The notes under the pieces are model-generated. The model was given only the letters and a program-made list of their open reading frames with translations, made no database searches and was not told the DNA's origin. Source: Patescibacteria group bacterium (GTDB taxonomy: Bacteria > Patescibacteriota > Patescibacteriia > SG8-24). From it: a stretch of 64,000 nt of DNA. This document shows positions 1-64,000 of the stretch, one piece after another. How positions within the stretch are numbered: position 1 is the first letter of the stretch; the number at the start of each line of letters is the position of its first letter. The DNA lies in the NCBI GenBank assembly GCA_041667185.1, contig JBAYFM010000004.1, forward strand, positions 9,097-73,096, given 5' to 3'. Both the position numbers and the translations under genes were made by a program.

Positions 1-516
1 GGTCGAGATAGACGACCAGGAAGAACAGGAGCACGAAACGGATGATCTGGCGCAAGCCGAGGAAACCAGTGACCGGCGAGACGAAATTAATGACGAGCGA
101 GGAGGCGGCGACGAGCAGGAAGAAGAGGAATGGCAAGTCGAGCGGCGTGGCCACGACGCGCTTCTGGCGCACGAGCAGACGCACGGCGACCGAGAGCAGC
201 AGCATGTAAACCAGAGACTCGGAAAAATAGCGGGCGTAGACATAGATCTCGTCGCTCACAAACTTCAGGAGGAAAGGCTCGAACGGAATGAGCGCGCCCA
301 GGAAGATGATGACCCACTCCGGGCGGTAGAAAGCGAGGGCAAAAACAGCCAAGCCGGCCACGATAGCGAAAGCCTTCCAGGGCGAGGTCAGGACGACCAA
401 CGCGCCGGCCAGGGCGGCGGTGGCTAAAAGAGCGAAGGCGAAGTGCCTCCCTGAGGGACGTTTGATGTTCAGATCGACCTCAAAATAGCGCCCGATCCTG
501 GCCAAGAAGCTTTCCA
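1..516 (-). CDS. N-terminal part of a polytopic integral membrane protein; possibly Wzy/O-antigen-ligase-like. Start at 516; runs off the window.
   Basis: Manual translation of the reverse strand from ATG at 514-516 gives MESFLARIGRYFEVDLNIKRPSGRHFAFALLATAALAGALVVL... with several hydrophobic helices. Not in the ORF track because there is no stop in the window. Confidence 0.4.
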
Positions 517-544
517 TAGGTGGGTTTATTGTACCTTATTTACG

Positions 545-600
545 GAGAGTGAGGGAGTGCAGGAGTGCAGGAGTGCTGAAGTGCGGGAGAGACGGAGTCA
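545..600. repeat. Intergenic repeat locus A, (A)GGAGTGC octamer-like units plus a GAGACGGAGTC unit
   Basis: gagtgagggagtgcaggagtgcaggagtgctgaagtgcgggagagacggagtca. Same unit family recurs at 2763-2853, 8651-8775, 13676-13720, 13890-13950 and 25925-26030. Confidence 0.6.
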
Positions 601-828
601 TGTCGCTCGCGAGCGATGTGGCAGGCCGAGTGATTGGTTATATAAAAGTTGTCGAAATCGTTATTGCCGGGCGAGACCCACACCACAAGGACGCTGTAAA
701 TTCGGAGGTGCCCGGTGGCGTAAGCCGAGCCCGGGATTGCTTCGCTCCGCTCGCAATGACGGAAAAGGAAAGAGCCTGCTTCGTAAGGAAGCAGGCTCTT
801 ATAGAGGCGGGTTGAGATCAGGAAGGAA

Positions 829-1440
829 CTATTCCAGGTTGGCCATGTTGCCGGCTGGCGTGATGTTGCAAGCCGCATCGAAAGTGACGCGAATGCTGCA
901 AGACGGATTCACACCAGTGACCATCTCCCGAGTCGAGGCATTCCACCAGTTGCACTGGATGAACGCACGCGCCTCAGAGGTCATCGCCTTGAGCTGGTCG
1001 ATGTCACCGAACTGGGCCCAAGCTTCGTTCGGAGACTGAGTCGAACAGTTCTGCCAGCCGACGTAGCTCAGGTTGTAGGTGCCAGCGTCCGGGGCGTCCG
1101 TGAAAGCCATGCCGATGTAGCCGGAGTTATCCGAATCGAGCATGTGCGGGCCGTCGGTCCAGGTGACCGCTGTCGTACCGCGGATGTCGCCACGGAGCTC
1201 GCCACAGGTCGAACCTGACACGTAGGCAGAGCTGAAGTCCAGGACGCAAGCCGTCGGGGACTTGAAGGGAGCGGGCATGACGACTGCGGGCGTGACGGGG
1301 TCGACTGGGTCGACCGGGTCAACGATGTCAACGCAGTCCGTGCAAGCGCTGTCTTCATCCCCACTTTCCTGCACGCCGCAGGCGGTGAAGCTGAAGGTTG
1401 CACACAGGGCAACGATCGCGATCCAGAGATTCGTCTTCAT
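829..1440 (-). CDS. Putative lipoprotein, hypothetical
   Basis: Signal peptide with lipobox-like ...FSFTAC, then a VDPVDPVDPV repeat. No recognisable catalytic motifs. Confidence 0.5.
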   Translation of the reverse strand: MKTNLWIAIVALCATFSFTACGVQESGDEDSACTDCVDIVDPVDPVDPVTPAVVMPAPFKSPTACVLDFSSAYVSGSTCGELRGDIRGTTAVTWTDGPHMLDSDNSGYIGMAFTDAPDAGTYNLSYVGWQNCSTQSPNEAWAQFGDIDQLKAMTSEARAFIQCNWWNASTREMVTGVNPSCSIRVTFDAACNITPAGNMANLE

Positions 1441-1530
1441 GATTGATCTCCTCTTTCTGGGAATTGCAGCGGTTCTCTGAATTTGTCGGCGAGGGCGATC
1501 ACCATGACCGCCCTCGCCAAGATCTGAGCA

Positions 1531-2397
1531 CTATGGCAACTCGAGACGGAGCAGGACCTGGCTCCCGAACGCGAACGCCGGGCAGCCGGAGTCGAACTCC
1601 GAACCGAGACGACCGGAGACGCCGACCTGGACCAGCTTGTGGCTGAATACCAGACCGAAATCTCCCGTGACGAACGCCGACTTAGCTTTGAGCTGGTTAT
1701 CGTAACCAACCCAGCTGGAGCCGACGCCGCCTTCGATCGCGAACCAGTCGTTCGCCGTCCAGGACAAGCCGCCGCGGACCTGAGTCCCGACACGGGCATT
1801 GCCACCGGACACGAGCGCATTGGCGTCGAAATCGATATCCCAGGAGTCCGTCAGGTTGAGCGTCAGACGAGTGCCGACCGGCAGACCAGTGTAGGTCGTA
1901 CCGTCGGACGAGCGCAAGACGAGAAACCCGCCCTGCGGCCCGATCTTCACACCACCCTTGCGTTCCATGACGTTCAGGCGGCTGTCGATCTCTCTGATTC
2001 TCTCCATGAGCGCGTACAACTGCTGCGCGAGCTCGACGTAATCCTTGGCCGTAGCCTGGTTGAGCCGATCCAACTCGCCGCGGAGCCGCGCAATCTCAGT
2101 CCGGACCGACGCCGCGATGGCGTTCTGATCCGCGCCCGGCTTCTTCTTGCCGAGCAATCCGACCTGCTTGCGCAGTCCGGAGATCTGATCTTCGAGGACC
2201 GTCACGCGCCTCGCGAGCGAGGCGATGCGATCATCGGCGCGAACCTTGGCGGTCGCGGTGCAACCAGCGAGACATCTTGCCGCTTCCGGCGGCAACACCA
2301 TCCGGAATTCGGACAGCGTATTGCTCTCATCGGCCGAGACCTTCCCGGCCCAAGCAAGAACCGCAGCGCAAGCGACCAATGTGCTGACCTTTTTCAT
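1531..2397 (-). CDS. Secreted coiled-coil / beta-rich protein, hypothetical
   Basis: Internal start MKKVSTLVACAAVLAWAGKVSA (signal peptide) preceded by GAGGAG 6 nt upstream of the ATG. Central heptad-like region (LRKQVGLL..., LRGELDRLNQ). Confidence 0.5.
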   Translation of the reverse strand: MKKVSTLVACAAVLAWAGKVSADESNTLSEFRMVLPPEAARCLAGCTATAKVRADDRIASLARRVTVLEDQISGLRKQVGLLGKKKPGADQNAIAASVRTEIARLRGELDRLNQATAKDYVELAQQLYALMERIREIDSRLNVMERKGGVKIGPQGGFLVLRSSDGTTYTGLPVGTRLTLNLTDSWDIDFDANALVSGGNARVGTQVRGGLSWTANDWFAIEGGVGSSWVGYDNQLKAKSAFVTGDFGLVFSHKLVQVGVSGRLGSEFDSGCPAFAFGSQVLLRLELP

Positions 2398-2762
2398 GAC
2401 CGTCTCCTCTCGCCCCGACATGGGGGCATTGTGAAATGCCCTTGCGGGGCGGTTTGATACTGGATTCCTTTTGATCTCAACTTGTAATGAGCAACGCCTC
2501 GTTGAAACGAGACGCTAAGACCGTTTGACGTAACCGACGAAGAGAAGGAGGAGGTATCTTCGCTGGTCTGTCAAACGGTCCCAACGTCCCGGTCAGGACC
2601 TCTGCTACCTTCAAATGAACGAATAAATGTAACATAATCCGGGTGTTTTGTCAAGGGTGGCGGACAGCCATAACTAGCGCAGAATTACGGGTAATTAAAG
2701 CTGGATTGCCGGCTAAAATCAGCCGCAACCCAGCTTTTTTGCCTTATGAGCTGCGGAAATTA

Positions 2763-2853
2763 GGGAGTTTGTGAGAGTGCAGGAGTGCGGGAGACCGACC
2801 ATCTCCCTGACTCCGTCTCTCCCAAACTCCCGAACTCCCTGACTCCGTCTCTT
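2763..2853. repeat. Intergenic repeat locus B, same family as 545-600, with 9-bp inverted repeat arms GGGAGTTTG/CAAACTCCC
   Basis: gggagtttgtgagagtgcaggagtgcgggag...ctccctgactccgtctctcccaaactccc...ctccctgactccgtctc. Confidence 0.6.
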
Positions 2854-2948
2854 TTCTTCAGCCCCAGCTGGAGCTGAAATTTCCTACCGGAGACTAAAAA
2901 ACCCGCTTCTTCAAGCGGGAGGGCAGCCTGATGACCCGAGGTCTGGAC

Positions 2949-3590
2949 TCAAACTATCGCAGCCGGAGTCTCGTAGAGATCATGGCGGCTGGCGACAACA
3001 AGCACCTGGCCGGCGCCAGCGATGAGGCCGAGAACGAAGCCGGCGAAAGCATTGGCGGGGATATTGGGTTTGACCGGGTACTTGGACTGCAACGGCTGAT
3101 CCACCAGTTTCACCTGAAGATCACCGCCGCCGACATACTGCCAACCCTCGGTCGTAAGGACGAACGCGATGGCGCGGGCGATCTGCGTGGCTTGTGCGGG
3201 ATCGGTGTGATAGACGGTGACGACGAGCATGCCGGAGCCGCTGACGACCTGGGTCGCGATCATCTGATCCCACTGTTTGCGCTTCTTGGTCTCATCGGTC
3301 TTGAAGATGGTCCGGTCGATGTTGAACTGCGTGGCCAGAACCTTCTCGAAGAACGAGGTCGTGTAGATGATCTGGCCCAGATTGTCCGACAGCCGCTCCG
3401 AAGCTTTCATGGCGGTGTAAGGATCGGACTGCGACAACTGCTTCTGAATGATGAGCAGACGCATGGTGGAACTGTAGCGCAGAGGGAAAACGAAACTCAG
3501 GCCGGCTCCGAAAATAGCCGCCAAAAGGCCGAAAAGCACGATACGCTTCCAGCCGCCGGACAAGGCCCGAGTGTATTGGTAGTCTTCCAT
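2949..3590 (-). CDS. Wzz-like polysaccharide chain-length determinant (short form)
   Basis: N-terminal TM (IVLFGLLAAIFGAGLSFVF), a ~140-aa extracytoplasmic domain and a C-terminal TM (FAGFVLGLIAGAGQVLVV). This matches PCP/Wzz topology. Family assignment is by architecture only. Confidence 0.45.
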   Translation of the reverse strand: MEDYQYTRALSGGWKRIVLFGLLAAIFGAGLSFVFPLRYSSTMRLLIIQKQLSQSDPYTAMKASERLSDNLGQIIYTTSFFEKVLATQFNIDRTIFKTDETKKRKQWDQMIATQVVSGSGMLVVTVYHTDPAQATQIARAIAFVLTTEGWQYVGGGDLQVKLVDQPLQSKYPVKPNIPANAFAGFVLGLIAGAGQVLVVASRHDLYETPAAIV

Positions 3591-3643
3591 ACCTTAATTT
3601 TACACGAAAAACCCGGCCAGCGCCACTCCAGGCACCGCTGGTC

Positions 3644-4843
3644 CTACCTGCCGGAATTGCCGCCGAGCACGACCTCGACGGTGATGAGAGCGCCGTTGCG
3701 AGCGACTGACAGCAGACCGCCGGGGAAAACACCGCGCCGGACCACCAGACTGACGCGGTCCTGCGGATCGTATTCGGAGATGATCTCAGAGAGAGTCCGC
3801 TTGGCGGTCACGTCATCGCTGTCGACGGAGACGATGATGTCGCCGGCGCGCAGACCAGCCTCGGCGGCAGGACTGCGTTTGGCCACGGCCGGGATCGAAC
3901 CGTCGGCCGAACCGAAAACCAGGGCGCCCTTATGCAAGAAATCGCGATCATCATTCAGTCCGACCAGGCTCCCCAGATCGAGATAATGGACGCCGAGCAG
4001 CGGCCGATCGATATTCTGGTTGCCGAGGATGGCGCTCATGCGATCAATGAAAGAGTCGAGCGGCGCCGCCAGGAGACCAGGCTCGACCAGACCGCCGAAA
4101 ACTGCCACGGCCTCGCCGCGGCGATTGAAGATCATCGCTCCGGGCATGGGAGTCTCGCCCTGCAGACGCAGATAACGGCTCAAAACCTCCGAGGAAAACA
4201 AGGGCCCGTGACCGGACGCGTCGGCCGGAGCGCCGAAACCGAGCATACTCAGATGCCGGGGTCCGAAGCCGGCATCGAGCGTATAGACGCTCTCCCCCGG
4301 GACTAGGGCGGCGGCATCGCCGAAAGACACGACCGGCAGATCCGCGGCGGCGATCTTGGCGAAAACGACGCCCGAATAAGAATCGCGCAGGACCCGCTCG
4401 ACCGCGTAGACCCGACCGCCGACCAGGGCGGCGAGATCTTTGGCTGGCTTGCCTTTGACGGCGACGAGCGCCTGACTGCCGGTGAGCAGCCAGCCGTCGG
4501 AAGTCAGCACGGCGCCGCTGGCCAGGGCCTCGTCCGGAAGATACGCATCCGCCAGCGGATCGCCGGAAACGGACTTGGCCGCGAAGAACAACACAGCTGA
4601 TTGATCCGCGATGACCGGCGCATCAGCTTCAGCGCTGTCAGAACCGAGCCGGGCCGCCGTACCGCGATCACGCCAAACCGTGAGCGTGGATGCCGACCCG
4701 CTGTCGGCCGGCAACAGATACGTCGCAGACAGCAGGCCGCCAACCAGACCGGCGGCGAAACCGAAAAAGACGCTGCTCACGAAGAACGGGGTCCAGCCGG
4801 ACCGCGTCAATTCGATAACGCCGTGTTTTTTGGGCCACATCAT
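3644..4843 (-). CDS. HtrA/DegP-like trypsin-fold protein with C-terminal PDZ domain; catalytic Ser and His apparently absent
   Basis: N-terminal TM and a trypsin-like core. C-terminal PDZ (GALVFGSADGSIPAVAKRSPAAEAGLRAGDIIVSVD). The position of the GNSGGPL Ser motif reads PGAMIFNRRGEAV, and the His-motif position reads LTGSQALV. Confidence 0.55.
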   Translation of the reverse strand: MMWPKKHGVIELTRSGWTPFFVSSVFFGFAAGLVGGLLSATYLLPADSGSASTLTVWRDRGTAARLGSDSAEADAPVIADQSAVLFFAAKSVSGDPLADAYLPDEALASGAVLTSDGWLLTGSQALVAVKGKPAKDLAALVGGRVYAVERVLRDSYSGVVFAKIAAADLPVVSFGDAAALVPGESVYTLDAGFGPRHLSMLGFGAPADASGHGPLFSSEVLSRYLRLQGETPMPGAMIFNRRGEAVAVFGGLVEPGLLAAPLDSFIDRMSAILGNQNIDRPLLGVHYLDLGSLVGLNDDRDFLHKGALVFGSADGSIPAVAKRSPAAEAGLRAGDIIVSVDSDDVTAKRTLSEIISEYDPQDRVSLVVRRGVFPGGLLSVARNGALITVEVVLGGNSGR

Positions 4844-4853
4844 AAAATAGTGA

Positions 4854-5642
4854 TCAGAACCAACCGGCGGTCGCCAGGAGAACAGCGATCGACAGGAAGG
4901 ACAGCGCCAGTTCGCGCCGAAAATAACGAACCTCGCCCGCGCCCCGCATGATCATCCGGACCACATACAAGGAAACGGCGAAAAGAATGATATTGACCGT
5001 GGCGTTGACCAGGCTGCCGGTGGGCAAAAAGGAAAAGCCGACGTAAGCCTGAAATTCCAGGGCGCCGAAAACCACGACCACGACCGGAAGTTCCGCCGAA
5101 GATAATCCGAAACCAGCCAAGCTCTCGCCGGCCAACCCGGCGACCAAAGCAGCGGCCGCGAGACCGAGCAATGGCATGGAAATGTAATAATAAGAGTTGA
5201 TGCCGTACAAAAAAGCCAGGAACAGGAACAAGCCAGCCAAACCGACCAAATTAGCCAGATAAGCCAGAGCCGGATCATCCGGCGACTCATCGGACAAGAC
5301 CGAGCGCACCTGGCTCAAATGGGATCCGACCAGCGCCGTAACGACCGCCGCGAGGAGATAACTGCCGACTGTTGATTCGATGATCAACAGATAACCGAAG
5401 CTGGAGATGAGCAGGACGAAGGACGGCAGACAAGCACGCCAGAGCCGCCACGGACGCGCCGCGCCCATACCGAGCCAAAGGATGGCGGCTGTGAAGACCG
5501 CCAGCGCCGCACCCAAACAGACCGCCCAGATGACGATGGCGACGGACAAGTGGCGCGCCGGCAACCAGATGGCCGCGACCAGGGCGGCGCCGATCAGGAT
5601 CGCGACGACCGCGGGCAGATCGCGGAAAGATATCTTAGGCAT
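4854..5642 (-). CDS. Polytopic membrane protein, hypothetical
   Basis: Eight or more hydrophobic helices; no recognisable motifs. Confidence 0.45.
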   Translation of the reverse strand: MPKISFRDLPAVVAILIGAALVAAIWLPARHLSVAIVIWAVCLGAALAVFTAAILWLGMGAARPWRLWRACLPSFVLLISSFGYLLIIESTVGSYLLAAVVTALVGSHLSQVRSVLSDESPDDPALAYLANLVGLAGLFLFLAFLYGINSYYYISMPLLGLAAAALVAGLAGESLAGFGLSSAELPVVVVVFGALEFQAYVGFSFLPTGSLVNATVNIILFAVSLYVVRMIMRGAGEVRYFRRELALSFLSIAVLLATAGWF

Positions 5643-5658
5643 AGATCAGGCGAAAACG

Positions 5659-6384
5659 TCAGCGCGGAACATAATGGATGAGAAAGCGCATCCGGCCTGG
5701 TTCGAGGACGATCGAATTCAGTCCGCCGAGACCGGACATGGCCGAAGTCAGAGCCTCCCCGATCACCCGATCCAGCACGGAAGCGAAAAGTCCGGACAAA
5801 CCGTCGGGAATATCGAGAGCGCCGAGGCGGAGACCGGTGACCTTGATCTTGAGCTGGCCATTCTGGACCACGGGTTCGATATCGGCTCGAACGGTCGCCT
5901 GCCGATCAGGACGGTCGATCAAACCATAAAACTCGAGATGTCCGGGATCGACAGCAATCTGGGTGCCGCTCAAAGCAACCGGCAACTGGGCGCCGGCCGC
6001 AGCCAAGGATCCGCGGATAATGGTCGTGAGCTCGGCTTCGCTGAAACTGATCTCCAGCGACTGCAGCAGGGCGTCGTATTTGGACTTAAGCGCCGCGGTT
6101 TTGGCGATCTGCTCCCCGGTCGAGCCGACGAGCGGCAGGACCTGGCGCGCAGGCTGCGATGGTTCGTACAACCAGCCCGTCAGGACCGGGACCGTGACCA
6201 GACCGGTCTTCGCGACCAGGGCGGCCGAAAGCAAGAGCGGCACGGCAACAGCCAAAAGTTCCAGCACCAAGCAGCCGGCGCAACCCAAAAGCTTCTTGCG
6301 GCGCTGTTCGTGATGGATCTCCGTGAGGATCTCTTTTTTGAGCGCCTCGCGATCCGACTGATCTTCGTTCTCGATCCTGGTCAT
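5659..6384 (-). CDS. Single-pass membrane protein, hypothetical
   Basis: Charged N-terminus, one TM (LVLELLAVAVPLLLSAALVA) and a ~180-aa extracytoplasmic domain. Confidence 0.45.
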   Translation of the reverse strand: MTRIENEDQSDREALKKEILTEIHHEQRRKKLLGCAGCLVLELLAVAVPLLLSAALVAKTGLVTVPVLTGWLYEPSQPARQVLPLVGSTGEQIAKTAALKSKYDALLQSLEISFSEAELTTIIRGSLAAAGAQLPVALSGTQIAVDPGHLEFYGLIDRPDRQATVRADIEPVVQNGQLKIKVTGLRLGALDIPDGLSGLFASVLDRVIGEALTSAMSGLGGLNSIVLEPGRMRFLIHYVPR

Positions 6385-6411
6385 AATGGATGCGACAAAC
6401 CGGCGGCGGAT

Positions 6412-6870
6412 CTATTGGATCAGCCAAGAATTTTCACCGAGCAGATCGCGGGTATTCGCGAGCACCAACTTCTGGTCGGCTTTGGAGCCTGACATGGCCC
6501 GACGCCATTGTTCGAGCAGCAGGACGCAGGACAGGTGGATGTTCTGGTCCGCTCCGGGGACACGGAGGCGCAACAGCCGCTCCTGGGTCTTATCGATGAG
6601 ATCGACGAAGATCGGATCGATCGCGGTGAACGCGGTCTCGTCCAATTTCTGCGCCTGAACAAAAAATGGCGTCAGGACCGAACCGGCGGCAGTGCGGTAT
6701 TCAGCTTCGCTGGGAGCAGTCACAACTTCGGACGCCGGAGCTTCGGCAACGGGCAAAACCCGCAGATTCAGAACGCCGTAACCGATGCCCGCGATCACCG
6801 CCAGGCCGAAAACCGCGAAGACGGCGAACCGGTTGATGAGCCGATGTTTTTTCTCATCCATAATAGCCAT
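6412..6870 (-). CDS. Membrane-anchored hypothetical protein
   Basis: N-terminal TM (FAVFAVFGLAVIAGIGYGVL) followed by a soluble domain. Confidence 0.4.
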   Translation of the reverse strand: MAIMDEKKHRLINRFAVFAVFGLAVIAGIGYGVLNLRVLPVAEAPASEVVTAPSEAEYRTAAGSVLTPFFVQAQKLDETAFTAIDPIFVDLIDKTQERLLRLRVPGADQNIHLSCVLLLEQWRRAMSGSKADQKLVLANTRDLLGENSWLIQ

Positions 6871-6947
6871 AATATAACAACATCCAGCGTCTTGGTCAAA
6901 GCCTTGACCGCGCCTTAAAAAACGCTCAATTGAGCCGCGCTAGGCGG

Positions 6948-8057
6948 TCAGTCGCGGTCTGAAGCGGCAGCCTCGCGCTGCGGCCGCTCCCAGCGGTCTC
7001 CCCGATCGACATTCCGATCGTCGATTCCCGTATCATTGTCGCCATCTTCCCGCAGCGTTTCCCGGCCGCGCGAATGCTCCGGCCATTTCTGGTCCGCGCT
7101 GATCAGCATCTTGGCCTGCTGGGCTTGCCGGCCGGCTTCCTGGAACACAGCGAAGGCTTCATTGAATTTTTCCACGATCATGGCTGCGCGGCCGGAACTG
7201 ACGGCGGCTTCGGCTAGAGCGATCAATCCGCCGGCCTGGTCGATGGTCTTCACGGTCAGACGCGATCGATCCTCTGCGAACTTTTCTTTCACCGCGGTCA
7301 ATTTCTTCTCAGCGTCGGCCAAGCTGGCCTCGGCGGCCCGGCGGTTGTCGGGAACGGTCACAGCCTGCTCCGAATCGGAGCGGCGGACAGCGGCGCGGCC
7401 AGCCTGTTTCTCGGCGGTCTTGATGACATTCGCGGCACCGACGGCGCGCCGATCGTCGGGCTCGGACAACCGGCCGATGACCGCCGCATGGCCGCGCAAC
7501 GCGCTCTCCAGTTCTGAACCCAACTCAGCCGCCTCGCGGGCGTGGCCGCCGCGATCGATCTCAGCCAGATGTTCCTCGGCGCTGGCTGCGTGGGCGTTGA
7601 TCCGCTCTTCGATGATGGCGGCCTTGTCCGCATCAAGATCGCCGGCGTCAGCCAGAACCTCGGCTTCTTCGAGCCGACGCTCGGCGCGGCGCGTTTCCCA
7701 GCGGACCTGGGCTTCCGGAGTGACCGCCAAAGCCGAAACAACCTCTTCATTAACAGCTAATTTGAAGCCGTAAAGCGCATCGCCAGGCATCGCGCTTTCA
7801 GCGGCATAAGAGACTCCGGCGCTACCCACCAGAATCGCGACAATCATGGCCGCGGCCAGGACCGGACGGGCCGAAGACCGCAGTGCGAACGCCGACTGCC
7901 GCCAGAACCCGAGCCAGGCGGCGATAAAATTTTCGGACGCGCCGGCCCGCGGACTGGCCGCGTATTCGACCAGACGGACGCGAAGAAACTCGCGTTCGGC
8001 TTCGGTCAGAGCGACGCGTTTCGATCGTTCAGAAATATTATTCAGCAGATCTTCCAT
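6948..8057 (-). CDS. Putative anti-sigma factor (membrane-anchored, extracytoplasmic coiled-coil domain)
   Basis: Immediately downstream of the ECF sigma gene and overlapping it by 20 nt. N-terminal cytoplasmic segment, one TM (AAAMIVAILVGSAGVSYAA) and a long Ala/Glu/Arg-rich helical domain. Confidence 0.5.
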   Translation of the reverse strand: MEDLLNNISERSKRVALTEAEREFLRVRLVEYAASPRAGASENFIAAWLGFWRQSAFALRSSARPVLAAAMIVAILVGSAGVSYAAESAMPGDALYGFKLAVNEEVVSALAVTPEAQVRWETRRAERRLEEAEVLADAGDLDADKAAIIEERINAHAASAEEHLAEIDRGGHAREAAELGSELESALRGHAAVIGRLSEPDDRRAVGAANVIKTAEKQAGRAAVRRSDSEQAVTVPDNRRAAEASLADAEKKLTAVKEKFAEDRSRLTVKTIDQAGGLIALAEAAVSSGRAAMIVEKFNEAFAVFQEAGRQAQQAKMLISADQKWPEHSRGRETLREDGDNDTGIDDRNVDRGDRWERPQREAAASDRD

Positions 8058-8592
8058 AGCGCGTTTTATCCAGCGTGAATTCTTTCTTCAAAGTCGCGAC
8101 GGCGCGATTGATCCGGACCGAGACGACGTTCTCAGACAGACCGGACAACCGGGCGATCTCCTGCGGACCCAGCCCTTCGAGAAAACGATGTTTCAGGACG
8201 TCGCGGAAGGCCGGTTTCAGACGGTCGATCGCGGCGACGACGCGGGCCGTTTCCGCGAGCTGCTCGGCGGAACCGGATGCGCCGGTCGGATCAAAACCCT
8301 GTTCGAGCAGCGCTTCAAGCGAGTCCGTCTGATGACGACGGCCGGCGTCGATGGCCAGGTTGGTCGCGGTCCGATAAAGGAAGGCTTTGATGTTGCCGAT
8401 CTCGCCGCCGCGGCACAGGTAGTCCCAAGTCTTCATGAAACAATCCTGGACCAGATCACGAGCCTTCTCGCGATCGTAGACGCGAAAATAACAGTGCCTG
8501 AAAATGGCGTCAGCGAGCTCGTCGTACGCCTTGATGAACTGAGCCTGGTTGTCCCCGCTCGTTGGATTCATCGTAATAATATGACGTTTCAA
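8038..8592 (-). CDS. ECF-type RNA polymerase sigma-70 factor
   Basis: Region 2 (FIKAYDELADAIFRHCYFRV, DLVQDCFMKTWDY) and region 4 HTH (LGPQEIARLSGLSENVVSVRINRAVATLKK). Confidence 0.8.
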   Translation of the reverse strand: MKRHIITMNPTSGDNQAQFIKAYDELADAIFRHCYFRVYDREKARDLVQDCFMKTWDYLCRGGEIGNIKAFLYRTATNLAIDAGRRHQTDSLEALLEQGFDPTGASGSAEQLAETARVVAAIDRLKPAFRDVLKHRFLEGLGPQEIARLSGLSENVVSVRINRAVATLKKEFTLDKTRYGRSAE

Positions 8593-8650
8593 GCAGCCTT
8601 ATCTTACAGGGCTGATAGGATAATTTAGCTTGGATGGAGGGGGAAAGCAA

Positions 8651-8775
8651 GGGAGCAGGAGATGCGGAGTCAGGGAGAGACGGAGATGCGGAGATACGAA
8701 GTGGCGGAGTCAGGGAGTTTGAGAATGCTGGATTCCCGCCTACGCGGGAATGACAAAAAGAGAGTGCGGGAGTGG
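8651..8775. repeat. Intergenic repeat locus C (GGAGTCAGGGAG / GAGATGCGGAG units) with hairpin attcccgcctacgcgggaat
   Basis: gggagcaggagatgcggagtcagggagagacggagatgcggag...ggcggagtcagggagtttgag...agagtgcgggagtgg. Confidence 0.55.
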
Positions 8776-8783
8776 TCGGACCA

Positions 8784-9065
8784 TCAGTCGAGATGTCTAT
8801 AACCTAAACGCGAAAAAGTCACGTCCAGTTGTTTTTTCAAAGCAGCCCGACCATTACCGCCTTTCAGATATCGTTCCCGCCGTGCGGCCTCAATTCTAGT
8901 CAAATAAGCCTCGTAATAGATCAACTTCAGCGGCCGCCGGTCTCTGGTCGATCTCACCATGCCCGTACGATGCTGACACCAACGTCTGCGCAGGTCGTCC
9001 GTCAGACCCACATAAAGCTGCCGATCCTTCACGCTAAATAATACGTATACGTAGACGTAATGCAT
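8784..9065 (-). CDS. Small GIY-YIG (URI-domain, YhbQ-like) nuclease
   Basis: YVYVLFSVKDRQLYVGLTDDLRRRWCQHRTG...KLIYYEAY...RERYLKGGNG: GIY-YIG motifs with the conserved Arg and Glu. Confidence 0.8.
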   Translation of the reverse strand: MHYVYVYVLFSVKDRQLYVGLTDDLRRRWCQHRTGMVRSTRDRRPLKLIYYEAYLTRIEAARRERYLKGGNGRAALKKQLDVTFSRLGYRHLD

Positions 9066-9291
9066 ACCGCGTTTCCTACCATAAGGCCAAAATCAGGTAA
9101 AGCGCCAAGCTGAGCTCGGAAAATACAAAAAACCAGCCGGTGTTACCCGGCTGATTCCCACCACTGAACTCGGCTCGAGCGTTGCAGTGGGCCAGCTCAG
9201 CTGGCCGCACCTCGCTCTGATCGCTCGGTTGTTTCATCAGAGAATGCGAAGCTGAGCTTCGCCTTCATCTTTTGAAACCGAGCTGAGCTCG

Positions 9292-9420
9292 GTGGTGGAG
9301 ATGGGGAGATTTGAATCCCTCGCTCCGACTCGGGCCCCGGGGCGCTGCGCACCGGTCCGCCCGCTAGCGGGCGGACCTCTCGCGCCCGAGTTCAAATCTC
9401 CCCCATAAAACAAAAGCGGA
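9292..9420 (-). repeat. Partial duplicate of the tmRNA 3' end (T-loop, acceptor 3' strand and CCACCA, 23 nt identical) fused to a structured element with the 24-nt perfect palindrome GGTCCGCCCGCTAGCGGGCGGACC
   Basis: Reverse strand reads GGGGGAGAUUUGAACUCGGGCGCGAGAGGUCCGCCCGCUAGCGGGCGGACC...GAGGGAUUCAAAUCUCCCCAUCUCCACCA. A 13-bp outer inverted repeat GGGGAGAUUUGAA/UUCAAAUCUCCCC encloses the palindrome. The 3' 23 nt are identical to the genuine tmRNA end at 9445-9467. Confidence 0.6.
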
Positions 9421-9444
9421 CGACTAGCGTCGCCCACTTTTGAT

Positions 9445-9836
9445 TGGTGGAGATGGGGAGATTTGAACTCCCGTCTGGCGAGGTATTTCCCGACACTTCT
9501 ACAAGCGTATTCCGTTTGGTATTTCGGCTCGGCGGTGAGAAACGGAATAAACCCGCCGGACCTATCCCCTGCAATGGTCGGCCTGTCCGCCGGGGCCGCG
9601 GTCAGGCTCTGTCCGATAGATGACACCGGGATCCCGCTTATCGGACGTCAGCGGGGCCGATGGGTTCGCGCGTTACGCGAGAACCGGAGCGAATGAAGGC
9701 GCGAAGGCGTTAGCCAGGGCGGTCTTCACCCGATTGACCAAGTTTGCACTTGTTCAGTATCCGTTGATTTACGAGGTAACGGACGTCCTCGGCTCGCATG
9801 CCGTGAAAAAAACTCCCATCGATGCCTGGCATCCCC
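9445..9836 (-). ncRNA. ssrA: tmRNA (ssrA), standard one-piece
   Basis: On the reverse strand the 5' end GGGGAUGCCAGGCAUCGAUGGGAG pairs with the 3' end ...GACGGGAGUUCAAAUCUCCCCAUCUCCACCA. Acceptor stem is 7 bp with G3:U, the T-arm is GGGAG/UUCAAAU/CUCCC, and CCA is encoded. The putative tag frame is GCA AAC UUG ... GUU CUC GCG UAA, giving ANLVNRVKTALANAFAPSFAPVLA*. The gene is directly downstream of smpB and is followed by a hairpin plus U-tract. Confidence 0.8.
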
Positions 9837-9909
9837 AGGCGGCTGATTGGCTGCTTAGCTGACGGCTCATGGCCAATGGCCAACTGCTATCAGCTATCGG
9901 GCTAACCAG

Positions 9910-10350
9910 CTACTTCATCGCGCGGCGCACCTCCCTATCAAGCTCGCGCCTCTTGATCGTCTCCTTTTTCTCATACTGCTTCTTGCCGCGCGCCAGACCG
10001 AACTCTAATTTGATGCGCGACCCCTTAGTATAAGCAGAAAGAGGCACTAAAGTCAATCCTTTCTGCTCCATTTTTCCCATAAGTCTCAGCAATTCCCGCT
10101 TGTGGAGCAAGAGTTTGCGCGTGCGCCGGGCGTCATACCCCGGCAGCGGTCCGGCTTTGGGGAAAGGCGGGATCTGAGCATTCATGAGCCAGGCCGAGCC
10201 GCGATTCAGGGTCACGAATGATCCGGTCAGGCTCATCTTGTCGTCGCGAACGGACTTGACCTCGTGACCCAGGAGCTCCAAACCAGCCTCGAACTTCTCG
10301 AGGATCTGATAGTCATAATGCGCTTTTTTGTTCTCGGCCAATCTGGGCAT
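9910..10350 (-). CDS. smpB: SsrA-binding protein SmpB
   Basis: HYDYQILEKFEAGLELLGHEVKS...GSFVTL...AWLMNAQIPPF...RTRKLLLHKRELLRL, with a Lys/Arg-rich C-terminal tail. Confidence 0.9.
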   Translation of the reverse strand: MPRLAENKKAHYDYQILEKFEAGLELLGHEVKSVRDDKMSLTGSFVTLNRGSAWLMNAQIPPFPKAGPLPGYDARRTRKLLLHKRELLRLMGKMEQKGLTLVPLSAYTKGSRIKLEFGLARGKKQYEKKETIKRRELDREVRRAMK

Positions 10351-10410
10351 AAAATTCGGCTATCCGCACTGTAACACCGAACACTCCCCCGCTCAATGCC
10401 GCGGCTGGCG

Positions 10411-12297
10411 TCATTCGACCGGGACCGTCGGATCGTCCGCGATGAGGCCGCGATCCTTGAGGACGGAAAAACGGTGCGCGACGAACCCTTGGTAATCAGC
10501 GCTGCCCGGGACGAGGTCGTAACGCATGGCGCGCGTGAGATCGTCCAGCGAGCGCTGGCTGTCGGCCGTGGCCTCGATGGCGCGGGCGGCCTTGGCATAA
10601 AGAACGTTCGCAACGAACTGGCGCAGCGCGGGCTGATCCGCGAGTTCGGCTTCGGCGGGCAGGACTGGCGGTTCGAAACCCGGACCAGGATCGCGGCGCG
10701 TGCCGTCACGCAGGAACTCGAAATGCAAACCGTCGGCGCGCGACCGCCAGCCGGACACCAGCGAATCCGCGGCGAAAGTGAGGAAGAGCGGCCGCCCGGC
10801 GAAACGCTCGTCAGCCAGGACCGCCGCGAGCAGCCGCTTCTGCTCGACGCGCAGATTCGCGTCGTCATACGGCACCGGCAACACCGGCGTCGTGAAGCAG
10901 CTCATGCCGGAATCCTCGACGATCGTCACGTCGGGACGCAGATGCTCGACGACGCGCAGATAAGCCAAAGAGAGAACAACCGTGTCGTGGGTGAAGACGC
11001 CGCCTTTGACCACGAGCACCGCGTCCGGCGGCAAAGTTTCGAGAACGCGGCGGCTGTAAGCCTCCACGAAACCGTCGGAATAAGCCGCGACCTGGACCAG
11101 ATTGTTCGCGATGAACAGGATGGGCAGCGCCAAAAGAAAGACCGCCGCGGCCAGCCGCAAGAACAGCCGCCGCCCGGGCTCAGTGAGCGATCGCACGGCC
11201 GCGGCCGCGCCGACGGCAGCCAAGACAGCCAGGAACAAGTAGCCGCCGACCGAGTAGACCCGCGCCAGATATTCAGTAGTCTCGTTCAGGGCGGAAGCGC
11301 GCAATAATTGGGTGAGCGGCGCTCCGAAAACTATGCCGAGCGACGCCAGACCCGCGACCCAGGCGACCCGAAGACGGCGCGTCCGCAGCAGCAGGAAACC
11401 ACCGACGGCGGCCAAGCCGATCACGAGCGGACCGAGATAGACGGCGAGATGCCAGAAAGACACTCCGACCAGACTAATCTTGTTGTAGGACAACAGGCCG
11501 AAATCCTGATGGCGGCGGAACACCAGGTCCAAAAATCCGCTCAAGCCTTCAGCCGGCTGAAAGATGAAAGGCGCTCCAAGCCAGGCAGCCAGCGGCAGAT
11601 ACAGATACGGTGAGAGACCGAGCGCCAAGCCGCCGACGGCCGAGCGCCAGGCGTGACCAGATGTCCATGCGCGCAGCTCAATCAAAACGGCGGCGAGGAT
11701 GACGAGCGGCAAGGACGCGGCGGCCAAAAAAAGGTGGTTGGCGCCGGCCAGGCCGACGAATAAGAAAAACCAGAAGAGCCGACGAGGGCTGGAAGCCGCG
11801 GCGTAACGGATCAGCATGACCACGACCAGGGAGAGCAGCAAGGCGTGCAGCGGGTAGACCTGGGCATAGAGCGCCTGACCCCACCAGACGCTGGAATACG
11901 CCGCTTGCAGCAATATCGAGGCGATGGCGATCTTCTCCAGCCAGCTCACGCTCCCCCGAAGCGCGAGATAGGCGCGCTCGGCGATCCAGTAAGCCGCGGC
12001 CACGGCAGCGGCGGCGCAGACGGCGGAGAACAACGCGATCCGCCAGGGTATCGTCCCGAACGGCAGCCAGGAAAAGACGTGAGCCAGAAGCACGTAAAGC
12101 GGGTAGCTTGAGGGATGCGGGATCCCCAAAACCGCCGCGACCGTGACGAACTCGCCGCTGTCTTCGAAGGACACCGTGCGCGGCAGGGTCGGCAAATAAG
12201 CCGCCAAAGACAAAACGAACAAGACGACCGGAACAAAGACGGTCGAACGCCCCAGATCAGCCAATTTCTGCCTCAATCGATCCATATCACTGCCCAT
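10411..12297 (-). CDS. Large polytopic membrane protein, DUF2723/GT-C-like (putative glycosyltransferase, PMT-like)
   Basis: Twelve or more TM helices. N-terminal motif SFEDSGEF in the first loop resembles the catalytic-loop DE motif of GT-C/PMT-like families. Family assignment is from memory of the motif only. Confidence 0.5.
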   Translation of the reverse strand: MGSDMDRLRQKLADLGRSTVFVPVVLFVLSLAAYLPTLPRTVSFEDSGEFVTVAAVLGIPHPSSYPLYVLLAHVFSWLPFGTIPWRIALFSAVCAAAAVAAAYWIAERAYLALRGSVSWLEKIAIASILLQAAYSSVWWGQALYAQVYPLHALLLSLVVVMLIRYAAASSPRRLFWFFLFVGLAGANHLFLAAASLPLVILAAVLIELRAWTSGHAWRSAVGGLALGLSPYLYLPLAAWLGAPFIFQPAEGLSGFLDLVFRRHQDFGLLSYNKISLVGVSFWHLAVYLGPLVIGLAAVGGFLLLRTRRLRVAWVAGLASLGIVFGAPLTQLLRASALNETTEYLARVYSVGGYLFLAVLAAVGAAAAVRSLTEPGRRLFLRLAAAVFLLALPILFIANNLVQVAAYSDGFVEAYSRRVLETLPPDAVLVVKGGVFTHDTVVLSLAYLRVVEHLRPDVTIVEDSGMSCFTTPVLPVPYDDANLRVEQKRLLAAVLADERFAGRPLFLTFAADSLVSGWRSRADGLHFEFLRDGTRRDPGPGFEPPVLPAEAELADQPALRQFVANVLYAKAARAIEATADSQRSLDDLTRAMRYDLVPGSADYQGFVAHRFSVLKDRGLIADDPTVPVE

Positions 12298-12482
12298 GAT
12301 ATAACAAACCGCGGCAACTGGTAACTAGCAACCAGTCACTAGTGACTAGTCGCTGGTGGCTCGCGGGCTTTACAGTTGTCCAAAAATGGCCTAAGATAGC
12401 CTCCATAATCAACGTAGTCATCTTAACCCCCACGGCCTTGCGCATCTCCAGGAGACGTTTCAAACCCAAGGAACCAGCAGTC

Positions 12483-12986
12483 ATCTTTTTGATCAACGAA
12501 CAGATCCGCTTCCCCGAACTGCGCGTCATCACCGACGACGGCGAACATCTGGGCGTGATCACGTCCGCCGAGGCGCTCCAGAAGGCCCGGGAACGCGAAC
12601 AGGACCTGGTGATCATCCAGCCGAAGGCCGAACCGCCGGTCGCCAAGATCATTGATTTCGGCAAATTCAAATACGAGCGGGACAAGGAGATCCGCAAGCA
12701 GAAATCCAAGGTCAAGACGGTCGAGGTCAAAGGCATCCGCCTCTCGGTCCGCATCGGCGAACACGATCTGAACATCCGTAAAGACAAGGCCAAGGAGTTC
12801 CTCGACGACGGCGACAAGGTGAAAGTCGAGATCATCCTGCGCGGCCGCGAGAAACGGCACGGCGAACTAGCCCAGAAGATCATCGAGCAATTCGTGGCCG
12901 CGGTGAACAAGGAAATGCCCGTGAAGGTCGAGCAACCGATCACTCGCCAGGGCGGACAGTTGACAAGCATCATCGGCAAAGCGTAA
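12483..12986 (+). CDS. infC: Translation initiation factor IF-3. The true start is uncertain and probably non-AUG, as is typical for infC.
   Basis: LINEQIRFPELRVITDDGEHLGVITSAEALQKARE...DLVIIQPKAEPPVAKIIDFGKFKYE...VKGIRL...LRGRE. The ORF track starts at GTG 12342, but homology begins near 12480. AAGGA at 12467 precedes ATC 12483. Confidence 0.8.
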   Translation: MFLINEQIRFPELRVITDDGEHLGVITSAEALQKAREREQDLVIIQPKAEPPVAKIIDFGKFKYERDKEIRKQKSKVKTVEVKGIRLSVRIGEHDLNIRKDKAKEFLDDGDKVKVEIILRGREKRHGELAQKIIEQFVAAVNKEMPVKVEQPITRQGGQLTSIIGKA

Positions 12987-13082
12987 TATCCTGGCGTTGC
13001 CGCTCAGCGCGGCTGGCGGGCCCAGAGCCCGTTTTAATGCCTTTTGAGAAGCGGACGAGATCACGAACCGCTGACCAACGTT

Positions 13083-13262
13083 ATGAAAACCCACAAAGCC
13101 ATCTCGAAAAGATTCAAGATCACGAGGACCGGCAAAGTCCTGAAGCGGGTCGCCGGACAGGACCATTACAATTCCCGCGAGCCGGGCAAGGTCACGCGCA
13201 ACAAGCGCCGCGACTCGCAGCTCGAGGGCCGGGTCGCCCGGAACGTCAAAAAAGCCATCTAA
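13083..13262 (+). CDS. rpmI: 50S ribosomal protein L35
   Basis: MKTHKAISKRFKITRTGKVLKR...; 59 aa. Confidence 0.9.
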   Translation: MKTHKAISKRFKITRTGKVLKRVAGQDHYNSREPGKVTRNKRRDSQLEGRVARNVKKAI

Positions 13263-13289
13263 CGCCGCCAACCGTAACACCGAACTGTT

Positions 13290-13637
13290 ATGCCGAGAGT
13301 CAAACGCGGAAAACTCCACCTCAAGCGCCGCAAGAACCTGCTCGCCCAGACCAAGGGCTTCATGTGGGGCCGCAAGAGCAAGATCAAGCTCGCCAAGGTG
13401 GCCGTCTACAAGTCCGGCAAGAACGCCTACACTGGCCGCAAGCTCAAGAAGCGCGATATGCGCGGACTGTGGCAGACCAGGATCGGCGCCGCCGCCCGGG
13501 TCGAAGGCCTGAGCTACAGCAAGCTCATCGGCGACCTGCACAAAGCCGGCATCACCCTGAATCGCAAGTCCTTGGCCGCTCTCGCCGCCAAGTATCCGGA
13601 AGCCTTCAAGGCCGTGATCGCCGCGACGAAGAAGTAA
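13290..13637 (+). CDS. rplT: 50S ribosomal protein L20
   Basis: MPRVKRGKLHLKRRKNLLAQTKGFMWGRKSK... Confidence 0.95.
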   Translation: MPRVKRGKLHLKRRKNLLAQTKGFMWGRKSKIKLAKVAVYKSGKNAYTGRKLKKRDMRGLWQTRIGAAARVEGLSYSKLIGDLHKAGITLNRKSLAALAAKYPEAFKAVIAATKK

Positions 13638-13648
13638 GTGACGCAGAA

Positions 13649-13678
13649 AAAACCGCCCTTAACGGGGCGGTTTTTTGA
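13649..13678 (+). terminator. Rho-independent terminator after rplT
   Basis: aaaaaaccgcccttaacggggcggtttttt. Confidence 0.75.
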
Positions 13679-13720
13679 GAGACGGAGTGCTGGAGAGACG
13701 GAGTGCAGGAGTCCGGGGAT
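13676..13720. repeat. Intergenic repeat locus D (GAGACGGAGTGC units)
   Basis: gagagacggagtgctggagagacggagtgcaggagtcc. Confidence 0.55.
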
Positions 13721-13745
13721 ACGTTCGCGAACGACGCATCTCCGT

Positions 13746-13782
13746 CCTTCGGTGTCAGGCACCTGGAGTGCCTGACACCGAA
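13746..13782. promoter_or_regulatory. 16-bp perfect inverted repeat hairpin (cttcggtgtcaggcac / gtgcctgacaccgaag, loop ctgga); related motif repeated at 13828-13850
   Basis: Direct reading; ggtgtcaggcac occurs three times in 13746-13850. Confidence 0.5.
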
Positions 13783-13889
13783 GCATCATCAAATGAGCTT
13801 AAAAATGATGCCATGACCTAGGGTGCCTGTCCCCTCGGTGTCAGGCACCGGGGACGGACCGCCTTTCGCGGCCCGGCGGTTTTCTTTAC

Positions 13890-13950
13890 GAACGGGAGAG
13901 TGCCGGAGTGCTGGAATGCCGGAGGGCTTCGTCACTCCCTGACTCCGTAA
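13890..13950. repeat. Intergenic repeat locus E
   Basis: gggagagtgccggagtgctggaatgccggag...cactccctgactccgta. Confidence 0.5.
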
Positions 13951-14090
13951 CTTTATCACTCCCAATCTTGACAAACCGCCTTATTTCTGCTATAGTTAGC
14001 CGTTTCAAGAATTGTGCTTGAAACCAGGCCAAAATTTCAGTTCGTTGAAAATTCACGGAACGATCAACCCTTTCAGAAGAGGAGAACGTC

Positions 14091-14459
14091 ATGACCAAAA
14101 AGAACGGAACGACACCGTCCGAGATCCAACCAGTCGTAACCGAGGGGGAACCCATGCCGAACGAACGCGAGATCGATGATCTGGAAGCTGGTGCCGAACT
14201 TCAACAGGTAGCCGAGCACGAACAGAAGATGAAGCGTGCCGGTCGGACCACCCTCGGCGCTTTCATCATCCTGCTGGTCGGCCTCCTACTCTACGGCATC
14301 GCCAGCGTTGTCGACAGCAAGACGAAAAGCGGCGTCACGGTCATCGTCCCGGCCGTCAAAGGCGTCGACGCCTCGGACTGCAGACCGGGACAGTGGCGCG
14401 TCGAAGGCAATCAACTGGTGTTCACGGAATGTGCGAAGGCGATGTTCAACGGAAAGTGA
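14091..14459 (+). CDS. Membrane-anchored hypothetical protein with C-terminal DCx7VxGx3VFxxC motif
   Basis: RBS-like gaggag upstream. Central TM (TLGAFIILLVGLLLYGIASVV). C-terminus is DCRPGQWRVEGNQLVFTECAK. Confidence 0.45.
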   Translation: MTKKNGTTPSEIQPVVTEGEPMPNEREIDDLEAGAELQQVAEHEQKMKRAGRTTLGAFIILLVGLLLYGIASVVDSKTKSGVTVIVPAVKGVDASDCRPGQWRVEGNQLVFTECAKAMFNGK

Positions 14460-14546
14460 TCATCGCCTCGCGGGAACCTGCCGACCGCCGGCCAACCGCC
14501 GGCCTCGGCAGTCTCCATCCGCCGAGCAAAACGAAAGGAACGGGTC

Positions 14547-15377
14547 ATGAAGATCACGACCAAGGGAACCGACCAGCAAGGTTGCGTGGGAGAACCCCTG
14601 CAGCCTCTCCAGGTCTGGCTCAAGGAAGAGTGCGGGCTCATCAACATGCCGGTGCACTTCCGGCTGATCAAGGGTCGCGGAAAATTCACGCATCGCGACG
14701 AACGGACTGATTGGTCCGGCGAAGCGATCGCGGAATTCATTCCCGAAGCGGCTGGGCCGTATACGATCGATTGTCTGATCGGCCGCCGCGAACAGAAAGG
14801 GCAAACGATGCAGAAAGTCTCGTTCACGGGACAGATTTCCCCAGCAGCACCGCCGAAGTCCGACTTCACAAGCGACATCTCGCAGATGATCGATGAGGAA
14901 CTGGCTGTGGCGGACCAATCCAAGGTCTCCGCGCCAGCGACGGAATCACCGGCGCCGACATCGTCGTTCGAGACGCTGTTGGCGGCAGAACTGGCGGTCG
15001 ATGAAGACCTGCCGCCGGCCGAACAGATCGAGCCGGTCGAGCCGCAAGCGCCTCCCCCGCCGGAGACGCCCCCAGCGGAACCCGAGACGGAACCGCTGTC
15101 CAAGCCGGTCGAGCCGGAAAATCTCCGGGACCGCGAAGACAATGCGCAATTCCAGAACGAGGACGTTTCGACCCCGAACTGGAAACAGAAGATCGTCTGG
15201 GCCGTCATGGCTCTGGCGATCGGCGGTTTCCTGGCGATCATTGCCAACCTCGACCGAAAGGGTCAGCTGCCGACCGCCGGAAACTCCGGAACCGGAAGCA
15301 TCGACTGCACTCAGGCCGCTGTCCAGGTCGTTGACGGCGACAAATTCGTCTTCAGCGGCTGCGTCAAACAGCCTTAA
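14547..15377 (+). CDS. Hypothetical protein with acidic, Pro-rich linker, C-terminal TM, and the same C-terminal Cys motif as the upstream gene
   Basis: C-terminal TM (IVWAVMALAIGGFLAIIA) and C-terminus DCTQAAVQVVDGDKFVFSGCVKQP. Apparent paralogous module of 14091-14459. Confidence 0.45.
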   Translation: MKITTKGTDQQGCVGEPLQPLQVWLKEECGLINMPVHFRLIKGRGKFTHRDERTDWSGEAIAEFIPEAAGPYTIDCLIGRREQKGQTMQKVSFTGQISPAAPPKSDFTSDISQMIDEELAVADQSKVSAPATESPAPTSSFETLLAAELAVDEDLPPAEQIEPVEPQAPPPPETPPAEPETEPLSKPVEPENLRDREDNAQFQNEDVSTPNWKQKIVWAVMALAIGGFLAIIANLDRKGQLPTAGNSGTGSIDCTQAAVQVVDGDKFVFSGCVKQP

Positions 15378-15544
15378 GTCCAGTTCGGTCCCTCACTAGC
15401 CGCCGAGCTCTCAGCTCGGCGGTTTTTCTTATCCGAGCGCGCGGAACCGGCTCTGCCAGGCCGGGGTCTTGATGAAAAAACGTAAATAGTCTACGATACT
15501 TTTGCTAAAAGCAGCGGTAGCACATCCGACAACTGATCGCGCGT

Positions 15545-15611
15545 GGGTCCGTGGTGTAGCCCGGTTAACACGGGCCGCAGTACTGCGGCCAGACCGAGGG
15601 TTCGAATCCGC
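15545..15611 (+). pseudogene. Pseudo-tRNA copy 1, derived from tRNA-Asp. The anticodon arm is replaced by the 18-nt perfect palindrome GGCCGCAGTACTGCGGCC, and the copy is truncated in the T-arm by the GIY-YIG ORF.
   Basis: GGGTCCGTGGTGTAGCCCGGTTAACACG is identical to the 5' half of tRNA-Asp at 15970. The palindrome then occupies 15573-15590, followed by AGACCGAGGGTTCGAATCC. Preceded by the same 25-nt leader (acatccgacaactgatcgcgcgtgg) as the real tRNA-Asp. Confidence 0.65.
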
Positions 15612-15869
15612 ATGATAACCACCCTTTACGTCATCAAAAATACAAAAGGCAACTACTATATCGGAGTCACTGGAGATATTCACCGGAGACTGATCGAACA
15701 CAATTCGGGAACAAGTCTTGCTACCAGAGGAAGGGGTCCGTGGAAACTGGTGTATACGGAAACTTTCCTTTCGCCGCAAGAGGCGAAAAAACGCGAGTAT
15801 CAGATCAAGCAAAAGAAACGGAAATCATACATTGATTGGTTGATAAATGCGCGTGGGTCCGTGGTGTAG
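15612..15869 (+). CDS. Small GIY-YIG (URI-domain, YhbQ-like) nuclease, second copy
   Basis: MITTLYVIKNTKGNYYIGVTGDIHRRLIEHNSG...WKLVYTETF...EAKKREYQIKQ. The ATG starts 2 nt after the T-loop of pseudo-tRNA copy 1, and the stop TAG lies inside the D-arm of pseudo-tRNA copy 2. Confidence 0.75.
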   Translation: MITTLYVIKNTKGNYYIGVTGDIHRRLIEHNSGTSLATRGRGPWKLVYTETFLSPQEAKKREYQIKQKKRKSYIDWLINARGSVV

Positions 15870-15914
15870 CCCGGTTAACACGGGCCGCAGTACTGCGGCC
15901 AGACCGAGGGTTCG
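15856..15914 (+). pseudogene. Pseudo-tRNA copy 2 (5' acceptor, D-arm, palindromic arm, partial T-arm GAGGGTTCGATGCC)
   Basis: Same as copy 1 up to the T-loop; no acceptor 3' strand. Confidence 0.6.
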
Positions 15915-15969
15915 ATGCCAATCATCCTGATCAAAACAGAGGTCGTACATCCGACAACTGATCGCGCGT

Positions 15970-16047
15970 GGGTCCGTGGTGTAGCCCGGTTAACACGTCT
16001 CCCTGTCACGGAGAAGACCGAGGGTTCGAATCCCTTCGGACCCGCCA
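15970..16047 (+). tRNA. tRNA-Asp (anticodon GUC)
   Basis: Acceptor GGGTCCG/CGGACCC. D-arm GTGT-AGCCCGGTTA-ACAC. Anticodon arm TCTCC-CTGTCAC-GGAGA. Variable region AGACC. T-arm GAGGG-TTCGAAT-CCCTT. Discriminator G and encoded CCA. Confidence 0.85.
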
Positions 16048-16048
16048 T

Positions 16049-16081
16049 AAAAGAACTGTTCATGTCGAACGGTTCTTTTAT
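16049..16081. terminator. Hairpin flanked by A- and T-runs (bidirectional terminator-like)
   Basis: aaaagaactgttcatgtcgaacggttctttt. Confidence 0.5.
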
Positions 16082-16091
16082 TTTGCCGCTC

Positions 16092-16170
16092 CTGCCCATG
16101 GTGTAGCCCGGTTAACACGGGCCGCAGTACTGCGGCCAGACCGAGGATTCGAATCCCTTCGGACCCGCCA
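16092..16170 (+). pseudogene. Pseudo-tRNA copy 3: degenerate 5' acceptor strand (CTGCCCA), D-arm, palindromic GGCCGCAGTACTGCGGCC arm, T-arm, acceptor 3' strand CGGACCC and GCCA
   Basis: Direct reading; the acceptor stem cannot form. Confidence 0.6.
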
Positions 16171-16173
16171 CGT

Positions 16174-16201
16174 AAAAACCGCAGCGCAAGCTGTGGTTTT
16201 T
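16174..16201 (+). terminator. Rho-independent terminator
   Basis: aaaaaccgcagcgcaagctgtggttttt. Confidence 0.6.
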
Positions 16202-16355
16202 ACGTACCACGTGGACTGCCTGAAAGGTAGTCTTTACGTGGTCGACCACGGGGGCTCTTGACATTTTTTTTTTGCTATCCGCTATACTCCACCCCGCTCA
16301 CTCAACTGAGCGCCCTAAGCACTCGTTTGGGGCAACCGAAAACAGGAGACGAGAG

Positions 16356-17183
16356 ATGAAATCGCTCATTCAAAAACAAGTTTTGGCCGTCTGCGAAGTG
16401 CTTGCATTCTGCGCCCTCACTGGTTGCGGGACCGAAGACGAGACCATTGATCCGGACAACCTTCTCGATTCCGTCGACACCGTCGCGCAAGCCCTGGATT
16501 CCGCGCATACGCGCGTAATCCAAGAGTGCTCGCAATCCATGTCCGGCAGCTGGTGGACGTACAACGAGACCAACTGGCCGACGGGGACGACGTACGGGAC
16601 GTATGCGTACATCTCCAACGATCTGGGAGCGTGGGGAAAGTTGTTGGATAACACCTACAACTACGGAATCAGAGGCTGGTGGACGTCGTGCAGAAAGACA
16701 AACTCTCCGCAGACCAACAACTACGGGCCCTGTAGTCTTACGTACGGCGATCTGGACACCGCGAGCCTCTACGATTGCCAAGGCACATGCACGGGCGGCA
16801 TTCACCATCGTGGCGGACAATGCAAGCCATTCATGAACTTGGTGGCGTACCGCTCTGGCACGTACCAAAACCCGGGCTACGCTTGGAAGTCATTCCCGAA
16901 CGACGCCACGATCGCGGCAAGCGACCCCAACGGCACGCTCATGCCTGCGGCGACCTATGCGAATATCGTCGAAGGGGATTACCTCCGGCGACCCTACGGA
17001 CACGCCTTGATCATAGTTCGCAAGATCAGTAGTTCCCAGGTCATCGTGTTGGATTCGAACTGGTCCGGCGGCAACGGGACGGAACAAATCTCATCACATA
17101 GCATGGCCTTCGGCAGCGGCGATAGCGACAGCAATCTGGGTGCCTATCGCGTTCTTAAATGCGCATATACGGGCGGATGTTGA
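16356..17183 (+). CDS. Lipoprotein with C-terminal CHAP / NlpC-P60-like cysteine peptidase-amidase domain (putative cell-wall hydrolase)
   Basis: Internal start MKSLIQKQVLAVCEVLAFCALTGC (lipobox) with AGGAGA RBS. Candidate catalytic Cys in GGQCKPFMNLVAY and His in YGHALIIV, with downstream VIVLDSNW. N-terminal region rich in W, Y and C. Confidence 0.55.
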   Translation: MKSLIQKQVLAVCEVLAFCALTGCGTEDETIDPDNLLDSVDTVAQALDSAHTRVIQECSQSMSGSWWTYNETNWPTGTTYGTYAYISNDLGAWGKLLDNTYNYGIRGWWTSCRKTNSPQTNNYGPCSLTYGDLDTASLYDCQGTCTGGIHHRGGQCKPFMNLVAYRSGTYQNPGYAWKSFPNDATIAASDPNGTLMPAATYANIVEGDYLRRPYGHALIIVRKISSSQVIVLDSNWSGGNGTEQISSHSMAFGSGDSDSNLGAYRVLKCAYTGGC

Positions 17184-17208
17184 TGCTCATGTACATATGA
17201 CGCATTTC

Positions 17209-17238
17209 GGGGAGGGTTTCATGCCTCCCCTTTTTTCT
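17209..17238 (+). terminator. Rho-independent terminator
   Basis: cggggagggtttcatgcctccccttttttctt. Confidence 0.7.
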
Positions 17239-17327
17239 TGAAAGACACTTACTACGAGATGATCTTGCGACATACTGATACAATTAGGATAATAGAGATA
17301 AGAGTGTTAAATGTTTGAGACCGCCTT

Positions 17328-18056
17328 ATGATAAAACGATTGAAAATCACGGTCATCTGCATCCTGACCATCATGGCGCTTGCGCTTGTCTTTGTACGTT
17401 TTGCATTACCGAAGCCATCCACGCCAGCGCCCGCGATTACCAAGGCTCCTCCGGTGCCGGCGGGGTCGTTGGTCGATCTCTCCAAGATCGCCTATGACGC
17501 TAAGACGACCGTTCCTGGTACTGGGGTTACCTTTTCATACCCGAAAGAAGGCTATTACGGGAAAGGTGCACAGTTGGTGAATCAAGTATGGACATCTGAC
17601 CTGAATGTTAATCATGCTTCATTTCCCGAAATCGAGAGCCTTTATTTCACTTCACTTCATGACAGTATTTTGAATGCGCAGCAAATCAGTATTCGAGTGT
17701 TTCGGCTCGAAAAAACAACGGACATTGAGGACGTATTGAACGGATTGGGAATACCCGGACCCTATTACCCCCTTCCAGGACGTTTCGAATCAATCAATGG
17801 AACACGTTACTATCTCCAACCTGGAAAAACCTCGGGCCTCAATCTTTTTATTGTCTACGGATACGACGCGTATACGATCGTAAACGGCCGGCTTCTCATT
17901 GTGTCGTTCCAGGGTGGTTTTGATGCAAGCGATGATAATAAGACCCCTGATCTTGTCATGCAATTTCTCTCGCGCCTGGATTTCTCCTGTACGTCTACGT
18001 CGGATTGCTCAGTAAATTCATCTCCGATCATTGTATCAAAGGGGAACGAGCAATAG
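17328..18056 (+). CDS. Secreted hypothetical protein in a locally low-GC stretch
   Basis: Signal peptide MIKRLKITVICILTIMALALVFV. Codon usage and GC are visibly lower than in neighbours. No motifs recognised. Confidence 0.5.
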   Translation: MIKRLKITVICILTIMALALVFVRFALPKPSTPAPAITKAPPVPAGSLVDLSKIAYDAKTTVPGTGVTFSYPKEGYYGKGAQLVNQVWTSDLNVNHASFPEIESLYFTSLHDSILNAQQISIRVFRLEKTTDIEDVLNGLGIPGPYYPLPGRFESINGTRYYLQPGKTSGLNLFIVYGYDAYTIVNGRLLIVSFQGGFDASDDNKTPDLVMQFLSRLDFSCTSTSDCSVNSSPIIVSKGNEQ

Positions 18057-18174
18057 ATTTGAAAAACCTGATAAGGATGAGACGCGGCTATTTTAAAATG
18101 GAATCGGGCTACATGCCATATCTTGATGCCATGAGCGCGGTTCTAATGTCGTCCACAATGCCCCGCCATCGAAG

Positions 18175-18199
18175 AAACGCCCGAAGAAGGGCGTTTTTT
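18175..18199 (+). terminator. Rho-independent terminator
   Basis: aacgcccgaagaagggcgtttttt. Confidence 0.65.
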
Positions 18200-18215
18200 C
18201 GCATCTCGCCAGGAT

Positions 18216-18270
18216 GCCCGGTTAACACGGGCCGCAGTACTGCGGCCAGACCGAGGGTTCGAATCTCCCG
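18216..18270 (+). pseudogene. Pseudo-tRNA fragment copy 4 (D-loop, palindromic GGCCGCAGTACTGCGGCC arm, T-arm, GCCA; no acceptor stem)
   Basis: gcccggttaacacgggccgcagtactgcggccagaccgagggttcgaatctcccgcca. Confidence 0.55.
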
Positions 18271-18536
18271 CCATGACAGGCGTGGATCCCGCTCACAATA
18301 TCGTAATAACAGAAAGCGGGACCTTCGGACCCACGCACATCATTGACGCGACCCCTGATCTTTGCTTATCTTTAGCAAGCGAAACGGTTCTTTAAAAATT
18401 CATTCATGAGACAGCGCCTCGGGCATAAAGGCCCCCACTCCCGCCGACAGCCGGGTTGTGTCCGGCGCGCTGCCTCATGAAAGAGGAAGCCGCCGGCCGG
18501 AGCGACTCCGGCAGATCCAGAACCCAGGAGATGACG

Positions 18537-19412
18537 ATGACGACGCGATCGATCACGTCCATGACCGACGGACAGCAGAAGCAATTCAGAAGATTCATCG
18601 AAGACGCCGCAGACAAAGCTCTCGCGGAAACCAGCCTCAGCAAAGACGAACTTCAGAGGCTCATCGCGAACGGCGGCAAATTCCAATCGTCCATCATGGC
18701 GGCGATCCGGGAATTCTCCGGCACCCGATTCCTTCGTGAGGAGATCCTCTCTGATTGCACGTACCCGGAAGAATACAAGGGGCCGAAACCGATCTCGGAG
18801 CAAGTCGCGATCCTCTTAGAACGCTTGCCGGCACTCGGGAACGCGACATACGACAAGAAGCTGGCCACACGGCCGCTGCCGCCGAACACCGAAGGGTGGT
18901 TCGCTATCCCGAGGTGGGAGAAGCTGGGATCCTCCTACACCGATGCCGTGGAAAGAATGTTCAGATCCTTCTGGCCCACGTGGAATTTCAATATCCATCA
19001 CCGCCCGATCGGAAGAAGCCATCTGCGCCAGCTCGCCGAGACGACGCGGGCCTTCCAGAGACTCGGCGACGAGCAGTTCGGACACGACATCCTCGTCGTC
19101 CCCGCCCAATTCGGTCTTCGCCACCGCGGCCGTTCGGCTCGCCGGGCCCGCGAGACGATGAATGTCGACGAATTCGCTCTCGGCGTGTTCGCTGTGGGAT
19201 GCATGCTTCTGACTCATCCTGAGCGGCAGCAGCTGATCAAGCAGAAACAGCTCCAGGTCGACTGCGCTGGCGACGAGTACGCCATTGATGCTGATCAGTT
19301 CTTCTTTGCGCCATCCTTGGCTTTCAACCGAAAAGAAGCTTACCTCGGCGTCTCCGAGGATAGCGCGGTCTACAACGATTTCGGCGTCGCGTCAGGCTTC
19401 CTCTTGCTGTAA
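18537..19412 (+). CDS. Hypothetical protein
   Basis: Start chosen at the second ATG (MTTRSITS...), 6 nt after AGGAG. No recognised motifs. Confidence 0.4.
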   Translation: MTTRSITSMTDGQQKQFRRFIEDAADKALAETSLSKDELQRLIANGGKFQSSIMAAIREFSGTRFLREEILSDCTYPEEYKGPKPISEQVAILLERLPALGNATYDKKLATRPLPPNTEGWFAIPRWEKLGSSYTDAVERMFRSFWPTWNFNIHHRPIGRSHLRQLAETTRAFQRLGDEQFGHDILVVPAQFGLRHRGRSARRARETMNVDEFALGVFAVGCMLLTHPERQQLIKQKQLQVDCAGDEYAIDADQFFFAPSLAFNRKEAYLGVSEDSAVYNDFGVASGFLLL

Positions 19413-19424
19413 CCGCTCCTTAAC

Positions 19425-19460
19425 CGGCCGCCCGCAACGCAACGCGGGTGGCCTTTTTCT
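19425..19460 (+). terminator. Rho-independent terminator
   Basis: ggccgcccgcaacgcaacgcgggtggccttttt. Confidence 0.65.
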
Positions 19461-19533
19461 TTTGCGCCAGGATTGACAAGAGCGGTTTTTTATGCTATAT
19501 TTAGAGCAGTAATTGAATTTTGAGGCCAAAATT

Positions 19534-20340
19534 ATGCTCGAACGTATGACTCCTTCGCAATTCGACATCAACAAAGCGAGCGACGACGAGCTGGCCAAGG
19601 CTGTTGAAATTCCCGCCGCGCAGAAACAGGAAACCAGACTGAGCCCGGCTGACCGGGCCCGGCAGGCCGTTTCCAAAGCGAGCCGCGAGATCCTCGATCT
19701 GAAGATCCACGGCGCCAAGCAAGGCATTCCGGATGAACTCCAGGAGAAGATCGTCGAGGCGCGGCGCCAGAACGCCATTGCCGAGACCATCGCGGCTGAT
19801 CCGACTCTGGACGCCGCGGCGGCCGAAACCATGATCGCCGAATACCTGCAGATGCAGGAGACGGAGCACGAGCTCGCCACCAAAAAAAGCGGGCAGATCG
19901 ACATCTCGGACGCGGAGATCGACAGCCTCGGAGCCGGTCTGGGCGAGGAACTGGCCGTGACCACGGAGCGTTCGTCGGCCGATCAATTGAAACTCGCGGC
20001 GAGCGCCGAGAAGCGCGCCATGGACACGGAAGAGAAATTCCAGGCCGACACGACCGCTTTCCGCCAGAACGCCGAGGTCCAAAAATTCGTCGAAGACAAC
20101 ATCCGCGGCGCCGCGGACGAATGGGATACGAACCTGCCGGGCAAACAACTGGAACTGGCCGCACGCCTCGGCAGCAACAACAAGGAAATGACCCACGCCG
20201 CCATGCAGGCCATCGATTCGCTGATCAAGGAGAAATTGCAGCGGATCAAGGGAGCTCAAGAGATCGCCGCCGAACCGAGTCTCGATCTCGGCTCAGCCAA
20301 TGACGACGAACTGGATTCCGCGCTCGACAAACTCGGCTGA
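19534..20340 (+). CDS. Acidic helical hypothetical protein
   Basis: Start MLERMTPSQ with GAGG upstream. Highly acidic, Ala/Glu/Leu-rich. Confidence 0.4.
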   Translation: MLERMTPSQFDINKASDDELAKAVEIPAAQKQETRLSPADRARQAVSKASREILDLKIHGAKQGIPDELQEKIVEARRQNAIAETIAADPTLDAAAAETMIAEYLQMQETEHELATKKSGQIDISDAEIDSLGAGLGEELAVTTERSSADQLKLAASAEKRAMDTEEKFQADTTAFRQNAEVQKFVEDNIRGAADEWDTNLPGKQLELAARLGSNNKEMTHAAMQAIDSLIKEKLQRIKGAQEIAAEPSLDLGSANDDELDSALDKLG

Positions 20341-20353
20341 AACAACGTTAAAA

Positions 20354-20378
20354 CACCCCGCTCCAGGCGGGGTGTTTT
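20354..20378. terminator. Bidirectional terminator hairpin between convergent genes
   Basis: aaaacaccccgctccaggcggggtgtttt. Confidence 0.7.
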
Positions 20379-20386
20379 GATTCGGA

Positions 20387-22855
20387 CTATTTCTTCTTTT
20401 TGGCGGGCTTACTACGGGCGGCCGGCTTCTTCGCGGCCGGCTTTCGAAGCTGCTCCTCGGTCTCGGCGATCGCCACCGAAGTCTTAAGCAGCGAATCCGG
20501 ATTGAGCGAGATACTGTCGATCCCCTCCCGCACCAGGAACTGCGCGAACTCCGGATAATCCGACGGCGCCTGGCCGCAGATACCGATCTTCACCTTCTTC
20601 TCCTTGGCGACGCGGATGACGTGCCGCAGCGAATCATAGACCGCGTCATTCCTCTCGTCGTACAGCCGGCTGACGAACTGGGAATCGCGATCGACGCCGA
20701 GCGTGAGCTGTGTCAGGTCGTTCGACCCAATGCTGAAACCGTCGAAGATCTCCGCGAACTTGTCGGCTAGGATGATGTTCGACGGGATCTCGACCATTAC
20801 GTAGACCCTGAAGCCGTCCTTGCCCCGGACCAAGCCGGCTTCGGCCATGGTCGCGAGCACTTTCCTGCCCTCCTCCGGCGTGCGGCAGAACGGGATCATG
20901 ACGATGAGATTCTTGAGCCCCATCTCCTCGCGCACTTTCCGCACGGCCCGGCACTCGAGCAGGAACGCGGCTTTGTACTTCTCGTCGTAATACCGCGAGG
21001 CGCCGCGCCAACCGATCATCGGATTGGACTCGACCGGTTCGTAGGCGCGCCCGCCGATGAGATTGGCGTACTCGTTAGTCTTGAAATCAGACATGCGGAC
21101 GATGACGTCCTTCGGATTGAAGGCGGCCGCGAGCCGTCCGATGCCCTCGGCCAGCCGGTCAACGAAGAAGCCCGTCTTGTCGGCGTAACCCCGGGTGATC
21201 TCGTCGATCTTGGCGCGCGTCTCGTCGTCCTGCTTGTCGTAATTCAGGAGCGCCAGCGGGTGGACCTTGATGTAATTGGTGAAGATGAACTCCGTGCGGG
21301 CGAGGCCGACGCCACGCTGGGGCAGAAACGAATATTCGAAAGCCAGCTCCGGCTCGCCGACGTTCAGCATGAGCGCGGTCTCCGGGATCTTGAAGCCTTT
21401 GAGTTTGGTGCGGCGCATTTCGAACGGCAGCAGCCCCTCGTAGATCTTGCCCTGCTCGCCCTCGGCGCAGGAGACCGTGACTTCCTGGCCATCCTTCAGG
21501 ACCGCTGTCCCGTTCACGGTCGCGACGACCGCCGGCGTGCCCATCTCGCGCGAGACGATGGCCGCGTGGCAGGTCCGGCCGCCGCTATTGGTGATGATGG
21601 CCGCGGCTTTCTTCATGATCGGCACCCAGTCCGGATCGGTCATCTCGGTCACGAGCACTTCGCCCTCCTGGAATTTGACCATGTCGTGGACGTCCTTGAT
21701 GACCCGCACTTTGCCGGAACCGATCTTCGAACCGATGGACAGGCCGGTGGCCAGGATCCGGCCGCGCTTCTTCAGCAGATATTCCTCGATGACGTTGAGG
21801 TCGCGTTCGGCCTGGACCGTCTCCGGCCGCGCCTGGACGATGAAGAGCTCGCCGGTCTTGCCGTCCTTGGCCCACTCCATGTCCATAGGCTGCAGGTGGC
21901 CGGCGCGCTTGGAATAATATTCCTCGATCATCGTGCCCCACTTCGCGAGCTTCAGGATCTCGTCGTCGGTCAGACAGAAACGCTGACGATCCTCGGCGGA
22001 AACCGGCACGGTCCGGATGGTCGAACCGCCCTCAAGACTGTAAATGATCTTAGTCTCCTTCATACCCAGCGTCTTGCCGACGATCGGCCGGAAACCCTGG
22101 AGCAGGGTCGGCTTGTAGACGTAGAACTGGTCCGGATTGACCTTGCCCTGGACCACGCTCTCGCCGAGGCCGTACGCGCCGTTGATCAGGATCGCGTCCT
22201 TGAAACCGGATTCCGTGTCGATCGAGAACATCACGCCGGCGCAGGAGAGATCGGAACGGACCATCTTTTGAACGCCGACCGATAGCGCCACTTTCATGTG
22301 ATTGAAGCCTTTCTCAACGCGATAGACGATGGCGCGGTTGGTGAAAAGCGACGCGAAGCAGCGTTTGACCGCGTCCTGCAGAGCGAAGTCGCCCTTGATG
22401 TTGAGATAGGTATCCTGCTGGCCGGCGAAAGAAGCGCCCGGCAGATCCTCCGCGGTCGCCGAAGACCGGACGGCCGTATCCACTTCCTGGCCGCCATAGC
22501 GGGCGCACATCTTCTTGTAAGCCGCGGAAATGGCCTGGCGCAATTCCGGCGAAACCTCGGCCGCGAGAATCGCCTGGCGCACGAGTCCGCCGCGCTCGGC
22601 CAGATCCTCGACATCCTTGACGTCCAGACCCTTGAGGATCGCCGCAATCTTCGGCCGGATGCCAGCGTGGTCGAGGAAATGCCAGTAAGCCGCGGAGGTC
22701 ACGGCAAAACCGTCGGGAATCGGGATGCCGCGCCTGGTGAGATTCTGGAACATCTCGCCCAAGGAGGCGTTCTTGCCGCCGACGATGGCGACGTCATCCA
22801 TGTCGATCTCGCTGAAGAATTTGATGAACGGCGCGGCGACTGGCTTCTTGGACAT
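20387..22855 (-). CDS. ppsA: Phosphoenolpyruvate synthase (pyruvate, water dikinase)
   Basis: N-terminal VAIVGGKNASLGEM. Phosphohistidine region GGRTCHAAIVSREMGTPAVV. Its 822-aa length and PEP-utilising C-terminal TIM-barrel domain are consistent with ppsA. Confidence 0.85.
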   Translation of the reverse strand: MSKKPVAAPFIKFFSEIDMDDVAIVGGKNASLGEMFQNLTRRGIPIPDGFAVTSAAYWHFLDHAGIRPKIAAILKGLDVKDVEDLAERGGLVRQAILAAEVSPELRQAISAAYKKMCARYGGQEVDTAVRSSATAEDLPGASFAGQQDTYLNIKGDFALQDAVKRCFASLFTNRAIVYRVEKGFNHMKVALSVGVQKMVRSDLSCAGVMFSIDTESGFKDAILINGAYGLGESVVQGKVNPDQFYVYKPTLLQGFRPIVGKTLGMKETKIIYSLEGGSTIRTVPVSAEDRQRFCLTDDEILKLAKWGTMIEEYYSKRAGHLQPMDMEWAKDGKTGELFIVQARPETVQAERDLNVIEEYLLKKRGRILATGLSIGSKIGSGKVRVIKDVHDMVKFQEGEVLVTEMTDPDWVPIMKKAAAIITNSGGRTCHAAIVSREMGTPAVVATVNGTAVLKDGQEVTVSCAEGEQGKIYEGLLPFEMRRTKLKGFKIPETALMLNVGEPELAFEYSFLPQRGVGLARTEFIFTNYIKVHPLALLNYDKQDDETRAKIDEITRGYADKTGFFVDRLAEGIGRLAAAFNPKDVIVRMSDFKTNEYANLIGGRAYEPVESNPMIGWRGASRYYDEKYKAAFLLECRAVRKVREEMGLKNLIVMIPFCRTPEEGRKVLATMAEAGLVRGKDGFRVYVMVEIPSNIILADKFAEIFDGFSIGSNDLTQLTLGVDRDSQFVSRLYDERNDAVYDSLRHVIRVAKEKKVKIGICGQAPSDYPEFAQFLVREGIDSISLNPDSLLKTSVAIAETEEQLRKPAAKKPAARSKPAKKKK

Positions 22856-22902
22856 AAGATGAACGGATGACGCCAGCCCCGGCGGCCGGCGTCGTTTTTT
22901 AT

Positions 22903-24354
22903 CTATTCGATCGATTTAAGTTCGATGAGATTGAGGCCGCCCGAAGAACCGACCGGTTCGCCGGCGATGGCGATGATAAGGTCGCCTTTTTTGACGGCTT
23001 TGACCTTCTTCATGTAGCCGATGGAGCGGTCGATGAGTTCCTCGATGGAGTGGCAGCGCGGCAGCAGGAACGGCACGACGCCCCAGGACAGATTGAGCTG
23101 ATGCCGGACGCGCTCGGAATCGGTGGAGACGTAGATCGGCATCTCTGGACGGTAGCGGCTGACGATGCGGCCGGCGTTGCCGGAAAGCGAGGCGACGAGG
23201 ATCAGTTTGGCCTTGGTGTCGCGGGCCAGGATGTTGGCCACGCCGGACACGGCTTCTTCGGAACTGGACTTGCCGGACAGGAAACCAGGCTCGCGTTCGG
23301 TGTTGTCATATTCCGACATCTCGGTCTCGTGGATGATCTTGGCCATGGTGCTGACCGCCTCGACCGGATACTTGCCGGAAGCGGTCTCGCCAGAAAGCAT
23401 CACCGCGTCGGTGTGATCGATGACCGCGTTCGCGACGTCCGAGACCTCGGCGCGGGTCGGCCGCGGATTCCGCATCATGGAATCGAGCATCTGGGTCGCG
23501 ACGATGACCGGCTTGCCGGCCGCGCGGCACTTGTCGATGATGCGTTTCTGAATGAGCGGCACTTCCTCCGCCGGCATCTCGATGCCGAGATCGCCGCGCG
23601 CGACCATGATACCATCGACCGCTTCGATGATCTCGTCGATATGCTTCACAGCCTCGTGTTTCTCGATCTTGGCGATGATGCGGATCGGCGGGACGTAAAC
23701 ATAGCTGCCGCCGAGCTTGGCCTTGTGATCCTCGATCAGGTAGCGCAGGTCGTAGACCTCCTTGGCCGACCGGACGAAAGACAGCGCGATCCAATCCACG
23801 TGATGCTCCACGCCGAACTCGACGTCCGCCGCGTCCTTCTCGGTGATTGCTGGAATGGACAGCGTTGCGGTCGGCAGGTTGATACCCTTATGCGACGTCA
23901 GGATCCCGCCGGTCACGACCTCGCAGGTGATATCCCGGCCTTTGACTCCGATGACGCGCACATCCATGAGACCGTCGTCCAGGAGCAGCCGGTCGCCGCT
24001 TTTCACATCTTCATGCAGCTTCTCATAACCGACCGGGATCTTCGGCGGCGCGGCCAGGCGGTCGGTCGTGAACACGACCTTCGTCCGCGGCACAAGTTTG
24101 ACGCCTTCCGCGGGCAGATTGCCGATCCGCACTTTCGGTCCCTGGAGATCTTGAAGAATAGCCACGGGCTCGTTGGTCTGGCTCGAAAGCATCCGCAACG
24201 CGCCGATGAGCTTGGCGTGCTCTTCGTGAGTGCCATGGGAAAAATTCAGCCGAGCGACGTTCATGCCGGCGCGAACCATGGCCGTGAGAGTGCTCGGGCT
24301 GCCGGAAGCCGGCCCAATGGTGCAGACGATCTTGGTTCTCTTATTTTGGCTCAT
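22903..24354 (-). CDS. pyk: Pyruvate kinase (start taken at internal MSQNKRTKIVCTIGPA)
   Basis: KIVCTIGPASGS...AGMNVARLNFSHG..., then the MGYxxxD-like core. The long ORF has a non-homologous N-terminal extension. Confidence 0.85.
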   Translation of the reverse strand: MSQNKRTKIVCTIGPASGSPSTLTAMVRAGMNVARLNFSHGTHEEHAKLIGALRMLSSQTNEPVAILQDLQGPKVRIGNLPAEGVKLVPRTKVVFTTDRLAAPPKIPVGYEKLHEDVKSGDRLLLDDGLMDVRVIGVKGRDITCEVVTGGILTSHKGINLPTATLSIPAITEKDAADVEFGVEHHVDWIALSFVRSAKEVYDLRYLIEDHKAKLGGSYVYVPPIRIIAKIEKHEAVKHIDEIIEAVDGIMVARGDLGIEMPAEEVPLIQKRIIDKCRAAGKPVIVATQMLDSMMRNPRPTRAEVSDVANAVIDHTDAVMLSGETASGKYPVEAVSTMAKIIHETEMSEYDNTEREPGFLSGKSSSEEAVSGVANILARDTKAKLILVASLSGNAGRIVSRYRPEMPIYVSTDSERVRHQLNLSWGVVPFLLPRCHSIEELIDRSIGYMKKVKAVKKGDLIIAIAGEPVGSSGGLNLIELKSIE

Positions 24355-24528
24355 AAGGCGGTTGAGGCAGGCTGTCTGTGAGGTTGCGTCCGCCGAGCTT
24401 AGCTTCAGCGCGACTTCTCGAATAATTATACCAAAAATCAGCCTCCGGCAGAATGGCTGTCTGTCTTCTGACGGATACAAAAACCACCGAGCTGATCTCG
24501 GTGGTTCGCCATTATGCAATCTCTGCGC

Positions 24529-25770
24529 TTAACCCATCTTGCGCCTGATGAAGGCTGGGATCTCCAGATCCTCTTCGGCCGCCGGTTCTTCAGCCCGATT
24601 ATCCCGGATGCCGGCCAGGACGCGTTTGACGAATGGAGCGGTCGACGCAGCCTGTTCGGCGGCTGCCGGAGCGGCTTCCGCCGCTTTGACCTTGACCGTC
24701 TGGCGCGGCTGTTCTTCAACAGCCGCGGCCGAAGCGCGGCCGTCCTTGGTCAGAAAACGATTGGCCGAATAGCCAGCCTGGTCAGCGGCGCCTTTTTCCT
24801 GGCGCAACATCTTGCGCTCGCCGTCGAATCCGGTCGCGATGACGCAGACCTTGACCTCGTCCTTCATGGATTCGTCGATGACCGTGCCGAAGATGACCTT
24901 GGCGGTCTCATGGGCGTTCGAGGTGATGATCTTGGCCGCCTCCGAAACCTCATGCATGCCGAGCTTGCTGCTGCCGGTGATGGTAAAGAGAACGCCACGA
25001 GCCCCCTCGATCGAAACCTCGAGCAGCGGGCTTGAAACGGCGCGTTTAGCGGCCTCCACGGCCCGATTCTCGCCGGAAGCGCGACCGATGCCCATGAGCG
25101 CGGTGCCGGAACCGTTCATGATCGCCCGGACATCGGCGAAATCGACATTGATGAGTCCGGGAACGGTGATGACCTCGGAAATGCCCTGAACACCCTGGCG
25201 CAACACGTCGTCAACGGTCTCAAAAGCATCCAAAAGCGAAGTGTTCTTATCGACGATCTGCAACACGCGATCGTTCGGGATGGTGATGATGGTATCGACC
25301 TGATTGGCCAGTTCGGCATGAGCGCGTTCGGCGATATCGCGGCGCTGGGCGCCTTCGAAACTGAACGGTTTCGTGACCACGGCGACGGTGAGGGCCCCGA
25401 GATCGCGGGCGATCTCCGCGACGAGCGGCGAGCCGCCGGATCCGGTGCCGCCGCCGAGACCGCAGGTGATGAAGACCATGTCCGCGCCCTTGAGCGCGTC
25501 ACGGATCTCGTTCTGGCTCTCTTCGGCAGCCGTGCGCCCCAGTTCCGGATTCATGCCGGCGCCGAGACCGCGCGTCGCGGCCTTGCCGAGATGGATCTTC
25601 TGCGGCGCCTGCGAGTAATGCAAAGCCTGCACGTCGGTATTGGCGGCGATGAATTCAACGCCCTTGATCTTCGACTGGATCATCCGGTTGACCGCGGAAT
25701 TACCGCTGCCGCCGATGCCGATCACTTTAATCTTGGCGAACGTTTCGATTGCTGGTTTGACCTCGGCCAT
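24529..25770 (-). CDS. ftsZ: Cell division protein FtsZ
   Basis: [17 protein letters not shown] and [18 protein letters not shown] tubulin signature. Confidence 0.95.
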
Positions 25771-25924
25771 AAAAAAATGTGGTTGTCGCGTCCCCGCGCC
25801 TGGCGCGCACGGATCGTCTTCGGGGTGATTATTGCTTCGCTAAAACTATAGGCGAGGACGCACTCACGTGTCAAGGCAAAAATCCGCCAAATGAACACAA
25901 AAAATGTTCATTTTGTCCCCAGTG

Positions 25925-26030
25925 GTTGCGCGAGAGAGACGGAGTCAGGGAGTTTAAGAGTGCGGGAGTTCAGGAGTGCTGGAGTGCTGAAGGATGCCGG
26001 AACTTCCCCGCTCCTCAACTCCCCCACTTC
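25925..26030. repeat. Intergenic repeat locus F between ftsA and ftsZ
   Basis: gagagacggagtcagggagtttaagagtgcgggagttcaggagtgctggagtgctgaagg... Confidence 0.55.
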
Positions 26031-26080
26031 CAACTAAAAAACCGCTCCATAGAGCGGCTCTTCTAGTTACTAGTTGCTAA

Positions 26081-27349
26081 TCAGTGGACCATCGCGCCAA
26101 ACCACTTCTTGAGATGCTCGGTGACTTTTTCGACCGGTTTGGATTTCGACCACTCGCCCTTGCGGCGCGCGGGCGTTTCCTCAGCTTCCCGCATCGCCCA
26201 CTGCATGAGTCCGATGGCGGTCGTGTAGCCGAGATCCGTGACCTTGTCCGTGATCGAAGTGACGCCGATGGGATAGCCGAGCGAAACCGGCAGACGCAAT
26301 TTTTGCTTGGCCAGGTCAGTGAGTCCGGCGACCTTGGCGCCGCCGCCGGTGATCACGATACCGGCCGGCAGCATGCCGCTCCGGTCGATCTTCTTGAGTT
26401 CGCCATCGACTTTCTCCAGGATCTCCTCGGCCCGGGACTGGATGATGTTGGCGACGTATTTCAAGGAGACCATCTCATCCGAATCAGCGCCCATCTCCTT
26501 CAGATTGATCTCTTCGCGTTTGGTAAGATCCTTGGAGACCGCGCGGCCGTAATTCAGTTTGACCTTCTCGGCAATGTCGATCGACGTCCTGAGCCCGATG
26601 GCGATGTCGCTCGTGATGTGGTCGGCGCCGATGGGCAAGGTCGCAAGATGCATGATATCGCCCTGCTCGAAGACCACGATCGAGGTGGTCGAACCGCCGA
26701 TATTCACGACCGCCACGCCCAATTCTTTCTGCCGGGGCGTCACGACGACCTCGGCCGCGGCCAGGATGCCAAGCACCAGATCATCGATATTGACGCCGGT
26801 GCGATAAACGCATTTGGTGAGATTCTTGATATGTGCGGAAAGCCCCTGGACGATCTGCGCGTCGACCTCGAGCCTGATGCCGGTCATGCCGACCGGGTCC
26901 TTGACCCCCGGCTGGGAGTCGACGGTGAAGGTCTTGGGGATGACGTGAATGATCTCGAAATTGACCGGGGTGGCGATATTCTGCGCGGCCTCGATCGCCC
27001 GCACGACATCATCTTCGCGGATCTCGCCGTCCGGACGGGCCACCGCGACCACGCCTTTGCTCACGAGCGAAGAGACGTGCGTTCCCGGAATGGCGATCAT
27101 AGCGGAACTCACCGGTACGCCGGTCATCCGCTCGACGCGCTCCAAGCAGCTCGAAACCGTCGAGACGGCATCCTCGATCGAGATGACCGTGCCGCGGGAG
27201 ACACCCTCGGAAACCGTTTCCGCGGCGCCGAGGATGTGGACCGATTCCTTGTCGCCGACAGGCAAACGCTGCCCGACCACGATGCGGACGGCGCACGAAC
27301 CGATGTCTATTCCGGCGAAAATCTGATCATTGGGCATAACGCTCGACAA
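26081..27349 (-). CDS. ftsA: Cell division protein FtsA
   Basis: Actin-fold ATPase motifs IFAGIDIGSCAVRIVVG and VVNIGGSTTSIVVFEQGD. Confidence 0.9.
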   Translation of the reverse strand: MSSVMPNDQIFAGIDIGSCAVRIVVGQRLPVGDKESVHILGAAETVSEGVSRGTVISIEDAVSTVSSCLERVERMTGVPVSSAMIAIPGTHVSSLVSKGVVAVARPDGEIREDDVVRAIEAAQNIATPVNFEIIHVIPKTFTVDSQPGVKDPVGMTGIRLEVDAQIVQGLSAHIKNLTKCVYRTGVNIDDLVLGILAAAEVVVTPRQKELGVAVVNIGGSTTSIVVFEQGDIMHLATLPIGADHITSDIAIGLRTSIDIAEKVKLNYGRAVSKDLTKREEINLKEMGADSDEMVSLKYVANIIQSRAEEILEKVDGELKKIDRSGMLPAGIVITGGGAKVAGLTDLAKQKLRLPVSLGYPIGVTSITDKVTDLGYTTAIGLMQWAMREAEETPARRKGEWSKSKPVEKVTEHLKKWFGAMVH

Positions 27350-27371
27350 ATGTTTGGCGCTGCGAGGCCGT

Positions 27372-27737
27372 TCAAACTAACGCCGCCAGGCGCGGACCGA
27401 AGATCAACACGGCGATGATCACGGATCCGATCGCGGCAGCAAAAACCGTGCCTGCCATGATATCCTTGATGTCTTCGACATACGGATGCAGGCGCGGTTT
27501 GAAGAGATCGACCATGCGTTCAAAAATACTGTTCAGCAATTCTAACACGAGCACAAGTGCAATAGCAAGCGTCAAAATCGACCGTTCCGCGCCGGAAAGA
27601 TCGAATACGGACATGAGGACGACGACCGCGGCGGCGGCGGCCAATTCAACGCGAAAATTCTGCTCTTCGCGGGCGACTTTGGCGATACCGCGGGCGGCGT
27701 AGCGGAAACTTTTGACTAATTTCTTCGGATCTAACAT
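27372..27737 (-). CDS. dgkA: Diacylglycerol kinase family protein (DgkA-like)
   Basis: Start taken at MLDPKKLVKSFRYAARGI (typical DgkA FRYAxxG motif), three TM helices. The longer ORF would overlap ybeY. Confidence 0.7.
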   Translation of the reverse strand: MLDPKKLVKSFRYAARGIAKVAREEQNFRVELAAAAAVVVLMSVFDLSGAERSILTLAIALVLVLELLNSIFERMVDLFKPRLHPYVEDIKDIMAGTVFAAAIGSVIIAVLIFGPRLAALV

Positions 27738-27750
27738 AGCATTCGCTCGA

Positions 27751-28200
27751 TCAGAGGACTTTGGTCCTGAGCAGGACTTCTTGTTGGAGAAAAAACATCT
27801 TTTTTTCGCGGGCCGGGACGTTGTGATCGTAACCAAGGAGGTGGAGGAACCCGTGGACGATGACGAGAGCGAGTTCCTGCGCGCAAGGCCGGCCGATCTC
27901 GGCCGCCTGGCGGCGCACGCGGCCGGGACAGACGATGAGATCGCCGAGTCCGCCGCTGTCGGACAGGCGACGTTCTTTCCGGTCGAGCTCGTGATAGGCG
28001 AAAGACAGGACGTCGGTCGGCCGATCGAGACCGCGACGCTCGCGATTCAGCCGCCGCATTTCCGGCTCGCTCACGAAGACGATCGAGATCGCGGCCGCGC
28101 CGCTCCAACCAGCCAGCCGGAAAGACATGGCGAGTAATTTTTGCAGAGGCAGTTCCCGGAGACACGCCGGCGGACGACCATGAAGATCAACGCTCACCAT
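27751..28200 (-). CDS. ybeY: rRNA maturation endoribonuclease YbeY
   Basis: Metal-binding motif HGFLHLLGYDH. Confidence 0.85.
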   Translation of the reverse strand: MVSVDLHGRPPACLRELPLQKLLAMSFRLAGWSGAAAISIVFVSEPEMRRLNRERRGLDRPTDVLSFAYHELDRKERRLSDSGGLGDLIVCPGRVRRQAAEIGRPCAQELALVIVHGFLHLLGYDHNVPAREKKMFFLQQEVLLRTKVL

Positions 28201-28277
28201 ACGCCTGAATCATACCGCAGGAGACGGGAATTGAAAACCGCTCCGGAACATTCCGGAGCGGTCGCAATTTCTTGGCT

Positions 28278-29453
28278 CTACTCAGCGACTTTCAGGCTAT
28301 TCACCACCATCTTGAAAGTGACCGCGTAATCAAGTTTATTCTGGCCTCCCAGATTATAACTCACGATGAATATGCGCTTGCCCGCAGCCACGAAGGCCGT
28401 CATCTTGTCCGGGCTCAGGATCTCCTCGTGACCGCCGAGAGTCTTAAGCAATTGAACCTCGGAACCCACGACGCCTGGCGATTGTTCCAGATACCAATCC
28501 AAGAGCGTCTTGTCCGTATCATTGGTTTCGACCAACACCTGGATGAACTCACCCTTGGGCGACGTGAAGTAGGTTTCCTTGCCATCTTCGCCTTTCTCGC
28601 TCACGACCCAGGAGGCCGGACGGAAGATCTCGTAACCCTGGACCGCGCTCTTGTAGACAGCGATCCCCGGATTATTCACGAGCAGGGCCGGGCGCGGCCG
28701 GGCCGGATCGAAAAGGTTGAGTACCTCGTTCAGATCAACGAAACTGTCGCCGTCGGAATCAGGATTGCTCATATCCGAGCCGTAGATGCCGGTCTCTTCC
28801 GCGTCGGTCACGCCGTCAAAATCAGAATCCGCTCCCGGAGTCGGTTCGGGAGGTTCGCAATCAGCGGCGCAGGTCTCGAGAGTCTCAGGTTCCTCGCATT
28901 TGTTGTCACCGCAGACCGGACCGGGCGGCACGCAATCAGCAGAACATGTTTCCACGGTCTCCGGCGCCTCGCATTTGTTGTCACCGCAGACCGGACCCGG
29001 GGACGGGCAGTCGGCCGGACAAACGGCGAAATTCTCGCCGCTTTCGCATCGGTTGTCGCCGCAGACCGGACCGGCCGGAATATTGGCGTTGGTATTGATC
29101 GCGGGCTGGACCGGACCCTTGGCCTTCTGTCCGGGCTGGTAGACCAGGAAATAATACGCAGCGCTGCCGCCGAGAGCTAGCAACAGGAAAATGACGATCA
29201 GGATGATCGGCAACGCGCTGCGTTTCTTGGGCTGCGGCGGTTTGGACGCTGGAGGATTAGCCGCTGCTGCCGGAGCCGGCACTGCCGGTTTCTTCGGCGG
29301 CTCGACCACTTTCTTCTTCAGAGCCGCGCCATAAAACTCATCCGGAATGACGTGGATGACGGTCTCGGAAGAGTTGGCGCCAGGCAAAGCCGCGGTGGGC
29401 GTGCCTGGCGGTTTCTCAAAACCCGGATTCGGAGCGATGTTCGGGGTGTCCAT
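28278..29453 (-). CDS. Membrane-anchored surface protein with three PVCGDNxCE...C.ADC repeats, TSP3 Ca-binding repeats and a C-terminal beta domain
   Basis: TM IILIVIFLLLALGG. Threefold PGPVCGDNKCE(x)PET(x)ETC(x)ADC repeat. DSDFDGVTDAEE and DSDGDSFVDLNE motifs. Confidence 0.6.
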   Translation of the reverse strand: MDTPNIAPNPGFEKPPGTPTAALPGANSSETVIHVIPDEFYGAALKKKVVEPPKKPAVPAPAAAANPPASKPPQPKKRSALPIILIVIFLLLALGGSAAYYFLVYQPGQKAKGPVQPAINTNANIPAGPVCGDNRCESGENFAVCPADCPSPGPVCGDNKCEAPETVETCSADCVPPGPVCGDNKCEEPETLETCAADCEPPEPTPGADSDFDGVTDAEETGIYGSDMSNPDSDGDSFVDLNEVLNLFDPARPRPALLVNNPGIAVYKSAVQGYEIFRPASWVVSEKGEDGKETYFTSPKGEFIQVLVETNDTDKTLLDWYLEQSPGVVGSEVQLLKTLGGHEEILSPDKMTAFVAAGKRIFIVSYNLGGQNKLDYAVTFKMVVNSLKVAE

Positions 29454-29465
29454 GGGAATAGCGGC

Positions 29466-30068
29466 TTAGGGCGTCGGCGGCAGACCGGGCAATTTTCCCG
29501 GCCCCAGCGGATTATAGCCAGCCTTGACCTCGGCGCCATCAAGATAACCGTCACCGTCGGTATCCGGCTTCTTCGGGTCGGTCTTGTATTGGCGCACTTC
29601 TTCAAAGTCGGTCAATCCGTCGTTGTCGGTGTCAACGGCCTGCGGGTCGGTCCCGAGCTGCGCCTCCTCCATATCGGACAACCCATCGCCGTCGGAGTCG
29701 ATCGGAGCGGTCTCTACGGCTGGCGGGACGATCGGCTCCTGCGGCTGCGGTTCGGGTGCTTGCGGCGCGGCCGGTTCGGGCTGGGGCTCTTGGGCCTCCG
29801 GTTGGGTCGGCTGGGCTTCCACATCGGTCGCCGCGGCCTGATCCGTTGGCGCCGCCGGAGCGGGCGCCTGGCTGCGATTCAAAAAGAAATACGCGCCGCC
29901 GCCGATCGCGGCCAGAACGATGACGCCGACAAGACCAAGCAGAAGCTTATTGGGTCCGGCCGAATACGCAGCCTGGGGCGCGGGAACGCCAGAACCAGCC
30001 GGCTGGACCGGCCTGGGCTTGTCCACTTCCGCGAAAATATCTACCGGTTCTTTGGCGTCGTCGAACAT
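29466..30068 (-). CDS. Membrane-anchored protein with TSP3 Ca-binding repeats
   Basis: TM LLLGLVGVIVLAAIGGGAYFF. Pro/Gln/Glu-rich linker. DSDGDGLSDMEE, DTDNDGLTDFEE, DTDGDGYLDGAE. Confidence 0.6.
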   Translation of the reverse strand: MFDDAKEPVDIFAEVDKPRPVQPAGSGVPAPQAAYSAGPNKLLLGLVGVIVLAAIGGGAYFFLNRSQAPAPAAPTDQAAATDVEAQPTQPEAQEPQPEPAAPQAPEPQPQEPIVPPAVETAPIDSDGDGLSDMEEAQLGTDPQAVDTDNDGLTDFEEVRQYKTDPKKPDTDGDGYLDGAEVKAGYNPLGPGKLPGLPPTP

Positions 30069-30257
30069 AAATTTATGTTATCTCAGCGAAAATACTACAA
30101 GCGATACCACAACCATTGTTTATTTCTTTGAGCTTATGATACAGCGGAATTCTTCTGTATTTATCATATCACATCTTTAGACCCGTTTCTATCACCCAAA
30201 ATCGTCGCTAAAACCAAAATCATCTTCCCCAGCCAGGGAGGACGATCTTTTGCGGAC

Positions 30258-30671
30258 TTATTTGCCTTTGACCAGCGGATCGCGGCCGGAACGATATTCT
30301 TCGCTGTCCGAAAGGCCGTCGCCGTCAGTATCGCTCTTGAGAGGGTTTGTCTTGAAGTTGTAATACTCGGCTCCGTCTCCAAGAGTGTCGCCGTCCGTGT
30401 CCCAATTATTCGGGTCAGTCCCGAGTTTGGCCTCTTCCGCAACCGTAAGACCGTCGCCGTCATCATCACCTGAAAGCGGCACTGGGACTGAAGGAGTATC
30501 CTGGCGCGGTTGTTGCTCACCCGCCTCAACACCTGATCCCGACTGCCCTACCGGCACTTGTGCCGCATCTTCCAGAACGGATCGAGATCTCAGATAGAAC
30601 GCCAGAGCGCCACCACCCAACAGGACGACCACGAAAACCGACACGATGATAATGATGAGTTTCCGGTTCAT
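30258..30671 (-). CDS. Membrane-anchored protein with TSP3 Ca-binding repeats
   Basis: TM LIIIIVSVFVVVLLGGGALAFYL. DDDGDGLTVAEE, DTDGDTLGDGAE, DTDGDGLSDSEE. Confidence 0.6.
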   Translation of the reverse strand: MNRKLIIIIVSVFVVVLLGGGALAFYLRSRSVLEDAAQVPVGQSGSGVEAGEQQPRQDTPSVPVPLSGDDDGDGLTVAEEAKLGTDPNNWDTDGDTLGDGAEYYNFKTNPLKSDTDGDGLSDSEEYRSGRDPLVKGK

Positions 30672-30683
30672 AAAGAATTGATC

Positions 30684-33600
30684 TTAAGGCGTGCTGGTCT
30701 GATAAACATTCTGCGGGGTCAACGTCGGCACTCCAGAGGTGGGTACGGTCATGTCGAAGATGTACCAGTTTCCCTTGGTATTACTCGTACTCACAGGAGC
30801 CGTGATCGAAGTCAGCTGATACGCGCCGTTGTGCCAGCTGATATACATCCGGGAATTGACTTGGGAGAAATAATCGTAGCCATTACCGCTGTAGTCATTC
30901 ACCCAGAATTTCCAGGTCCGCAGCACCGACCGATCATCATTCCACCGATATAACATTGTCTGCGGTGCGTAATCGAAAGTACCACAGGTGTTCCTGCCAT
31001 CTGGATGGTAGCAGGACAGGAAAGCGTTCGGATTAGTATTAGCCACGTCTTGATTGCCCGGACTGCCGTACGACACTGTCGCGCTGCCTGGATCAGGAAC
31101 CCAAAGATACGAATCAAGGAATCCGTTCAGGTCGCCATCCCAGATATATGCGGCCATGGCGTACCCGTAGGAAACCCGGGGCATCAGATAGAATTGCGGC
31201 GCCGACCAACTGTTCGCCGAACCGCTCGGAACGAACATCGAAGCTGCGTGATAACCGTTGACGTTGCGCTCCACGACCGCTCCAGAAAGGCCGGAAACGA
31301 CCAGATTATTGGCGGGCTTGAACGGCAGCACCTTGAGCCGGACGCGGCAGTGCGCCGGCGTGCCAGTGGTCTTGACCACGTCGGCCAGATTATAATTGCC
31401 GCTGGCATCGGTCTGGATCGCGATATTATTCGGCGAACGATCGACGCCGCAGACGCCGCCGAGTTTCTTGCCGTTGGCCCAGATGAAGATCCCTTCGGTC
31501 ACCTTGTCGTCGAGTCCGATCCAGCAATTGGCGCCGTTGCAGGCCGTCCGGACCTGTTCGTTCTTCGTCAGGTCGGCGATGGACGCGAGTCCGCCGTGAT
31601 TGGAGCAGGCCGACTTGGCGGAATCATAGTTCAAACCAGTGCCCGTGACCGTGAGGTCGTTGCAGACACCGCGGTCGGCCAATTGAGTGGACGAACAAGC
31701 CGCGTCGTTCCACGTGCCGTCAGGGTACATCTGCGCGCAATTCTCATTGCCATCAGGGGAGCCGGTCCAGTTATCCGGCTGCTGCGTCGCCCAGTTATTG
31801 AAGTTCAGGGTCGTATCGGCATTGCAGTCGGTGTCGCTGCCGCAAGTCGTGACGCGATCGTAGTTGCAGACCGCGGCCTGAGCCTCGACAGTCGCGCCGA
31901 CGATCGGAGTATTCACGAACATGGCGTCGCGCAGGTTTCCAGAAACAGCCATGCCTTCGCCAGGCCTGGTCCTGACCGTCCAGTTGTCATCGATCAGACT
32001 GTTGCAGTCATCGTCCTTGCCATTACATAGCTCTTTCGGATAGAAGACCAGGTCCATCGAGTTGGCTGGATTGCAATCGGCGACCTTGGCCAGCGTTGTC
32101 TTGGCGATATCCGGTCCGCCCCAGCAACCGGTGGACGGCGGCCAGGCCTGAATTTCGATCTCGCTGCCGGCGCAGGTCGTGATATTGAAAGAGATGTCGT
32201 AACTGCCATCGGCAGCCGTCATGACCTCCTTCAGATACGTAAGATTGCCGCCGTCCTTGCAATAGAGCTTGATCGGCGCATTGCCGACAACGCCCCTGCC
32301 GCCTTCAACCCTGAACACGCCCCTGATCTTCATCAGATTCTCATCAACCACGCCGTTGCAATTGTTGTCGCGGCCGTCGCAGACATCCTCGACACCCTCG
32401 GTCACCGAGAACGAACCGGTCTCGCCGGTGTCGCCGCTCTTCGTGTAGGTCAGGCTGAAATTCGGCCGCGAATCCCATTGGAGAGGTTCGCAATCCTTGG
32501 AGTTCGGCACGCCGTCGTTGTCGGCATCCGGATCGCAGGAATCCTTCAAGACGATCGGGTAGGACTGCGGCGGAGCGACGGGGTAGGGATTCGGGAACGG
32601 CCAGGAATTCGGCAGCTCCAACAAGTAGGCCTGCGGATTGAACAGGTTCCAGACGCCCTGCGGCGGCCGCACGTCACTATCTGTGTTGACCGTCGAGGAA
32701 TCGTTGCAGGCTTTGGATGACCGGTCGACGCAGGTCCGTTTGCAGGTCTTGGCGTCGCAGCTAGCCTGGCCGGTCTGGCGTCCGAAGACCTGGTCCTGCG
32801 GCCTGGTGCTGACGCAGATCCAGTTATTGATCCCGGTCTCGCCTTCGCACTCTTCCGGTCCGGGCGGATCATGCTCGAAATTCTCCAGGATGTTGTTGCC
32901 GCAGAAGCCGCCGGTGACGGTGCCGAGCTTGCAGGCCGACGTGCAGTAAGTGCAGTCCTGGCCATAGGCCGGACGGCAGCGCTGGCCGTTCAAAGCTCCC
33001 CCGTCGCACTGTTCGCCGCGCGCGGCGCTCACGAAACCGTCGCCGCAGACAGCGTTCTTGCAGTTGACGCAACCGTCGGCGGCATCGCTGTTGCCATCAT
33101 CACATTGTTCGCCGGTGTTCTTCACGCCATCACCGCAGCTGCCGGCTTCGGTGCAGCTCCAGTCGCCCCAGCGGCAGGCCAGCTGATCATCCTCCGTACC
33201 CGGCGCGTTGGCGTAGCAGGTGCGCCGCCAGCGCTTGTCATGATCGTTGGCATCGCAAAACTTGACGCAGGACCAATCCTGCCCGTTCGCGCCGAGGCCG
33301 CGGCAGTCGGCGTTGGTCGAACAGCCGGGCTGCGAAGACAGCTGCGTGCAGGTCGTCTGGTCCGCACCGGGCGGACAGCACAATTGCGGGTAATTCTGGA
33401 CTCCGCCGTCGCAGACCTCGCCAGAACCATTGATCTTGCTGTCGCCGCAGCGCGGACCCAGCTCTTTGCAATCCCAGGAACACGATGGCGCACCATTGAA
33501 ATTATATTGGCCGTTATCAGCGCCCAAATCACAGGCTTCGGAAGCCTGTTTCGCGCCGTCGCCGCAGCGCGGACCCAGACCGTTACAAGTCGAGTTGCAC

Positions 33601-36600
33601 TGGCCGTAAGTCCCGTTGAGCGGACCGTCATCGCAGAACTCGCCGGACTGTTTGATGCCGTCGCCGCAGGAGCCGACCGCGCACGCCCCCGGAGCCTGCC
33701 ATCTGCAATCCAAGCCGCAAGCTTTCCGCTGGACTCCCGGTCGCCCGCCGGATACGCAATCAATGATGGCCGGAGCCTGCCCTGGTTCGCACTCCTCCGG
33801 ATTGGCGCCGCCGATCTGCACCACGCCATCGCCGCAATAGCCCTGGGAGCCGATCTCCGTCATGGCTTGGCAGCGCGGGCCAAGATCGTAGTTCACGCCG
33901 CTCATGAGGAGCGCGCCGCCGCCCTGGGGCTGGCAGCCGGCTTCAGGAGACCAGGCGCACTCCGACTTGGCGACGCATTCGTTCTGCGTGGTGTTGTCGG
34001 GATCGCTGCCGTCGCGCACCTCGAAACAGGTCGAGCCAGCCCAGTACATCTTCGCGTTGGCGGCGCACTTGCCGCCGAACCAATTACAGAAACCGTCCTG
34101 CGCCAGACAGGTGTTCTGTTCGGCATAGGCCGTGCACAGATAATCCTGCCCGGTCTCGAAATCGGCGTAGAGACGGAAATCCTGGCCGCCGACGCTCTGG
34201 AACTCATAGACGTGCGACTCGGCCGGACAGCGATAGACCTTCTCCGCGGCATTCCAGCAAGTGGCGGGATCGAACTTGCGCTTGTCGGCGCAAACGCCGT
34301 TCTCGTAGACGCAGATCTCGGCGTGCTGATCGCAGGCGGCCTTGTTCGGATACTGCGAACAGTAACCGGAACACTGCATGAGCTTGTTGACCGGATCGGC
34401 CACGAGACCGAAACCGAGTTCGCTGGCGAGGACCGACGTCCACGAGCCCCAGCTGCTGATCGTGCGGCCGGGCAGGAAAGTCCCGGACTCGAGCTTGGGA
34501 TAGCCATCGCTCTTTTTGGCGACCAGCGCGTTCCGGAGCTGGACCAGATCGGTCCAGCGCTTCAAGTCGCGGATCAATTTATCCTTGTGAGCGCTGCAAT
34601 AGAGGCCGGCGCGCAGCGGGTCGAAGCCGCCGTTCTTGACGCGGCAATCGACGTCGGCCGAACACGGGATCGGCTTGCCATTGTCGAGCGCCTGCATCCC
34701 CTCCTGGGCGGCATCCACGCAGTAGCCTTTGTTACTGACGTTCAGATTGAAATTTATCTTGTTCAGGATCTGGTCGAAGATGGCCTGAGTCTCCGCCGCC
34801 GCCCCGTCGCTGTAAGACAGGATGTTGACGTTGGTGTACAACCGGCGCTGCTGCTCGGCGGCGATGTCAACCTTGGCCACTGCCAGGCTATAGACCGTCC
34901 GCCCCTCGCGCAAAGCCGGATAGCCATCCACCGTGGTCGCTGTCGGATTGCCGCTGAAGCCCTGTTTCTGGTACCAATCGCTGATGCTCAAATGATCCAG
35001 ATTGGACATGATGCGCAGACCGATGGCGTTCTTTTCCCAGGCTGTGGGCTTATCCGGGAAATTCGGGTCCAGCGGCCCCAAAGCGCGGTCGAACGTGAAC
35101 AGATACTCCCGCTGGATATCGCGGCCAGGCTGCAACGAGGCGTACTTGGACTCGTTCAGGGCCGGTAAGAAACCGACGGCCGGGGTGCGCGGAGCGCTGC
35201 TCGCGGCGCCAGCTTGAGCCAGGCGCCGGCTGGCGCTGCTCAGGGCCGAAGACGTCCGCGAAAGGACTTTAACGCCGCTTTCGTTCAGCGCCGGCAGATC
35301 ATCACCCTCGTCACCGCCCGCGGCGCCATCCCGACAATAATAGAAAGAAAGGTTCGTCGTGGGATCATAGAACGGGAACCACACCTGTTCGTCGCCGAGA
35401 CAGGACAAGCTCGCTCCCCTGGCGGCATCCCAGGGCAAACCATGAGCCTGAACGTCGGTGCATTTCCGCCAGGACGGCCAGGGATTCCGGCACAGCATGA
35501 CCGTGACCCTGGATTCGGCGCTGAGCGTCGAAGGCAGGCCCTGATCCAAGATCTCAGCGGCCACTCGGACCGACTGATCGCCATTGGCCGGGAACTTTTC
35601 GACCGGCGTCTTCCGGACCGAGACCCGGGCGGTTTCGGTTTCCTCCGGACGCGATCTGACGCAATCGGACGCCGCGGCGCAATTCTTGCAATCCGGACTA
35701 TTATCCGCCTCGCCGATCTCGCAGAAACCGTTTCCGACCGCGGGACCGACGACCGTCGGCGCGACCACGATCGGCGAATCGTCAGGCTGAACGTCCCAGA
35801 ACCATTTGAAACGATAATCCGGAGTGCTGTTCAGACTGGCCAGATCACCGCCGCGCGCCGGCTTGGCTTCGGCGACGAAATTCTGGTCGCCATCCAGCGA
35901 ATCCTCAGGATCAGGATATACGGCCGCGTTCGTGTCCTCGGCGGTCGTGAACAGGTGCGAGACCGGAGTCAGTACCACGGAATCGATCTTGCAGACAGCG
36001 CCAGCGGTCTTGAATTCCGACGGGCTCGAATCGTAAAGCGGCACGCCGCCCGCCGTCCGCAGCACCTCGCCGGCCGGACGCAAGCCGTCGGCGCCGCGCA
36101 AAAGTATCGTGTGCGTGACATTGGGCAGATAAGAACCGGCGGACATGAAGGTCACCAGCCGCGGCTTGACGACGAGGTCGCCGGGAACACGGCAATAACC
36201 GGCATCAGCAGCTCGAACCGGCGAGACAGCGCGTTCCAAGAGGTCGAAGAGGAAAGAGATCAACCGCGCCGGAGCCTGCCACCAGGCACTCGACCGGACC
36301 TCCGGCCGGAGAGACGTTTCGCCCCAGGGCCGCAGCTGTCCGTTGACCGGCTGCCGGTCGGCGCAGGTATCGCCTTCGCCGCAATCGGCGTCCGTCGAGC
36401 ACTGCTGGCCGGGTTTCTTGACGCAATATCTGACGGGCCGGCAGGAACCGCCGCAATCAGCGTTGGCGACGCAGGCAAGTCCGTTATTGGAACAGACGCT
36501 GGGCGCCTCCGCGGGCCGCGCAGCGCAAACGACGCCGAAAGAGCAGTCAGAATTGATCTGACAGCGCTCGCCGGTATCGGCGCAATATTTGGCCTGGATA

Positions 36601-39600
36601 CAGGAACCGCCGCAGCCGGCGTCGTTCGTGCAGGTCTTGCCTGGATCATTGCTGCAGACCGAACGGCACGCTCCGTCAACGGCCGGTTCGTAAACTCCCA
36701 CGTTGTCCCGAACGGAATTGATATCGACAGCTTCGCTGAAAGCGACTTTGACGGCCGTGTTGCGGCACACGTCTCCTTGTCCGGATAATGGGTAGACGAA
36801 CTCCGGCACGGGCGCCGGCGCGCAACAGCCGTTCGCGGAGCAGCCCAGCGGCGGCGGAGCCGGATCCTCTGTAGCCATCTCGCCCAGCGACCGGCAATAG
36901 GTCTGAGGCTCGCTCTGTTCCAGACAGGAGCAGGTCAGGCTGACCGTGGCTTTGCCGACGCGCGTCGAATCGGAACCGAATTCGGTCAAGCCGGCCAGGA
37001 CGTCATCCGACGGCCGAGCCACCGGCGGACCGGAGTAGACGCCGGCGCGGATGATCTGGAAAGGATCGATCCTGCCGTCGCCGCCGACCGGACCCGGATC
37101 GCAACCGGCCGCCTCGCCAGCGCCGACCACGCCATCGCGGCAGAACGACATTTCAGAATATTGCGCGGAAGCGCCTTCAAGCAGACAGGCTGCGGAACAG
37201 CCGTCTTGATTGGCCAGATTCCCGTCGTCGCACTGTTCGCCGGCCTCCACGATCCCGTTGCGGCAGCACCCCGTGCCGGTCGCTGCGGCGCAGGCTTTCG
37301 TGCCGGCGCGCAGACAAGTCTTCGGATCGCAACCGGCGGCCAGAATCGCATCGCTGGCGCCGGCCCCGCTGGCCGTATCACAGCCGATATCTTCGCCGGC
37401 TTCGGTCCGACCGTTGCCGCAATAATTGACGCAGGACGGCATGACTCCCTCGCTATCAGGCGCGACATCCAGACAAGATGGCAGGCTGCCCTCGCGCAAA
37501 CAATTATTGCTGCAGCCGTCGCCGTTCGCGCGATTGCCATCGTCGCAAGCCTCGCCGTCGGCCAGCTGACCGTCGCCACAGGACGACTTGCCGGCCGCAG
37601 CGCCGAGCATGACGCAGCCGACGGTCGAGCCGTTGGGTTCCTGGCAGCCGGTATCGAAGACGGCGCGGACGGCGGAACAACCCGCGTCGCCGAGTTTGCA
37701 GCCCGCCGGTTCGGTCTCGATGATCGCCTCGCAATTTTCGCCGTTTTCCAACTGACCGTTGCCGCAGCACTGCGCATCATCAAGCGCCCCGCATTTGAGC
37801 GTGCCCAAAACTACGCACCGGCTGGCGTCGCACCCGCGCGTCGCCGGACTACCGACGGCCGCATCGCAAGCCGGGTCTTCCCAAGGCAGGTCAACCACGC
37901 CGTTGCCGCACTGCGGCATCTTGTTCTGAGACCCCGTATGCCGGCAATCGGAAGTGCAGCCGGCCATCATCTCCATGTTCGTATCGAGACGGACATCAGG
38001 AGCCGCCGGCGGATCAATGGATCCGGAGTTCGTGTAAAAACCATCGATGACGTTCTTGTCAGTCTTAGTCCAAAGCCAACTGTAAGCACTCGCCCGCAGC
38101 TGCTGGCCAAGATCATCGCATTCGTCAGGTTTGGCAAAAGGCACCGCCTCGAAATCGGCGCGCTGGCCGACGTATTGCAGCAGCACCGCGCTCGGCCTGA
38201 CATCGGCATGATGGACGGCGCAAGGAGTGGGGCTGGTATTGGTCTTGAACTGCCAGGTGAAATAATCGCCGTCGTTAAGCTTCGAAAGCGGCACGCCGCT
38301 CCGACTCTTGATGAAACCGCTGCCGGCCGGCCGCTCGTCTTTTTTCGGATCCCAATATTGGCTCCGCAACCGGACGAGATAATTGGTGTTGCTCGCCAGG
38401 CCGGCCGAACCGATAGCGAATTCGAAGCGCCGGCCGCTCAGCTGACCGACCGAATCCACGACCTTGTTCACGGTCACGGTCTCATGGAAATATGGCGGCT
38501 GGCAGCTGATGTTGCGGCATTTGAGGACTTCGACATTGCCCGAAAAACTGGCTTCATCCATCGCGACGTTGAATTGCGCCCAGATCGCGGCGTTGCTGCA
38601 GGCGCTGCCGCAATCGGGAGCGTGAGCCGTCACCTGCGGATCAGCGAATTTGACGCTCACTTCGGCCTGGCCGGAGGTCTGCTGGCCGCCGCCCGGCGGC
38701 GCGAACGCGGCCGCGAGACCGACCGGATCCTCGGTCTCCGCCTTCGCGCGCACGGCCTGATAACACTGATGCTTGTCGGGCTGCAGGGACAGGATGTTCT
38801 CATCGGAGCTCCAGTTGATCTGGTAGATGCCCGGAGCGCACCGGAGGCGATTGCAGCTGATGTCGACCGGGAGGGCGGCGAAGCCGGCCGGATTCGCCGG
38901 CGCCGGAGCCTGGTTCGGAGCCGCCGGCGGCAGCCATTCCGGATTATCGACCTCGTCGCGATCGATCAGATATTTGAAAGGATTGACGATGACCTCGGAA
39001 AGCACGCAAGGAGCATCGGTTGCGGCGGTCTTGAATTCCAGAACGTAGTCGCCGCCCTGGTTGAGATCGTAATCACCGTCGAGATCAACGCCGTAGATAT
39101 CCTTGATGCCGTTCTCGGAATCGCCGGACAAAGTGACCCGGTACCAGGTCTTCTTGGCCAGCAAAGCCCCGGCACCCTTGGGCGCGGCGACCAGGGACCT
39201 CGACCCCGGCGGCTGGGGCGGCAGGTTGGAATTCTCAAAGGTCACGTCGAACTGGCTGGTCACGTTGACCGCGGCAGCGCAGGCCGGAGCGATGCCATCG
39301 CCGCAGGTCTCGATCCGGTATTTCCCGGCGAAGGAATCGACCCGCATGAAATTATTGAAAGCCAGCTGGATGACCGTGCCAGTGCAGATATCCTGGGAGC
39401 CGGCGGACGGCGCCGGACTCTTGAAATCAACGGCGTATTTGGCCTGGCAGGTCTGTTCATGGCAAGCGCAGCGCAGGACCTGCGGCATCTCCGGCAGCAC
39501 TTCGGTGCTGAACCGCCAACCGTAGGCACTGGTCGGCTTGGGAGCTTCGCAGGCAGCCTTGGTCGCCCGGCAGGAACCGTTGGGGCAGCAGACCGGCTTA

Positions 39601-42323
39601 TCCGGCTGGTCCTTTTGGCACAGATTGTCGCCGCCGATCTTGGTGCAATCCTGGACCTTGAACGGTACGGCGTTCGAACTCCACTGGTTGTTGGCTTCGA
39701 CGTAAACAGGACCAGTCTCCGCCTCCGGGGTCGCGGGATCAGGACGGGCGGCTGGCACGTAAGCCGAGACCTCCCGGTTCGACCAGGAAACGCCGGCATA
39801 AGCCCGGACCGCCGTGTTGGCCAAAAGGTTATTCTTTGAAAAATTGATGGAGTATTCGGTCAGACCGCTCTTGGTGCCGAAACGCTCGCCCAAGATCTTG
39901 ACCTTGGTGGTGCCGGCCGGACCGTTATCCGGCTCGATGCTGCAGATGCCCGGCTTCGACGGATCGGAATTGATGGTGAACAGGATCGCTTTGCTCTCCT
40001 TGCCATCGCCGGAGCGCTGGACCGACAGGTCATACTGCTCCAACCGAACCGGGCAAGTACCCTTGTCCGAGCACTCGAAAGCCGTCGGGACTTTGACCAC
40101 GATGTAGTTGCTGGTCCAGGTCGCTTTGCAGGGCGGAGCGGGCGGAACGCCGATGGCGACATCGCTGGCGTTGGATTTGGATACGAAACGCACCACGCCG
40201 CTCGAACCGAAGCCGCGGCCTACTATAGTAATATAGGCATCAACCGGACCGGCTGGCGGCAACACCTCGGTGATGGCCGGGGCTTCCGCTTTGTCGCCGG
40301 CGGAAACCAGGAAGATCGGATCATTCGTTGTCCACACGCCGGCAGCCTCGTTTCCGATCCTGACTCGGACAGGATACGGCCCGTCCTTGAGGGTCGGCGT
40401 AATGGCGGTGATCTTGTCGCCGGTCGACGCCCAGCCCTGGCTCGCGACGTTGGCCGCGCTGGTGCTGAGGAAAACCTGGCTCTCCCCCATTTCCCCGCCG
40501 AAATTGACGCCGCTGATGTCGAATCGAGTGCCGATCGGGCCGAAATTCGGTTTGACGAAACAAATGCCCGGCTGCGGCGGCAAAGCGGTGTCAACATCGA
40601 AAGTTCCGACCCAGCCGCGATCATTAGCGGTCGTATCCGCGAGTCCGGACAACGTCCTGATCTCGATGGGGCCGTCTTTGGCGTTCGCCGGAACCTTGAC
40701 CGTGGCCTGGTTGGGTTCGACGCCGTTGGTCCACGAATCTTCGGGCGCGGCGCACAGATCGGCGACCGCGTCGTCATTCGGATCATTCACGTCGCCAAGG
40801 AAAATGACGCGTCCGGCCGGCGGTCCGAACATCTTGCCGGAGACCGTCACGAGCGTCCCGGGAGCGCCGGCCGCCGGAGAGACCGACTCGATCATGGGCA
40901 GATCGACGCATTTGCCGGCGACACAGGCGCCGGAAGCGCAATCAGCATCGCCGGTGCAAACCGCACCGCTGCAACGGCCGCAAGCCGAGGCTGCGCCGCA
41001 ATCCACCCCATCCTCATCCGCGTCCTTGGCGCCATTGCAGCAATGCGTCGGCAGGACCTTGAAATTAGAAACGACCGGGGCGCTGGCGTTGCCGACGACG
41101 TCCTCGGCGGACGCGGCTGCGCCGTAAAGTGATCCGGCCGCCAACTTGGCCAGGTCAATCTGCACGGTGTCGATTGAAAAAGGATTCGCGAGCGCGGCGT
41201 TCATCTTCACGGTCTCGCCGATGATGGCGTCCGCCACCGGAGCGCCGGGAGCGCCGTCCTCGCCGACGGCCACGATCCCGAAAGTCAGGCTGACGGCAAG
41301 CTGGTTATCCTGGGCGATAGCCTGAATGTTCAGGGGCGCACTGCAGATTCCTGGCGGCGACTTCGGCATCGTCACGCGGACGTTCGGCGGCTCGAAATCA
41401 ACCCAATCGCCGATCGCGACGGCGCGGCGGCAAAGCGTCCGGGCTTGCGCGGTCGTATCCTCCGGCTTGGCTCCGGGCGCCGCGCGGCAATCGAGCGGCT
41501 TGGCGTCCGGCGTTTTCAGGACATTGGTCTCAAAACCGGTCGCGCCGCCGTCAGCTTCGATGAGATACCAGACATCGCCCTTGAAACATGGCTGCCCGTT
41601 ATCGCACTTCGAGTCCGGAACGAACTCGATGGTCTTGCCGACCACGGTCGAGGTCCCGGCATAAGCTTCGGTCTTGGGCTTGCAAGCGGCGATATCGAAC
41701 GGAAGACTCTCGGCGCCGTCGCCCGCGCCCTGGATCCGCGGATTGCACTCCAAGACGCGGAAATGGCCGGTGACGCTCGCTGCGTCAATGCCATCATTGA
41801 AAGACATTTTGAGTTTGGAATTCTTGGACCAGCCGCGCTGATCATTCGGACCAGCCGGGGCCACGCCCTGAACCCTAAAAGTGGCGCCGCCGCCGAAGCC
41901 GTTGCCGCCGCCAGCGCCGCCCCCGCCGCCATCTCCCCCGCCGCCGACCTCGCCGCCCGCGGCGCCGATGATGAAACGCGCGATGGCGAAAGCCGACATG
42001 ATGATCACGAGGCCGATGGCCGCGCTGACCATGGTCTTCTTCGCTTTGGAGATCTGTTCCTCATTGCCCTGGGAGGTCATCCAAAGGAAGCCGGCGTAGA
42101 GGATCAGGCCGACGGCGATGATCCCGAGAAAACCCAGGAAGTAGCTGATGATGCGGGCAACGGTCGTGCGGACATCGGTCGTCGTGAGACCGATCGCGGT
42201 CGCGTAATCCAACCCCAGATCAACCTGGGCGGAGACGGCGCGCGCCGACAACAAAACGGCGAAACCGGCGATGGCGGCCAATCCGGACCTGAAGATGTTG
42301 TTTTTAGCGGTGCGCATAACCAT
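30684..42323 (-). CDS. Giant (3879 aa) secreted cell-surface protein. N-terminal module is signal peptide plus two TM helices (TrbC/VirB2-pilin-like topology). Passenger is adhesin-like: Gly-rich linker, Myxococcus-type Cys-rich repeats, MopE-like CxxDNNCNG motifs, a TSP3 motif, a C-type-lectin-like WND motif and an aromatic-rich C-terminus.
   Basis: Single uninterrupted ORF. N-terminus ...AVSAQVDLGLDYATAIGLTTTDVRTT...LILYAGFLWMTSQGNEEQISKAKK...IGLVIIMSAFAI. Repeats such as CGDGQLADGEACDDGNRANGDGCSNNC, CRNGIVEAGEQCDDGNLANQDGCSAAC and CGDGVKNTGEQCDDGNSDAADGC. CDGRDNNCNGVVDE and CNGKDDDCNSLIDD. DPDADNDGVPNSKDCEP. QPDNW...NENCAQMYPDGTWNDAAC...GVCN. Confidence 0.8.
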   Translation of the reverse strand: MVMRTAKNNIFRSGLAAIAGFAVLLSARAVSAQVDLGLDYATAIGLTTTDVRTTVARIISYFLGFLGIIAVGLILYAGFLWMTSQGNEEQISKAKKTMVSAAIGLVIIMSAFAIARFIIGAAGGEVGGGGDGGGGGAGGGNGFGGGATFRVQGVAPAGPNDQRGWSKNSKLKMSFNDGIDAASVTGHFRVLECNPRIQGAGDGAESLPFDIAACKPKTEAYAGTSTVVGKTIEFVPDSKCDNGQPCFKGDVWYLIEADGGATGFETNVLKTPDAKPLDCRAAPGAKPEDTTAQARTLCRRAVAIGDWVDFEPPNVRVTMPKSPPGICSAPLNIQAIAQDNQLAVSLTFGIVAVGEDGAPGAPVADAIIGETVKMNAALANPFSIDTVQIDLAKLAAGSLYGAAASAEDVVGNASAPVVSNFKVLPTHCCNGAKDADEDGVDCGAASACGRCSGAVCTGDADCASGACVAGKCVDLPMIESVSPAAGAPGTLVTVSGKMFGPPAGRVIFLGDVNDPNDDAVADLCAAPEDSWTNGVEPNQATVKVPANAKDGPIEIRTLSGLADTTANDRGWVGTFDVDTALPPQPGICFVKPNFGPIGTRFDISGVNFGGEMGESQVFLSTSAANVASQGWASTGDKITAITPTLKDGPYPVRVRIGNEAAGVWTTNDPIFLVSAGDKAEAPAITEVLPPAGPVDAYITIVGRGFGSSGVVRFVSKSNASDVAIGVPPAPPCKATWTSNYIVVKVPTAFECSDKGTCPVRLEQYDLSVQRSGDGKESKAILFTINSDPSKPGICSIEPDNGPAGTTKVKILGERFGTKSGLTEYSINFSKNNLLANTAVRAYAGVSWSNREVSAYVPAARPDPATPEAETGPVYVEANNQWSSNAVPFKVQDCTKIGGDNLCQKDQPDKPVCCPNGSCRATKAACEAPKPTSAYGWRFSTEVLPEMPQVLRCACHEQTCQAKYAVDFKSPAPSAGSQDICTGTVIQLAFNNFMRVDSFAGKYRIETCGDGIAPACAAAVNVTSQFDVTFENSNLPPQPPGSRSLVAAPKGAGALLAKKTWYRVTLSGDSENGIKDIYGVDLDGDYDLNQGGDYVLEFKTAATDAPCVLSEVIVNPFKYLIDRDEVDNPEWLPPAAPNQAPAPANPAGFAALPVDISCNRLRCAPGIYQINWSSDENILSLQPDKHQCYQAVRAKAETEDPVGLAAAFAPPGGGQQTSGQAEVSVKFADPQVTAHAPDCGSACSNAAIWAQFNVAMDEASFSGNVEVLKCRNISCQPPYFHETVTVNKVVDSVGQLSGRRFEFAIGSAGLASNTNYLVRLRSQYWDPKKDERPAGSGFIKSRSGVPLSKLNDGDYFTWQFKTNTSPTPCAVHHADVRPSAVLLQYVGQRADFEAVPFAKPDECDDLGQQLRASAYSWLWTKTDKNVIDGFYTNSGSIDPPAAPDVRLDTNMEMMAGCTSDCRHTGSQNKMPQCGNGVVDLPWEDPACDAAVGSPATRGCDASRCVVLGTLKCGALDDAQCCGNGQLENGENCEAIIETEPAGCKLGDAGCSAVRAVFDTGCQEPNGSTVGCVMLGAAAGKSSCGDGQLADGEACDDGNRANGDGCSNNCLREGSLPSCLDVAPDSEGVMPSCVNYCGNGRTEAGEDIGCDTASGAGASDAILAAGCDPKTCLRAGTKACAAATGTGCCRNGIVEAGEQCDDGNLANQDGCSAACLLEGASAQYSEMSFCRDGVVGAGEAAGCDPGPVGGDGRIDPFQIIRAGVYSGPPVARPSDDVLAGLTEFGSDSTRVGKATVSLTCSCLEQSEPQTYCRSLGEMATEDPAPPPLGCSANGCCAPAPVPEFVYPLSGQGDVCRNTAVKVAFSEAVDINSVRDNVGVYEPAVDGACRSVCSNDPGKTCTNDAGCGGSCIQAKYCADTGERCQINSDCSFGVVCAARPAEAPSVCSNNGLACVANADCGGSCRPVRYCVKKPGQQCSTDADCGEGDTCADRQPVNGQLRPWGETSLRPEVRSSAWWQAPARLISFLFDLLERAVSPVRAADAGYCRVPGDLVVKPRLVTFMSAGSYLPNVTHTILLRGADGLRPAGEVLRTAGGVPLYDSSPSEFKTAGAVCKIDSVVLTPVSHLFTTAEDTNAAVYPDPEDSLDGDQNFVAEAKPARGGDLASLNSTPDYRFKWFWDVQPDDSPIVVAPTVVGPAVGNGFCEIGEADNSPDCKNCAAASDCVRSRPEETETARVSVRKTPVEKFPANGDQSVRVAAEILDQGLPSTLSAESRVTVMLCRNPWPSWRKCTDVQAHGLPWDAARGASLSCLGDEQVWFPFYDPTTNLSFYYCRDGAAGGDEGDDLPALNESGVKVLSRTSSALSSASRRLAQAGAASSAPRTPAVGFLPALNESKYASLQPGRDIQREYLFTFDRALGPLDPNFPDKPTAWEKNAIGLRIMSNLDHLSISDWYQKQGFSGNPTATTVDGYPALREGRTVYSLAVAKVDIAAEQQRRLYTNVNILSYSDGAAAETQAIFDQILNKINFNLNVSNKGYCVDAAQEGMQALDNGKPIPCSADVDCRVKNGGFDPLRAGLYCSAHKDKLIRDLKRWTDLVQLRNALVAKKSDGYPKLESGTFLPGRTISSWGSWTSVLASELGFGLVADPVNKLMQCSGYCSQYPNKAACDQHAEICVYENGVCADKRKFDPATCWNAAEKVYRCPAESHVYEFQSVGGQDFRLYADFETGQDYLCTAYAEQNTCLAQDGFCNWFGGKCAANAKMYWAGSTCFEVRDGSDPDNTTQNECVAKSECAWSPEAGCQPQGGGALLMSGVNYDLGPRCQAMTEIGSQGYCGDGVVQIGGANPEECEPGQAPAIIDCVSGGRPGVQRKACGLDCRWQAPGACAVGSCGDGIKQSGEFCDDGPLNGTYGQCNSTCNGLGPRCGDGAKQASEACDLGADNGQYNFNGAPSCSWDCKELGPRCGDSKINGSGEVCDGGVQNYPQLCCPPGADQTTCTQLSSQPGCSTNADCRGLGANGQDWSCVKFCDANDHDKRWRRTCYANAPGTEDDQLACRWGDWSCTEAGSCGDGVKNTGEQCDDGNSDAADGCVNCKNAVCGDGFVSAARGEQCDGGALNGQRCRPAYGQDCTYCTSACKLGTVTGGFCGNNILENFEHDPPGPEECEGETGINNWICVSTRPQDQVFGRQTGQASCDAKTCKRTCVDRSSKACNDSSTVNTDSDVRPPQGVWNLFNPQAYLLELPNSWPFPNPYPVAPPQSYPIVLKDSCDPDADNDGVPNSKDCEPLQWDSRPNFSLTYTKSGDTGETGSFSVTEGVEDVCDGRDNNCNGVVDENLMKIRGVFRVEGGRGVVGNAPIKLYCKDGGNLTYLKEVMTAADGSYDISFNITTCAGSEIEIQAWPPSTGCWGGPDIAKTTLAKVADCNPANSMDLVFYPKELCNGKDDDCNSLIDDNWTVRTRPGEGMAVSGNLRDAMFVNTPIVGATVEAQAAVCNYDRVTTCGSDTDCNADTTLNFNNWATQQPDNWTGSPDGNENCAQMYPDGTWNDAACSSTQLADRGVCNDLTVTGTGLNYDSAKSACSNHGGLASIADLTKNEQVRTACNGANCWIGLDDKVTEGIFIWANGKKLGGVCGVDRSPNNIAIQTDASGNYNLADVVKTTGTPAHCRVRLKVLPFKPANNLVVSGLSGAVVERNVNGYHAASMFVPSGSANSWSAPQFYLMPRVSYGYAMAAYIWDGDLNGFLDSYLWVPDPGSATVSYGSPGNQDVANTNPNAFLSCYHPDGRNTCGTFDYAPQTMLYRWNDDRSVLRTWKFWVNDYSGNGYDYFSQVNSRMYISWHNGAYQLTSITAPVSTSNTKGNWYIFDMTVPTSGVPTLTPQNVYQTSTP

Positions 42324-42338
42324 CTCGTTGGAACTTCT

Positions 42339-44522
42339 TTAAGGAGTGCGGGTCGGTCCCAGCTGGCAGTCGAACACTTCCTGGGGATTGCCGTCGCAGC
42401 ACGAAGTGGCGCCAGCCGTGAGCTCGCAAGCGAAGCCCTGGCTCGGAAAGAAACAGTTCTGGAACGCGTCCTTGACCTGCGCTTTGACGACCGGCTGGTA
42501 GAGCGGCAGTTTCTCGGTGACAGTGTCCGTTTCCTCGTTCCAGTTCAGATCATTCAGACGGAAGAACCGCTCGTGTCCCAGATCAGTGACGGTGTGCTCC
42601 GTCGGACCCGCGCCCTGGATCGCGTTGCCGATGATGACGGCTGGCGGATCGATCGGCCTGGCGCAGGTCGAGATGTCCATCTCGCTCGTGCAGTCGGCGG
42701 TGCCGGTCTTCAGCCAGAGTCGGGCGTCATAGAACATCGTCGTGCCGCCGCGCATGGAAGCCGACATCATCGGTTTATTCCAGGCCAGCGTGACCGGAGC
42801 ATCAACAGGCACTGACGACGGATCAGCCGGAGTGATGCCGGCGATCCGCGGCGGATCGAGATCGACCGCGCCGCCGATGCGATAATTGGCGACGGCCGTG
42901 TCGCTGTAAGCTCCGTAGTTCGACGGATCATTGCCCGGCGGAAAGACGTTCCAATTGAAAGCCTCGCGGCTGCCGGAGACTGGGCCCTCGGCCTTGCCGC
43001 TGCGATTGCCGTCGAGGGAATTACCGCTCATATCAGTGACACCATCGGTCGGATCAGCGGCTCCGGGCGGCACCGAACCGACCGTGGCCGCGCGGACCTG
43101 GAACGTGACGTTGGCGTTGGCCGGCAGGCAGAAAACGGACTCGCCGCAGGAATTCGTCACCTTGCCGCCGTCGCAGGGAGCGCTCGGAATGAACTCGACC
43201 GTGCGGTAGCGGTTGCTGATGTCCATCAAACCCTCAATCGAGGTGCAGGTGCCGCCGGTGCAGTCCTTGAGATCGATGAAATTGAAACCTCCGGATCCGG
43301 TCTTGCCGCGCGCGGTCGTCGGATCGAGCGGCTCGTTGAAATACGCGGCCACGACGCGATTCCGGGCCAGAGGATAGATGTTGAACGGACTGGTCGGTCC
43401 CGGCGAAAAATATTCGAGCTTGGGCGGCTCCAGGTCGAAGGTCGTGCTCGTCGTGAAGACCCAGAAATATCCGCCGTCGTTGCCCATGGTGTTGAAGGCC
43501 GGCTTCTGGATCGGAGCGGTTCCCGTCGGTGGCGGCACCCAAGCCTTGATCCCGGCGTCGCCGCCGCGGAGCGCCACGCGATAATCGACCGGTTCGTCAT
43601 TGCTGCCGATGCCGGCCGGCCCGAACCTGAGGACGATGGTCTGGTTATTATCGGCGTTATAAGGCTCATCGACCGCCGTGCGCGTCACGGTCGGCGCGGG
43701 GCTGACGAGCTTGGCGGCCGGATACCGCTGCTCGAAACGATCGGCGACCGAGGCCGCTGTCGGCTCGCCCAGGTCACCCACCTCGATGATCTTGATATTA
43801 TCGGTATTGAGCGTGAGGATGGTCTGCGGCGTGACAGGCGTCTCGATATGGCCTTCGCTAGCGCAGTCCGGCGCACAGACGACGTCATCAGCGACGGCAA
43901 AAGTATTGTTGTCCTTGTAATTCTTGAAAATGGTCGAAAGCACGACCGGCTTCTTGAAAGTGATCGCCACCTTGGTGTTCCGCGGCACGTTGGTCTGGCC
44001 CGCTTCCGGATAGTGGTATTCGATGCCGTAGCCGCGCTGGTTGGGGCCGCAATTGACGCGGCAGCCGCGCGAGAAAAAACTGCCGTCGCCGGAATCGCCG
44101 AGCGGACCAGTGAGCGTGTTGCCGGTCACGGCCCGGAAAATGAACGCCGTGATGGCGTAGGCCGACATGATGATCGCGAGACCGATGGTAGCGTTGATCA
44201 GGATCTTCTTGGCCTGCGTGATCTTCTCCTCGCTCCCCTGCGAGGTCATCCACAAAACGCCGGCGTACAGGATGATGAGCACCGCGGCCACGCCGAGAAA
44301 TGCGAAAAACGCTTTGATGATGTTGCCGATGGTCGTCCGGATATCGGTCGTGCCGAGGCCGATGGCGGTGGCATAATTCAAACCGAGATCGACGCCGCTC
44401 TGAGCGAACGCGACAAGCGGCAAACCGATGGCGGCCAAGATAACGCCAATGACCGCGACGGTGATCGCGGTCTTAGCTGGCGCCGCACTGGCGCCGTTCC
44501 GACGATTTATCCTTCCAAGCAT
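42339..44522 (-). CDS. 727-aa secreted protein sharing the N-terminal pilin-like module of the giant protein; beta-rich passenger
   Basis: ...AFAQSGVDLGLNYATAIGLGTTDIRTT...LIILYAGVLWMTSQGSEEKITQAKK...IGLAIIMSAYAI aligns position-by-position with the N-terminus of the 3879-aa protein. Stop is 15 nt from the giant gene's start. Confidence 0.7.
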   Translation of the reverse strand: MLGRINRRNGASAAPAKTAITVAVIGVILAAIGLPLVAFAQSGVDLGLNYATAIGLGTTDIRTTIGNIIKAFFAFLGVAAVLIILYAGVLWMTSQGSEEKITQAKKILINATIGLAIIMSAYAITAFIFRAVTGNTLTGPLGDSGDGSFFSRGCRVNCGPNQRGYGIEYHYPEAGQTNVPRNTKVAITFKKPVVLSTIFKNYKDNNTFAVADDVVCAPDCASEGHIETPVTPQTILTLNTDNIKIIEVGDLGEPTAASVADRFEQRYPAAKLVSPAPTVTRTAVDEPYNADNNQTIVLRFGPAGIGSNDEPVDYRVALRGGDAGIKAWVPPPTGTAPIQKPAFNTMGNDGGYFWVFTTSTTFDLEPPKLEYFSPGPTSPFNIYPLARNRVVAAYFNEPLDPTTARGKTGSGGFNFIDLKDCTGGTCTSIEGLMDISNRYRTVEFIPSAPCDGGKVTNSCGESVFCLPANANVTFQVRAATVGSVPPGAADPTDGVTDMSGNSLDGNRSGKAEGPVSGSREAFNWNVFPPGNDPSNYGAYSDTAVANYRIGGAVDLDPPRIAGITPADPSSVPVDAPVTLAWNKPMMSASMRGGTTMFYDARLWLKTGTADCTSEMDISTCARPIDPPAVIIGNAIQGAGPTEHTVTDLGHERFFRLNDLNWNEETDTVTEKLPLYQPVVKAQVKDAFQNCFFPSQGFACELTAGATSCCDGNPQEVFDCQLGPTRTP

Positions 44523-44561
44523 GGGAGAGAAGGGTGATCGTTGATGATGTGGTTGTGCCGT

Positions 44562-45017
44562 TCAGGAACTCGACGCGGCGATGATCTCTTTGACCGCGGC
44601 GCTGACCTTCGTGCCATCAGCCTTGCCTTTGGCCTCCTTCATGACCTCGCTCATGACGCGGCCGAAGTCCTTGGCGGTCACCGTCCCGATAACGGCGATC
44701 TTCTGGCGGACCAATTCCTTCAAAGCCTCGTCGCCGAGCTGTTCCGGCAGGTAGGCTTGGAGAATAGCCATCTCCGCCTCCGCTTTCGCCGCCAGATCAG
44801 CGCGCTTGCCGGCGACATAGGACTCCAGGGCGTCGCGAAGCTTCTTCAGCTCCCGGCCGACGACCTCGATGACGTCCTCCTCGGCGAGCGGTTTCATTTT
44901 CTCGATCTCGACGTATTTCAAAGCCGCCCGAAGCAGACGCAAGGTCGACAATTTGTCGGCCTGGCGCGCTTTGGCGGCTTCGGAACAATCGGCGTCGATG
45001 CGTTCTCGAGTGGTCAT
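44562..45017 (-). CDS. GatB/YqeY domain protein
   Basis: Single-domain, ~150 aa, helical, with the Lys/Glu/Ala pattern typical of YqeY (ALKYVEIEK...LESYVAGKRADLAAKAEAEMAILQAYLP). Confidence 0.75.
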   Translation of the reverse strand: MTTRERIDADCSEAAKARQADKLSTLRLLRAALKYVEIEKMKPLAEEDVIEVVGRELKKLRDALESYVAGKRADLAAKAEAEMAILQAYLPEQLGDEALKELVRQKIAVIGTVTAKDFGRVMSEVMKEAKGKADGTKVSAAVKEIIAASSS

Positions 45018-45038
45018 TGCCTTAACGGACTGTCTTAC

Positions 45039-45302
45039 TTAGTGTCGTCCCTGTTTGCGAGCCGGCCGGAAATCTTCTTCAGTCGCCTGTCCGGTCTTGA
45101 TCAAGAAATCACGGCGCGCGCGTAAAAACTCGCGGCGCAGAGCTGCGTCACGGACGGCGGTTTTGCTCTTATCGCGAGAGTGGAACCTGATCTTCCGGGC
45201 CTGCAGCAGTCGGCCACTAGCCTGGACCTTCTTGCTGAAGCGACGGAGCAAGCTCTCAAAGCTCTCCCCTTTCTTGCGTTTCACTTCTGCCACAATGCTC
45301 AC
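45039..45302 (-). CDS. rpsU: 30S ribosomal protein S21
   Basis: Small, basic, ESFESLLRRFSKKVQASGRL...KIRFHSRDKSK pattern. Confidence 0.75.
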   Translation of the reverse strand: MSIVAEVKRKKGESFESLLRRFSKKVQASGRLLQARKIRFHSRDKSKTAVRDAALRREFLRARRDFLIKTGQATEEDFRPARKQGRH

Positions 45303-45410
45303 CTTCCTTTCTTCTTGAGGTTATTTTAAGGGTGTAATCCCTTAAAATCATATTACACTCGCCGGTTCTCACCGTCAAATGTCGTAAATTTGGCCAACCT
45401 GAGCCAGAAA

Positions 45411-46805
45411 CTAGCGGATCACGATCTTCTTCTTCATCTCCGCGGCAGCCTTATTATAGTCCACGATCTCCTGCATGCCGGATTCCATGTCCCGGATCAG
45501 GATCGTACCGTCCAGAACCTCTTTCTGGCCGATGATCACCGTGTACTTGGCGCCGAGGCGGTTGGCAGTCTCAAGCTGGGTCTTCAAAGCGCTCTTCGAG
45601 AAGGTCGCGGCCACGCGGATGCCGGCGCTGCGCAGATCCTCGAACAAGGTGAAAGCCTTGCGGCGCGCGGTATCGCCCAGCTGAGCCAGGAAGATATCCG
45701 GTTTGAAGTCGTCGGTCGGCTCCACGTTCAAGGTCTTCATCTGCAGAATGGCGCGCTCCAGCCCGATACCGAAGCCACACGCCGGAGTCGGCCGGCCGCC
45801 GAGCTGTTCGACCAGACCGTCATAGCGCCCTCCCCCGCCGAGCGCGCTGGTTCCCTCGCTCGGGTTCTCTTCCGCCGGCATCACTTCGAAGACGGTGCGG
45901 GTGTAATAATCGAGGCCGCGGACCAGATGCGGGTCGAGCGTGTAAGGGACCGACAGTTCATCCAGATATTCGAGCACGCGCATCAGGTGGTTTTTGCACT
46001 CCTCGTCGAGGAAGTCGACGATGTGCGGGGCGCTCTCGCGAAGAGCGGCGCAACCGGCCTCCTTGCAGTCGAGCAGCCGCAGCGGGTTCTTCAGCAGCCG
46101 CCGCTTGCAATCCTCGCAGATCTGGGAGCGCTTGCTGCGGTAGTAGGCGGTCAGTTCGGTCAGGTAGCTCGGACGGCAAAGATGGCAGCCGAGGCTGTTG
46201 ATGTGGATGACCGTCTTGACGCCGATGTCCTTGTAGAAAAGATGCGCGGCCAGGATGACCTCGGCGTCGAGCACCGGGTTGGCGTCGCCGAAAGCCTCGA
46301 AGCCGAACTGGTGGTGCTGGCGGAGACGGCCATGCTGCGGACGCTCGTAACGGAACATCGGGCCGACGTAATAAAGTTTGACCGGCTGCGGCAGTGTGAA
46401 CATGCCGTGGTTGATGTAGGCGCGGGCGAGCGACGCGGTGCCTTCGGGGCGCAGCGAAACGTTCTCGCCGCCGCGGTCGACGAAGGAAAATAATTCCTTC
46501 TCGACGACATCGCTCTGCTTGCCGACGGACCGCATGAACAGAGAGGTCTCCTCCAGGATCGGCGTGTCGACGCGTTCATAGCCGTAGGCGCGCGCCAGCA
46601 GATCGATCTTGCGGTTGATGAAACGCCAATACCGCTGCTCCGAAGGCAGCGTGTCGCGCATGCCGCGCAAGGTCTGGGGCGTGGCGACGTTCCGGACAGC
46701 CGGCTTCGGAGCCGCCGCGGCCTGAACCGGAGCTTTCGGCGCCTTAGGCTTGGCCGGAATCTTCTTGGCGGCGACCGGACGCGGTTTATTCTTTAATGAT
46801 GGCAT
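45411..46805 (-). CDS. hisS: Histidyl-tRNA synthetase with ~45-aa Lys/Ala/Pro-rich N-terminal extension
   Basis: Class II motifs: LRGMRD, RPEGTASLARAY, YYVGPMFRYERPQHGRLRQHHQFGFEAFG, and GGGRYDGL motif 3. Confidence 0.9.
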   Translation of the reverse strand: MPSLKNKPRPVAAKKIPAKPKAPKAPVQAAAAPKPAVRNVATPQTLRGMRDTLPSEQRYWRFINRKIDLLARAYGYERVDTPILEETSLFMRSVGKQSDVVEKELFSFVDRGGENVSLRPEGTASLARAYINHGMFTLPQPVKLYYVGPMFRYERPQHGRLRQHHQFGFEAFGDANPVLDAEVILAAHLFYKDIGVKTVIHINSLGCHLCRPSYLTELTAYYRSKRSQICEDCKRRLLKNPLRLLDCKEAGCAALRESAPHIVDFLDEECKNHLMRVLEYLDELSVPYTLDPHLVRGLDYYTRTVFEVMPAEENPSEGTSALGGGGRYDGLVEQLGGRPTPACGFGIGLERAILQMKTLNVEPTDDFKPDIFLAQLGDTARRKAFTLFEDLRSAGIRVAATFSKSALKTQLETANRLGAKYTVIIGQKEVLDGTILIRDMESGMQEIVDYNKAAAEMKKKIVIR

Positions 46806-46834
46806 AAGGTATCAGGTGAAAATCTTTTTATCGG

Positions 46835-47512
46835 TCAGGGCTGCCGGACCAGCGGCTCGCTTTCGAAAAGCCGCATCTTTTCCGGCGGCCAGCCGCGGAA
46901 CCAGACGCGGCCGACGACGAACGGTCGCGACACCGGTCCGAACACGCGAGAATCCAGGCTAGCGGAACGATTATCGCCCATCAGGAAAAATTCGCCGGCT
47001 CCAAGCGTGACATCCTTCTCCCCCGGCGTGCGCAGCGCGCCGAGGTAGGCGCTTTCATCAAGCAGCCAACCGTCAGGATGCGCGGCGTCGTAAATGGTCA
47101 CCTGACCGCCCGAGACTACGACCCGGTCGCCCGGCAGTCCGATGACGCGTTTGATGAAGAATTGCCGCGGATCATTGGGATAACGGAACACCACGATGTC
47201 GCCGCGCACCGGTTCATGAAGCCGATAACTCAGCTCGTCGATGATCAGATATTCATGATCGTAGAAATTCGGTTCCATCGACGCGCCCTTCACGTAGAAC
47301 GGCTGGATCAGGAAATAGCGGACCGGAACGATGATGGCCAGCGAGATGATGACCACATGCAGAAGTTCGCCGAAAAATTCCAGGGTCCGCGACACCAGGC
47401 TTTTGACGATCGGCGCCGACTGATCGGCCGGAGTCGGCCCGGACGGCAGCTGCTCCTTGGCAGTCTGATTTTCCTTGTTGATCTCGTCCATAGTCGTATT
47501 GCGAACGCGCAC
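46835..47512 (-). CDS. lepB: Signal peptidase I
   Basis: GASMEPNF (catalytic Ser box) and KRVIGLPGDRV (Lys box). Confidence 0.85.
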   Translation of the reverse strand: MRVRNTTMDEINKENQTAKEQLPSGPTPADQSAPIVKSLVSRTLEFFGELLHVVIISLAIIVPVRYFLIQPFYVKGASMEPNFYDHEYLIIDELSYRLHEPVRGDIVVFRYPNDPRQFFIKRVIGLPGDRVVVSGGQVTIYDAAHPDGWLLDESAYLGALRTPGEKDVTLGAGEFFLMGDNRSASLDSRVFGPVSRPFVVGRVWFRGWPPEKMRLFESEPLVRQP

Positions 47513-47629
47513 TGATCATTCCAATATACTCTGACGGACGTCCTCCTGCGGCTGCGGGAGGACTTTTCGGACCACAGATTCGCCGAACCTTGCTGGGGCA
47601 ATTTGCCCTTCCGAAGCTTTGGCGAAGGA

Positions 47630-47706
47630 TGGTGGGCGCAGGTGGGATCGAACCACCGACCTCTGTCGTGTGAGGACAGCGCTCTAACCAGCTGAGCCAT
47701 GCGCCC
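47630..47706 (-). tRNA. tRNA-Val (anticodon CAC)
   Basis: Reverse strand reads GGGCGCATGGCTCAGCTGGTTAGAGCGCTGTCCTCACACGACAGAGGTCGGTGGTTCGATCCCACCTGCGCCCACCA with cloverleaf pairing and encoded CCA. Confidence 0.85.
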
Positions 47707-47962
47707 ATGATTGCCCGCCAGAGAATATTGAAATACCAGATCTCTCGCTTGACGGCCCAATACTAAGATAACCGCCTCGCGGACTTATTTTAAGCAAAAG
47801 CAGTGTAACACGGGATTTATCATTTGCCAATGCCGGGAAGTAAGCTAAAACGGGGGTTGAAACCTTGCCAAAACGACCGATTTAGCAGAATATATGATAA
47901 TGATACCCTGCCTGATCGTCAGGCTGTGACTTGAACCGCTGACGACCACCTGACCTAAAAAC

Positions 47963-49399
47963 ATGAGGACCCTAAAGATCAACTTCCTGGAGAATCACGG
48001 AACCAGTCATGACCGCGGCGGCGCCAACCGCCCGGTCAGGTCTTTGTTATCGCTCGCGATCTTCGCGGGCTTGTTCGCTTTTTCCTTCGGCATCGGCCGG
48101 CTCTCGCTGTCCGAATCGGCTTCGGCGGCGCTCGCGACCATCGGCAATCTGCCCATCATTTCGCAGATGCAGCTGATCGTCAGCTCTGACAGGAAGATGT
48201 CCGGCGAAGCCGCCGACCGGATCAACATCCTGCTGCTCGGCATGGGCGGCGAAGGCCACGACGGCCCGCTGCTCACGGACACCAATGTACTCCTGAGCCT
48301 CAAGCCGTCTACGGGACAGGTGGCTCTCATGTCCATACCGCGCGACCTGCTCGTGCCGCTGCCGAAGTACGGCTGGCGCAAGATCAATGCCGCCAACGCT
48401 TTCGGCGAACTCGAAGCCGCCGGCCGCGGCGCGGACTTATCGCGCACGGCGCTGGAAGGATTGTTCGGCATGGATATCCCCTACTACGTCCGGATCGACT
48501 TCAACGGCTTCAAGGAGATCGTCGACGATCTTGGCGGCATCGACGTCTACATCGACAAGTCGTTCGCGGATCACAATTATCCGACGGCCGACCATGGCGT
48601 GCAGACGATCTCTTTCACCGCCGGTTGGCAGAACCTGAGCGGCGAAGAGGCTTTGAAATACACCCGCTCGCGGCACGGCAACAATGGCGAAGGTTCGGAC
48701 TTCGCCCGCGCCAAACGCCAGCAAAAAGTACTGGCCGCCATCAAAGAGAAAGCCATGACCTTCCAGGTGATCAAGAATCCGGCGATGGTCAGCAATCTTC
48801 TGGCCAGCCTGCAATCGAACATCGCCACCAATCTCCAGGTCGGAGAGATCCTGCGCTTGGCCAAATTCGGCCGCTCCGTCGATCCCGCGACGATCGTCCA
48901 CAAAGTCATCGATGATCGTCCGGGTTCGCCGCTCGTCGCCAGCCAGTACGGCGGCGCCTACGTGCTCGTACCCAGGAACGACGATTGGACCGGCCTGCGC
49001 GAGCTGGCGGCCGACATCTTCTCTTCCGAGACCGACCTGAAGATCGAGAATCAGCCGGCCCGGACCGCGGCTGCGGCTGACGCGCCGAATGAGGCCAAAC
49101 CGCGCATCGAGATCCTGAACGGTTCCGGCGAGACCGGACTTGCGCGCGACGTGGCCGGAAAACTGACGGCCCTGGGCTTCACCGTGGTCCGGATCGGCAA
49201 TGCCGACACCTTCGCTTTCGAGAAGACGCTGGTTTACGACCTGACCGACGGAAAAATGAAAAGTTCGATCACTAATCTCAAAGAAGCGCTGAACAACACG
49301 CGGATCGACACCAAGCCCTCGCAGCGCCTGATCCCTGCCGATCGGACCGGCATCGATATTGTCGTCATCCTGGGCAAAACTGACCCTAAGGAAAGTTGA
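47963..49399 (+). CDS. LytR-CpsA-Psr (LCP) family cell-wall glycopolymer transferase with C-terminal LytR_C-like domain
   Basis: N-terminal TM. LCP core INILLLGMGGEG...TDTNVLLSLKP...ALMSIPRDL. C-terminal RIEILNGSGETGLAR... Confidence 0.85.
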   Translation: MRTLKINFLENHGTSHDRGGANRPVRSLLSLAIFAGLFAFSFGIGRLSLSESASAALATIGNLPIISQMQLIVSSDRKMSGEAADRINILLLGMGGEGHDGPLLTDTNVLLSLKPSTGQVALMSIPRDLLVPLPKYGWRKINAANAFGELEAAGRGADLSRTALEGLFGMDIPYYVRIDFNGFKEIVDDLGGIDVYIDKSFADHNYPTADHGVQTISFTAGWQNLSGEEALKYTRSRHGNNGEGSDFARAKRQQKVLAAIKEKAMTFQVIKNPAMVSNLLASLQSNIATNLQVGEILRLAKFGRSVDPATIVHKVIDDRPGSPLVASQYGGAYVLVPRNDDWTGLRELAADIFSSETDLKIENQPARTAAAADAPNEAKPRIEILNGSGETGLARDVAGKLTALGFTVVRIGNADTFAFEKTLVYDLTDGKMKSSITNLKEALNNTRIDTKPSQRLIPADRTGIDIVVILGKTDPKES

Positions 49400-49447
49400 T
49401 ACGAGGCGTTGCGCCTTAACCCCAAGCTTATGGACACCAGACTGAAG

Positions 49448-50794
49448 ATGACGCCCGTCGTAGCTATCGTCGGCCGCCCGAACGTCGGCAAATCGACGCT
49501 GTTCAACAAACTCCTCGAGCGGCGGAAAGCCCTGACCTCGCCCGAGGCCGGCACGACGCGCGACCTGAACTACGGCCATTTCCACTGGCGCACTTTGACG
49601 ATGACCGCCATCGACACCGCCGGCCTCGACCTCACGGACAAAACGTCCACTGAGGAAGGCCTCAAGCGCCAGGCGCGCGCCGCCATGACCAAGGCCGACA
49701 TCATCATTTTCGTCACCGACGTCACCGACGGCATGCTGCCCCAGGATAAGGCCCTGGCGAAAGAACTGCAGAAGACCAAAAAGACCGTGCTGCTCGCCGC
49801 GAACAAAGCCGACAATCCGAGAAAACGCAGCCTGGGCGAGTCGCCGGACTGGCTCAAGCTCGGTTACGGCGCGCCGACGCCGATCTCGGCCGCGAGCGGA
49901 TCGGGCATCGGCGATCTGCTCGACCTCGTCGTTGACGACCTCAAGGCCCGCGGACTCGAATCGAAGCCGCTGCCGCCGATCGACGCGCGGGTGGCGATCA
50001 TCGGCCGCCCTAACGTCGGCAAATCCACGCTCCTGAACACGCTCGCCGGCGAAGAGCGGGTGCTCGTGAGCGAAGTCCCGCACACCACGAAAGAACCGCA
50101 GGACACGCTGCTCATCTATGAGGACGAGGAACTCGGCCAGCAGAACATCCTGCTCGTCGACACGGTCGGCATCCGCAAGCGCGGCAATGTCGGTCCGGGC
50201 ATGGAAAAAATCGGCGTCAGCCTGAGCATCGACGAACTGGAAGCCGCTGATGTCGCTCTGCTCGTGATCGACGCGACCCAAGGAGCCAGCCTGCAGGAAA
50301 AGAAACTGGCCGGCGTCATCGAGGAGAAGACTCCAGCCATGGTCGTCCTGGTCAACAAGTGGGATCTGGCCGAGAAGCGCAAACTCGGCGATGCCGACGA
50401 CTACCGCAAATACCTGCAGCGCGAACTCCCCTTCATCGCCTGGGCCCCGATCCTCTTCACTTCGGCCCTGACCGGCAGCAAGACCAGCCGCATCCTGCAC
50501 GCCGCTCTCCAAGCCTCGATCGAACGCAGCCGCGAGATCGACACGCCGGCGCTCGACGCTTTCGCCGCCCGGCTGAAAAAAGTGCACCACTCCACTTTCG
50601 CCCGCGGCGCCAGCCTCCCCAAGGTCTACGGCCTGACCCAGGTCAGCACCCGCCCGCCGACCTTCATGCTCGTGGTCAAAGACAAGGAGACCCTGCATCC
50701 GAACTTCGTGCGCTTCGTCGAGAAACTCCTGCGCCAGGAGTTCGGTTTCGCCGGCACGCCGATCCGGGTGCTGGCCCGCCAGATCAGCAAATAA
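49448..50794 (+). CDS. der: GTPase Der (EngA), two tandem GTPase domains plus KH-like C-terminus; start uncertain (49409/49430/49448)
   Basis: VAIVGRPNVGKSTLFN and VAIIGRPNVGKSTLLN P-loops; DTAG/DTVG switch motifs; NKAD/NKWD. Confidence 0.9.
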   Translation: MTPVVAIVGRPNVGKSTLFNKLLERRKALTSPEAGTTRDLNYGHFHWRTLTMTAIDTAGLDLTDKTSTEEGLKRQARAAMTKADIIIFVTDVTDGMLPQDKALAKELQKTKKTVLLAANKADNPRKRSLGESPDWLKLGYGAPTPISAASGSGIGDLLDLVVDDLKARGLESKPLPPIDARVAIIGRPNVGKSTLLNTLAGEERVLVSEVPHTTKEPQDTLLIYEDEELGQQNILLVDTVGIRKRGNVGPGMEKIGVSLSIDELEAADVALLVIDATQGASLQEKKLAGVIEEKTPAMVVLVNKWDLAEKRKLGDADDYRKYLQRELPFIAWAPILFTSALTGSKTSRILHAALQASIERSREIDTPALDAFAARLKKVHHSTFARGASLPKVYGLTQVSTRPPTFMLVVKDKETLHPNFVRFVEKLLRQEFGFAGTPIRVLARQISK

Positions 50795-50809
50795 GATCCG
50801 CATCCGACT

Positions 50810-51382
50810 ATGGCCAAACTCATCGTCGGCCTGGGCAATCCCGGCGAAAAATACGACCGCACCCGGCATAACGCCGGCTTCCGCGCGGTCCGCGCTTTTC
50901 ATACCCTGCACGCGCTCGACCTCGGCAACTGGTCGTCGAAATTCGGCGGCCTGGTCGCTGAAGGACGCGTGGGCGGCGAGAAAGTCGTCCTGCTCCTGCC
51001 GCAGACCTTCATGAACGAATCGGGGCGGGCGGTCCGGGAAGCGTTCGATTTCTGGCATCTCAAGACCGAGGATCTGATCATCGTTTACGACGACCTGGAC
51101 CTGCCGCTCGGCGCGCTGCGCCTGCGCGAAGAAGGTTCGGCCGGCGGACACAAAGGCGTCGCTTCGATCATCGAGCATCTGAAAGACCCGCGGCTCGCCC
51201 GGGTGCGCATCGGCATCGGCACCGAACGCTCGCAGACCGTGCCGGCGGCGGATTACGTGCTGGAAAAATTCTCCGGAGCCGAGGAGCCGGCGATAGCCGA
51301 GGCGATATCGCGCGCCGCGGCGGCTCTCGACCGGATCATCGAACGTGGCATCGTTCCGGCCATGAACGAATTCAACGGCTGA
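50810..51382 (+). CDS. pth: Peptidyl-tRNA hydrolase
   Basis: MAKLIVGLGNPGEKYDRTRHNAGF. Confidence 0.9.
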   Translation: MAKLIVGLGNPGEKYDRTRHNAGFRAVRAFHTLHALDLGNWSSKFGGLVAEGRVGGEKVVLLLPQTFMNESGRAVREAFDFWHLKTEDLIIVYDDLDLPLGALRLREEGSAGGHKGVASIIEHLKDPRLARVRIGIGTERSQTVPAADYVLEKFSGAEEPAIAEAISRAAAALDRIIERGIVPAMNEFNG

Positions 51383-52557
51383 TGCGGAGACGCGGCCGGG
51401 ATCGCCTAACGGAGGCGGTCCTTTTCGATTTGACAGCTTTTCAGACTCCGGCTATCGTGCCGCCCGCTATGGACCGAGCAGCCGCGGGATTCATCGCCGC
51501 CGCCATCAGGACCGGATCGCTGAAGCCGCCGGAGCTGTTGACGCTGCTTGTCGGGCTCGACAGCCCCGAAGCACTCTGGTCGGCGGCGCCGGAGCGGATG
51601 ATTGGACTCGGGATCGCCCCGGCGGCTGCGCTGGCCTTCGCGCGATCGCGGCCAGCGGCTGATCCAAAAAAGGAAGCGGATGAACTCGCCCGACACGATG
51701 TCGCAGCGGTCGCTTTCAATGAATCCGAATATCCGTCGCAGCTCCGACAGATCTTCGACCCGCCAGCTATTCTTTTTTACCGCGGCCGGCTGGCGGCTCT
51801 CCGCGGTCACCTGCCTGTGGCTGTGGTCGGCACCCGGGGCATGACCGAATACGGAGCCCGAGCGGCGCGGCTGTTCACTCGCCAACTCGCGACCGCCGGC
51901 TGCACCATCGTGAGCGGCCTGGCGCTCGGCGTCGACGCGGCCGCACACGAAGCCTGCCTGGAGGCCAACGGCATTACCGTGGCCGTGCTGGCTTCCGGAA
52001 CGGATCGTCCCAGCGTCGGTCCGCGGACCAATGCCGGACTGGCCGAAAGGATCGTCAAAGCCGACGGCGTCGTGGTCTCCGAATATCCGCCCGGCACGAT
52101 CTCCTGGAAAGATAATTTCCTCAAACGCAACCGAATCATCGCCGGACTCAGCCGCGGCGTCGTAGTCATTGAGGCGGCGGAGCGGTCCGGAGCGCTCGTC
52201 ACCGCCCGCCTGGCGCTGGAACAAGGACGCGACGTCTTCGCCGTTCCCGGACCGATCTTCAGCCCTAAGTCCTTAGGCTGCAACCGCCTGATCCAAACCG
52301 GCGCCTCGCCATTGATTACGATCGAGGATATTTTCCAAGTCTACGACTTAAAGATAAGTACTCCTGCGGTCGCCAAGCAAACCATCATCGACCCGGCACA
52401 AAAGGCGATCTTCACATCCCTGGCGGCGGGGTCGGCCACCACCGACGAACTGGCCGTCAAAACCGGCCTGACGCCACCGGAAGTCCTGGCCGCTGTCTCC
52501 GCCCTGGAGCTAGCCGGACTGGTCGCGACGCATTATAATAAGGTAGTTCGCAATTGA
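51382..52557 (+). CDS. dprA: DNA processing protein DprA (Smf)
   Basis: Rossmann-like core VAVVGTRGMTEYGARAARLFTRQLA...GCTIVSGLALGVDAAAHEA...GALVTARLALEQGRDVFAVPGPI. Start overlaps the pth stop (ATGA). Confidence 0.85.
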   Translation: MRRRGRDRLTEAVLFDLTAFQTPAIVPPAMDRAAAGFIAAAIRTGSLKPPELLTLLVGLDSPEALWSAAPERMIGLGIAPAAALAFARSRPAADPKKEADELARHDVAAVAFNESEYPSQLRQIFDPPAILFYRGRLAALRGHLPVAVVGTRGMTEYGARAARLFTRQLATAGCTIVSGLALGVDAAAHEACLEANGITVAVLASGTDRPSVGPRTNAGLAERIVKADGVVVSEYPPGTISWKDNFLKRNRIIAGLSRGVVVIEAAERSGALVTARLALEQGRDVFAVPGPIFSPKSLGCNRLIQTGASPLITIEDIFQVYDLKISTPAVAKQTIIDPAQKAIFTSLAAGSATTDELAVKTGLTPPEVLAAVSALELAGLVATHYNKVVRN

Positions 52558-52635
52558 CAGGTCGGCACCAGGACGGCTACCCTGTCAAAATACTGCGCCG
52601 CTTCGCGGCCGCGGCTGAATCATCATGACTCTTTT

Positions 52636-54870
52636 ATGGGAACCAAACTCGTCATCGTCGAGTCGCCGACCAAAGCCAAGACCATCGCCAAATTCCTGGG
52701 CAAAGGCTTTAAAGTCCTGTCCTCTTTCGGCCACATCCGCGACCTGCCGAAAAAAGAGATCGGCGTCGACACCGAGAACGGCTTCAAGCCGCGCTACGTC
52801 ATCCCGACCAAATCGCGGAAGACCGTCAACGAACTGAAGAAAGCCGCGAGCACGGCCGACGAGGTCTTCTTCGCTTCCGACGAAGACCGCGAAGGAGAAG
52901 CGATCGCCTGGCATCTTCAGGAAACGCTCAAAGTCGATCCGAAAAAGACGCGGCGCATCAGCTTCCACGAGATCACCGAAGAAGCCCTGACCAAGGCTAT
53001 GGCCGAGCCGCGGGAGATCGACATGAAGATGGTCGACGCCCAGCAGGCCCGCCGCATCCTCGACCGCCTCGTCGGTTATGAGCTCTCCCCTTTCCTCTGG
53101 AAGAAGGTCGCCCGCGGCCTCTCGGCCGGACGCGTCCAATCCGTGGTCGTGCGTCTGCTCGTCGAACGGGAGCGCGAGATCCTGGCTTTCAAGCCGCAGG
53201 AATACTGGTCGATCGAAGCCTTGCTCGGGAAGAAAGACGCCGCGGCCGAAGACGGTTTCACGGCCAAATTGCTGCGCCGCGACGGGGAAACGATCGACAA
53301 GATGGCCCTGACCGACGCCGCGGGCGCGCAGCAGATCGTCGACGCCGTGACCGGCGCCGCCTGGAAGATCGCTTCGGTCGAGCGCAAGACAACCTTCCGC
53401 AGCCCGCCGCCGCCTTACACCACCTCGACCTTGCAGCAGGACGCCAACACCAAGCTCGGCTTCTCGGCCAAACAAACGATGATGCTCGCCCAGCAGCTCT
53501 ACGAAGGCGTGGAACTCGGCGCCGAGGGTCCGACCGGTCTCATCACCTACATGCGCACCGACTCGGTCAACCTGGCCGATAAATTCATCGAGGAGGCCCG
53601 GTCGTTCATCGGCCGGACGCTCGGAGCCGACCTGGTGCCGGAAACGCCCCGGAAATACAAAGCCAAGTCCAAACTCGCCCAGGAAGCGCACGAAGCCATC
53701 CGCCCGACCGACGCCGGACGCCGGCCGGAGGACCTGGACGGCAAGCTTGACGACCGCCAACTGAAACTCTACGAACTGATCTGGCGGCGCGCCGTAGCCT
53801 CGCAGATGACCGACGCCGAACTCGCCATAGTGGCGGTGGACATCGACGTCGCCGGTCCGGCGGTCTACACTTTCCGCTCGAACGGCACGACGGTCACGAA
53901 GAAAAGCTTCATGATGCTCTACGACTCCGAGGTCAAAGAAGCGCGGCTGCCCGAACTAACCGAAGGTGAAACGCTCGTACCGCGCGAGATCACGCCGAAG
54001 CAGCATTTCACCGAACCGCCGCCTTTCTACTCCGAGGCCGCCCTGGTCAAGACTCTCGAAGAGAACGGCATCGGCCGCCCTTCGACATACGCTCCGACCA
54101 TCTCGACGGTCATCGACCGCGGCTACGTCCAAAAAGACGGCAAGCGCCTACGCCCGACCGAACTGGCACTGCTCGTGAATGACCTGCTCGTGAAACATTT
54201 CCCGGACATCGTCGACTACAAATTCACGGCGAAAATGGAAGACAACCTCGACGAGATCGCCGAGGGCGGCAAGGACTGGGCGCCGATCATCGCCGACTTC
54301 TACGGTCCGTTCAAAGCCAACCTGAAGGTCAAAGAGACCGAGATCTCCAAGAAAGATGTCGCTGAACAGACGACCGACGAGAAATGCGAGAAATGCGGTA
54401 AACCGATGATCATCAAGTACGGCCGCTTCGGCCGCTTCCTGGCCTGCACCGGCTTCCCGGCCTGCCGCAACTCTAAACCGCTTCCCGGCACTGAACCGGG
54501 CTCGACCGAGAAACGGACCATCGACGAGAAATGCCCGAATTGCGGGCTGGAGATGGTCTTCCGCCGCGGCCGCTTCGGCGAATTCATCAGCTGTTCCAAC
54601 TATCCGACCTGCAAGACGACCAAGACCATCCTGAAGAAGATCGGGGTGACCTGCCCGGGCTGCGGCCAGGGCGACATGGTCGAAAAGAAGACCCGGACCG
54701 GCAAGACCTTCTACGCCTGCTCGCGCTATCCAGAGTGCAAACACGCCATGTGGTCGCGGCCGACCGGCGAGGCGTGTCCGAAATGCAAGGCCCTGCTGGT
54801 CTTCGCCAAAGCCGATGTCATCCGCTGCTCGAACAAGGAATGCGATTTTGAAAAGAAAGCCGAAAAATAG
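52636..54870 (+). CDS. topA: DNA topoisomerase I with C-terminal Zn-ribbon repeats
   Basis: TOPRIM N-terminus LVIVESPTKAKTI...FGHIRDL. Active-site Tyr region ITYMRTDS. Three C-terminal C4 zinc ribbons (CEKCGKP...C..C). Confidence 0.95.
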   Translation: MGTKLVIVESPTKAKTIAKFLGKGFKVLSSFGHIRDLPKKEIGVDTENGFKPRYVIPTKSRKTVNELKKAASTADEVFFASDEDREGEAIAWHLQETLKVDPKKTRRISFHEITEEALTKAMAEPREIDMKMVDAQQARRILDRLVGYELSPFLWKKVARGLSAGRVQSVVVRLLVEREREILAFKPQEYWSIEALLGKKDAAAEDGFTAKLLRRDGETIDKMALTDAAGAQQIVDAVTGAAWKIASVERKTTFRSPPPPYTTSTLQQDANTKLGFSAKQTMMLAQQLYEGVELGAEGPTGLITYMRTDSVNLADKFIEEARSFIGRTLGADLVPETPRKYKAKSKLAQEAHEAIRPTDAGRRPEDLDGKLDDRQLKLYELIWRRAVASQMTDAELAIVAVDIDVAGPAVYTFRSNGTTVTKKSFMMLYDSEVKEARLPELTEGETLVPREITPKQHFTEPPPFYSEAALVKTLEENGIGRPSTYAPTISTVIDRGYVQKDGKRLRPTELALLVNDLLVKHFPDIVDYKFTAKMEDNLDEIAEGGKDWAPIIADFYGPFKANLKVKETEISKKDVAEQTTDEKCEKCGKPMIIKYGRFGRFLACTGFPACRNSKPLPGTEPGSTEKRTIDEKCPNCGLEMVFRRGRFGEFISCSNYPTCKTTKTILKKIGVTCPGCGQGDMVEKKTRTGKTFYACSRYPECKHAMWSRPTGEACPKCKALLVFAKADVIRCSNKECDFEKKAEK

Positions 54871-54929
54871 CCTGCTGACGCCCGGACGCGACGCTCGCGC
54901 CCGCGACGCCGCCGGCCCGAGGCGGCCCT

Positions 54930-56480
54930 ATGCGCATCAGTCCCGACAACCTGATCAACCGGATCAAAGCCTATAATCCGCAAGCCGACGTTGACATGGT
55001 CCGGCTGGCTTTCGAATACGCCGAAGCCGCCCACGCCGGCCAGAAACGCCTCTCGAACGAACCCTACATCCTCCATTCGCTCCGCACGGCCGAGATCCTG
55101 GGCGACATGAAGCTGCCCGTGCCGATCGTGATCGCCGGTCTCCTGCATGACGTGCCGGAAGACACCGAAGTCACGCTCGCGGATATCCAGAAGAACTTCG
55201 GCGACGACGTCGCGTCGATGGTCGCCGGCATCACCAAGCTCGGCAAGATCAAGTACCGCGGCATCGACCGCTACGTGGAGAACCTGCGCAAGATGTTCGT
55301 GGCCATGGCTTCGGACGTGCGGGTCATCCTGATCAAATTCGCGGACCGCATCCACAACCTGGAGACCCTCGCCGCCCTGCCGCCGGCCAAGCGCCTGCGG
55401 ATCGCGCTCGAGTCGCTCGAGATCTACTCCCCCATCGCCGGCCGGCTCGGCATGTACCAGATCAAGAGCCGCATCGAGGACCTGGCTTTCAAGCACGCTA
55501 TGCCCAAGGAATACGAGTGGGTCCGCGATCTCACCCAGCGCGCGATCAAGATCAGGAAGAACTACATCGAGAAGATCCGCCTGCTCATGGCCGACGAACT
55601 GAAAAAAGCCAACGTGCCGGTCCTGAGCATCGAGGGCCGGGTCAAGCACCCCTATAGCCTCTACCTCAAGCTGCTCAAATACGACCGCGACATCGCCCGG
55701 ATCCACGATCTCATCGCGCTCCGGATCATCCTGCCGGTCGTCGGCGACTGCTACGCCGCGCTCGGCATCATCCACCAGCTCTGGAAACCGCTCAAAGGAC
55801 GGATCAAGGATTACATCGCCGTCCCGAAACCGAACGGCTACAAGTCGCTGCACACCACCGTCTTCTGCGAGGACGGCGAAATCGTCGAATTCCAGATCCG
55901 CACCCAGCAGATGCACGACGAAGCGGAACGCGGCATCTACGCCCACTGGCAGTATGACGAGGACGGCAAGCGGGCTTCGGCCGCCGTGCGCCGCCAGCTC
56001 GCCTGGGTCCAGGAACTGGCCGGTCTGCAGACGGACGTGGACGGCGAGGACGCCCCGCTCGAGTCCCTCGAATCGCTGAAGATCGACGTCTTCCAGAACC
56101 GCATCTTCGTCTTCACGCCCAGCGGCGACGTCATCGATCTGCCGGAAGGCGCCACGCCGGTCGATTTCGCCTACGCTATCCACTCGCAGATCGGCGACAC
56201 CTGCGTCGGCGCGCGCATCAACGACCAGATCATCAGCCTCGACACCCGACTGTCCTCCGGCGACGTCTGCGAGATCATCACCGACAAGAACCGCAAGAGC
56301 CCGAATCCGGACTGGCTCAGTTTCGTGAAGACCGGCTGCGCCCGGAACCATATCCGCAGCATGGCCAAAACCAAACTGGCCCGCTGGCTCAAAGAGACCA
56401 GCCATGAAAACGAGGCCGAGGAAGCCCACGACCAGTCCAAAAAAACGCCGCCGAAGTCCGCCTCGTCCAAGAACCGCTGA
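54930..56480 (+). CDS. rel: Short (516 aa) RelA/SpoT-family (p)ppGpp synthetase/hydrolase: HD + synthetase + TGS, no ACT/C-terminal regulatory region
   Basis: HD motif LLHDVPEDT. Synthetase region with YKSLHTTV and the catalytic loop. TGS-like IFVFTPSGDVIDLPEGATPVDFAYAIH. Confidence 0.85.
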   Translation: MRISPDNLINRIKAYNPQADVDMVRLAFEYAEAAHAGQKRLSNEPYILHSLRTAEILGDMKLPVPIVIAGLLHDVPEDTEVTLADIQKNFGDDVASMVAGITKLGKIKYRGIDRYVENLRKMFVAMASDVRVILIKFADRIHNLETLAALPPAKRLRIALESLEIYSPIAGRLGMYQIKSRIEDLAFKHAMPKEYEWVRDLTQRAIKIRKNYIEKIRLLMADELKKANVPVLSIEGRVKHPYSLYLKLLKYDRDIARIHDLIALRIILPVVGDCYAALGIIHQLWKPLKGRIKDYIAVPKPNGYKSLHTTVFCEDGEIVEFQIRTQQMHDEAERGIYAHWQYDEDGKRASAAVRRQLAWVQELAGLQTDVDGEDAPLESLESLKIDVFQNRIFVFTPSGDVIDLPEGATPVDFAYAIHSQIGDTCVGARINDQIISLDTRLSSGDVCEIITDKNRKSPNPDWLSFVKTGCARNHIRSMAKTKLARWLKETSHENEAEEAHDQSKKTPPKSASSKNR

Positions 56481-56514
56481 AACTTTTACGCCGCCGATTT
56501 AAAAAATATCCCGC

Positions 56515-56537
56515 CTGGTTCAGGCGGGATATTTCGT
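56515..56537. terminator. Bidirectional terminator between rel and parB
   Basis: aaaaaatatcccgcctggttcaggcgggatattt. Confidence 0.7.
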
Positions 56538-56550
56538 ATGTGATCGATCT

Positions 56551-57432
56551 TCAGCGGCGGCCCTGCAACTTTTCCACCAAAGCCTGATATTCCTCTTCGG
56601 AGTAGAAAGACATCATGATCGAACCCTTGGCGCCGCGCTTCTTGATCTCGACCTTGGCCCCCAGGACGTTCCGGATCTGTTCCTCGGCCGCGGCGATCGC
56701 GGGATCCTGGCGCTGGCCGCCGCCGGAACTCTTGCGGACCCCGGCCTCAGCCTCGCGCGTCGTCGTCTTCTTGCCCATGATCTTGCGGAAATACGCCAGA
56801 CGGGCCTTGTCGTCCTTGAGTCCGAGAATGGCGCGGGCATTGCCGGCCGACAGCTCCCCGGTGCCGATGGCTTGCTGGATCTCCGGCGGCAATTCGAGCA
56901 GGCGCAGAGTGTTCGCGACCGTGGACCTGGCCTTGCCGACCTTCTGGGCGATCCCTTCCTGGGTAAGCCCGAATTCCTCGGCCAGCTTGGAATAAGCGAC
57001 CGCCTCTTCGATCGCACTCAGATCCTGGCGCTGGACGTTCTCGATCAGGGCCAATAACAGTTTTTCCCGGGCCGCGGCCGAACGGACGATGACCGGCACG
57101 AAAGGCAGATTGAGGAGTTTGGCCGCGCGCAAACGCCGCTCGCCGGCGATGAGTTCGTAACCGCCGCCGCTCAGGGGCGAAACCACGAGCGGCTGGATGA
57201 TACCGTGCTCGCGGATCGAATTGGTCAGTTCCTCAAGTTCGCGGTGCCGGAAGACCGACCGCGGCTGCTGCGGGTTGGCGACGATCTGCGAGACCGGCAC
57301 ATGCAGGATCTGATTCTCGCCGCGCGGTCCGGACGATGAAGATATGACGGCTGTTTCCGCCGCTGGCCGCTCGATCTTGGGCGGAATCAATGACCCCAAG
57401 CCGCGTCCGAGTCCGGATGATTTCTTGCTCAT
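56551..57432 (-). CDS. parB: Chromosome partitioning protein ParB
   Basis: ParB box IIQPLVVSPLSGGGYELIAGERRLRAAK and an HTH. Confidence 0.9.
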   Translation of the reverse strand: MSKKSSGLGRGLGSLIPPKIERPAAETAVISSSSGPRGENQILHVPVSQIVANPQQPRSVFRHRELEELTNSIREHGIIQPLVVSPLSGGGYELIAGERRLRAAKLLNLPFVPVIVRSAAAREKLLLALIENVQRQDLSAIEEAVAYSKLAEEFGLTQEGIAQKVGKARSTVANTLRLLELPPEIQQAIGTGELSAGNARAILGLKDDKARLAYFRKIMGKKTTTREAEAGVRKSSGGGQRQDPAIAAAEEQIRNVLGAKVEIKKRGAKGSIMMSFYSEEEYQALVEKLQGRR

Positions 57433-57439
57433 ACTCTGA

Positions 57440-58210
57440 TCAGATCGAAGACTCTAATTCCAGGACCTCCTGGGCGAGACTTTCATAGGCCTTGGCCCCT
57501 TTGGACCAGGGATCGTAATGCGCGATGGGCTGGCCATAGCTCGGCGCCTCGGCCAGGCGGACGTTGCGCGGGATGACGGAACGGAAAATCTTGTTGGGAA
57601 AAAATTTCTGCAATTCGCCCAGGACATCATTAGCCAGTTTGTTGCGCGGATCGAACATCGTGAGGACCGCGCCCATGACCTCGAGATCCGGACGCAGACT
57701 GTTCCGGACGAGATCGATGGTGCCCAAGAGCTGGCTCAGACCTTCCAGAGCGTAATATTCCGCCTGCACCGGGATCAGCACCCGATCAGCGGCGGTGAGT
57801 CCGTTCACCGTCAGCAAACCCAGGGACGGCGGACAATCGATGATGACGTAATCGTAATCGTTACGCACGGCCAAAAGCGCGTCAGCCAGACGGAATTCGC
57901 GGCGCTCGAGGTCGACGAGTTCGACAGCTGCTCCAGCCAGATTCGCCGTTGACGGCGCCATTTTAAGACCCTCGGTTTTGGTTGGCACGACCACATCCTT
58001 GAACACCGCCGTGCCGATCAAGGCCTCGTAGATCCCGCGCTCCAGCGACCGATGTTCGACGCCCAAACCAGAGGTCGCGTTCGATTGCGGGTCCAGATCC
58101 ACGAGAAGGACGAACTTGCCGCGAAGCGCCAAATAAGCCGCCAGATTGACCGCGGTCGTCGTCTTGCCGACACCACCTTTTTGATTGACCACTGATATGA
58201 TGTAGGCCAT
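57440..58210 (-). CDS. parA: Chromosome partitioning ATPase ParA (Soj)
   Basis: Deviant Walker A NQKGGVGKTTTAVNLA. Confidence 0.9.
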   Translation of the reverse strand: MAYIISVVNQKGGVGKTTTAVNLAAYLALRGKFVLLVDLDPQSNATSGLGVEHRSLERGIYEALIGTAVFKDVVVPTKTEGLKMAPSTANLAGAAVELVDLERREFRLADALLAVRNDYDYVIIDCPPSLGLLTVNGLTAADRVLIPVQAEYYALEGLSQLLGTIDLVRNSLRPDLEVMGAVLTMFDPRNKLANDVLGELQKFFPNKIFRSVIPRNVRLAEAPSYGQPIAHYDPWSKGAKAYESLAQEVLELESSI

Positions 58211-58306
58211 AGCGCTATTACTTTACCCGCCAAAAACCATTTTGACAATATGGTCCGATATATTATAATGGCACAGCCTTAAGCTTGTCGTTTTAGCTTA
58301 AAATAG

Positions 58307-58390
58307 GCCGCGGTGGCGGAATGGCAGACGCACGCGACTCAAAATCGCGCGGGGCAACTCATGAGGGTTCGACTCCCTCCCGCGGCACCA
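58307..58390 (+). tRNA. tRNA-Leu (anticodon CAA), long variable arm
   Basis: GCCGCGGTGGCGGAATGGCAGACGCACGCGACTCAAAATCGCGCGGGGCAACTCATGAGGGTTCGACTCCCTCCCGCGGCACCA. Acceptor GCCGCGG/CCGCGGC; anticodon loop CUCAAAA; T-arm GAGGG-TTCGACT-CCCTC; encoded CCA. Confidence 0.85.
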
Positions 58391-58391
58391 T

Positions 58392-58425
58392 CTAAAAATC
58401 GTCTGGGCTTTTACCCAGGCGATTT
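58392..58425 (+). terminator. Terminator hairpin after tRNA-Leu
   Basis: ctaaaaatcgtctgggcttttacccaggcgatttttag. Confidence 0.55.
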
Positions 58426-58559
58426 TTAGCATCCGTGTCTACGAGCGGGAGGGAGTCGAAGGGTACGGCGAGGCTTGCCTAGTATGGCAAGCCGAGACGA
58501 CCCGGGCGGCGAAGGAGGCGGCGCACATGAGGACTTTTCCAGCGCCGCCGGGTGAGCCG

Positions 58560-58766
58560 GACTCCCTCCCGCGGCACCATCCCCCGTCGCTCGAGACAAG
58601 CTCGAGCTATGGGGGATCGTTTTATAAGAGCACCGAACCAACCCCCTCGAAGCTCGCCGGAAGCGAGCGGAGTGGGGTCCCGCGGCACCATCCCCCGTCG
58701 CTCGAGACAAGCTCGAGCTATGAGGGATCGTTTTATCCGAGTACCAAGCCAGCCCCTCGAAGCTCC
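58560..58766 (+). repeat. Two tandem ~95-nt direct repeats, each starting with a copy of the tRNA-Leu 3' end (T-stem 3' strand, CCGCGGCACCA) followed by a near-palindromic hairpin ATCCCCC-GTCG-CTCGAG-ACAAG-CTCGAG-CTAT-GGGGGAT. An inverted fragment (gcgggagggagtc) lies at 58444-58457.
   Basis: Unit 1 58560-58657 and unit 2 58677-58766 align with few mismatches. Both begin with the last ~20 nt of the tRNA-Leu gene. Confidence 0.6.
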
Positions 58767-58830
58767 ATGCAGCGGAAACGAATCAAGACCGTCTCTCGTG
58801 AACAAAAAAAGAGCCCCTCAGACGAAAGGC

Positions 58831-59316
58831 TCAAGAACCGACGATGGCCGCGAGCAGCGACCTGATCACATCCGTGACGCCGAGATAGATCGACACCCAA
58901 ACTGCGGTCGTGAACAGTGTGGCCAGGAACGAATACATCCAGGCCCGTCTTTCGGCCAAGCCCAGGAATCTGCTGACGACGGCGGCGAATAAAGGCCCGA
59001 AGACCAGCGACGAGACAGTCACCAGCGCGAACGCGCCGCGTTGCCGCACGCGCATCCAGAAACCGCCGGAAAACTTCCTCTCATCGACGGTCAGAAAACG
59101 TTCCAGACACGGAAGCACGACATGCGGTTTGCTCTTCGGCGGCGCGAGAACGATGAAAAACAAGCCGACGAGCGCCATGTAAGCTCCGAAATAGGCCGGA
59201 TAGGCCCACAGTCGGAGACTGTGAACAGTGGCGATGATGAAGCCGGAAACGGCGAAATTCGCAATGATCGCGGCCACAGCCAAAACACCATAAATGATCT
59301 TGAGGGCTGATCTCAT
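58831..59316 (-). CDS. Polytopic membrane protein, hypothetical
   Basis: Four or more TM helices; no recognised motifs. Confidence 0.45.
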   Translation of the reverse strand: MRSALKIIYGVLAVAAIIANFAVSGFIIATVHSLRLWAYPAYFGAYMALVGLFFIVLAPPKSKPHVVLPCLERFLTVDERKFSGGFWMRVRQRGAFALVTVSSLVFGPLFAAVVSRFLGLAERRAWMYSFLATLFTTAVWVSIYLGVTDVIRSLLAAIVGS

Positions 59317-59475
59317 TATCGTCCCCTGTCTGTAAAGAGCGCTTCTTGCCGGTCATCCTACCCCCTTCCGACAAAACCGCAAGTCAGCGACTGCCCAGAA
59401 CGGCTGATCCGCTATTCGACAAAAAAAGATCCGGCATCCGGATCTCAAACCGCACAGGCCCGCAGCGGACCGCGG

Positions 59476-59982
59476 CTAAAGGATGAGCTTCACGAGAACG
59501 ACGAGCAGCCCCGTCTGAAAAGCGATCCCGGAATACAGCGGGATATCCCGCTCCAGCCGGCGCAGGCGCTTGATCAAAAAATGATGGTTCCGCATGTGAA
59601 ACTGCTCGAATTTTTCCAGACGCCAGGCCAGACCGCGGTTCTTGCGCGGCTTGAAGATCTTCGAAAGGCCCACCAACAAATCGGGCAACAGTCCGCCGAC
59701 GACGCCGAGCGAGACATTGACCGGCGAGAAAAAATCCTGCTGCAAGAAGAAAACAGCGATCAAAACGACCGTCACGACCGCGTCGATGGCCACATACAGC
59801 ACTGGTTTGAACCGCTGGCCGTTGTTGAATCCGTGGTAAAGCTTCTCGTCGCCATGCGGCACCATGTCCAAAAAGAAATGCGAAACCAGGCCCAAAATGA
59901 AGGCCGAGCTGGGATGCCCGACCGCATTTCCGGCTAAAGCTCCGACGGCAGCATGAACGGCTAAAAACATATCTGCGGCCAT
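59476..59982 (-). CDS. Membrane-bound metal-dependent hydrolase family protein (DUF457/YdjM-like)
   Basis: His-rich motifs HAAVGALAGNAVGH and LVSHFFLDMVPHGDEKLYH within TM segments. Confidence 0.45.
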   Translation of the reverse strand: MAADMFLAVHAAVGALAGNAVGHPSSAFILGLVSHFFLDMVPHGDEKLYHGFNNGQRFKPVLYVAIDAVVTVVLIAVFFLQQDFFSPVNVSLGVVGGLLPDLLVGLSKIFKPRKNRGLAWRLEKFEQFHMRNHHFLIKRLRRLERDIPLYSGIAFQTGLLVVLVKLIL

Positions 59983-60083
59983 AATAACAAAACCTGATAT
60001 TTAAGGCAAATTACTGCTTATTAAGCTCAAAAAATTACTCCCTGGCTCGACAAAAACTGCCTGGTTTTTCAGGTATAGGGGGC

Positions 60084-60374
60084 TTGATTTCCTCAGTTAA
60101 TTATGCTAAGGTTGCCACGAAAAGGAGGATAACCTCAATTTTTAGCCAGAATATGCGAAAAAAGAAGCACAACGCCGACGAGATCCGTTACTGCCAATCG
60201 CGTCTGCATCGCCAACTCTACGAGTTCGGCGATGGCGAAACTTCTTTCCTGGTCACTGTTGACTGGGAGAATAATCAGCCCCTGCGCATGGTGGTCTGCA
60301 AAGACTGCTACCAGACCAACTTAGGCACGTTGATCAAAGAGATCACTATCGAGAAACAGCGAGTTTTCGCCTAA
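60084..60374 (+). CDS. Small hypothetical protein
   Basis: ORF followed by a strong terminator at 60387-60414; no recognised motifs. Confidence 0.3.
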   Translation: MISSVNYAKVATKRRITSIFSQNMRKKKHNADEIRYCQSRLHRQLYEFGDGETSFLVTVDWENNQPLRMVVCKDCYQTNLGTLIKEITIEKQRVFA

Positions 60375-60386
60375 CGAATGAAGACT

Positions 60387-60414
60387 CCCCCAGGCTCCGG
60401 CCTGGGGGTTTTTC
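60387..60414 (+). terminator. Rho-independent terminator
   Basis: ctcccccaggctccggcctgggggtttttcg. Confidence 0.7.
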
Positions 60415-60532
60415 GATCGAGCCGCATCGCCAACAAACGACGAGGCAGAGACAACAAAAAAACCGCCGAGTTGAACTCAGCGGTTTTTGTTATCGATAGC
60501 CCGACCGGATCTGTTCAACGATCCGACGGCGT

Positions 60533-63500
60533 TCAGTGCGACCGACCTCGATGATCTGCAGTGAACCGGTGCGCGGTATAATTTTTGAGGTACACGGAAT
60601 CATCATCGGCATGTACGGTCACTTGGATGAACTTAGTCGCTAACTGGCCAAGACTCACCCGACCGGTAGAAACGCCGGCGTACGCCCCGGTCTCCGGATC
60701 CTGAACGATCGCCAAGTAATCCATCGTCGGTCGTATGCCCAGAACGGACACCCCGGACGAATCGGTCGTCGCGGAGGTGAACGGCGCACAATTGTCATAG
60801 ACCACGCCATAATTGTGCGGATTCGTTCCGATCGCGACCACACAGGCGTCATTCTTGGCGAAGAGCTTCACTGTCGCGCCGACAACAGCTTCTTTTGCGT
60901 CACCCGAATATGACCTATCTTTGAGTGTCTGACGTTGGACAGTCACCTGCACGGCGCTCGGGCAACCCTGCCAGGCAACCCTGCCGGGTGTCACCGGGCA
61001 CGCATCAAACTCATCCTCGGCGCCATCGCCATCATCATCGCTGCCAGCCTCGACGACCGTATTGTGGAGACCAGTGAGCGTGACGACGCTGTTCGCGGCG
61101 TCCACCGCGATAGTCTTGCCTGGCGCATATTCCACGCTCGTACCCGGAGCCGGAATGAGCACGCGCAGAGACGGGAGACAGCCGGTGCCGGTGGAAAACT
61201 CGGCTTCAGGAGAATCATCGACACAGGCGTAATTGCCGGAACCGCGCGGAATCTGAACGGTCTTGGTCTGACCCGGCGGAAGTTGGGCCTCGATCTGGAT
61301 CTTCGGTTTGTTCACGTTGCCGCTCCGGACATCCAGTTCGATGGACGCATTCGGCGAGAGCGGCGTTGTTCCGGCCGGGAACATCACGCCGTAGGAGGCA
61401 CCATTGTTCCCGGTTATCGTGCAAGCGAACGAACCGTCCGGATTCATCACGCAGCTGACCAGCGCCCCGCCGGAAACGGCCACTGGAGGCACGACCGTGG
61501 AGAGCGTCCAATCATAGACCGCGGGCGTCGAATCGGTATTACCGGCGAGATCCGTCGCGCGAACAGCGAAACTGTGCGCGCCGTCCGCCAGACCGACATA
61601 AGAAACACCGCTGACGCAGGCCGCATACGCCCCGCCATCAAGACTGCACTCGAAAGCGCTCGGTGTCTCGCTGGAAACGAACTGAAACACGACAGTGGAG
61701 GCCGACGAGGGCGGAGTCGCGGTGATCGTCGTCTCCGGAGCCATGGTATCGCGGATGACCGCGACCGAGTCCGAACCGATGCCGCCGCCATTGGCAGCCG
61801 ATCGAGTAATGACATTCTCACCCTCGATCAACAGCTGTTCGGTCAACTCCGATGTCTGAACGACGCCATTCACGGTCCAGGCGACCGAGATCGTTGTCTG
61901 GTTCGTAAGCAAGCCGTCAGCCGGCTCTGTGATCACGACAGTCGGCGGCAGCGTCCGGCACAGGTTCATATCATAGGCAACCGTAACATAATCCTGCTCG
62001 CCGCCGATGCGACCGAAGCCGGCAACCACGATATTTCCATCATTCCGGATAACGACCGCATACGCCCGATCATCGCCAGCGGCGACATCCGTCATTACTT
62101 TACCATCATCGCTGAACGAGAGATCAAGCGTACCGTTGGCGTTATAGATCGCGAGGGCGACATCGTTGCTGGCACCGTTGTAAACATAACCAGCGACCAC
62201 AATCTTGCCGTCAAGCCGCACCGCGACCGCTCGCGCTTGTTCGTTACCAGTTCCCGTCCCCATGGTCGTGACGGTCCAGCCATTATTCCCAAAAGAGAGG
62301 TCAAGCGAACCGTCGGCGTTGTAGCGCGCGAGGCCAAAACCGCTGTAATTTCCCAGATAAGCGCCGCCAACGGCGATGATCTTACCATCAGGCTGAACCG
62401 CCACGGCGTAGGCGTCATCGCTTCCGAAATAACCCGTGCCGAGATTCGTCATGACGATACCGGCTTTCCCGTCCAGATCAGCGCCGCTGCCGAACGAGGC
62501 GTCGAGCGAGCCGTCGGCGTTGTAGCGCGCGAGGGCGAAATAATCAGCCATGTATCCTTGCGTGAAGCCCGCAGCAACGATCTTCCCATCAGGCTGGATC
62601 GTCACGGCATACGCGCCGTCGCTGTAATTCGTCCAGGCGGTGGTGCCGACATCAGTTATCACTTTGCCGTCGCCATCGAACGAGGCATCGAGCGAGCCGT
62701 CGGCGTTGTAGCGCGCGAGAGCGAAATCCTGGCCAAGATTATTTGCCACGGCACCCGCAACCACGATCTTGCCATCGGCTTGAATCGCAACAGCATACCC
62801 GCGATCAACATTCGCGACCATATCCGTGGTCACTTTACCGTCGCCGTCGAACGTAGTATCGAGCGAGCCGTCGGCGTTATAGCGGACCACGGCAAAATCA
62901 TGACCAATATCGGAATAAGCAGTGCCTGCGGCCACGATCTTCCCATCGGCTTGGATCGCAACGCTATTCGCCTGCGCCTGCCGACTGCTCCCCACTGGCG
63001 TGACCACCTGGCCACCGACGCCGAACGTGGTATCGAGCGAGCCGTCGGCATTCTGCCGGGCGACGGCGAAATGCCGCACGCCGGCAAACTCCACGCTCCC
63101 TGCAAGGACCGTCTTGCCATCAGGCTGCAAAGCGATCGCGTTCGCCTGGGCCACGCCATGTCCGACCGACGTGGTCACTTTGCCATCGCCGTCGAACGAG
63201 GCGTCGAGCGAGCCGTCGGCGTTGTAGCGCGCGAGAGCGAAATTCTCGGCCGCATTGGTGGTAGTGATCATGGCATAGCCAACCAGGATGATCTTGTCGG
63301 CGCCCCAGGATACGATCGCGCGACCCTGCTCCCCTGCCGTGCCGATACCCGTGGTCAATATGCCATCGCCATCGAACGAGGCATCGAGCGAGCCGTCGGC
63401 GTTGTAGCGCGCGAGGGCAAAATCATAGGTCGTGGTGCTGTTCACGTAGGCCGAACCGCCCGCGATGATCTTGCCGTCGGTCTGGATCATGATCGAGTAA

Positions 63501-64000
63501 GCCTGCGCCGACAGACTGATCGCTGTGGTCAGCTTGCCATCGCCATCGAACGCAGTATCAAGCGAGCCGTCGGCGTTGTAGCGCGCGAGGGCGAACATGT
63601 ATGAGCCATTGGCCCCGAAATACGCGGAACCGCCCGCGATTATCTTGCCGTCGGCTTGTACGGCCACGGAGTTGACCGCATCATAATTGGTCCCGAAATC
63701 CAGGGTCGCTTTGCCATCGCCATCGAACGCAGTATCAAGCGAGCCGTCGGCGTTGTAGCGGACCAGGGCGAAATCGGAATTACCGCTCAGCGTGGAGTTG
63801 CCAGCGACGACGATCGCACCGTCAGGTTGGATGGCCAAAGAATTGGCCCGATCAGTGCCGCCGAGATCCGTGATCGCCTTGCCGCCGACGCCGAACGTGG
63901 TGTCGAGCGAGCCGTCGGCGTTGTAGCGGACCAGGGCGAAATCCTCAGTGCTGCCGATCATGGCGCGGCCGGCGACCACGATCTTCCCGTCGACCTGTAC
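60533..64000 (-). CDS. Large surface protein with 15 or more tandem delta-60-type repeats (consensus FALARYNADGSLDxxFxGDGK) and a C-terminal Ig-like/beta-sandwich region. The N-terminus lies beyond the window.
   Basis: Regular ~55-60-aa periodicity of ARYNADGSLD(T/A)(T/S)F(D/G)GDGK through the ORF. C-terminal ~400 aa are non-repetitive with conserved Cys pairs. Confidence 0.7.
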   Translation of the reverse strand, partial: VQVDGKIVVAGRAMIGSTEDFALVRYNADGSLDTTFGVGGKAITDLGGTDRANSLAIQPDGAIVVAGNSTLSGNSDFALVRYNADGSLDTAFDGDGKATLDFGTNYDAVNSVAVQADGKIIAGGSAYFGANGSYMFALARYNADGSLDTAFDGDGKLTTAISLSAQAYSIMIQTDGKIIAGGSAYVNSTTTYDFALARYNADGSLDASFDGDGILTTGIGTAGEQGRAIVSWGADKIILVGYAMITTTNAAENFALARYNADGSLDASFDGDGKVTTSVGHGVAQANAIALQPDGKTVLAGSVEFAGVRHFAVARQNADGSLDTTFGVGGQVVTPVGSSRQAQANSVAIQADGKIVAAGTAYSDIGHDFAVVRYNADGSLDTTFDGDGKVTTDMVANVDRGYAVAIQADGKIVVAGAVANNLGQDFALARYNADGSLDASFDGDGKVITDVGTTAWTNYSDGAYAVTIQPDGKIVAAGFTQGYMADYFALARYNADGSLDASFGSGADLDGKAGIVMTNLGTGYFGSDDAYAVAVQPDGKIIAVGGAYLGNYSGFGLARYNADGSLDLSFGNNGWTVTTMGTGTGNEQARAVAVRLDGKIVVAGYVYNGASNDVALAIYNANGTLDLSFSDDGKVMTDVAAGDDRAYAVVIRNDGNIVVAGFGRIGGEQDYVTVAYDMNLCRTLPPTVVITEPADGLLTNQTTISVAWTVNGVVQTSELTEQLLIEGENVITRSAANGGGIGSDSVAVIRDTMAPETTITATPPSSASTVVFQFVSSETPSAFECSLDGGAYAACVSGVSYVGLADGAHSFAVRATDLAGNTDSTPAVYDWTLSTVVPPVAVSGGALVSCVMNPDGSFACTITGNNGASYGVMFPAGTTPLSPNASIELDVRSGNVNKPKIQIEAQLPPGQTKTVQIPRGSGNYACVDDSPEAEFSTGTGCLPSLRVLIPAPGTSVEYAPGKTIAVDAANSVVTLTGLHNTVVEAGSDDDGDGAEDEFDACPVTPGRVAWQGCPSAVQVTVQRQTLKDRSYSGDAKEAVVGATVKLFAKNDACVVAIGTNPHNYGVVYDNCAPFTSATTDSSGVSVLGIRPTMDYLAIVQDPETGAYAGVSTGRVSLGQLATKFIQVTVHADDDSVYLKNYTAHRFTADHRGRSH

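Follow-up and report, generated by a model that had tools for sequence, protein, structure and literature searches.

Six intergenic loci built from short repeated units lie in the window analysed here, a 64-kb stretch of DNA (64,000 nucleotides) from the genome of an uncultured member of the Patescibacteria (CPR) placed near Uhrbacteria and Magasanikbacteria. An earlier note had described them as a dispersed repeat family of 7-8-nt units in both orientations; the six loci, the unit strings it quoted and their position between genes are borne out by the sequence and by gene calls, while the unit size resolves to 8 nt and not 7-8. All six are arrays whose 8-nt units share a conserved G(G/A)AG core. 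TRF returned a period of 8 or 16 without exception, and the period is strictly 8 nt, organised in places as a 16-nt super-unit. The limits could be refined to 543-600 (locus A), 2763-2851 (B), 8651-8785 (C), 13677-13747 (D), 13893-13963 (E) and 25931-26034 (F). Type I arrays read GAGAGTGC(NGGAGTGC)n and type II arrays (GGGAGAGACGGAGTCA)n, the latter also given as (GGGAGAGAC GGAGTCA)n.

Locus A (543-600, plus strand) is a solitary G-strand array of type I units followed by one type II unit, in the order CGGAGAGTGA GGGAGTGC AGGAGTGC AGGAGTGC TGAAGTGC GGGAGAGA CGGAGTCA (TRF period 8, 4.5 copies). It is abutted by a palindrome module, CATGTCGCTCGCGAGCGATGTG (599-620), a variant of the consensus CACGTCGCTCGCGAGCGACGTG, and lies between the start of a Wzy_C-like gene (left of 516, minus strand) and the terminator of the gene at 829-1440 (minus strand). 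Locus B is a foldback, whose 5' arm (2763-2793, plus strand) consists of the link and type I start motif, GGGAGTTTG TGAGAGTGC AGGAGTGC GGGAG. A centre, ACCGACCAT (2794-2802), follows, the reverse complement of which, ATGGTCGGT, is centre type 1 and is common to L134, L138 and L141; the 3' arm (2803-2851, minus strand) carries six type II units that read GAGACGGAGTCAGGGAGTTCGGGAGTTTGGGAGAGACGGAGTCAGGGAG on the minus strand. The short inverted repeats GGGAGTTTG/CAAACTCCC described earlier are present at this locus, as is the reverse-complement string CTCCCTGACTCCGTCTC, which occurs twice, and as DNA the region 2760-2856 folds with z = -4.1.

Between the start of an ECF sigma gene (8571, minus strand) and the end of a GIY-YIG gene (8784, minus strand), locus C holds a G-strand array of about eight units (8651-8729, plus strand; GGAGATGC, GGAGTCAG, GGAGAGAC, GGAGATAC, GAAGTGGC and so on, with GGGAGTTTGAGAATGCTGGA at the end) and a tail (8760-8785, plus strand), GAGAGTGCGGGAGTGGTCGGACCATC, made of the type I start motif and a degenerate centre-1-like sequence that extends to the GIY-YIG stop codon. 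The two parts are split by a hairpin of a second repeat family, GGATTCCCGCCTACGCGGGAATGAC (8730-8754, plus strand). Copies of this hairpin also occur at 734-760 of the window and in the left flank, at L142:15280-15304 and L142:20292-20328.

Locus D begins immediately 3' of the T-run of the rplT terminator (13653-13665) with the G-strand array GAGAGAC GGAGTGCT GGAGAGAC GGAGTGCA GGAGTCCG (13677-13716, plus strand; TRF period 16, 94% matches), and closes at 13720-13747 with what reads as a degenerate palindrome (ACGTTCGCGAACGACG) and inverted units CGCATCTCCGTCC. Locus E (13893-13963, plus strand) is a foldback with a type I arm, CGGGAGAGTGC CGGAGTGC TGGAATGC CGGAGG, centre type 2 (GCTTCGTCA) and a C-arm, CTCCCTGACTCCGTAAC...CACTCCC, and it ends 4 nt ahead of the -35 box of a promoter, TTGACA-N17-TATAGT (13968-13996). 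Locus F has a long G-arm (25931-25991, plus strand), GAGAGAGAC GGAGTCAG GGAGTTTA AGAGTGCG GGAGTTCA GGAGTGCT GGAGTGCT GAAGG, and a short inverted arm (26006-26034, minus strand; GTTGGAAGTGGGGGAGTTGAGGAGCGGGG on that strand) directly after the ftsA terminator, which was read from the sequence; the element as a whole has this terminator on one side and the conserved ftsZ operator and promoter on the other. Loci B, D and F adjoin intrinsic terminators, the one beside B lying at 2902-2919, in keeping with the earlier description of copies beside terminators.

The signal at these loci is the phased array and not the GGAGTGC word itself. The pattern GGAG-N4-GGAG-N4-GGAG has 11 matches in the window against 0.03 expected by chance, with none outside the six loci, and CGGAGTCAGGGAG has six against 0.13. 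The bare heptamer occurs 17 times against 9 expected, and three of 100 shuffles reach 17, so enrichment is strong for phased arrays and weak for the word alone. Within the 64 kb TRF found no period-8 array of more than 2.2 copies beyond the six, and no arrays were found between 26 and 64 kb of the window.

The arrays draw on a small set of modules: type I and type II units, the GGGAGTTTG link, one of two short conserved foldback centres, and the palindrome CACGTCGCTCGCGAGCGACGTG. Three unit types dominate, TGGAGTGC, CGGAGTCA and GGGAGAGA, and most arrays combine several; unit number, order and orientation differ at every locus, and chains as long as 13 units stay in phase where the unit type switches. 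The start motif GAGAGTGC.GGAGT occurs 18 times at separate loci, the super-unit GGGAGAGACGGAGTCA 23 times, the junction GGAGTCAGGGAGTTT seven times at separate loci, centre 1 four times and centre 2 three times. The palindrome module (22-26 nt, (GC)CACGTCGCTCGCGAGCGACGTG(GC)) has 15 copies in about 200 kb of the organism, all extragenic, with symmetric C/T-G/A variants and constant flanks of GGAG(C/T) on one side and GCGGAG or GCTCC on the other. It is a single module, the octamer arrays themselves not being palindromic, and is embedded within arrays in which the link, start and centre motifs also recur, giving mosaic clusters.

Perfect tandem runs are present as well, (TGGAGTGC)9, (TGGAGTGC)13 and (GGGAGAGACGGAGTCA)4, mostly at contig ends, and arm length differs between copies in 8-nt steps; the perfect runs and (GGGAGAGACGGAGTCA)4 appear to indicate slippage in steps of 8 nt. 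Slippage in place could in principle be the whole story, each array being an independent simple-sequence repeat (SSR) with no copying between loci, comparable to the long SSRs and short tandemly repeated repetitive (STRR) arrays of other bacteria, and long SSRs are indeed known from intergenic DNA and are frequent where genomes are GC-rich (PMC4692102). Octamer arrays with a wide variety of sequences likewise occur in many phyla and in viral contigs. Against this stand the long non-tandem composite strings that recur at unlinked loci, namely the start motif, the type II-link-type I junction, the two 9-10-nt centres and the 22-nt palindrome in fixed flanks. Composite junctions shared in this way cannot, to judge from their sequence, come from independent slippage, which largely refutes the SSR account; we regard it as quite improbable.

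Our literature search yielded no report of octamer arrays, of these unit strings or of repeats in CPR genomes; the one related work it returned concerns G-rich heptamer SSRs in Xanthomonas and Nostoc (Rehm et al. 2015, PMC4692102). Like the arrays described here, these heptamer repeats and the STRR sequences of heterocystous cyanobacteria are intergenic short-unit tandem arrays with a unit shared between many loci, inverted pairs and variable copy number. STRR units, however, are 7 nt long and cyanobacterial, whereas ours are 8 nt in a non-cyanobacterial host; the present loci are heterogeneous concatenations of at least three unit types with fixed junctions, centres and a palindrome, features which suggest that composite blocks were copied; and their runs of G are too short to form the G-quadruplexes that were suggested for the heptamer repeats. 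A universal cross-phylum family of GGAG octamers was considered and rejected. In a GTDB scan with five GGAG-N4 units the matches listed included Cyanobacteria, Planctomycetota, Acidobacteriota, Chloroflexota, Verrucomicrobiota and Bacteroidota. Control patterns of ten units, however, recovered 38 stretches with GGTG and 70 with GCAG in viral contigs, against 34 with GGAG; the apparent family is therefore an artefact of the search pattern, GGAG not being special among period-8 arrays.

The six loci are part of a larger population. Another 13 arrays lie on the same contig within 9 kb of the window's left end, and about 50 on other contigs of the organism, seven of them in the S12-S7-EF-G-EF-Tu region and others close to dnaA, gyrA, nusA and polA. 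Loci L126-L141 come from the window's own organism; the Ga0172379 contigs, considered as a second host species, also proved to be this organism. Only 130 of 1980 array bases overlap predicted genes, so that about 93% of the copies' sequence lies outside them, and the occurrences beyond the window are mostly intergenic. Density is about one locus per 5 kb, with marked clustering: every spacer in the first 23 kb of the contig (1-23 kb), a region of cell-envelope genes, holds an array, and elsewhere in the window about 14 spacers of at least 100 nt hold none. A purely neutral spread does not predict such clustering. The ends of contig L144 fall within arrays A and C. No strain polymorphism was seen at the arrays among other samples holding this organism, all of which are 100% identical there and hence uninformative on instability.

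The orientation of the arrays bears on whether they serve the host. In tandem gene pairs the G strand is sense in 20 cases and antisense in 18, and a strand bias linked to transcription was accordingly rejected; so was the idea that the G-arm always lies 3' of a terminator T-run, since a strict test placed terminators six against six on the two sides. Relative to each other, the arms are strongly ordered, inverted partners in this genome having the G-arm 5' and the C-arm 3' in a ratio of 27:1. A bias in the same direction was met elsewhere, at 21:0 among the GTDB matches listed and from 11:2 to 13:9 in viral contigs. Thirteen copies are foldbacks with inverted arms, in most of which the two arms differ in unit type, and more than half of all arrays have no partner. 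Matching terminal ends are seen at L139:7998-8135 (GAGAGTGCAGGAGTGC...), as in only some of the foldbacks.

Regular spacing of this kind invites the suggestion of a phased binding platform, on which a DNA-, ssDNA- or RNA-binding protein, or the anti-Shine-Dalgarno sequence of the 30S subunit, would recognise GGAG(T) at 8-nt intervals. This would make the arrays insulators, back-up terminators, nucleoid sites or stabilisers of mRNA 3' ends. Information content, calculated from units with GGAG on both sides and hence not selected for their own core, is 1.3-1.9 bits per position in the GGAG core and 0.15-0.8 bits at the other positions. Such conservation, and a phase of exactly 8 nt that holds for three unit types, could stem from selection for a binding partner as well as from shared descent. 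The 27:1 polarity, the many copies that abut terminators or sit in 3' UTRs, for example that of ndk, and the use of AGGAG as Shine-Dalgarno sequence where this organism uses one point in the same direction. Yet GGAG stands 5' of the start codon in only 9 of 63 genes, and a ribosome-linked role would for that reason be marginal; Shine-Dalgarno mimicry as the main role is unsupported on the same count. An 8-bp spacing also mismatches the helical repeat of duplex DNA, unit number, order and orientation are unlike at each locus, and neither genes nor terminators impose a strand preference. The polarity within this genome is explained by the shared descent of two centre types. We consider the binding platform unlikely; the comparison with relatives also speaks against it.

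Gene-order relatives lack the arrays. Syntenic sites in L122 and L125 (FtsZ 79% and 76% identical) and in L368 and L369 (EF-G 86% and 88% identical) are array-free, and the M50-to-S12 spacer measures 345 nt with a foldback here, against 91 nt in L368. The array of the ndk spacer begins directly at the stop codon. A homologous element is present in L124 (FtsZ 91%) in diverged form, with about 65% identity and a 16-nt indel next to a promoter region of about 90% identity (figures counted from the alignment). No consistent direct repeat that could mark a target-site duplication was seen on comparing filled with empty spacers, which are too diverged for exact borders. On these comparisons of sequence, the repeat family is lineage-specific.

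Two further host functions were weighed, both of which we find difficult to credit. The loci might be small-RNA genes, either CsrB/RsmZ-type sponges, with their numerous GGA sites, or a structured RNA of another purine-rich kind; we hold this to be very improbable. Like CsrB, RsmY and RsmZ, the arrays are non-coding and hold numerous GGA motifs at short intervals (most units have one, as do 86% of middle units, those flanked on both sides), and as RNA the foldback copies are stable (MFE -45 to -150 kcal/mol). Unlike those RNAs they have no promoter-plus-terminator gene structure and no GGA in hairpin loops. Rfam gave no match to the arrays at the gathering score or at E<=1, recovering tmRNA, tRNAs and two weak unrelated matches; no promoter-like site lies upstream of an array in window 1-16000; and solitary arms fold no better than shuffled sequence (z ~0). 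The tens to hundreds of loci, at one per 5 kb, are far too numerous for a sponge RNA, are randomly oriented with respect to genes, and are not conserved in relatives.

Known DNA uptake sequences are single 9-12-mers that are also common within genes, and in Neisseria they form inverted pairs near terminators. The species-specific sequence, high density and inverted pairs near terminators of the present arrays recall them, and the organism encodes ComEC. A role as self-recognition tags for natural transformation is nevertheless hardly plausible: the GGAGTGC word is not enriched outside arrays, and the arrays are tandem and confined to intergenic sequence. Nor are the loci CRISPR, as already recognised, their units being contiguous 8-nt repeats without spacers instead of 23-50-nt direct repeats with unique spacers of similar length between them.

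Overall, the arrays look like selfish or neutral DNA and not like regulatory RNA, a regulator-binding array or CRISPR. We propose that the loci are probably lineage-specific, non-coding, dispersed mosaic repeats, similar to REP/BIME elements or foldback MITEs, that have spread between intergenic sites and been altered by octamer slippage. Among the three options offered by the earlier note, the REP/MITE-like one fits best, because the loci are dispersed, intergenic, mosaic, lineage-specific and present in both orientations, because composite junctions are common to several of them, and because the arrays are accompanied by a palindrome module of REP-like character. The regulator-binding array and the purine-rich structured RNA are unsupported, since the same spacers are array-free in syntenic relatives, orientation is independent of gene direction, single arms fold like shuffled sequence and Rfam gave no match.

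We suggest that composite blocks would be copied to new intergenic sites by a putative trans-acting agent, candidates being a hairpin- or ssDNA-dependent transposase of RAYT/IS200-605 type, or template switching or gene conversion. The arrays may then lengthen and shorten by replication slippage in the 8-nt register, and copies would survive where they are neutral, in the stretch bounded by stop codon, terminator and the promoter that follows. They would have no conserved host function, though foldbacks may incidentally form 3' UTR stem-loops or act as insulators. No transposase, RAYT or other mobilising gene appears in the precomputed Pfam lists for 73 kb of the contig, nor any transposase family in those for the other contig stretches covered, and no related autonomous IS element is present in the sequence analysed, about 200 kb of an incomplete genome.

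REP/BIME/REPIN sequences are imperfect extragenic palindromes of 20-40 nt with GTAG 5' of the stem and an associated RAYT (Y1 transposase). The present repeats resemble them in being extragenic, high-copy, species-specific and present in both orientations, often in the gap that separates a stop codon or terminator from the promoter that follows, in combining a handful of short modules into mosaics, one module being a GC-rich palindrome (here CACGTCGCTCGCGAGCGACGTG and its symmetric variants), and in breaking short-read assemblies. They differ in that their bulk is a phased tandem 8-nt GGAG array and not a palindrome, in that GGAG(C/T), GCGGAG or GCTCC flanks replace the conserved 5' GTAG, and in that the host is a small-genome CPR bacterium with no RAYT gene found in the contig stretches covered.

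MITEs with internal tandem repeats and the Foldback transposons of eukaryotes, whose inverted arms are built of short tandem repeats in variable number, share with our loci the large part of the element that such repeats make up. The two arms here are, however, usually unlike in unit type and pair only via GGAGT/ACTCC. The BrickBuilt MITE of Porphyromonas gingivalis has a 23-nt unit and defined leader and tail ends (PMC4596501), whereas here the ends vary and many copies are single-armed. A bolder reading, which we put forward as speculative and doubtful, is that of a prokaryotic counterpart of Foldback transposons, a hairpin- or ssDNA-mobilised class whose arms are phased 8-nt GGAG arrays and whose putative enzyme would recognise both the CACGTCG...CGACGTG palindrome and the GGAG-N4 register; the conserved core, the strict phase and the arrangement of G-arm 5' and C-arm 3' would then have a joint explanation.

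The genomes of CPR bacteria (Patescibacteria) have a reputation for being small and streamlined. The species analysed here carries private repeats in about one intergenic region per 5 kb, with some spacers enlarged by them, as upstream of rpsL, and has gene-order relatives without them. This makes a clean contrast of filled and empty sites, in which the invasion of a minimal genome by short repeats can be studied. The repeats also account for recurrent assembly breaks in these MAGs and are potential species-specific markers, and the biased polarity that inverted octamer arrays show in several phyla poses a small question that is testable on public genomes. If it is true that a dedicated enzyme reads the 8-nt GGAG register, the family would represent a new mobilisation mechanism.

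The dispersed arrays are confirmed and reach well past the window. Reading the sequence directly recovered the strings quoted in the earlier note at all six loci (A to F), where TRF gives a period of 8 or 16 without exception; the unit is a strict octamer, N-GGAG-NNN, rather than the 7-8 nt first described. Outside these loci, no period-8 array in the 64 kb exceeds 2.2 copies by TRF. The window contains 11 matches to GGAGN4GGAGN4GGAG, all of them inside the six loci, where dinucleotide shuffles of the whole predict 0.03, and the composite CGGAGTCAGGGAG is seen 6 times against 0.13 expected, while the bare word GGAGTGC is marginal (17 observed, 9 expected). Enrichment over shuffled sequence therefore holds strongly for the phased arrays and barely for the word, and it is the arrays that constitute the signal.

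An ENA metagenome contig of 80.4 kb, ERZ27249449 k141_1525303, corresponds to the window, with coordinates larger by 9096. By its gene calls all six loci are intergenic, as had been claimed. Locus A (543-600) has a Wzy_C-like gene on one side and a 203-aa gene on the other, and B (2763-2851) separates two unnamed genes. C (8651-8785) is flanked by a GIY-YIG ORF and an ECF sigma gene; D and E (13677-13747 and 13893-13963) occupy the stretch from the rplT terminator to a TTGACA-N17-TATAGT promoter; and F (25931-26034) falls between the terminator of ftsA and the promoter of ftsZ. A second family consists of small hairpins, GGATT(CCCGC...GCGGG or GC...GC)AATGAC and then an A-run, with copies at 734-760 and 8730-8754 and in the left flank of the window (L142:15280-15304 and 20292-20328), one of which splits locus C. 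Between loci D and E, the spacer downstream of rplT holds two hairpins containing GGTGTCAGGCACC (13745-13850), one of them the long palindrome CGGTGTCAGGCACCTGGAGTGCCTGACACCG.

Among named sequences, FtsZ and EF-G have their best homologues in Patescibacteria, Candidatus Uhrbacteria and Candidatus Magasanikbacteria, which identifies the host, with a GC content of ~60%, as a CPR bacterium. Immediately left of the window the same contig carries 13 further arrays in 9 kb, at least one in every intergenic region, and its end is a perfect (TGGAGTGC)9 repeat. Searching metagenomes for GAGAGACGGAGTCAGGGAG gave 16 loci. Most come from sample Ga0172379, and as many as 8 arrays are packed into 13 kb; we assign these loci to the genome of the same organism because the window's own sample contains an EF-G identical to theirs and because two contigs, L370 and L132, are 99.95% identical over 14.5 kb. 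Arrays there also adjoin housekeeping genes (rpsL-rpsG-fusA-tuf, dnaA, gyrA, nusA, polA and ndk), and the intergenic location extends to these loci, with 130 of 1980 array bases overlapping predicted genes, most of them probably through ORFs over-extended at their starts. Counted in sequence not picked for arrays (73 kb of the contig and 21 kb around fusA), occupied spacers number ~18, roughly one per 5 kb. Their spread inside the window is uneven, with five in the first 26 kb and none from 26 to 64 kb despite several spacers of 100-600 nt.

Other repeats were noted in this genome. An element of ~190 nt with four CCGAGCTGAGCTCGG-type hairpins and its own terminator is present in at least three copies of 90-94% identity (window 9104-9292 on the - strand, L139:11165-11379 and L132:7631-7818), each just downstream of a tRNA or tmRNA-like 3' end; it has no Rfam match, and the three copies show no covariation. 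The tmRNA gene (9445-9836, - strand) is followed ~125 nt downstream by a second copy of its 3' end (TGGTGGAGATGGGGAGATTTGAATCCC; 9295-9416), which forms a long hairpin. This copy gives only a weak RtT-like Rfam match (25.9 bits, E = 0.39) and may be the scar of an element integrated into ssrA. A tandem repeat of a 111-nt unit (58567-58765; 1.8 copies, 91% identity) occupies the spacer after tRNA-Leu (58307-58390), and in L370 a 413-nt segment is duplicated in tandem (3533-3945 and 3961-4373, 89.6% identity), each copy with a 95-aa ORF and a common AAGGAGTCCGAATC leader.

The arrays follow a recognizable grammar. When the tally is limited to units with GGAG on both sides, so that their own core is unselected, information content is 1.3-1.9 bits at core positions and 0.15-0.8 bits at the remaining four, and GAAG is the sole frequent departure from the core. 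The prevailing units are of three types, TGGAGTGC, CGGAGTCA and GGGAGAGA. Type I arrays open with (GT)GAGAGTGC (n=18) and continue as NGGAGTGC, type II arrays repeat a 16-nt super-unit, GGGAGAGACGGAGTCA (n=23), and GGGAGTTTG links type II to type I. A perfect palindrome of 22-26 nt, CACGTCGCTCGCGAGCGACGTG (n=15), has fixed flanks (GGAGC...GCGGAG) and symmetric C/T-G/A variants. Foldbacks (n=13), with a short centre joining a G-rich arm to a C-rich one, have only two recurring centres: GGAG-ATRGTCGGY-CTCC, as at locus B, and GGAGTGAYGAAGCM-CTCC, as at locus E. The two arms usually differ in unit type and pair mainly via GGAGT/ACTCC, giving long imperfect hairpins. Folded as DNA, locus B far exceeds shuffled controls (z = -4.1), loci F and E do so only modestly, and z is close to 0 for the solitary arrays A and C.

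A hairpin resembling type II unit GGGAGAGACGGAG is found in the rpsJ-rplC spacer, with 5' arm GGGAGAG-NN-GGAG and 3' arm CTCC-N5-CTCCC, and is kept in three related genomes (L368:14470-14520, L369:5885-5940 and L370:15815-15880). It might be the seed of the GGAG family, or the likeness might be due to chance; this spacer (~330 nt) is conserved throughout and may be a ribosomal-protein leader.

The family is missing from relatives that share the gene order: L122 (FtsZ 79%) and L125 (FtsZ 76%, GCA_028714475.1) over 21 kb each, L368 (EF-G 86%) over 22 kb, and L369 (EF-G 88%) over 13.5 kb. In the ftsA-ftsZ spacer of these relatives, the terminator is followed almost directly by a conserved ATGAACA-N7-TGTTCAT palindrome and the promoter, whereas ~105 nt of repeat separate terminator and palindrome in the window. 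Upstream of rpsL, the spacer measures 345 nt with a foldback in this organism and 91 nt in L368, and the stop-to-promoter distance in L369 is similarly short. The ndk array starts at the stop codon, ahead of the terminator, and so lies in the 3' UTR. The only closer relative at hand, L124 (FtsZ 91%), has a homologous element in its ftsA-ftsZ spacer, ~65% identical to that of the window with a 16-nt indel, as counted from the alignment, beside an operator, promoter and leader that are ~90% identical. Absence from relatives with the same gene order and divergence in L124 mark the elements as apparently recent, fast-evolving and dispensable, not conserved regulatory sequences. Arrays in octamer register could instead be a phased binding platform with a host function, a possibility we consider unlikely.

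The perfect palindrome itself (25891-25911), just upstream of the ftsZ TTGACA-N17-TATAGT promoter (- strand, ~25845-25875), is kept in all four related genomes although the remaining spacer differs, and is probably an operator for some ftsZ regulator. A single ORF of ~3880 aa (30684-42323, - strand), with T4SS_pilin, Big_5, DUF4215 and TIG matches, is conserved in position in L122 and L125.

Tests of an RNA role were negative. In tandem gene pairs the G-rich strand is sense 20 times and antisense 18 times, strict terminators stand just ahead of the G-strand start and of the C-strand start equally often (6 times each), and Rfam returns no match for the arrays even at E<=1. GGAG precedes the start codon in 9 of 63 genes, and Shine-Dalgarno use is low (gene starts in the window, its left flank and L370). 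Together these results argue against a strand-specific role as sponge, Shine-Dalgarno mimic or rut site; the lack of an Rfam match and of a strand preference likewise disfavours the purine-rich structured RNA that had been suggested. The results fit DNA piling up wherever it is tolerated.

Octamer arrays are not peculiar to this host. Among the matches listed from a GGAG-N4 x5 scan of one genome per GTDB species, such arrays occur in many phyla, and an inverted array often comes next. A single cross-phylum GGAG family was rejected: control scans of viral contigs gave 34 stretches for core GGAG, 38 for GGTG and 70 for GCAG, which indicates a general phenomenon of long simple-sequence repeats. 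G-rich heptamer arrays are known in Xanthomonas and Nostoc, and SSRs of 6-9 nt are little studied (PMC4692102); a Porphyromonas gingivalis MITE contains a 23-nt minisatellite (PMC4596501). We found no literature on these octamers or on CPR repeats. In GGAG arrays paired with an inverted array no more than 150 nt away, the G-rich arm tends to precede the C-rich one: the ratio is 27:1 for this genome, 21:0 for the GTDB loci (L002-L121, among the matches listed) and 13:9 for viral contigs (L145-L271; 11:2 if the partner needs three units). Shared descent explains this bias within this genome only.

Long non-tandem composite strings recur at unlinked loci. Pure SSRs would grow in place, and independent slippage at each site cannot yield such shared strings; together with small RNAs and uptake tags, they hold what little probability remains. 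The composites imply instead that blocks would have been copied between intergenic sites, and perfect runs, runs of the 16-nt super-unit and the unit-sized indel between window and L124 suggest that arrays then change length by slippage in 8-nt register. The palindrome module with its symmetric variants is REP-like and suggests a hairpin-recognising enzyme, for which no gene was seen in the available sequence of this organism. Based on the shared composites, this palindrome and the absence from relatives, we favour, with reasonable though not high confidence, the REP/MITE-like reading among those proposed earlier, that of a mosaic family resembling REP/BIME/MITE elements and either selfish or neutral. 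The arrays are most economically read as a lineage-specific intergenic repeat of REP/BIME/MITE type, a novel variant notable for its construction from octamer arrays and for how densely it populates a CPR genome.

Follow-up and report, generated by a model that had tools for sequence, protein, structure and literature searches.

A probable tRNA-linked repeat between a Patescibacteria tmRNA gene and its 3' flank

We analysed a 64,000-nt stretch of a Patescibacteria (candidate phyla radiation, CPR) genome, referred to below as the window, and found directly 3' of its tmRNA gene an element that is probably a tRNA-linked repeat (TLR, RtT-like) placed between the gene and its original 3' flank. [quoted passage not shown] Here, the TLR architecture is found in a distant, genome-reduced phylum, on a tmRNA gene and a tRNA-Leu gene, with clean empty-site comparisons. 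To our knowledge, the origin of the E. coli TLRs has stayed unexplained for almost fifty years, and a function is known only for three rRNA-linked copies. The Patescibacteria elements suggest that TLRs, instead of being peculiar to enterobacteria, may belong to stable-RNA gene ends in general and be actively maintained there, although convergence is possible.

Architecture of the repeat element

All features of the tmRNA locus described here lie on the minus strand. The upstream partner of the tmRNA gene is smpB (9910..10350; PF01668, E = 1e-51). The tmRNA gene itself (ssrA, 9445..9836) was identified with ARAGORN and by Rfam model RF00023 (126.4 bits); it is of the one-piece type and encodes its CCA. 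Its last 23 nt, from the T-loop to the CCA, form the repeated core that we call D1 (9445..9467). An exact match search located this 23-mer, TTCAAATCTCCCCATCTCCACCA, twice, the second copy being D2 (9293..9315), which includes the CCA and was also supported by the predicted fold; the initial annotation had recognised this duplicate and had placed its end at 9292, which we correct to 9293. Chance and assembly artefact are excluded as sources of the duplication, since zero matches were expected in shuffled sequences and three independent assemblies (ENA, JGI, and Logan) were identical here. The insert behind the tmRNA gene is thus confirmed as real, and its earlier interpretation is partly supported.

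Between the two direct copies lie 129 bp, close to the 130 bp or so given earlier. A terminator scan placed an intrinsic terminator, T1, directly 3' of the tmRNA gene (9411..9442). The TLR begins 41 nt past the CCA of the tmRNA with I (9388..9403), in which tmRNA positions 367-382 recur in inverted orientation over 16 nt. Detected by blastn-short and folding, this copy covers the T-stem, the T-loop, and the first acceptor base. Together, T1, D1, and I make one long imperfect palindrome. The inverted copy pairs with the direct copy D2 (fold z = -3.7) in a 13-bp outer stem, which had been annotated as an inverted repeat and whose 5' strand (9391-9403, in I) and 3' strand (9303-9315, in D2) were assigned from the fold. 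The structured core X (9316..9390), delimited by folding and by its conservation in the related loci L005 and L036, is foreign to tmRNA and contains a helix (CTCGGGC/GCCCGAG), a hairpin (GGTGC-GCA-GCGCC, 9341-9353), and a conserved single-stranded block, GAGTCGGAGCGAG (9319-9331). It also contains the 24-nt palindrome GGTCCGCCCGCTAGCGGGCGGACC (9354-9377), which is perfect, as originally described, and unique in the window.

Immediately beyond, starting at the A of the CCA of D2, is an array of three hairpins with the loop core GCTNAGC (9160..9293; hairpins at 9277-9293, 9246-9262, and 9190-9206). These three are the only such hairpins in the window, and shuffled sequences yielded 0.3. The array is followed by a second intrinsic terminator, T2 (9128..9159, terminator scan), so that the TLR and the hairpin array lie between two terminators. 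GCTNAGC arrays in other loci start at the CCA of ordinary tRNAs (tRNA-Ile and tRNA-Val in L066, tRNA-Glu in L075), whereas here the array starts at D2. Because the hairpin array and the flank with the nuclease gene abut D2, D2, judged from sequence, looks like the original end of the tmRNA gene.

A second TLR of the same architecture is located on the plus strand (58445..58579; fold z = -6.2) behind the tRNA-Leu gene (58307-58390) and comprises an inverted copy (58445-58460), a hairpin (58472-58493), and a direct 20-nt copy (58560-58579). This locus carries a further unit that ends in a 13-nt copy (58678-58690).

The TLR is a non-coding unit of approximately 150 bp consisting of a terminator hairpin, an inverted 3'-end copy, a foreign structured core, and a direct 3'-end copy. 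The unit is bounded by direct repeats of the tRNA or tmRNA 3' end of 17-24 nt, whose left edge is always in the T-loop: identity extends over 23 of 23 nt including the CCA at the tmRNA gene of the window, compared with about 18-19 bp in E. coli, and over 20 nt behind tRNA-Leu, 24 nt in L005, and 17 nt in L065. In the predicted fold, a long stem closes a branched core and leaves the 7-10 terminal nt (…NCCA) unpaired. Each of these elements has an outer stem of the kind seen in the RtT consensus; it measures 13 bp here, behind tRNA-Leu, and in L005, and 8 bp in L065. The tyrT repeat units of E. coli, which correspond to RtT RNA (rttR), are laid out likewise with a 10-bp stem, in which the 5' segment GGGGAAGGAT pairs with ATCCTTCCCC and is followed by CACCACCA.

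The likeness to the E. coli TLRs thus extends to the location immediately 3' of a stable-RNA gene in the orientation of that gene, the terminal exact copy of the 3' end of the host gene with its CCA, the 5' segment complementary to the T-loop and T-stem of that copy, the outer stem of 10-13 bp, the single-stranded …CCA tail, and the GC-rich, branched core. Tandem repetition, seen here at tRNA-Leu, and placement between two terminators also occur in both. E. coli TLRs, which the sources used here describe only in tRNA and rRNA operons, are found behind 5S rRNA as well (rrA, rrB, and rrF; PMC8144298); the element of the window differs in belonging to another phylum, in having a tmRNA gene as its host, in adjoining a GIY-YIG gene, which E. 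coli TLRs do not, and in its documented presence and absence among relatives.

Primary sequence gave a different picture. Positions 1-130 of the Rfam RtT model (RF00391) aligned end to end with 9295-9416, the only RtT match within the whole window (regional E = 0.003-0.006), but the score of 25.9 bits is below the gathering threshold of 45 and far from the 133-137 bits of true E. coli units, and the element is not a member of RF00391 by that measure. The same model gave 17.1 bits for L005 and no match for L036, L065, or the tRNA-Leu element. Local alignment of the core with the interiors of E. coli TLRs was not significant against dinucleotide shuffles (z <= 1.5), and a match seen by eye (ACGACCCG…GGCGAAG) was discarded on the same ground; blastn against 5,426 E. 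coli genomes returned no match to the core. Since the interiors share no significant similarity, the link between the Patescibacteria and E. coli TLRs is one of architecture and could be convergent.

Several known classes were considered and rejected. An Rfam search in E-value mode gave only the weak RtT match and thus no sign of a known RNA such as a concealed group I intron or ribozyme. A pseudo-tmRNA or minimal tRNA-like fold was discarded because the T-arm of the copy, as read from the sequence, is not kept as a local hairpin. MITEs are recognised by terminal inverted repeats, a short target duplication of fixed length, and many dispersed copies; the element has inverted ends of 13-16 bp, but these ends copy the local host gene, the "duplication" measures 17-24 nt, and the core motifs are confined to cognate genes rather than dispersed.

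Occurrence in related genomes and possible processing

Using SmpB as the query, we retrieved 18 related loci from genomes and 32 from metagenomes, a thin sampling of lineages. A TLR followed the tmRNA gene in four lineages (the window, L005/L006, L036/L038, and L065), and about ten or more lineages were without it. The initial annotation had proposed a comparison of this site among relatives, and the site proved to be polymorphic. In L005, 152 bp and an identical 24-nt repeat stand between the tmRNA gene and a homologous terminator, beyond which lies the next gene also found in L030; in L030, that terminator stands directly 3' of the tmRNA gene, making L030 an empty site. L065 and L019 are likewise filled and empty, respectively, ahead of the same nuclease-gene leader. 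The TLR is absent in the close relatives L007, L028, L030, and L032, whose SmpB proteins are 80-85% identical to that of L005. T1 of the window resembles two terminators, one located after D2 in L005 and one at the empty site of L030, which indicates that the order of events was not the same across lineages. A single old gain followed by repeated loss would explain the patchy distribution equally well.

Across three lineages, the blocks CTCGGGCGCGAGAG, CCGGTGCGCA, and GAGTCGGAGCGAG show 100% identity, compared with 73-78% for the tmRNAs of these lineages. Where the T-loop varies (TTCAAAT/TTCAATT), the tmRNA, the direct copy, and the inverted copy change jointly; both end copies match the T-loop of the host tmRNA in the three type-A lineages, where the loop differs at one position. 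Pairing was found in 92% of cells, compared with 31-50% when the partners were slid, whereas covariation among the three sequences amounted to two compensatory pairs, a result equalled by 68 of 500 shuffles. L005 and L036 retain TGGTG and GGTGGA remnants of a full-length inverted 3' end. The palindrome was dismissed as a conserved sequence motif, since it occurs once in the window; a different hairpin occupies its position in L036 and a degenerate one in L005. The core showed no significant similarity to the host tmRNA or tRNA in either orientation, and its derivation from the host gene by local inverted or direct duplication (template switching) was rejected on this basis. A type-B core is common to the tmRNA-linked copy of L065 and the tRNA-Leu-linked copy of the window at modest significance (z = 3).

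If the element is a TLR, it may have been gained and then easily lost by recombination across the duplicated core, and recombination between D1 and D2 would restore a scarless empty site. The TLR would be transcribed by read-through of T1. Since it has the same 3' sequence as the tmRNA, its RNA would be trimmed by the same 3'-end machinery to a structured RNA of about 110-150 nt, an outcome demonstrated for RtT and RrB of E. coli.

A less probable explanation, although the best placed of those that compete with a TLR gained by insertion, is that the element is a vertically inherited, non-mobile functional small RNA or cis-regulatory trailer of the tmRNA gene. The inverted copy would pair with either the T-arm in D1 or D2, giving alternative structures that modulate 3' maturation or termination of the tmRNA, and the patchiness would result from repeated loss through recombination between D1 and D2. 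The blocks that are more conserved than the tmRNA itself and the maintained complementarity to the host T-loop are consistent with such a role, as is the location between two terminators, which E. coli rrB shares. Rfam classes RtT as cis-regulatory, and RtT and RrA/B/F of E. coli are real processed RNAs (PMC8144298; Bosl & Kersten 1991). However, the occurrence of the type-B core behind both a tmRNA and a tRNA-Leu gene suggests a moving core, the element does not take the same place relative to the ancestral terminator in the window as in L005, and at least four close relatives have no element and no visible scar. No function is known for the TLRs of tRNA operons even in E. coli.

GIY-YIG nuclease genes beside tmRNA and tRNA genes

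GIY-YIG gene 1 (8784..9065, minus strand) begins 227 nt past the repeat copy, in agreement with the distance of about 225 nt in the initial annotation, and encodes a UPF0213/Slx1-like nuclease domain of 93 aa that stands alone. Both GIY-YIG genes of the window belong to the superfamily (PF01541, E = 4.5e-14 for gene 1 and 2.8e-15 for gene 2, at the tRNA-Asp locus), and a family alignment showed Y7, Y18, G20, R28, H32, and E64 to be invariant in 26 homologues. Sequence matches of the gene 1 product in the PDB were 1ZG2 and 1YWL, and its AF2 model (pLDDT 95) found its best fold matches in BH0048 and Slx1. A phage origin was rejected, as the nuclease had no match in PHROG and matched one locus only in IMG/VR.

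Small Slx1/UPF0213-like GIY-YIG genes were found directly downstream of the tmRNA gene in 8 of 35 CPR smpB-ssrA loci, compared with two matches in the other 170 kb, and three of the four TLR-bearing tmRNA loci carry one (L005 has none); the linkage reported in the initial annotation is therefore above chance. Such genes also follow tRNA-Val and tRNA-Glu, precede tRNA-Asp, and occur in a tRNA-Lys context. Even between very distant CPR classes, family members share 55-70% identity. The copy in L036 is a 29-codon remnant beside a truncated D2, and a second cassette in L019 has a tmRNA-like 3' fragment (…GTCTCCA) ahead of the same leader. We regard the GIY-YIG gene as distinct from the TLR, with which it shares a niche; throughout Patescibacteria, such genes have settled beside tRNA and tmRNA genes, mostly at the 3' side. 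This side result, that genes for GIY-YIG proteins of about 90 aa flank several tRNA genes and about one in four tmRNA genes in Patescibacteria, may be the more useful lead; the tRNA/tmRNA flank provides a concrete genomic niche and a testable substrate for the Slx1/UPF0213-like family.

The free-standing GIY-YIG homing endonucleases (T4 SegB, PMC2330249; I-TevI) resemble this family in the location of the nuclease gene in or beside tRNA genes and in a patchy, selfish-looking distribution with decayed copies. The CPR proteins differ from the I-TevI/Seg type in consisting of the catalytic domain only (93 aa for gene 1, about 90 aa in the family) with no DNA-binding domain, and in fold they are closer to Slx1/UPF0213 than to I-TevI; the match to TIGR01453 was far below its cut-off, and the I-TevI fold match was weak (E of about 1). 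Slx1 and UPF0213 proteins (YhbQ, BH0048, EF2693) are their best matches in both sequence and fold. Slx1 cuts branched DNA, including flaps, junctions, and stem-loops, and the TLR and the hairpin arrays could form structures of these kinds; unlike the CPR proteins, Slx1 needs Slx4 and has a RING domain. We know of no function assigned to the bacterial UPF0213 proteins and of no reported linkage of their genes to tRNA genes.

These observations raise the possibility, which we consider unlikely, that the nuclease drives the duplication as a selfish cassette that cuts near the boundary of T-loop and CCA or cuts branched or hairpin DNA there. Repair would then copy the cassette and its neighbours between loci, leaving the TLR as a by-product or as a cis-acting substrate. 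The enrichment 3' of tmRNA genes, the flanking of tRNA-Val, Glu, Lys, and Asp, the presence of the gene at most of the TLR loci, and the L019 cassette are all in its favour, as are the invariant catalytic residues, the closeness of the fold to a branched-DNA nuclease, and the identity retained across distant classes; the L036 remnant is as expected of a decaying selfish gene. However, TLRs occur without the gene (L005, the tRNA-Leu element of the window, and all E. coli TLRs), and cassettes occur without duplication (L066, L075, L019, and L013). The protein lacks a DNA-binding domain, D1 and D2 do not enclose the gene within one locus, and the association of gene and TLR (3/4 with a TLR vs. 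6/32 without) is only weakly significant.

A broader proposal, about as doubtful, is that TLRs, rather than being relics, are widespread tiny mobile hairpin modules for the 3' ends of stable-RNA genes, which in Patescibacteria travel with or are moved by Slx1-like GIY-YIG nucleases. At each insertion, the segment from T-loop to CCA of the local gene would serve to rebuild both ends, inverted and direct, and the nucleases would recognise the branched or hairpin DNA formed by the modules. If true, it would offer a mechanism for the E. coli TLR puzzle of 1978 and a new type of nuclease-based mobile element.

Integration-based explanations and the tRNA-Asp locus

The initial annotation had interpreted the duplicated 3' end as the mark of integrase-mediated insertion. 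A remnant of an integrase island or prophage in the tmRNA T-loop, with nearly all of its content lost, is very improbable, although direct repeats of a 3' end starting in the T-loop (D1 and D2, 23 nt) are a classic att signature and have their left edge where that of integrase core sites lies. As at true islands in tRNA and tmRNA genes, the repeat runs from the T-loop onward, the gene is intact, and the insert would in principle be excisable by recombination between the repeats. ssrA is also a frequent island target, as in Dehalococcoides (PMC3146451), and the contigs of close relatives break at or beside the CCA (L004, L035, and L034), which suggests population heterogeneity. However, a Pfam scan of 30 ORFs, among them the majority of the largest ones and those adjoining each of the four RNA genes (tRNA/tmRNA loci), found no integrase, recombinase, or transposase, and the interval between the repeats is gene-free, with no ORF of note as cargo. 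The same short unit with a conserved structured core, rather than random remnants, recurs in three lineages, and its long inverted copy is foreign to attL and attR. The architecture is also the same behind 5S rRNA in E. coli, and 5S rRNA is not a usual integrase target. For annotators, 3'-end copies at tmRNA genes need not indicate islands.

Least probable of all, and resting on analogy, is a folded single-strand recombination site of the integron attC or CTX phage attP(+) type, in which the stem between the inverted and direct copies would rebuild a duplex target and a host recombinase such as XerCD would integrate a small single-stranded circle. Such an integration predicts exactly the order observed, in which a target copy is followed by short cargo, an inverted arm, a loop, and a second target copy. 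With its size of 106-135 nt and its long, bulged hairpin, the element also looks like attC; sites of the attC and attP(+) type are imperfect palindromes of 60-140 nt, and their outer arms carry the crossover sequence of the target. The TGGTG/GGTGGA remnants of L005 and L036 would fit as well, but no recombinase, integron integrase, replication gene, or circular form is known, there is no internal cassette ORF, and the cargo would be only about 40 nt.

The TLR reading does not extend to the tRNA-Asp locus (15503..16170, plus strand), at which the same combination of 3'-end copy, palindrome, and GIY-YIG gene had been reported. The three components are present in a loose sense; the arrangement is nevertheless a construct different from the TLR, with the nuclease gene upstream of the real tRNA and near-complete pseudo-tRNA-Asp copies as repeats, in which an 18-nt palindrome (four copies) takes the place of the anticodon arm. 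The order begins with a pseudo-tRNA-Asp (15545-15609; palindrome at 15573-15590), followed by GIY-YIG gene 2 (15612-15869, plus strand), which begins 2 nt past the T-loop, a pseudo-copy (15855-15915), the real tRNA-Asp gene (15970-16047), and a 3' pseudo-copy (16099-16170). This arrangement is kept in L078 and L079/L080. The published introns of Patescibacteria tRNA-Asp/Asn are at position 35/36 and are unrelated. Alignment of the two GIY-YIG proteins of the window showed 40% identity. The tRNA-Leu element, which was absent from the initial annotation, is a closer twin of the tmRNA-linked TLR than is the tRNA-Asp locus.

The repeat unit downstream of the tmRNA gene

The tmRNA gene (9445-9836, minus strand) lies downstream of smpB in a Patescibacteria (CPR) genome of 60% G+C, whose SmpB is annotated 'Patescibacteria group bacterium'; the nearest named relatives are Uhrbacteria and Parcubacteria. 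The last 23 nt of the tmRNA, from T-loop to CCA (TTCAAATCTCCCCATCTCCACCA), had one further exact copy in the window, at 9293-9315, where none is expected by chance. The initial annotation had reported this duplicate correctly, apart from an end coordinate that was off by one, and the sequence is identical in the organism's ENA, JGI, and Logan assemblies. Between the two copies were an intrinsic terminator, T1 (9411-9442), an inverted 16-nt copy of the T-stem and T-loop (9388-9403), and a G+C-rich core of 75 nt holding the reported 24-nt palindrome (9354-9377), which proved to be perfect and unique within the window. The tmRNA 3' end, T1, and the inverted copy form one long palindrome centered at T1; in the related loci L005 and L036, TGGTG and GGTGGA are what remains of an inverted 3' end of full length. 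The inverted and direct copies pair in a 13-bp stem that closes a branched fold (-65 kcal/mol, z = -3.7) and leaves the last 10 nt, AUCUCCACCA, single-stranded. The direct copy is followed by three hairpins with a GCTNAGC loop core, the only three in the 64 kb, by a second terminator, T2 (9128-9159), and by a 93-aa ORF (8784-9065, minus strand), whose match to PF01541 confirmed its annotation as a GIY-YIG gene.

E. coli has 22 tRNA-linked repeats (TLRs), spread over ten loci of tRNA or rRNA genes. The last 18-19 bp of each match the 3' end of the RNA lying upstream exactly, and none has a known function apart from the three 5S-linked copies, which bind Hfq and CsrA (PMC8144298). The tyrT repeats, of which RtT RNA is one unit, are the founding example (PMC8144298). 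In the E. coli tyrT region, which we retrieved, each unit opens with GGGGAAGGAT. This segment is paired to ATCCTTCCCC in the terminal copy, and CACCACCA is left single-stranded. The tmRNA element shares this plan of a 5' segment pairing with a terminal 3'-end copy and is therefore a TLR by descriptive definition. TLRs are already known, though unexplained; what is new here is the phylum and the host gene.

Rfam at curated thresholds reported only the tmRNA and three tRNAs. In E-value mode, the one notable hit of the region was RtT (RF00391), whose full model (1-130) aligned to 9295-9416 with 25.9 bits (E = 0.003-0.006 for the region; E = 0.92 at the scale of the whole window, where it was the sole RtT hit). 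Since true units score 133-137 bits, membership in the RtT family was rejected. The same model gave 17 bits for L005 and nothing for L036, L065, or the tRNA-Leu element described below. The cores of E. coli TLRs had no significant sequence similarity to those found here (z <= 1.5), and motifs that seemed shared by eye were discarded for the same reason.

The core is foreign: neither strand of the host tmRNA or tRNA shows similarity to it. Three blocks, CTCGGGCGCGAGAG, CCGGTGCGCA, and GAGTCGGAGCGAG, do not differ between the window, L005, and L036, whose tmRNAs are only 73-78% identical. The sequence of the palindrome is not conserved: L036 has another perfect-stem hairpin at this position (GGACGCGCGC/GCGCGCGTCC) and L005 a degenerate one. 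Across these three sequences, the proposed pairs were standard in 92% of cases, compared with 31-50% when the partners were slid, but compensatory changes occurred at two pairs only, and shuffled sequences often did equally well.

Filled and empty sites in related genomes

We collected smpB-ssrA loci through exact-protein look-ups and by scanning genome and metagenome collections with SmpB, and they showed the presence/absence polymorphism envisaged in the initial annotation. A homologous unit was present in L005/L006 (SmpB 72% identical to that of the window), where the direct copy has 24 nt and the inverted copy 15 nt, and in L036/L038 (63%), with an internal insertion of ~100 nt and a truncated direct copy. 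L065 (~57%) had a unit with a different core, whose direct copy ends at the discriminator base, in a genome that does not encode CCA. The window's T-loop reads TTCAAAT, and those of L005 and L036 read TTCAATT; each time both copies match their own genome. The unit was absent from L007, L028, L030, and L032, despite SmpB proteins 80-85% identical to that of L005, and from about ten more distant loci.

In L030, the tmRNA is followed by a terminator and a gene starting MNRWLI…, whereas L005 has 152 bp ending in the repeat before a homologous terminator and the same gene. Likewise, a nuclease-gene leader (CTCGACTCACC…) directly follows the tmRNA in L019, and in L065 a terminator, inverted copy, core, and direct copy stand ahead of the same leader. 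Both comparisons look like clean insertions. Contigs from three other samples or relatives, L004, L035, and L034 (SmpB 100%, 82%, and 95% identical), stop either exactly at the tmRNA CCA or no more than 28 nt beyond it, a hint, though no proof, of strain heterogeneity at this boundary.

Behind tRNA-Ile and tRNA-Val in L066 and tRNA-Glu in L075, GCTNAGC arrays start on the last A of CCA; in the window, the array starts at the direct copy. This suggests that the direct copy and the sequence after it are the original tmRNA flank and that T1, the inverted copy, the core, and the repeat were added. The arrays (window 9160-9293; L066 1532-1629 and 2344-2434; L075 2405-2451; L076 2242-2280) consist of 2-4 hairpins with variable stems, occur in different CPR genomes with and without a downstream GIY-YIG gene, and are a third kind of tRNA-linked module.

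The best-supported reading is that a TLR-type unit was inserted between the tmRNA and its old flank. Such a unit would be maintained under constraint and gained or lost through recombination across the repeated core; its expression probably depends on read-through, with trimming as for tmRNA. More novel but less likely possibilities for how the unit moves and gains an inverted copy matched to its host gene are a nuclease-driven process and a folded single-strand recombination site. The initial annotation, sound in its observations and partly so in interpretation, had pointed to integrase-mediated insertion of an island, a reading that fails on the lack of a recombinase among the 30 ORFs scanned, the 129-bp interval between the repeats, the recurrence of the structured unit, and the inverted copy.

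Repeats at the tRNA genes of the window

The same layout recurs downstream of tRNA-Leu (58307-58390), where a terminator is followed by an inverted 16-nt copy (58445-58460), the hairpin GGCTTGCC…GGCAAGCC, a second hairpin, and a direct copy of 20 nt that runs to CCA (58560-58579; fold z = -6.2), with an additional unit ending in a 13-nt copy. Its core modestly resembles the tmRNA core of L065 (z = 3.0; 7/500 shuffles), which suggests that one core type can occupy different genes with its ends matched to each. A nested-hairpin terminator module, CCCC(C/A)GTCGCTCGAG-N5-CTCGAGCTATG(G/T)GGG, follows CCA twice behind tRNA-Leu (58580-58760) and the tmRNA CCA of another species (L028, 1705-1750); different stable-RNA genes thus seem to have 3'-flank modules in common. 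No TLR-like layout was found behind tRNA-Val of the window.

The initial annotation had also described the tmRNA combination as recurring at tRNA-Asp. Repeats, a palindrome, and a GIY-YIG gene (gene 2) are present there, but in a different construct (window 15503-16170; L078 2430-2912; L079 2438-2824). The locus contains four pseudo-tRNA-Asp copies in which the anticodon arm is swapped for the 18-nt palindrome GGCCGCAGTACTGCGGCC. Two copies are 5' parts, cut short in the T-loop, and flank gene 2 on both sides; one 3' pseudo-copy is placed after the real tRNA-Asp. A fifth copy (18216-18265, in the region 18196-18335) is interrupted at the same point of the T-loop by ~56 nt. The 5' pseudo-copy carries some upstream flank, and the T-stem GAGGG occupies the expected ribosome-binding-site position of the ORF, which begins 2 nt after the T-loop in the window and 0-4 nt past it across genomes. 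The arrangement of truncated pseudo-tRNA with G+C hairpin, gene, and real tRNA is kept in L078 and L079/L080, and a compensatory change (GGCC…GGCC versus CCCC…GGGG) preserves the hairpin.

GIY-YIG genes and other features

The 93-aa protein is one of a CPR family of ~90-aa proteins that is tightly conserved (55-70% identity across Levy-, Beckwith-, Roizman-, and Nealsonbacteria and Saccharimonadales; invariant Y7, Y18, G20, R28, H32, and E64), and the two GIY-YIG proteins of the window, aligned as the initial annotation had proposed, are 40% identical. PDB sequence matches were the UPF0213 proteins BH0048 and EF2693, and the structural model (pLDDT 95) best matched BH0048 and the Slx1 nuclease domain, with much weaker matches to I-TevI and UvrC. 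The protein has no DNA-binding domain, a PHROG search gave no match, and IMG/VR contained one nuclease locus only.

Among 35 distinct loci picked by SmpB alone, eight had a GIY-YIG gene in the ~1-kb slot after the tmRNA (9/36 counting L065), whereas the two hits in the remaining 170 kb predict ~0.4 for this slot. Orthologues also lie 150-160 nt past tRNA-Val (L066) and tRNA-Glu (L075). The leaders vary by subfamily, each starting right after the discriminator base or CCA, and the L036 gene is a 29-codon remnant. The association with TLRs is suggestive only (3/4 TLR-bearing tmRNA loci versus 6/32 without): TLRs exist without a GIY-YIG gene, and GIY-YIG genes without any duplication. The nuclease gene is best regarded as a second, statistically associated occupant of the same niche. 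We found no paper on GIY-YIG linkage to tRNA or tmRNA gene flanks; this linkage of Slx1-like genes, mostly to the 3' flank, was previously unremarked.

A second GIY-YIG cassette on the Saccharibacteria contig L019 (5750-6120) has the same structured leader of ~125 nt as the tmRNA-linked one. Ahead of it stands …TAGTCTCCA, which has the look of a tmRNA 3' fragment that was carried along. An ATTCCC-N8-GGGAAT-type hairpin, TTCCCGCGTAGGCGGGAA (~8735-8760), stands right after the stop of GIY-YIG gene 1, and a similar one (L080, 10-35) just upstream of the tRNA-Asp pseudo-copy/GIY-YIG unit.

Intergenic repeats built from (GGAGNNNN)n, a unit of 8 nt repeated in phase, and often accompanied by a run of (NNNNCTCC)n in inverted orientation that yields long hairpins, occur at 536-621, 2760-2852, 8632-8721 (one run lying just downstream of GIY-YIG gene 1), 13674-13735, 13891-13975, and 25935-26034, and also between smpB and tmRNA in L029/L030. 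The window further contains a threefold 75-nt repeat (28842-29066), a giant ORF of 3879 aa (30684-42323, minus strand), an ORF with a type IV secretion pilin-like domain (42339-44522), and a large ORF (60533-63979, minus strand) with about ten tandem repeats of 170-180 nt (62.0-64.0 kb).

Follow-up and report, generated by a model that had tools for sequence, protein, structure and literature searches.

Three RNA genes in a 64,000-nt stretch of DNA from an ultra-small patescibacterium (the window, meaning the whole stretch analyzed) are followed by fragments of their own 3' ends, and the question raised by the locus is whether these fragments, the long palindromes accompanying them and two small nuclease genes form one system. 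An earlier note on this DNA had taken them as such, proposing a family of selfish or mobile elements, or a tRNA-end-directed DNA-processing system, in which GIY-YIG nucleases recognize palindromes with restriction-site-like centers. The underlying observation was confirmed. The genes for tmRNA (9445-9836, minus strand; ARAGORN; Rfam RF00023, 126.4 bits; tag ANLVNRVKTALANAFAPSFAPVLA), tRNA-Asp (GTC; intact, 15970-16047, plus strand) and tRNA-Leu (CAA; 58307-58390, plus strand), the tRNAs being located by RNA gene searches, all have their 3' ends copied exactly downstream; a search of the window found no 3'-end fragment copy for tRNA-Val (47630-47706, minus strand; same searches). Both ORFs described as YhbQ-like, GIY-1 and GIY-2, pass the Pfam PF01541 cut-off of 22.6 bits (52.9 and 56.8 bits, respectively). 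The window has five perfect palindromes of at least 18 nt, whereas 0.4 would be expected in shuffled sequence: a 24-nt one, GGTCCGCCCGCTAGCGGGCGGACC (9354-9377), lies within the tmRNA-linked unit, and an 18-nt one, GGCCGCAGTACTGCGGCC, occurs in four copies (starts 15573, 15883, 16120, and 18230) in copies of tRNA-Asp. The CTCGAG feature, also listed as a long palindrome, is instead a 7-bp hairpin of two CTCGAG in a terminator-like stem (58589-58607; again 58700-58718). The layout recurs in two independent assemblies, L001 (JGI) and L002 (ENA), and is therefore not an assembly artifact.

These parts do not make up one common downstream structure, as the three palindromes named earlier belong to three different contexts. 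Two separate phenomena are overlaid at the RNA gene ends, namely, ORF-less units resembling the tRNA-linked repeats (TLRs) of Escherichia coli and mini GIY-YIG cassettes. The tie of the GIY-YIG/palindrome add-ons to tRNA genes is group-wide and seemingly undescribed; in the literature searched, we found nothing linking the UPF0213/YhbQ-type family to tRNA gene ends or GCTNAGC palindromes.

ORF-less units that copy RNA gene 3' ends

The ORF-less (type A) units start with an inverted T-arm copy and end in a 13- to 33-nt copy of the RNA gene 3' end that mostly begins in the T-loop, and they are present or absent between close relatives. Directly 3' of the tmRNA, a terminator-like hairpin (T1; 9411-9442, minus strand; terminator scan) is followed by a unit at 9293-9404 (minus strand) with an inverted T-arm copy of about 16 nt (9388-9404) and a perfect repeat of the terminal 23 nt of the tmRNA (9293-9315). 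It aligns with the Rfam RtT model over its full length with the same outer helix, at 25.9 bits, below the gathering score of 45; the remaining units gave no match to RtT. Folded as RNA (z = -3.8), it is closed by an outer helix of 13 bp, with the tail left unpaired. At this site, the unit is absent from the relative L090, and that of L089 has an unrelated interior. The tRNA-Leu gene is likewise followed by a terminator-like T1 (58391-58429, plus strand) and then by a unit extending to 58579 (plus strand), which comprises an inverted 16-nt T-arm/acceptor copy (58445-58460), the hairpin GGCTTGCCTAGTATGGCAAGCC (58472-58493), and an exact copy of the last 20 nt (58560-58579). It folds even more stably (z = -5.8), and its interior resembles that of a tRNA-Asp-linked unit of L090 (75.5% over 49 nt; E = 1e-3). 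Next comes a 111-nt tandem unit in 1.8 copies (58567-58765, plus strand; TRF, period 111, 91% matches; z = -4.5), each copy having a terminator-like hairpin that contains two CTCGAG (58580-58625 and 58691-58736); the first copy ends in the last 13 nt of tRNA-Leu (58678-58690), so that the unit ends like type A units but lacks the inverted T-arm copy. The TLR-like unit after tRNA-Asp (16049-16205) is derived from the tRNA itself: a terminator-like T1 (16049-16079, plus strand) precedes the third pseudo-copy, of tRNA positions 8-78 (16099-16170, plus strand), with a hairpin at 16120-16137, followed by the hairpin T2 (16170-16205, plus strand). Positions 46-78 are repeated at 16138-16170 with 32/33 identical.

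E. coli TLRs, to which the RtT RNA encoded in the tyrT operon belongs (Rfam RF00391; Egan and Landy 1978 and Rudd 1999, as cited in PMC8144298), are defined by a 3' end of 18-19 bp that matches the preceding tRNA or rRNA exactly (PMC8144298). Like them, the units lie directly 3' of the gene after a terminator or U-run and carry the exact 3' copy at their end; the 5' strand pairs with the copy across its T-loop, the 3' strand of its T-stem and its acceptor portion, so that a ...CCA tail stays unpaired, and tandem repetition can occur, as with the unit after tRNA-Leu. The likeness is one of architecture, with the single sub-threshold RtT score noted above, and the units differ in occurring in Patescibacteria, also after a tmRNA gene, and in that the Asp version copies nearly the whole tRNA, its anticodon arm swapped for a hairpin. 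The duplicates had been taken as part of the GIY-YIG system; they are found, however, downstream of 9 of the 85 tRNAs near a GIY gene and of 3 of the 26 that are not (2 once a false positive is removed), and this similar frequency marks them as a separate phenomenon.

Tyrosine integrases that target tRNA genes classically leave a direct repeat extending from the T-loop to the 3' end; their islands and prophages cross over in the T-loop of tRNA and tmRNA genes. The 3' copies could accordingly be attL/attR scars of such elements, since mostly deleted, with the GIY-YIG genes as leftover cargo. The direct repeats do begin in the T-loop and reach the gene's end, some of them continuing into the flank (33 nt in L008); the replacement 3' end keeps the gene intact, tandem build-up occurs, and in L013 a 3' copy of this kind delimits an islet of 1.25 kb that holds an extra ORF. 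We nevertheless consider this origin improbable, because no integrase domain was found in ORFs adjoining the loci or in the called genes of the relatives' 20-kb loci, and the elements measure 0.1-0.45 kb, the units only about 105-190 nt, yet keep a recurring order of terminator, inverted T-arm, hairpins, and copy in unrelated genomes. Further, the duplication in the GIY-2 subfamily concerns the 5' side of the tRNA, and GIY-1 cassettes join the CCA end via a palindrome rather than an att-like core.

GIY-1 and palindromes at tRNA ends

GIY-1 (8784-9065, minus strand) encodes a 93-aa GIY-YIG protein with the same domain and size as UPF0213/YhbQ-type (prokaryotic Slx1-like) proteins (PMC1564403), its closest solved structures being 1ZG2 and 1YWL. 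Its 229 homologs all come from CPR-type sources and have invariant catalytic residues. The leader (9105-9293, minus strand; z = -5.5) is 70-83% identical to those of L011, L012, L017, L048, L067, and L075 and holds three GCTNAGC-centered 17-nt palindromes, hp1 (9277-9293), hp2 (9246-9262) and hp3 (9190-9206), as well as a terminator-like hairpin T2 (9128-9159; terminator scan) and an imperfect hp4 (9105-9120). These three palindromes, between the tmRNA 3' copy and GIY-1, had been missed earlier. As hp1 overlaps the last base of the displaced 3' copy and does not adjoin the live tmRNA, the GIY-1 cassette was there first and the TLR unit arrived later. In L089 and L090, the tmRNA locus lacks GIY-1.

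A census of 80 GIY-1-family loci bore out the suspected link of small GIY-YIG genes to tRNA ends and palindromes. In 62/80, a tRNA or tmRNA gene lies within 450 nt, 61 of these sharing the strand of the GIY gene; the genes concerned span more than 15 tRNA identities, and relatives 80-88% identical sit at different tRNAs. GCTNAGC-centered palindromes occur within 300 nt upstream of the gene in 75/80 loci, at a density of 8.3 per kb, compared with 0.58 per kb elsewhere. Each cassette has two to four perfect palindromes with the core [A/C]GCTNAGC[T/G], and the 191 sites comprise 117 distinct 17-mers, with all four Watson-Crick pair types at stem positions 4-8 (2-13% mismatches). The tRNA supplies the first palindrome arm with its own 3' (CCA) end, the arm covarying with the tRNA, and the terminal 4 nt of the tRNA are repeated directly after hairpin 2 in 23/26 short cassettes. 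A comparison of tRNA ends near to and away from GIY genes likewise showed an association: palindromes of at least 16 nt lie within 200 nt downstream of 59/85 tRNAs near a GIY gene versus 2/26 not near one (background, 30/1142 random windows). Individual loci show a nested insertion (L010), a GIY gene between 80-nt direct repeats ending in a tRNA 3' copy (L070) and a leader copy without the ORF (L011). Searches of GIY-1-type cassettes found no defined right boundary and, in most, no far-side 3' tRNA copy.

The palindromes had been thought of as restriction-modification or methylation sites (GCTAGC, AGTACT, CTCGAG) read as double-stranded DNA. GCTNAGC is indeed a symmetric interrupted site of the type recognized by dimeric enzymes, such a GIY-YIG restriction enzyme exists (R.Hpy188I, TCNGA; PMC2630997), and the stems are perfectly Watson-Crick. 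This reading is nonetheless very improbable. Any perfect even palindrome automatically has a palindromic hexamer at its center, and the centers are not conserved, as seen in the five Asp loop variants of relatives (GTAC, CTGC, GGAT, TTCC, and GTCT). The hexamers occur at unremarkable frequencies, 6-21 times each in the window, with no special placement. Moreover, the arms outside the GCTNAGC core covary rather than being fixed, the sites cluster solely upstream of the GIY gene, and no methyltransferase adjoins the loci.

GIY-2 and the tRNA-Asp copies

The four Asp palindromes occur exactly in place of the anticodon arm in copies of tRNA-Asp, two of which, upstream of the true tRNA, flank GIY-2 (15612-15869, plus strand; 85 aa, 40% identical to GIY-1). 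Pseudo-copy 1 (15522-15610, plus strand) consists of a 23-nt upstream box, tRNA positions 1-28, the 18-nt hairpin (15573-15590) and positions 46-64, ending in the T-loop; the GIY-2 ATG follows its T-stem GAGGG at a distance of 11 nt. The 3' end of GIY-2 runs into pseudo-copy 2 (15855-15915, plus strand; positions 1-28, hairpin 15883-15900, positions 46-60), which, after a spacer, is followed by the upstream box once more (15947-15969, plus strand). Pseudo-copy 2 is shared with L003/L089 and absent from L090 and L004-L008. The dispersed pseudo-copy 4 (18216-18332, plus strand) has positions 15-63 with the hairpin at 18230-18247, a 56-nt insertion in the T-loop, and then positions 64-74.

GIY-2 orthologs (57-99% identity) are always nested between a 5' tRNA-Asp copy, with a conserved hairpin in place of its anticodon arm, and the intact tRNA-Asp, a layout found in at least nine independent genomes with differing neighboring genes, and the 5' copy matches the resident tRNA-Asp in every locus. 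The closing pairs of the hairpin stem covary from GG/CC to CC/GG. The GIY-2 cassettes probably use the tRNA promoter, with the T-stem GAGGG as the ribosome-binding site. Against the earlier interpretation, GIY-2 keeps its position in relatives, and its repeat is there with it. The gene is syntenic and is 79-81% conserved between relatives versus 60-74% for ribosomal proteins L20 and L35, IF3, and SmpB, a pattern equally compatible with a useful resident gene and with transfer.

Two possible readings: insertion cassettes or trailer RNAs

With about equal chances of being right or wrong, we propose that two kinds of small elements have built up at the ends of tRNA-type genes, both carrying the displaced gene segment and so preserving the host RNA gene. 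A type A unit, 110-135 nt long, comes after the terminator, its opening strand complementary to the T-loop, the 3' strand of the T-stem, and the start of the acceptor 3' strand; its interior has GC-rich hairpins, among them the GCTAGC palindrome and a CCTAGTATGG-loop hairpin not named earlier, and its end is the exact copy of the RNA's 3' end. GIY-1-type cassettes attach to the CC(A) end of the tRNA or tmRNA, with the first palindrome arm provided by the tRNA 3' end, and GIY-2-type cassettes lie between the duplicated 5' two-thirds of tRNA-Asp, hairpin-substituted and ending in the T-loop, and the intact gene. For the GIY-YIG add-ons, the best reading, in which our confidence is middling, is thus one of insertion cassettes that are specialized for the ends of tRNA genes and bring along the piece of tRNA that they displace. 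By the mechanism that we infer, they may spread rarely through nuclease-initiated copying; both homology arms would be tRNA sequence, so that insertion would never inactivate the tRNA, and the palindromes would be hairpin-forming cis sites for the cassette's own nuclease rather than restriction sites. This reading draws on the anatomy of the elements, the family-wide association, stem covariation, junctions clustered in the T-loop, nested insertions, and presence or absence in relatives, all of which are observed.

A selfish family is a reasonable idea, but there is no sign that it moves at present: identical GIY proteins keep a single fixed context across 19-24 contigs each, so no recent movement is visible, which counts against the insertion cassettes. 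[quoted passage not shown] As no far-side 3' copy was detected in most GIY-1-type cassettes and no defined right boundary was found, the homology-arm model is directly illustrated only in a minority of loci (L010, L013, L070, and L085), and because the tRNA target is intact after insertion, the model leaves immunity to self-cleavage unexplained. In addition, the strong RNA structure of units and leaders in tRNA 3' trailers between terminators fits an RNA-level role. The units and hairpin leaders might be functional, host-beneficial 3'-trailer RNAs and the GIY-YIG proteins resident tRNA- or RNA-related enzymes co-transcribed with the tRNA, for example, cutting the hairpins to free the tRNA 3' end and their own mRNA. 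We regard this alternative as possible but on the unlikely side. It accommodates the stable folds (z = -3.8 to -5.8) between terminator-like hairpins, an X - X' - X arrangement permitting alternative pairings that involve the tRNA CCA end, the fixed loci of identical proteins, the conservation of syntenic GIY-2 above housekeeping proteins, and the strand bias of the central N of the palindromes (C 77 versus G 40). It also has precedents, in that prokaryotic Slx1-like GIY-YIG domains can be found fused to a TrmH-like tRNA methyltransferase (PMC1564403), and Hfq and CsrA are bound by those E. coli TLRs that follow rRNA operons (PMC8144298); for E. coli rrA/rrB/rrF, a role as processing signals or small RNAs has been proposed. 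Against it, the stems are almost purely Watson-Crick, and their 18 mismatches across 191 sites show no G-U excess (5 GU-type versus 7 AC-type); such stems are uncommon among RNA helices. Close relatives differ in whether they have the units and GIY-1, and unit interiors are unrelated. Only some tRNAs per genome carry elements, close relatives have them at different tRNAs, and nested insertions exist. To our knowledge, every characterized GIY-YIG enzyme is a DNase.

As insertion cassettes, the elements invite comparison with several known systems. REP/RAYT and IS200/IS605-type elements pair an HUH nuclease gene with cognate hairpin-forming palindromes; as in these, a short segment adjoining the hairpin is complementary to the target (here X' to the tRNA end), but the nuclease is GIY-YIG, and the palindromes lie only next to the gene rather than being dispersed. 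Phage T4 SegB is also a GIY-YIG nuclease encoded amid tRNA genes and read as a selfish element favoring its own locus, but SegB-type enzymes carry an additional DNA-binding region, and their target is a defined site in a competing genome (PMC2330249), whereas the proteins described here consist of the catalytic domain and are encoded on a bacterial chromosome with no recent mobility; each of their genes adjoins one tRNA end, accompanied by matching palindromes or by a duplicate of part of the tRNA. The self-splicing group I introns of patescibacterial tRNA-Asp/Asn genes agree in phylum and in kind of host gene; they occupy anticodon-loop position 35/36, mostly without an endonuclease gene, and the paper describing them (PMC13011429) contains no occurrence of GIY-YIG. 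At one locus, L032, an intron-bearing tRNA-Met and a GIY cassette occur together.

Terminal copies and palindromes at the RNA genes

ARAGORN and Rfam together identified four RNA genes in the window, namely, tmRNA (9445-9836, minus strand), tRNA-Asp(GTC) (15970-16047, plus strand), tRNA-Val(CAC) (47630-47706, minus strand), and tRNA-Leu(CAA) (58307-58390, plus strand). BLAST searches of each gene against the window bore out the duplicated 3' fragments that the earlier note had reported after tmRNA, tRNA-Asp, and tRNA-Leu. The final 23 nt of tmRNA recur exactly at 9293-9315 (23/23), and its T-arm has an inverted 16-nt copy at 9388-9403. tRNA-Leu is followed by copies of its final 20 nt (58560-58579; 20/20) and final 13 nt (58678-58690; 13/13), together with an inverted 16-nt copy (58445-58460), and positions 46-78 of tRNA-Asp recur at 16138-16170 (32/33 nt). 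The same search recovered no fragment copy of tRNA-Val anywhere in the window. The long perfect palindromes are likewise real: five of at least 18 nt were observed against 0.4 expected, comprising one 24-mer (9354-9377) and four instances of the 18-mer GGCCGCAGTACTGCGGCC. The layout of the window is reproduced in two independent assemblies.

The centers of these palindromes had been taken for sites resembling those of type II restriction enzymes, a reading that is poorly supported. A palindromic hexamer in the middle of a perfect even palindrome is an automatic property of such palindromes, and apart from this the window shows nothing unusual about CTCGAG, GCTAGC, or AGTACT. As a candidate restriction-modification target, no recognition sequence is fixed across instances. 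At the tRNA-Asp locus, the hairpin loop reads GTAC, CTGC, GGAT, TTCC, or GTCT among relatives, and AGTACT is therefore not the conserved feature. The sole fixed palindrome center is GCTNAGC, which is always embedded in covarying arms.

Repeats downstream of tmRNA and tRNA genes

The units without ORFs lie directly downstream of tmRNA, tRNA-Asp, and tRNA-Leu on the same strand. The tRNA-linked repeats (TLRs) reported from Escherichia coli since 1978, of which 22 are known there, likewise lie directly downstream of tRNA or rRNA genes; they are characterized by 18-19 terminal bp that exactly repeat the 3' end of the upstream gene, and a function is known for none except three rRNA-linked members (PMC8144298). 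The terminal copies in our units show this same 3' identity to the upstream RNA gene. Furthermore, the units and the RtT RNA consensus follow a common plan, in which a U-run is succeeded by a 5' complementary strand, internal GC hairpins, and the tRNA 3' end; in both, the 5' strand is complementary to the T-loop, the 3' strand of the T-stem, and the start of the acceptor. An outer helix with a free 3' tail is predicted when the tmRNA and Leu units are folded at minimum free energy (fold z-scores, -3.8, -5.8, and -4.5), and the tmRNA unit could be aligned to the RtT consensus structure. In a permissive Rfam search, 9295-9416 (minus strand) matched RtT RNA (RF00391) over its full length at 25.9 bits, the gathering score being 45. 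Homology of all units to RtT was considered and rejected: only the tmRNA unit matches, below threshold, and the Leu unit and those in five loci from other genomes (L008, L032, L070, L089, and L090) returned no RF00391 match. Since these other CPR units lack the match, membership among the TLRs is architectural, with homology not demonstrated.

Comparison with two close relatives revealed that tmRNA is followed by a terminator alone in L090 and by a unit sharing the plan but not the interior sequence in L089, and that the interior of the tRNA-Asp unit of L090 is related to that of the tRNA-Leu unit of the window. Save for this last pair, the interiors are lineage specific, and a single sequence family was rejected. 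The recurrence of the architecture in a very distant phylum, with tmRNA included, its presence or absence among close relatives, and the interchangeable tRNA-matching ends show the TLR architecture to be both general and dynamic at the ends of tRNA genes. The claim that the 3' copies are tied to GIY-YIG genes did not survive a survey of 111 tRNA and tmRNA genes, in which such copies follow 9 of the 85 genes that have a GIY gene nearby and 3 of the 26 that do not; an apparent copy in L076 is a false match to the T-arm of a neighboring tRNA, leaving 2/26. This equal frequency indicates that the repeats are independent of the nuclease genes.

A terminator scan placed one hairpin after tmRNA and the next terminator-like hairpin only past the leader of the adjacent GIY-YIG gene; the corresponding hairpins flanking the Asp and Leu units were recognized by eye and by folding, the scan having called only part of them. 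The TLRs of rRNA operons are described as lying between two terminators. The apparent position of the present units between terminators and their strong folds favor the main rival to the interpretation developed below, namely, that the units, leaders, and GIY-YIG proteins would have an RNA-level, host-beneficial role. The conservation of the GIY-YIG protein at tRNA-Asp also speaks for it, as do prokaryotic Slx1-like GIY-YIG domains reported as fused to a TrmH-like methyltransferase (PMC1564403).

Mini GIY-YIG genes at tRNA ends

Both GIY-YIG ORFs that had been noticed in the window encode true GIY-YIG domains (PF01541; Pfam threshold, 22.6): GIY-1, a 93-aa protein encoded beyond tmRNA (8784-9065, minus strand), scores 52.9 bits, and GIY-2, an 85-aa protein encoded at tRNA-Asp, scores 56.8 bits. 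They are 40% identical to each other, and the catalytic residues Y7, Y18, G20, R28, H32, and E64 are invariant over 23 sequences. Among PDB entries, the UPF0213 proteins 1ZG2 and 1YWL match best. Homologs are annotated as patescibacterial, with phage records contributing three weak relatives and no others. To our knowledge, the YhbQ/UPF0213 mini GIY-YIG nucleases have no established role. Homing endonucleases of the I-TevI and Seg types combine the catalytic domain with a C-terminal DNA-binding domain, whereas the proteins described here have 85-93 aa, with the Pfam domain at residues 4-72, and lack this two-domain layout. Directly past the GIY-1 stop codon is a hairpin, ATTCCCGC-N4-GCGGGAAT (8731-8752), of a type also seen in two unrelated CPR loci (L007:9 and L029:805).

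We sampled 80 loci encoding GIY-1 relatives (52-71% identity) from many CPR lineages. A tRNA or tmRNA lies within 450 nt in 62 of them, on the same strand in all but one and usually 48-260 nt upstream; 7 of the other 18 are contig-edge cases. One to four perfect odd palindromes centered on GCTNAGC occur within 300 nt upstream of the GIY gene in 75/80 loci, and this center accounts for 172 of the 188 odd palindromes in that interval. Their density is 8.3 per kb upstream of the gene versus 0.58 per kb elsewhere, with 184 of 217 falling within 200 nt of it (161 of them upstream). The core is [A/C]GCTNAGC[T/G], the central N being C in 77 cases versus G in 40; all four Watson-Crick pairs are represented at arm positions 4-8, where mismatches amount to 2-13%, and 191 sites yield 117 distinct 17-mers. 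No RNA wobble signature was seen in the palindromes: G-U pairs are not in excess among the mismatches, which points to DNA-level palindromes. The first palindrome takes the discriminator-CC(A) end of the tRNA itself as its 5' arm, and this arm varies in step with the tRNA end; the terminal 4 nt of the tRNA reappears right behind the second palindrome in 23 of 26 short cassettes. The window has three perfect GCTNAGC palindromes and one imperfect copy, all in the GIY-1 leader (9105-9293, minus strand) and none elsewhere in the 64 kb. Whereas the first palindrome of the window adjoins the displaced 3' copy of tmRNA, that of L016, L033, L073, and L086 adjoins the live tmRNA end, which argues that insertion of the TLR unit postdates that of the GIY-1 cassette. 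In the literature searched, we found no account of an association of GIY-YIG, tRNA ends, and GCTNAGC or of GIY-YIG genes at CPR tRNA ends.

The commonest core, GCTCAGC, is identical to a motif, AGCTCAGCTGG, in the D-arms of many tRNA genes (e.g., tRNA-Val of the window at 47691 and tRNA-Thr of L011); this may be a coincidence or a clue to the ancestral target of the nuclease. In L073 (2231-2450), a 38-nt unit made up of the tmRNA 3' 18 nt and hairpin 1 is present in at least four tandem copies downstream of tmRNA and upstream of the GIY gene, in an array that is partly N masked. In L032 (2168-2374), a near-threshold group I intron match (RF00028; 45.8 bits versus 50) lies inside the tRNA-Met preceding a GIY-1-type cassette, which explains why ARAGORN missed that tRNA and means that an intron and a GIY cassette cooccur at one tRNA.

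The tRNA-Asp locus departs from its first description in that the 18-nt palindrome substitutes exactly for the 17-nt anticodon arm within copies of tRNA-Asp. All elements are on the plus strand. Copy 1 (15522-15610) consists of a promoter-proximal box, positions 1-28, the hairpin, and positions 46-64 ending in the T-loop. GIY-2 (15612-15869) follows, placed between this and a second 5' copy (15855-15915), after which come a spacer, a second promoter-proximal box, and the intact tRNA-Asp. A third copy (16099-16170; positions 8-78 with the hairpin) lies after a terminator and before another hairpin, and a fourth, 2 kb away, has its T-loop interrupted by a 56-nt insertion. GIY-2 orthologs (57-99% identity) from at least nine other genomes all display the same order of hairpin-substituted 5' copy, ORF, and intact tRNA-Asp amid differing neighbor genes, and the 5' copy matches the resident tRNA-Asp in every case, variable acceptor positions included. 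Conservation extends to the hairpin stem, in which the closing pairs covary (GGCC...GGCC versus CCCC...GGGG). These copies were rejected as unusually stable RNAs (fold z = -0.3 and -1.1).

The T-stem GAGGG sits 5-11 nt upstream of the GIY-2 ATG, suggesting that it may be used as a Shine-Dalgarno sequence. As a sigma-70 promoter scan of the GIY-1 and GIY-2 loci found nothing, capture of the tRNA promoter by GIY-2 is an idea drawn from reading the sequence. Between the window and two relatives, GIY-2 is 79-81% identical, compared with 60-74% for SmpB, IF3, L35, and L20. GIY-2 is syntenic, and all relatives examined have it at tRNA-Asp. Solo hairpin-substituted tRNA-Asp-like copies, extending through the T-arm without the acceptor 3' strand, occur in L092 (2229-2340) and L099, where neither a GIY ORF nor an intact tRNA-Asp lies within 620 nt. 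Beyond the tRNA-Asp locus of the window are repeats with ACGTGG(C/T) (16205-16255), and the relative L003 has three such units of ~70 nt (3420-3650).

Movement and nature of the cassettes

Several arrangements support movement of the cassettes. In L010, an inserted second GIY cassette separates tRNA-Gly from a 13-nt copy of the tRNA-Gly end; in L070, 80-nt repeats ending in a tRNA-His 3' copy flank the GIY gene; L013 has a 1.25-kb islet with a 3' copy as its boundary; and L011 has a leader without an ORF between two tRNAs. Moreover, GIY-1 relatives with 80-88% identity occupy different tRNAs, and neither L089 nor L090 has GIY-1 at its tmRNA locus. Against movement stand the synteny of GIY-2 and the structure of most cassettes, which have neither a tRNA copy on the far side nor a defined right end; an inverted T-arm copy was rejected as the right boundary, being present in just 3-4 of 52 loci. 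Recent mobility was rejected because proteins P0046 and P0068, recovered as identical sequences from 19-24 contigs each, occur in one context apiece, with no second context. That the 3' copies are scars of integrase-mediated tRNA-gene islands would fit the direct repeat of a tRNA 3' segment that bounds the insert, but neither the neighboring ORFs nor the called genes of the relatives' loci include a tyrosine or serine recombinase, and this explanation is poorly supported. REP/RAYT systems comprise many dispersed palindrome copies and an HUH (Y1) transposase; here, in contrast, the palindromes cluster beside the gene and the protein is of the GIY-YIG type.

The best-supported interpretation is that two kinds of elements share tRNA gene ends, TLR-type repeats and mini GIY-YIG cassettes. 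Junctions are found repeatedly in the T-loop or at the CCA end, and the GIY-YIG cassettes would spare the tRNA because the segment that they displace is carried along or duplicated. We infer that the nuclease might initiate rare copying, with tRNA sequence serving as both homology arms and the palindromes as its hairpin substrates. These cassettes may represent a novel means by which a selfish gene can reside in an essential gene without damaging it, and they bear on the annotation of tRNA loci in Patescibacteria genomes. The almost one-to-one tie of one large YhbQ/UPF0213 branch to tRNA 3' ends and to the fixed GCTNAGC palindrome offers a concrete candidate substrate for these nucleases.

A bolder proposal, which we regard as rather improbable, is that the GIY-1-type cassettes constitute an unrecognized class of mobile elements specific to tRNA 3' ends. 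A stand-alone GIY-YIG nuclease would then act on DNA hairpins tipped by GCTNAGC, and the NCCA end of the tRNA would be selected by pairing with a complementary cassette segment, much like the guide pairing of IS200/IS605 elements, whose nuclease is unrelated. The hairpin modules without ORFs and the TLRs would be nonautonomous or derived products, which, if true, would provide an origin for the long-unexplained TLRs of E. coli.

Three further features were observed. Octamer-periodic repeats of GGAGNNNN (three to six copies) occupy five sites in the window (554-577, plus strand; 2799-2846, minus strand; 8658-8697, plus strand; 13684-13715, plus strand; and 25965-25988, plus strand), with 0.015 expected per shuffle; several are apparently located between ORFs, one of them directly between GIY-1 and a sigma-factor gene. 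An uninterrupted ORF of 3879 aa spans 30684-42323 (minus strand). In L090, a very long hairpin separates nrdR and ftsZ (about 16790-16900) and is matched by many plant microRNA-precursor models at subthreshold scores.
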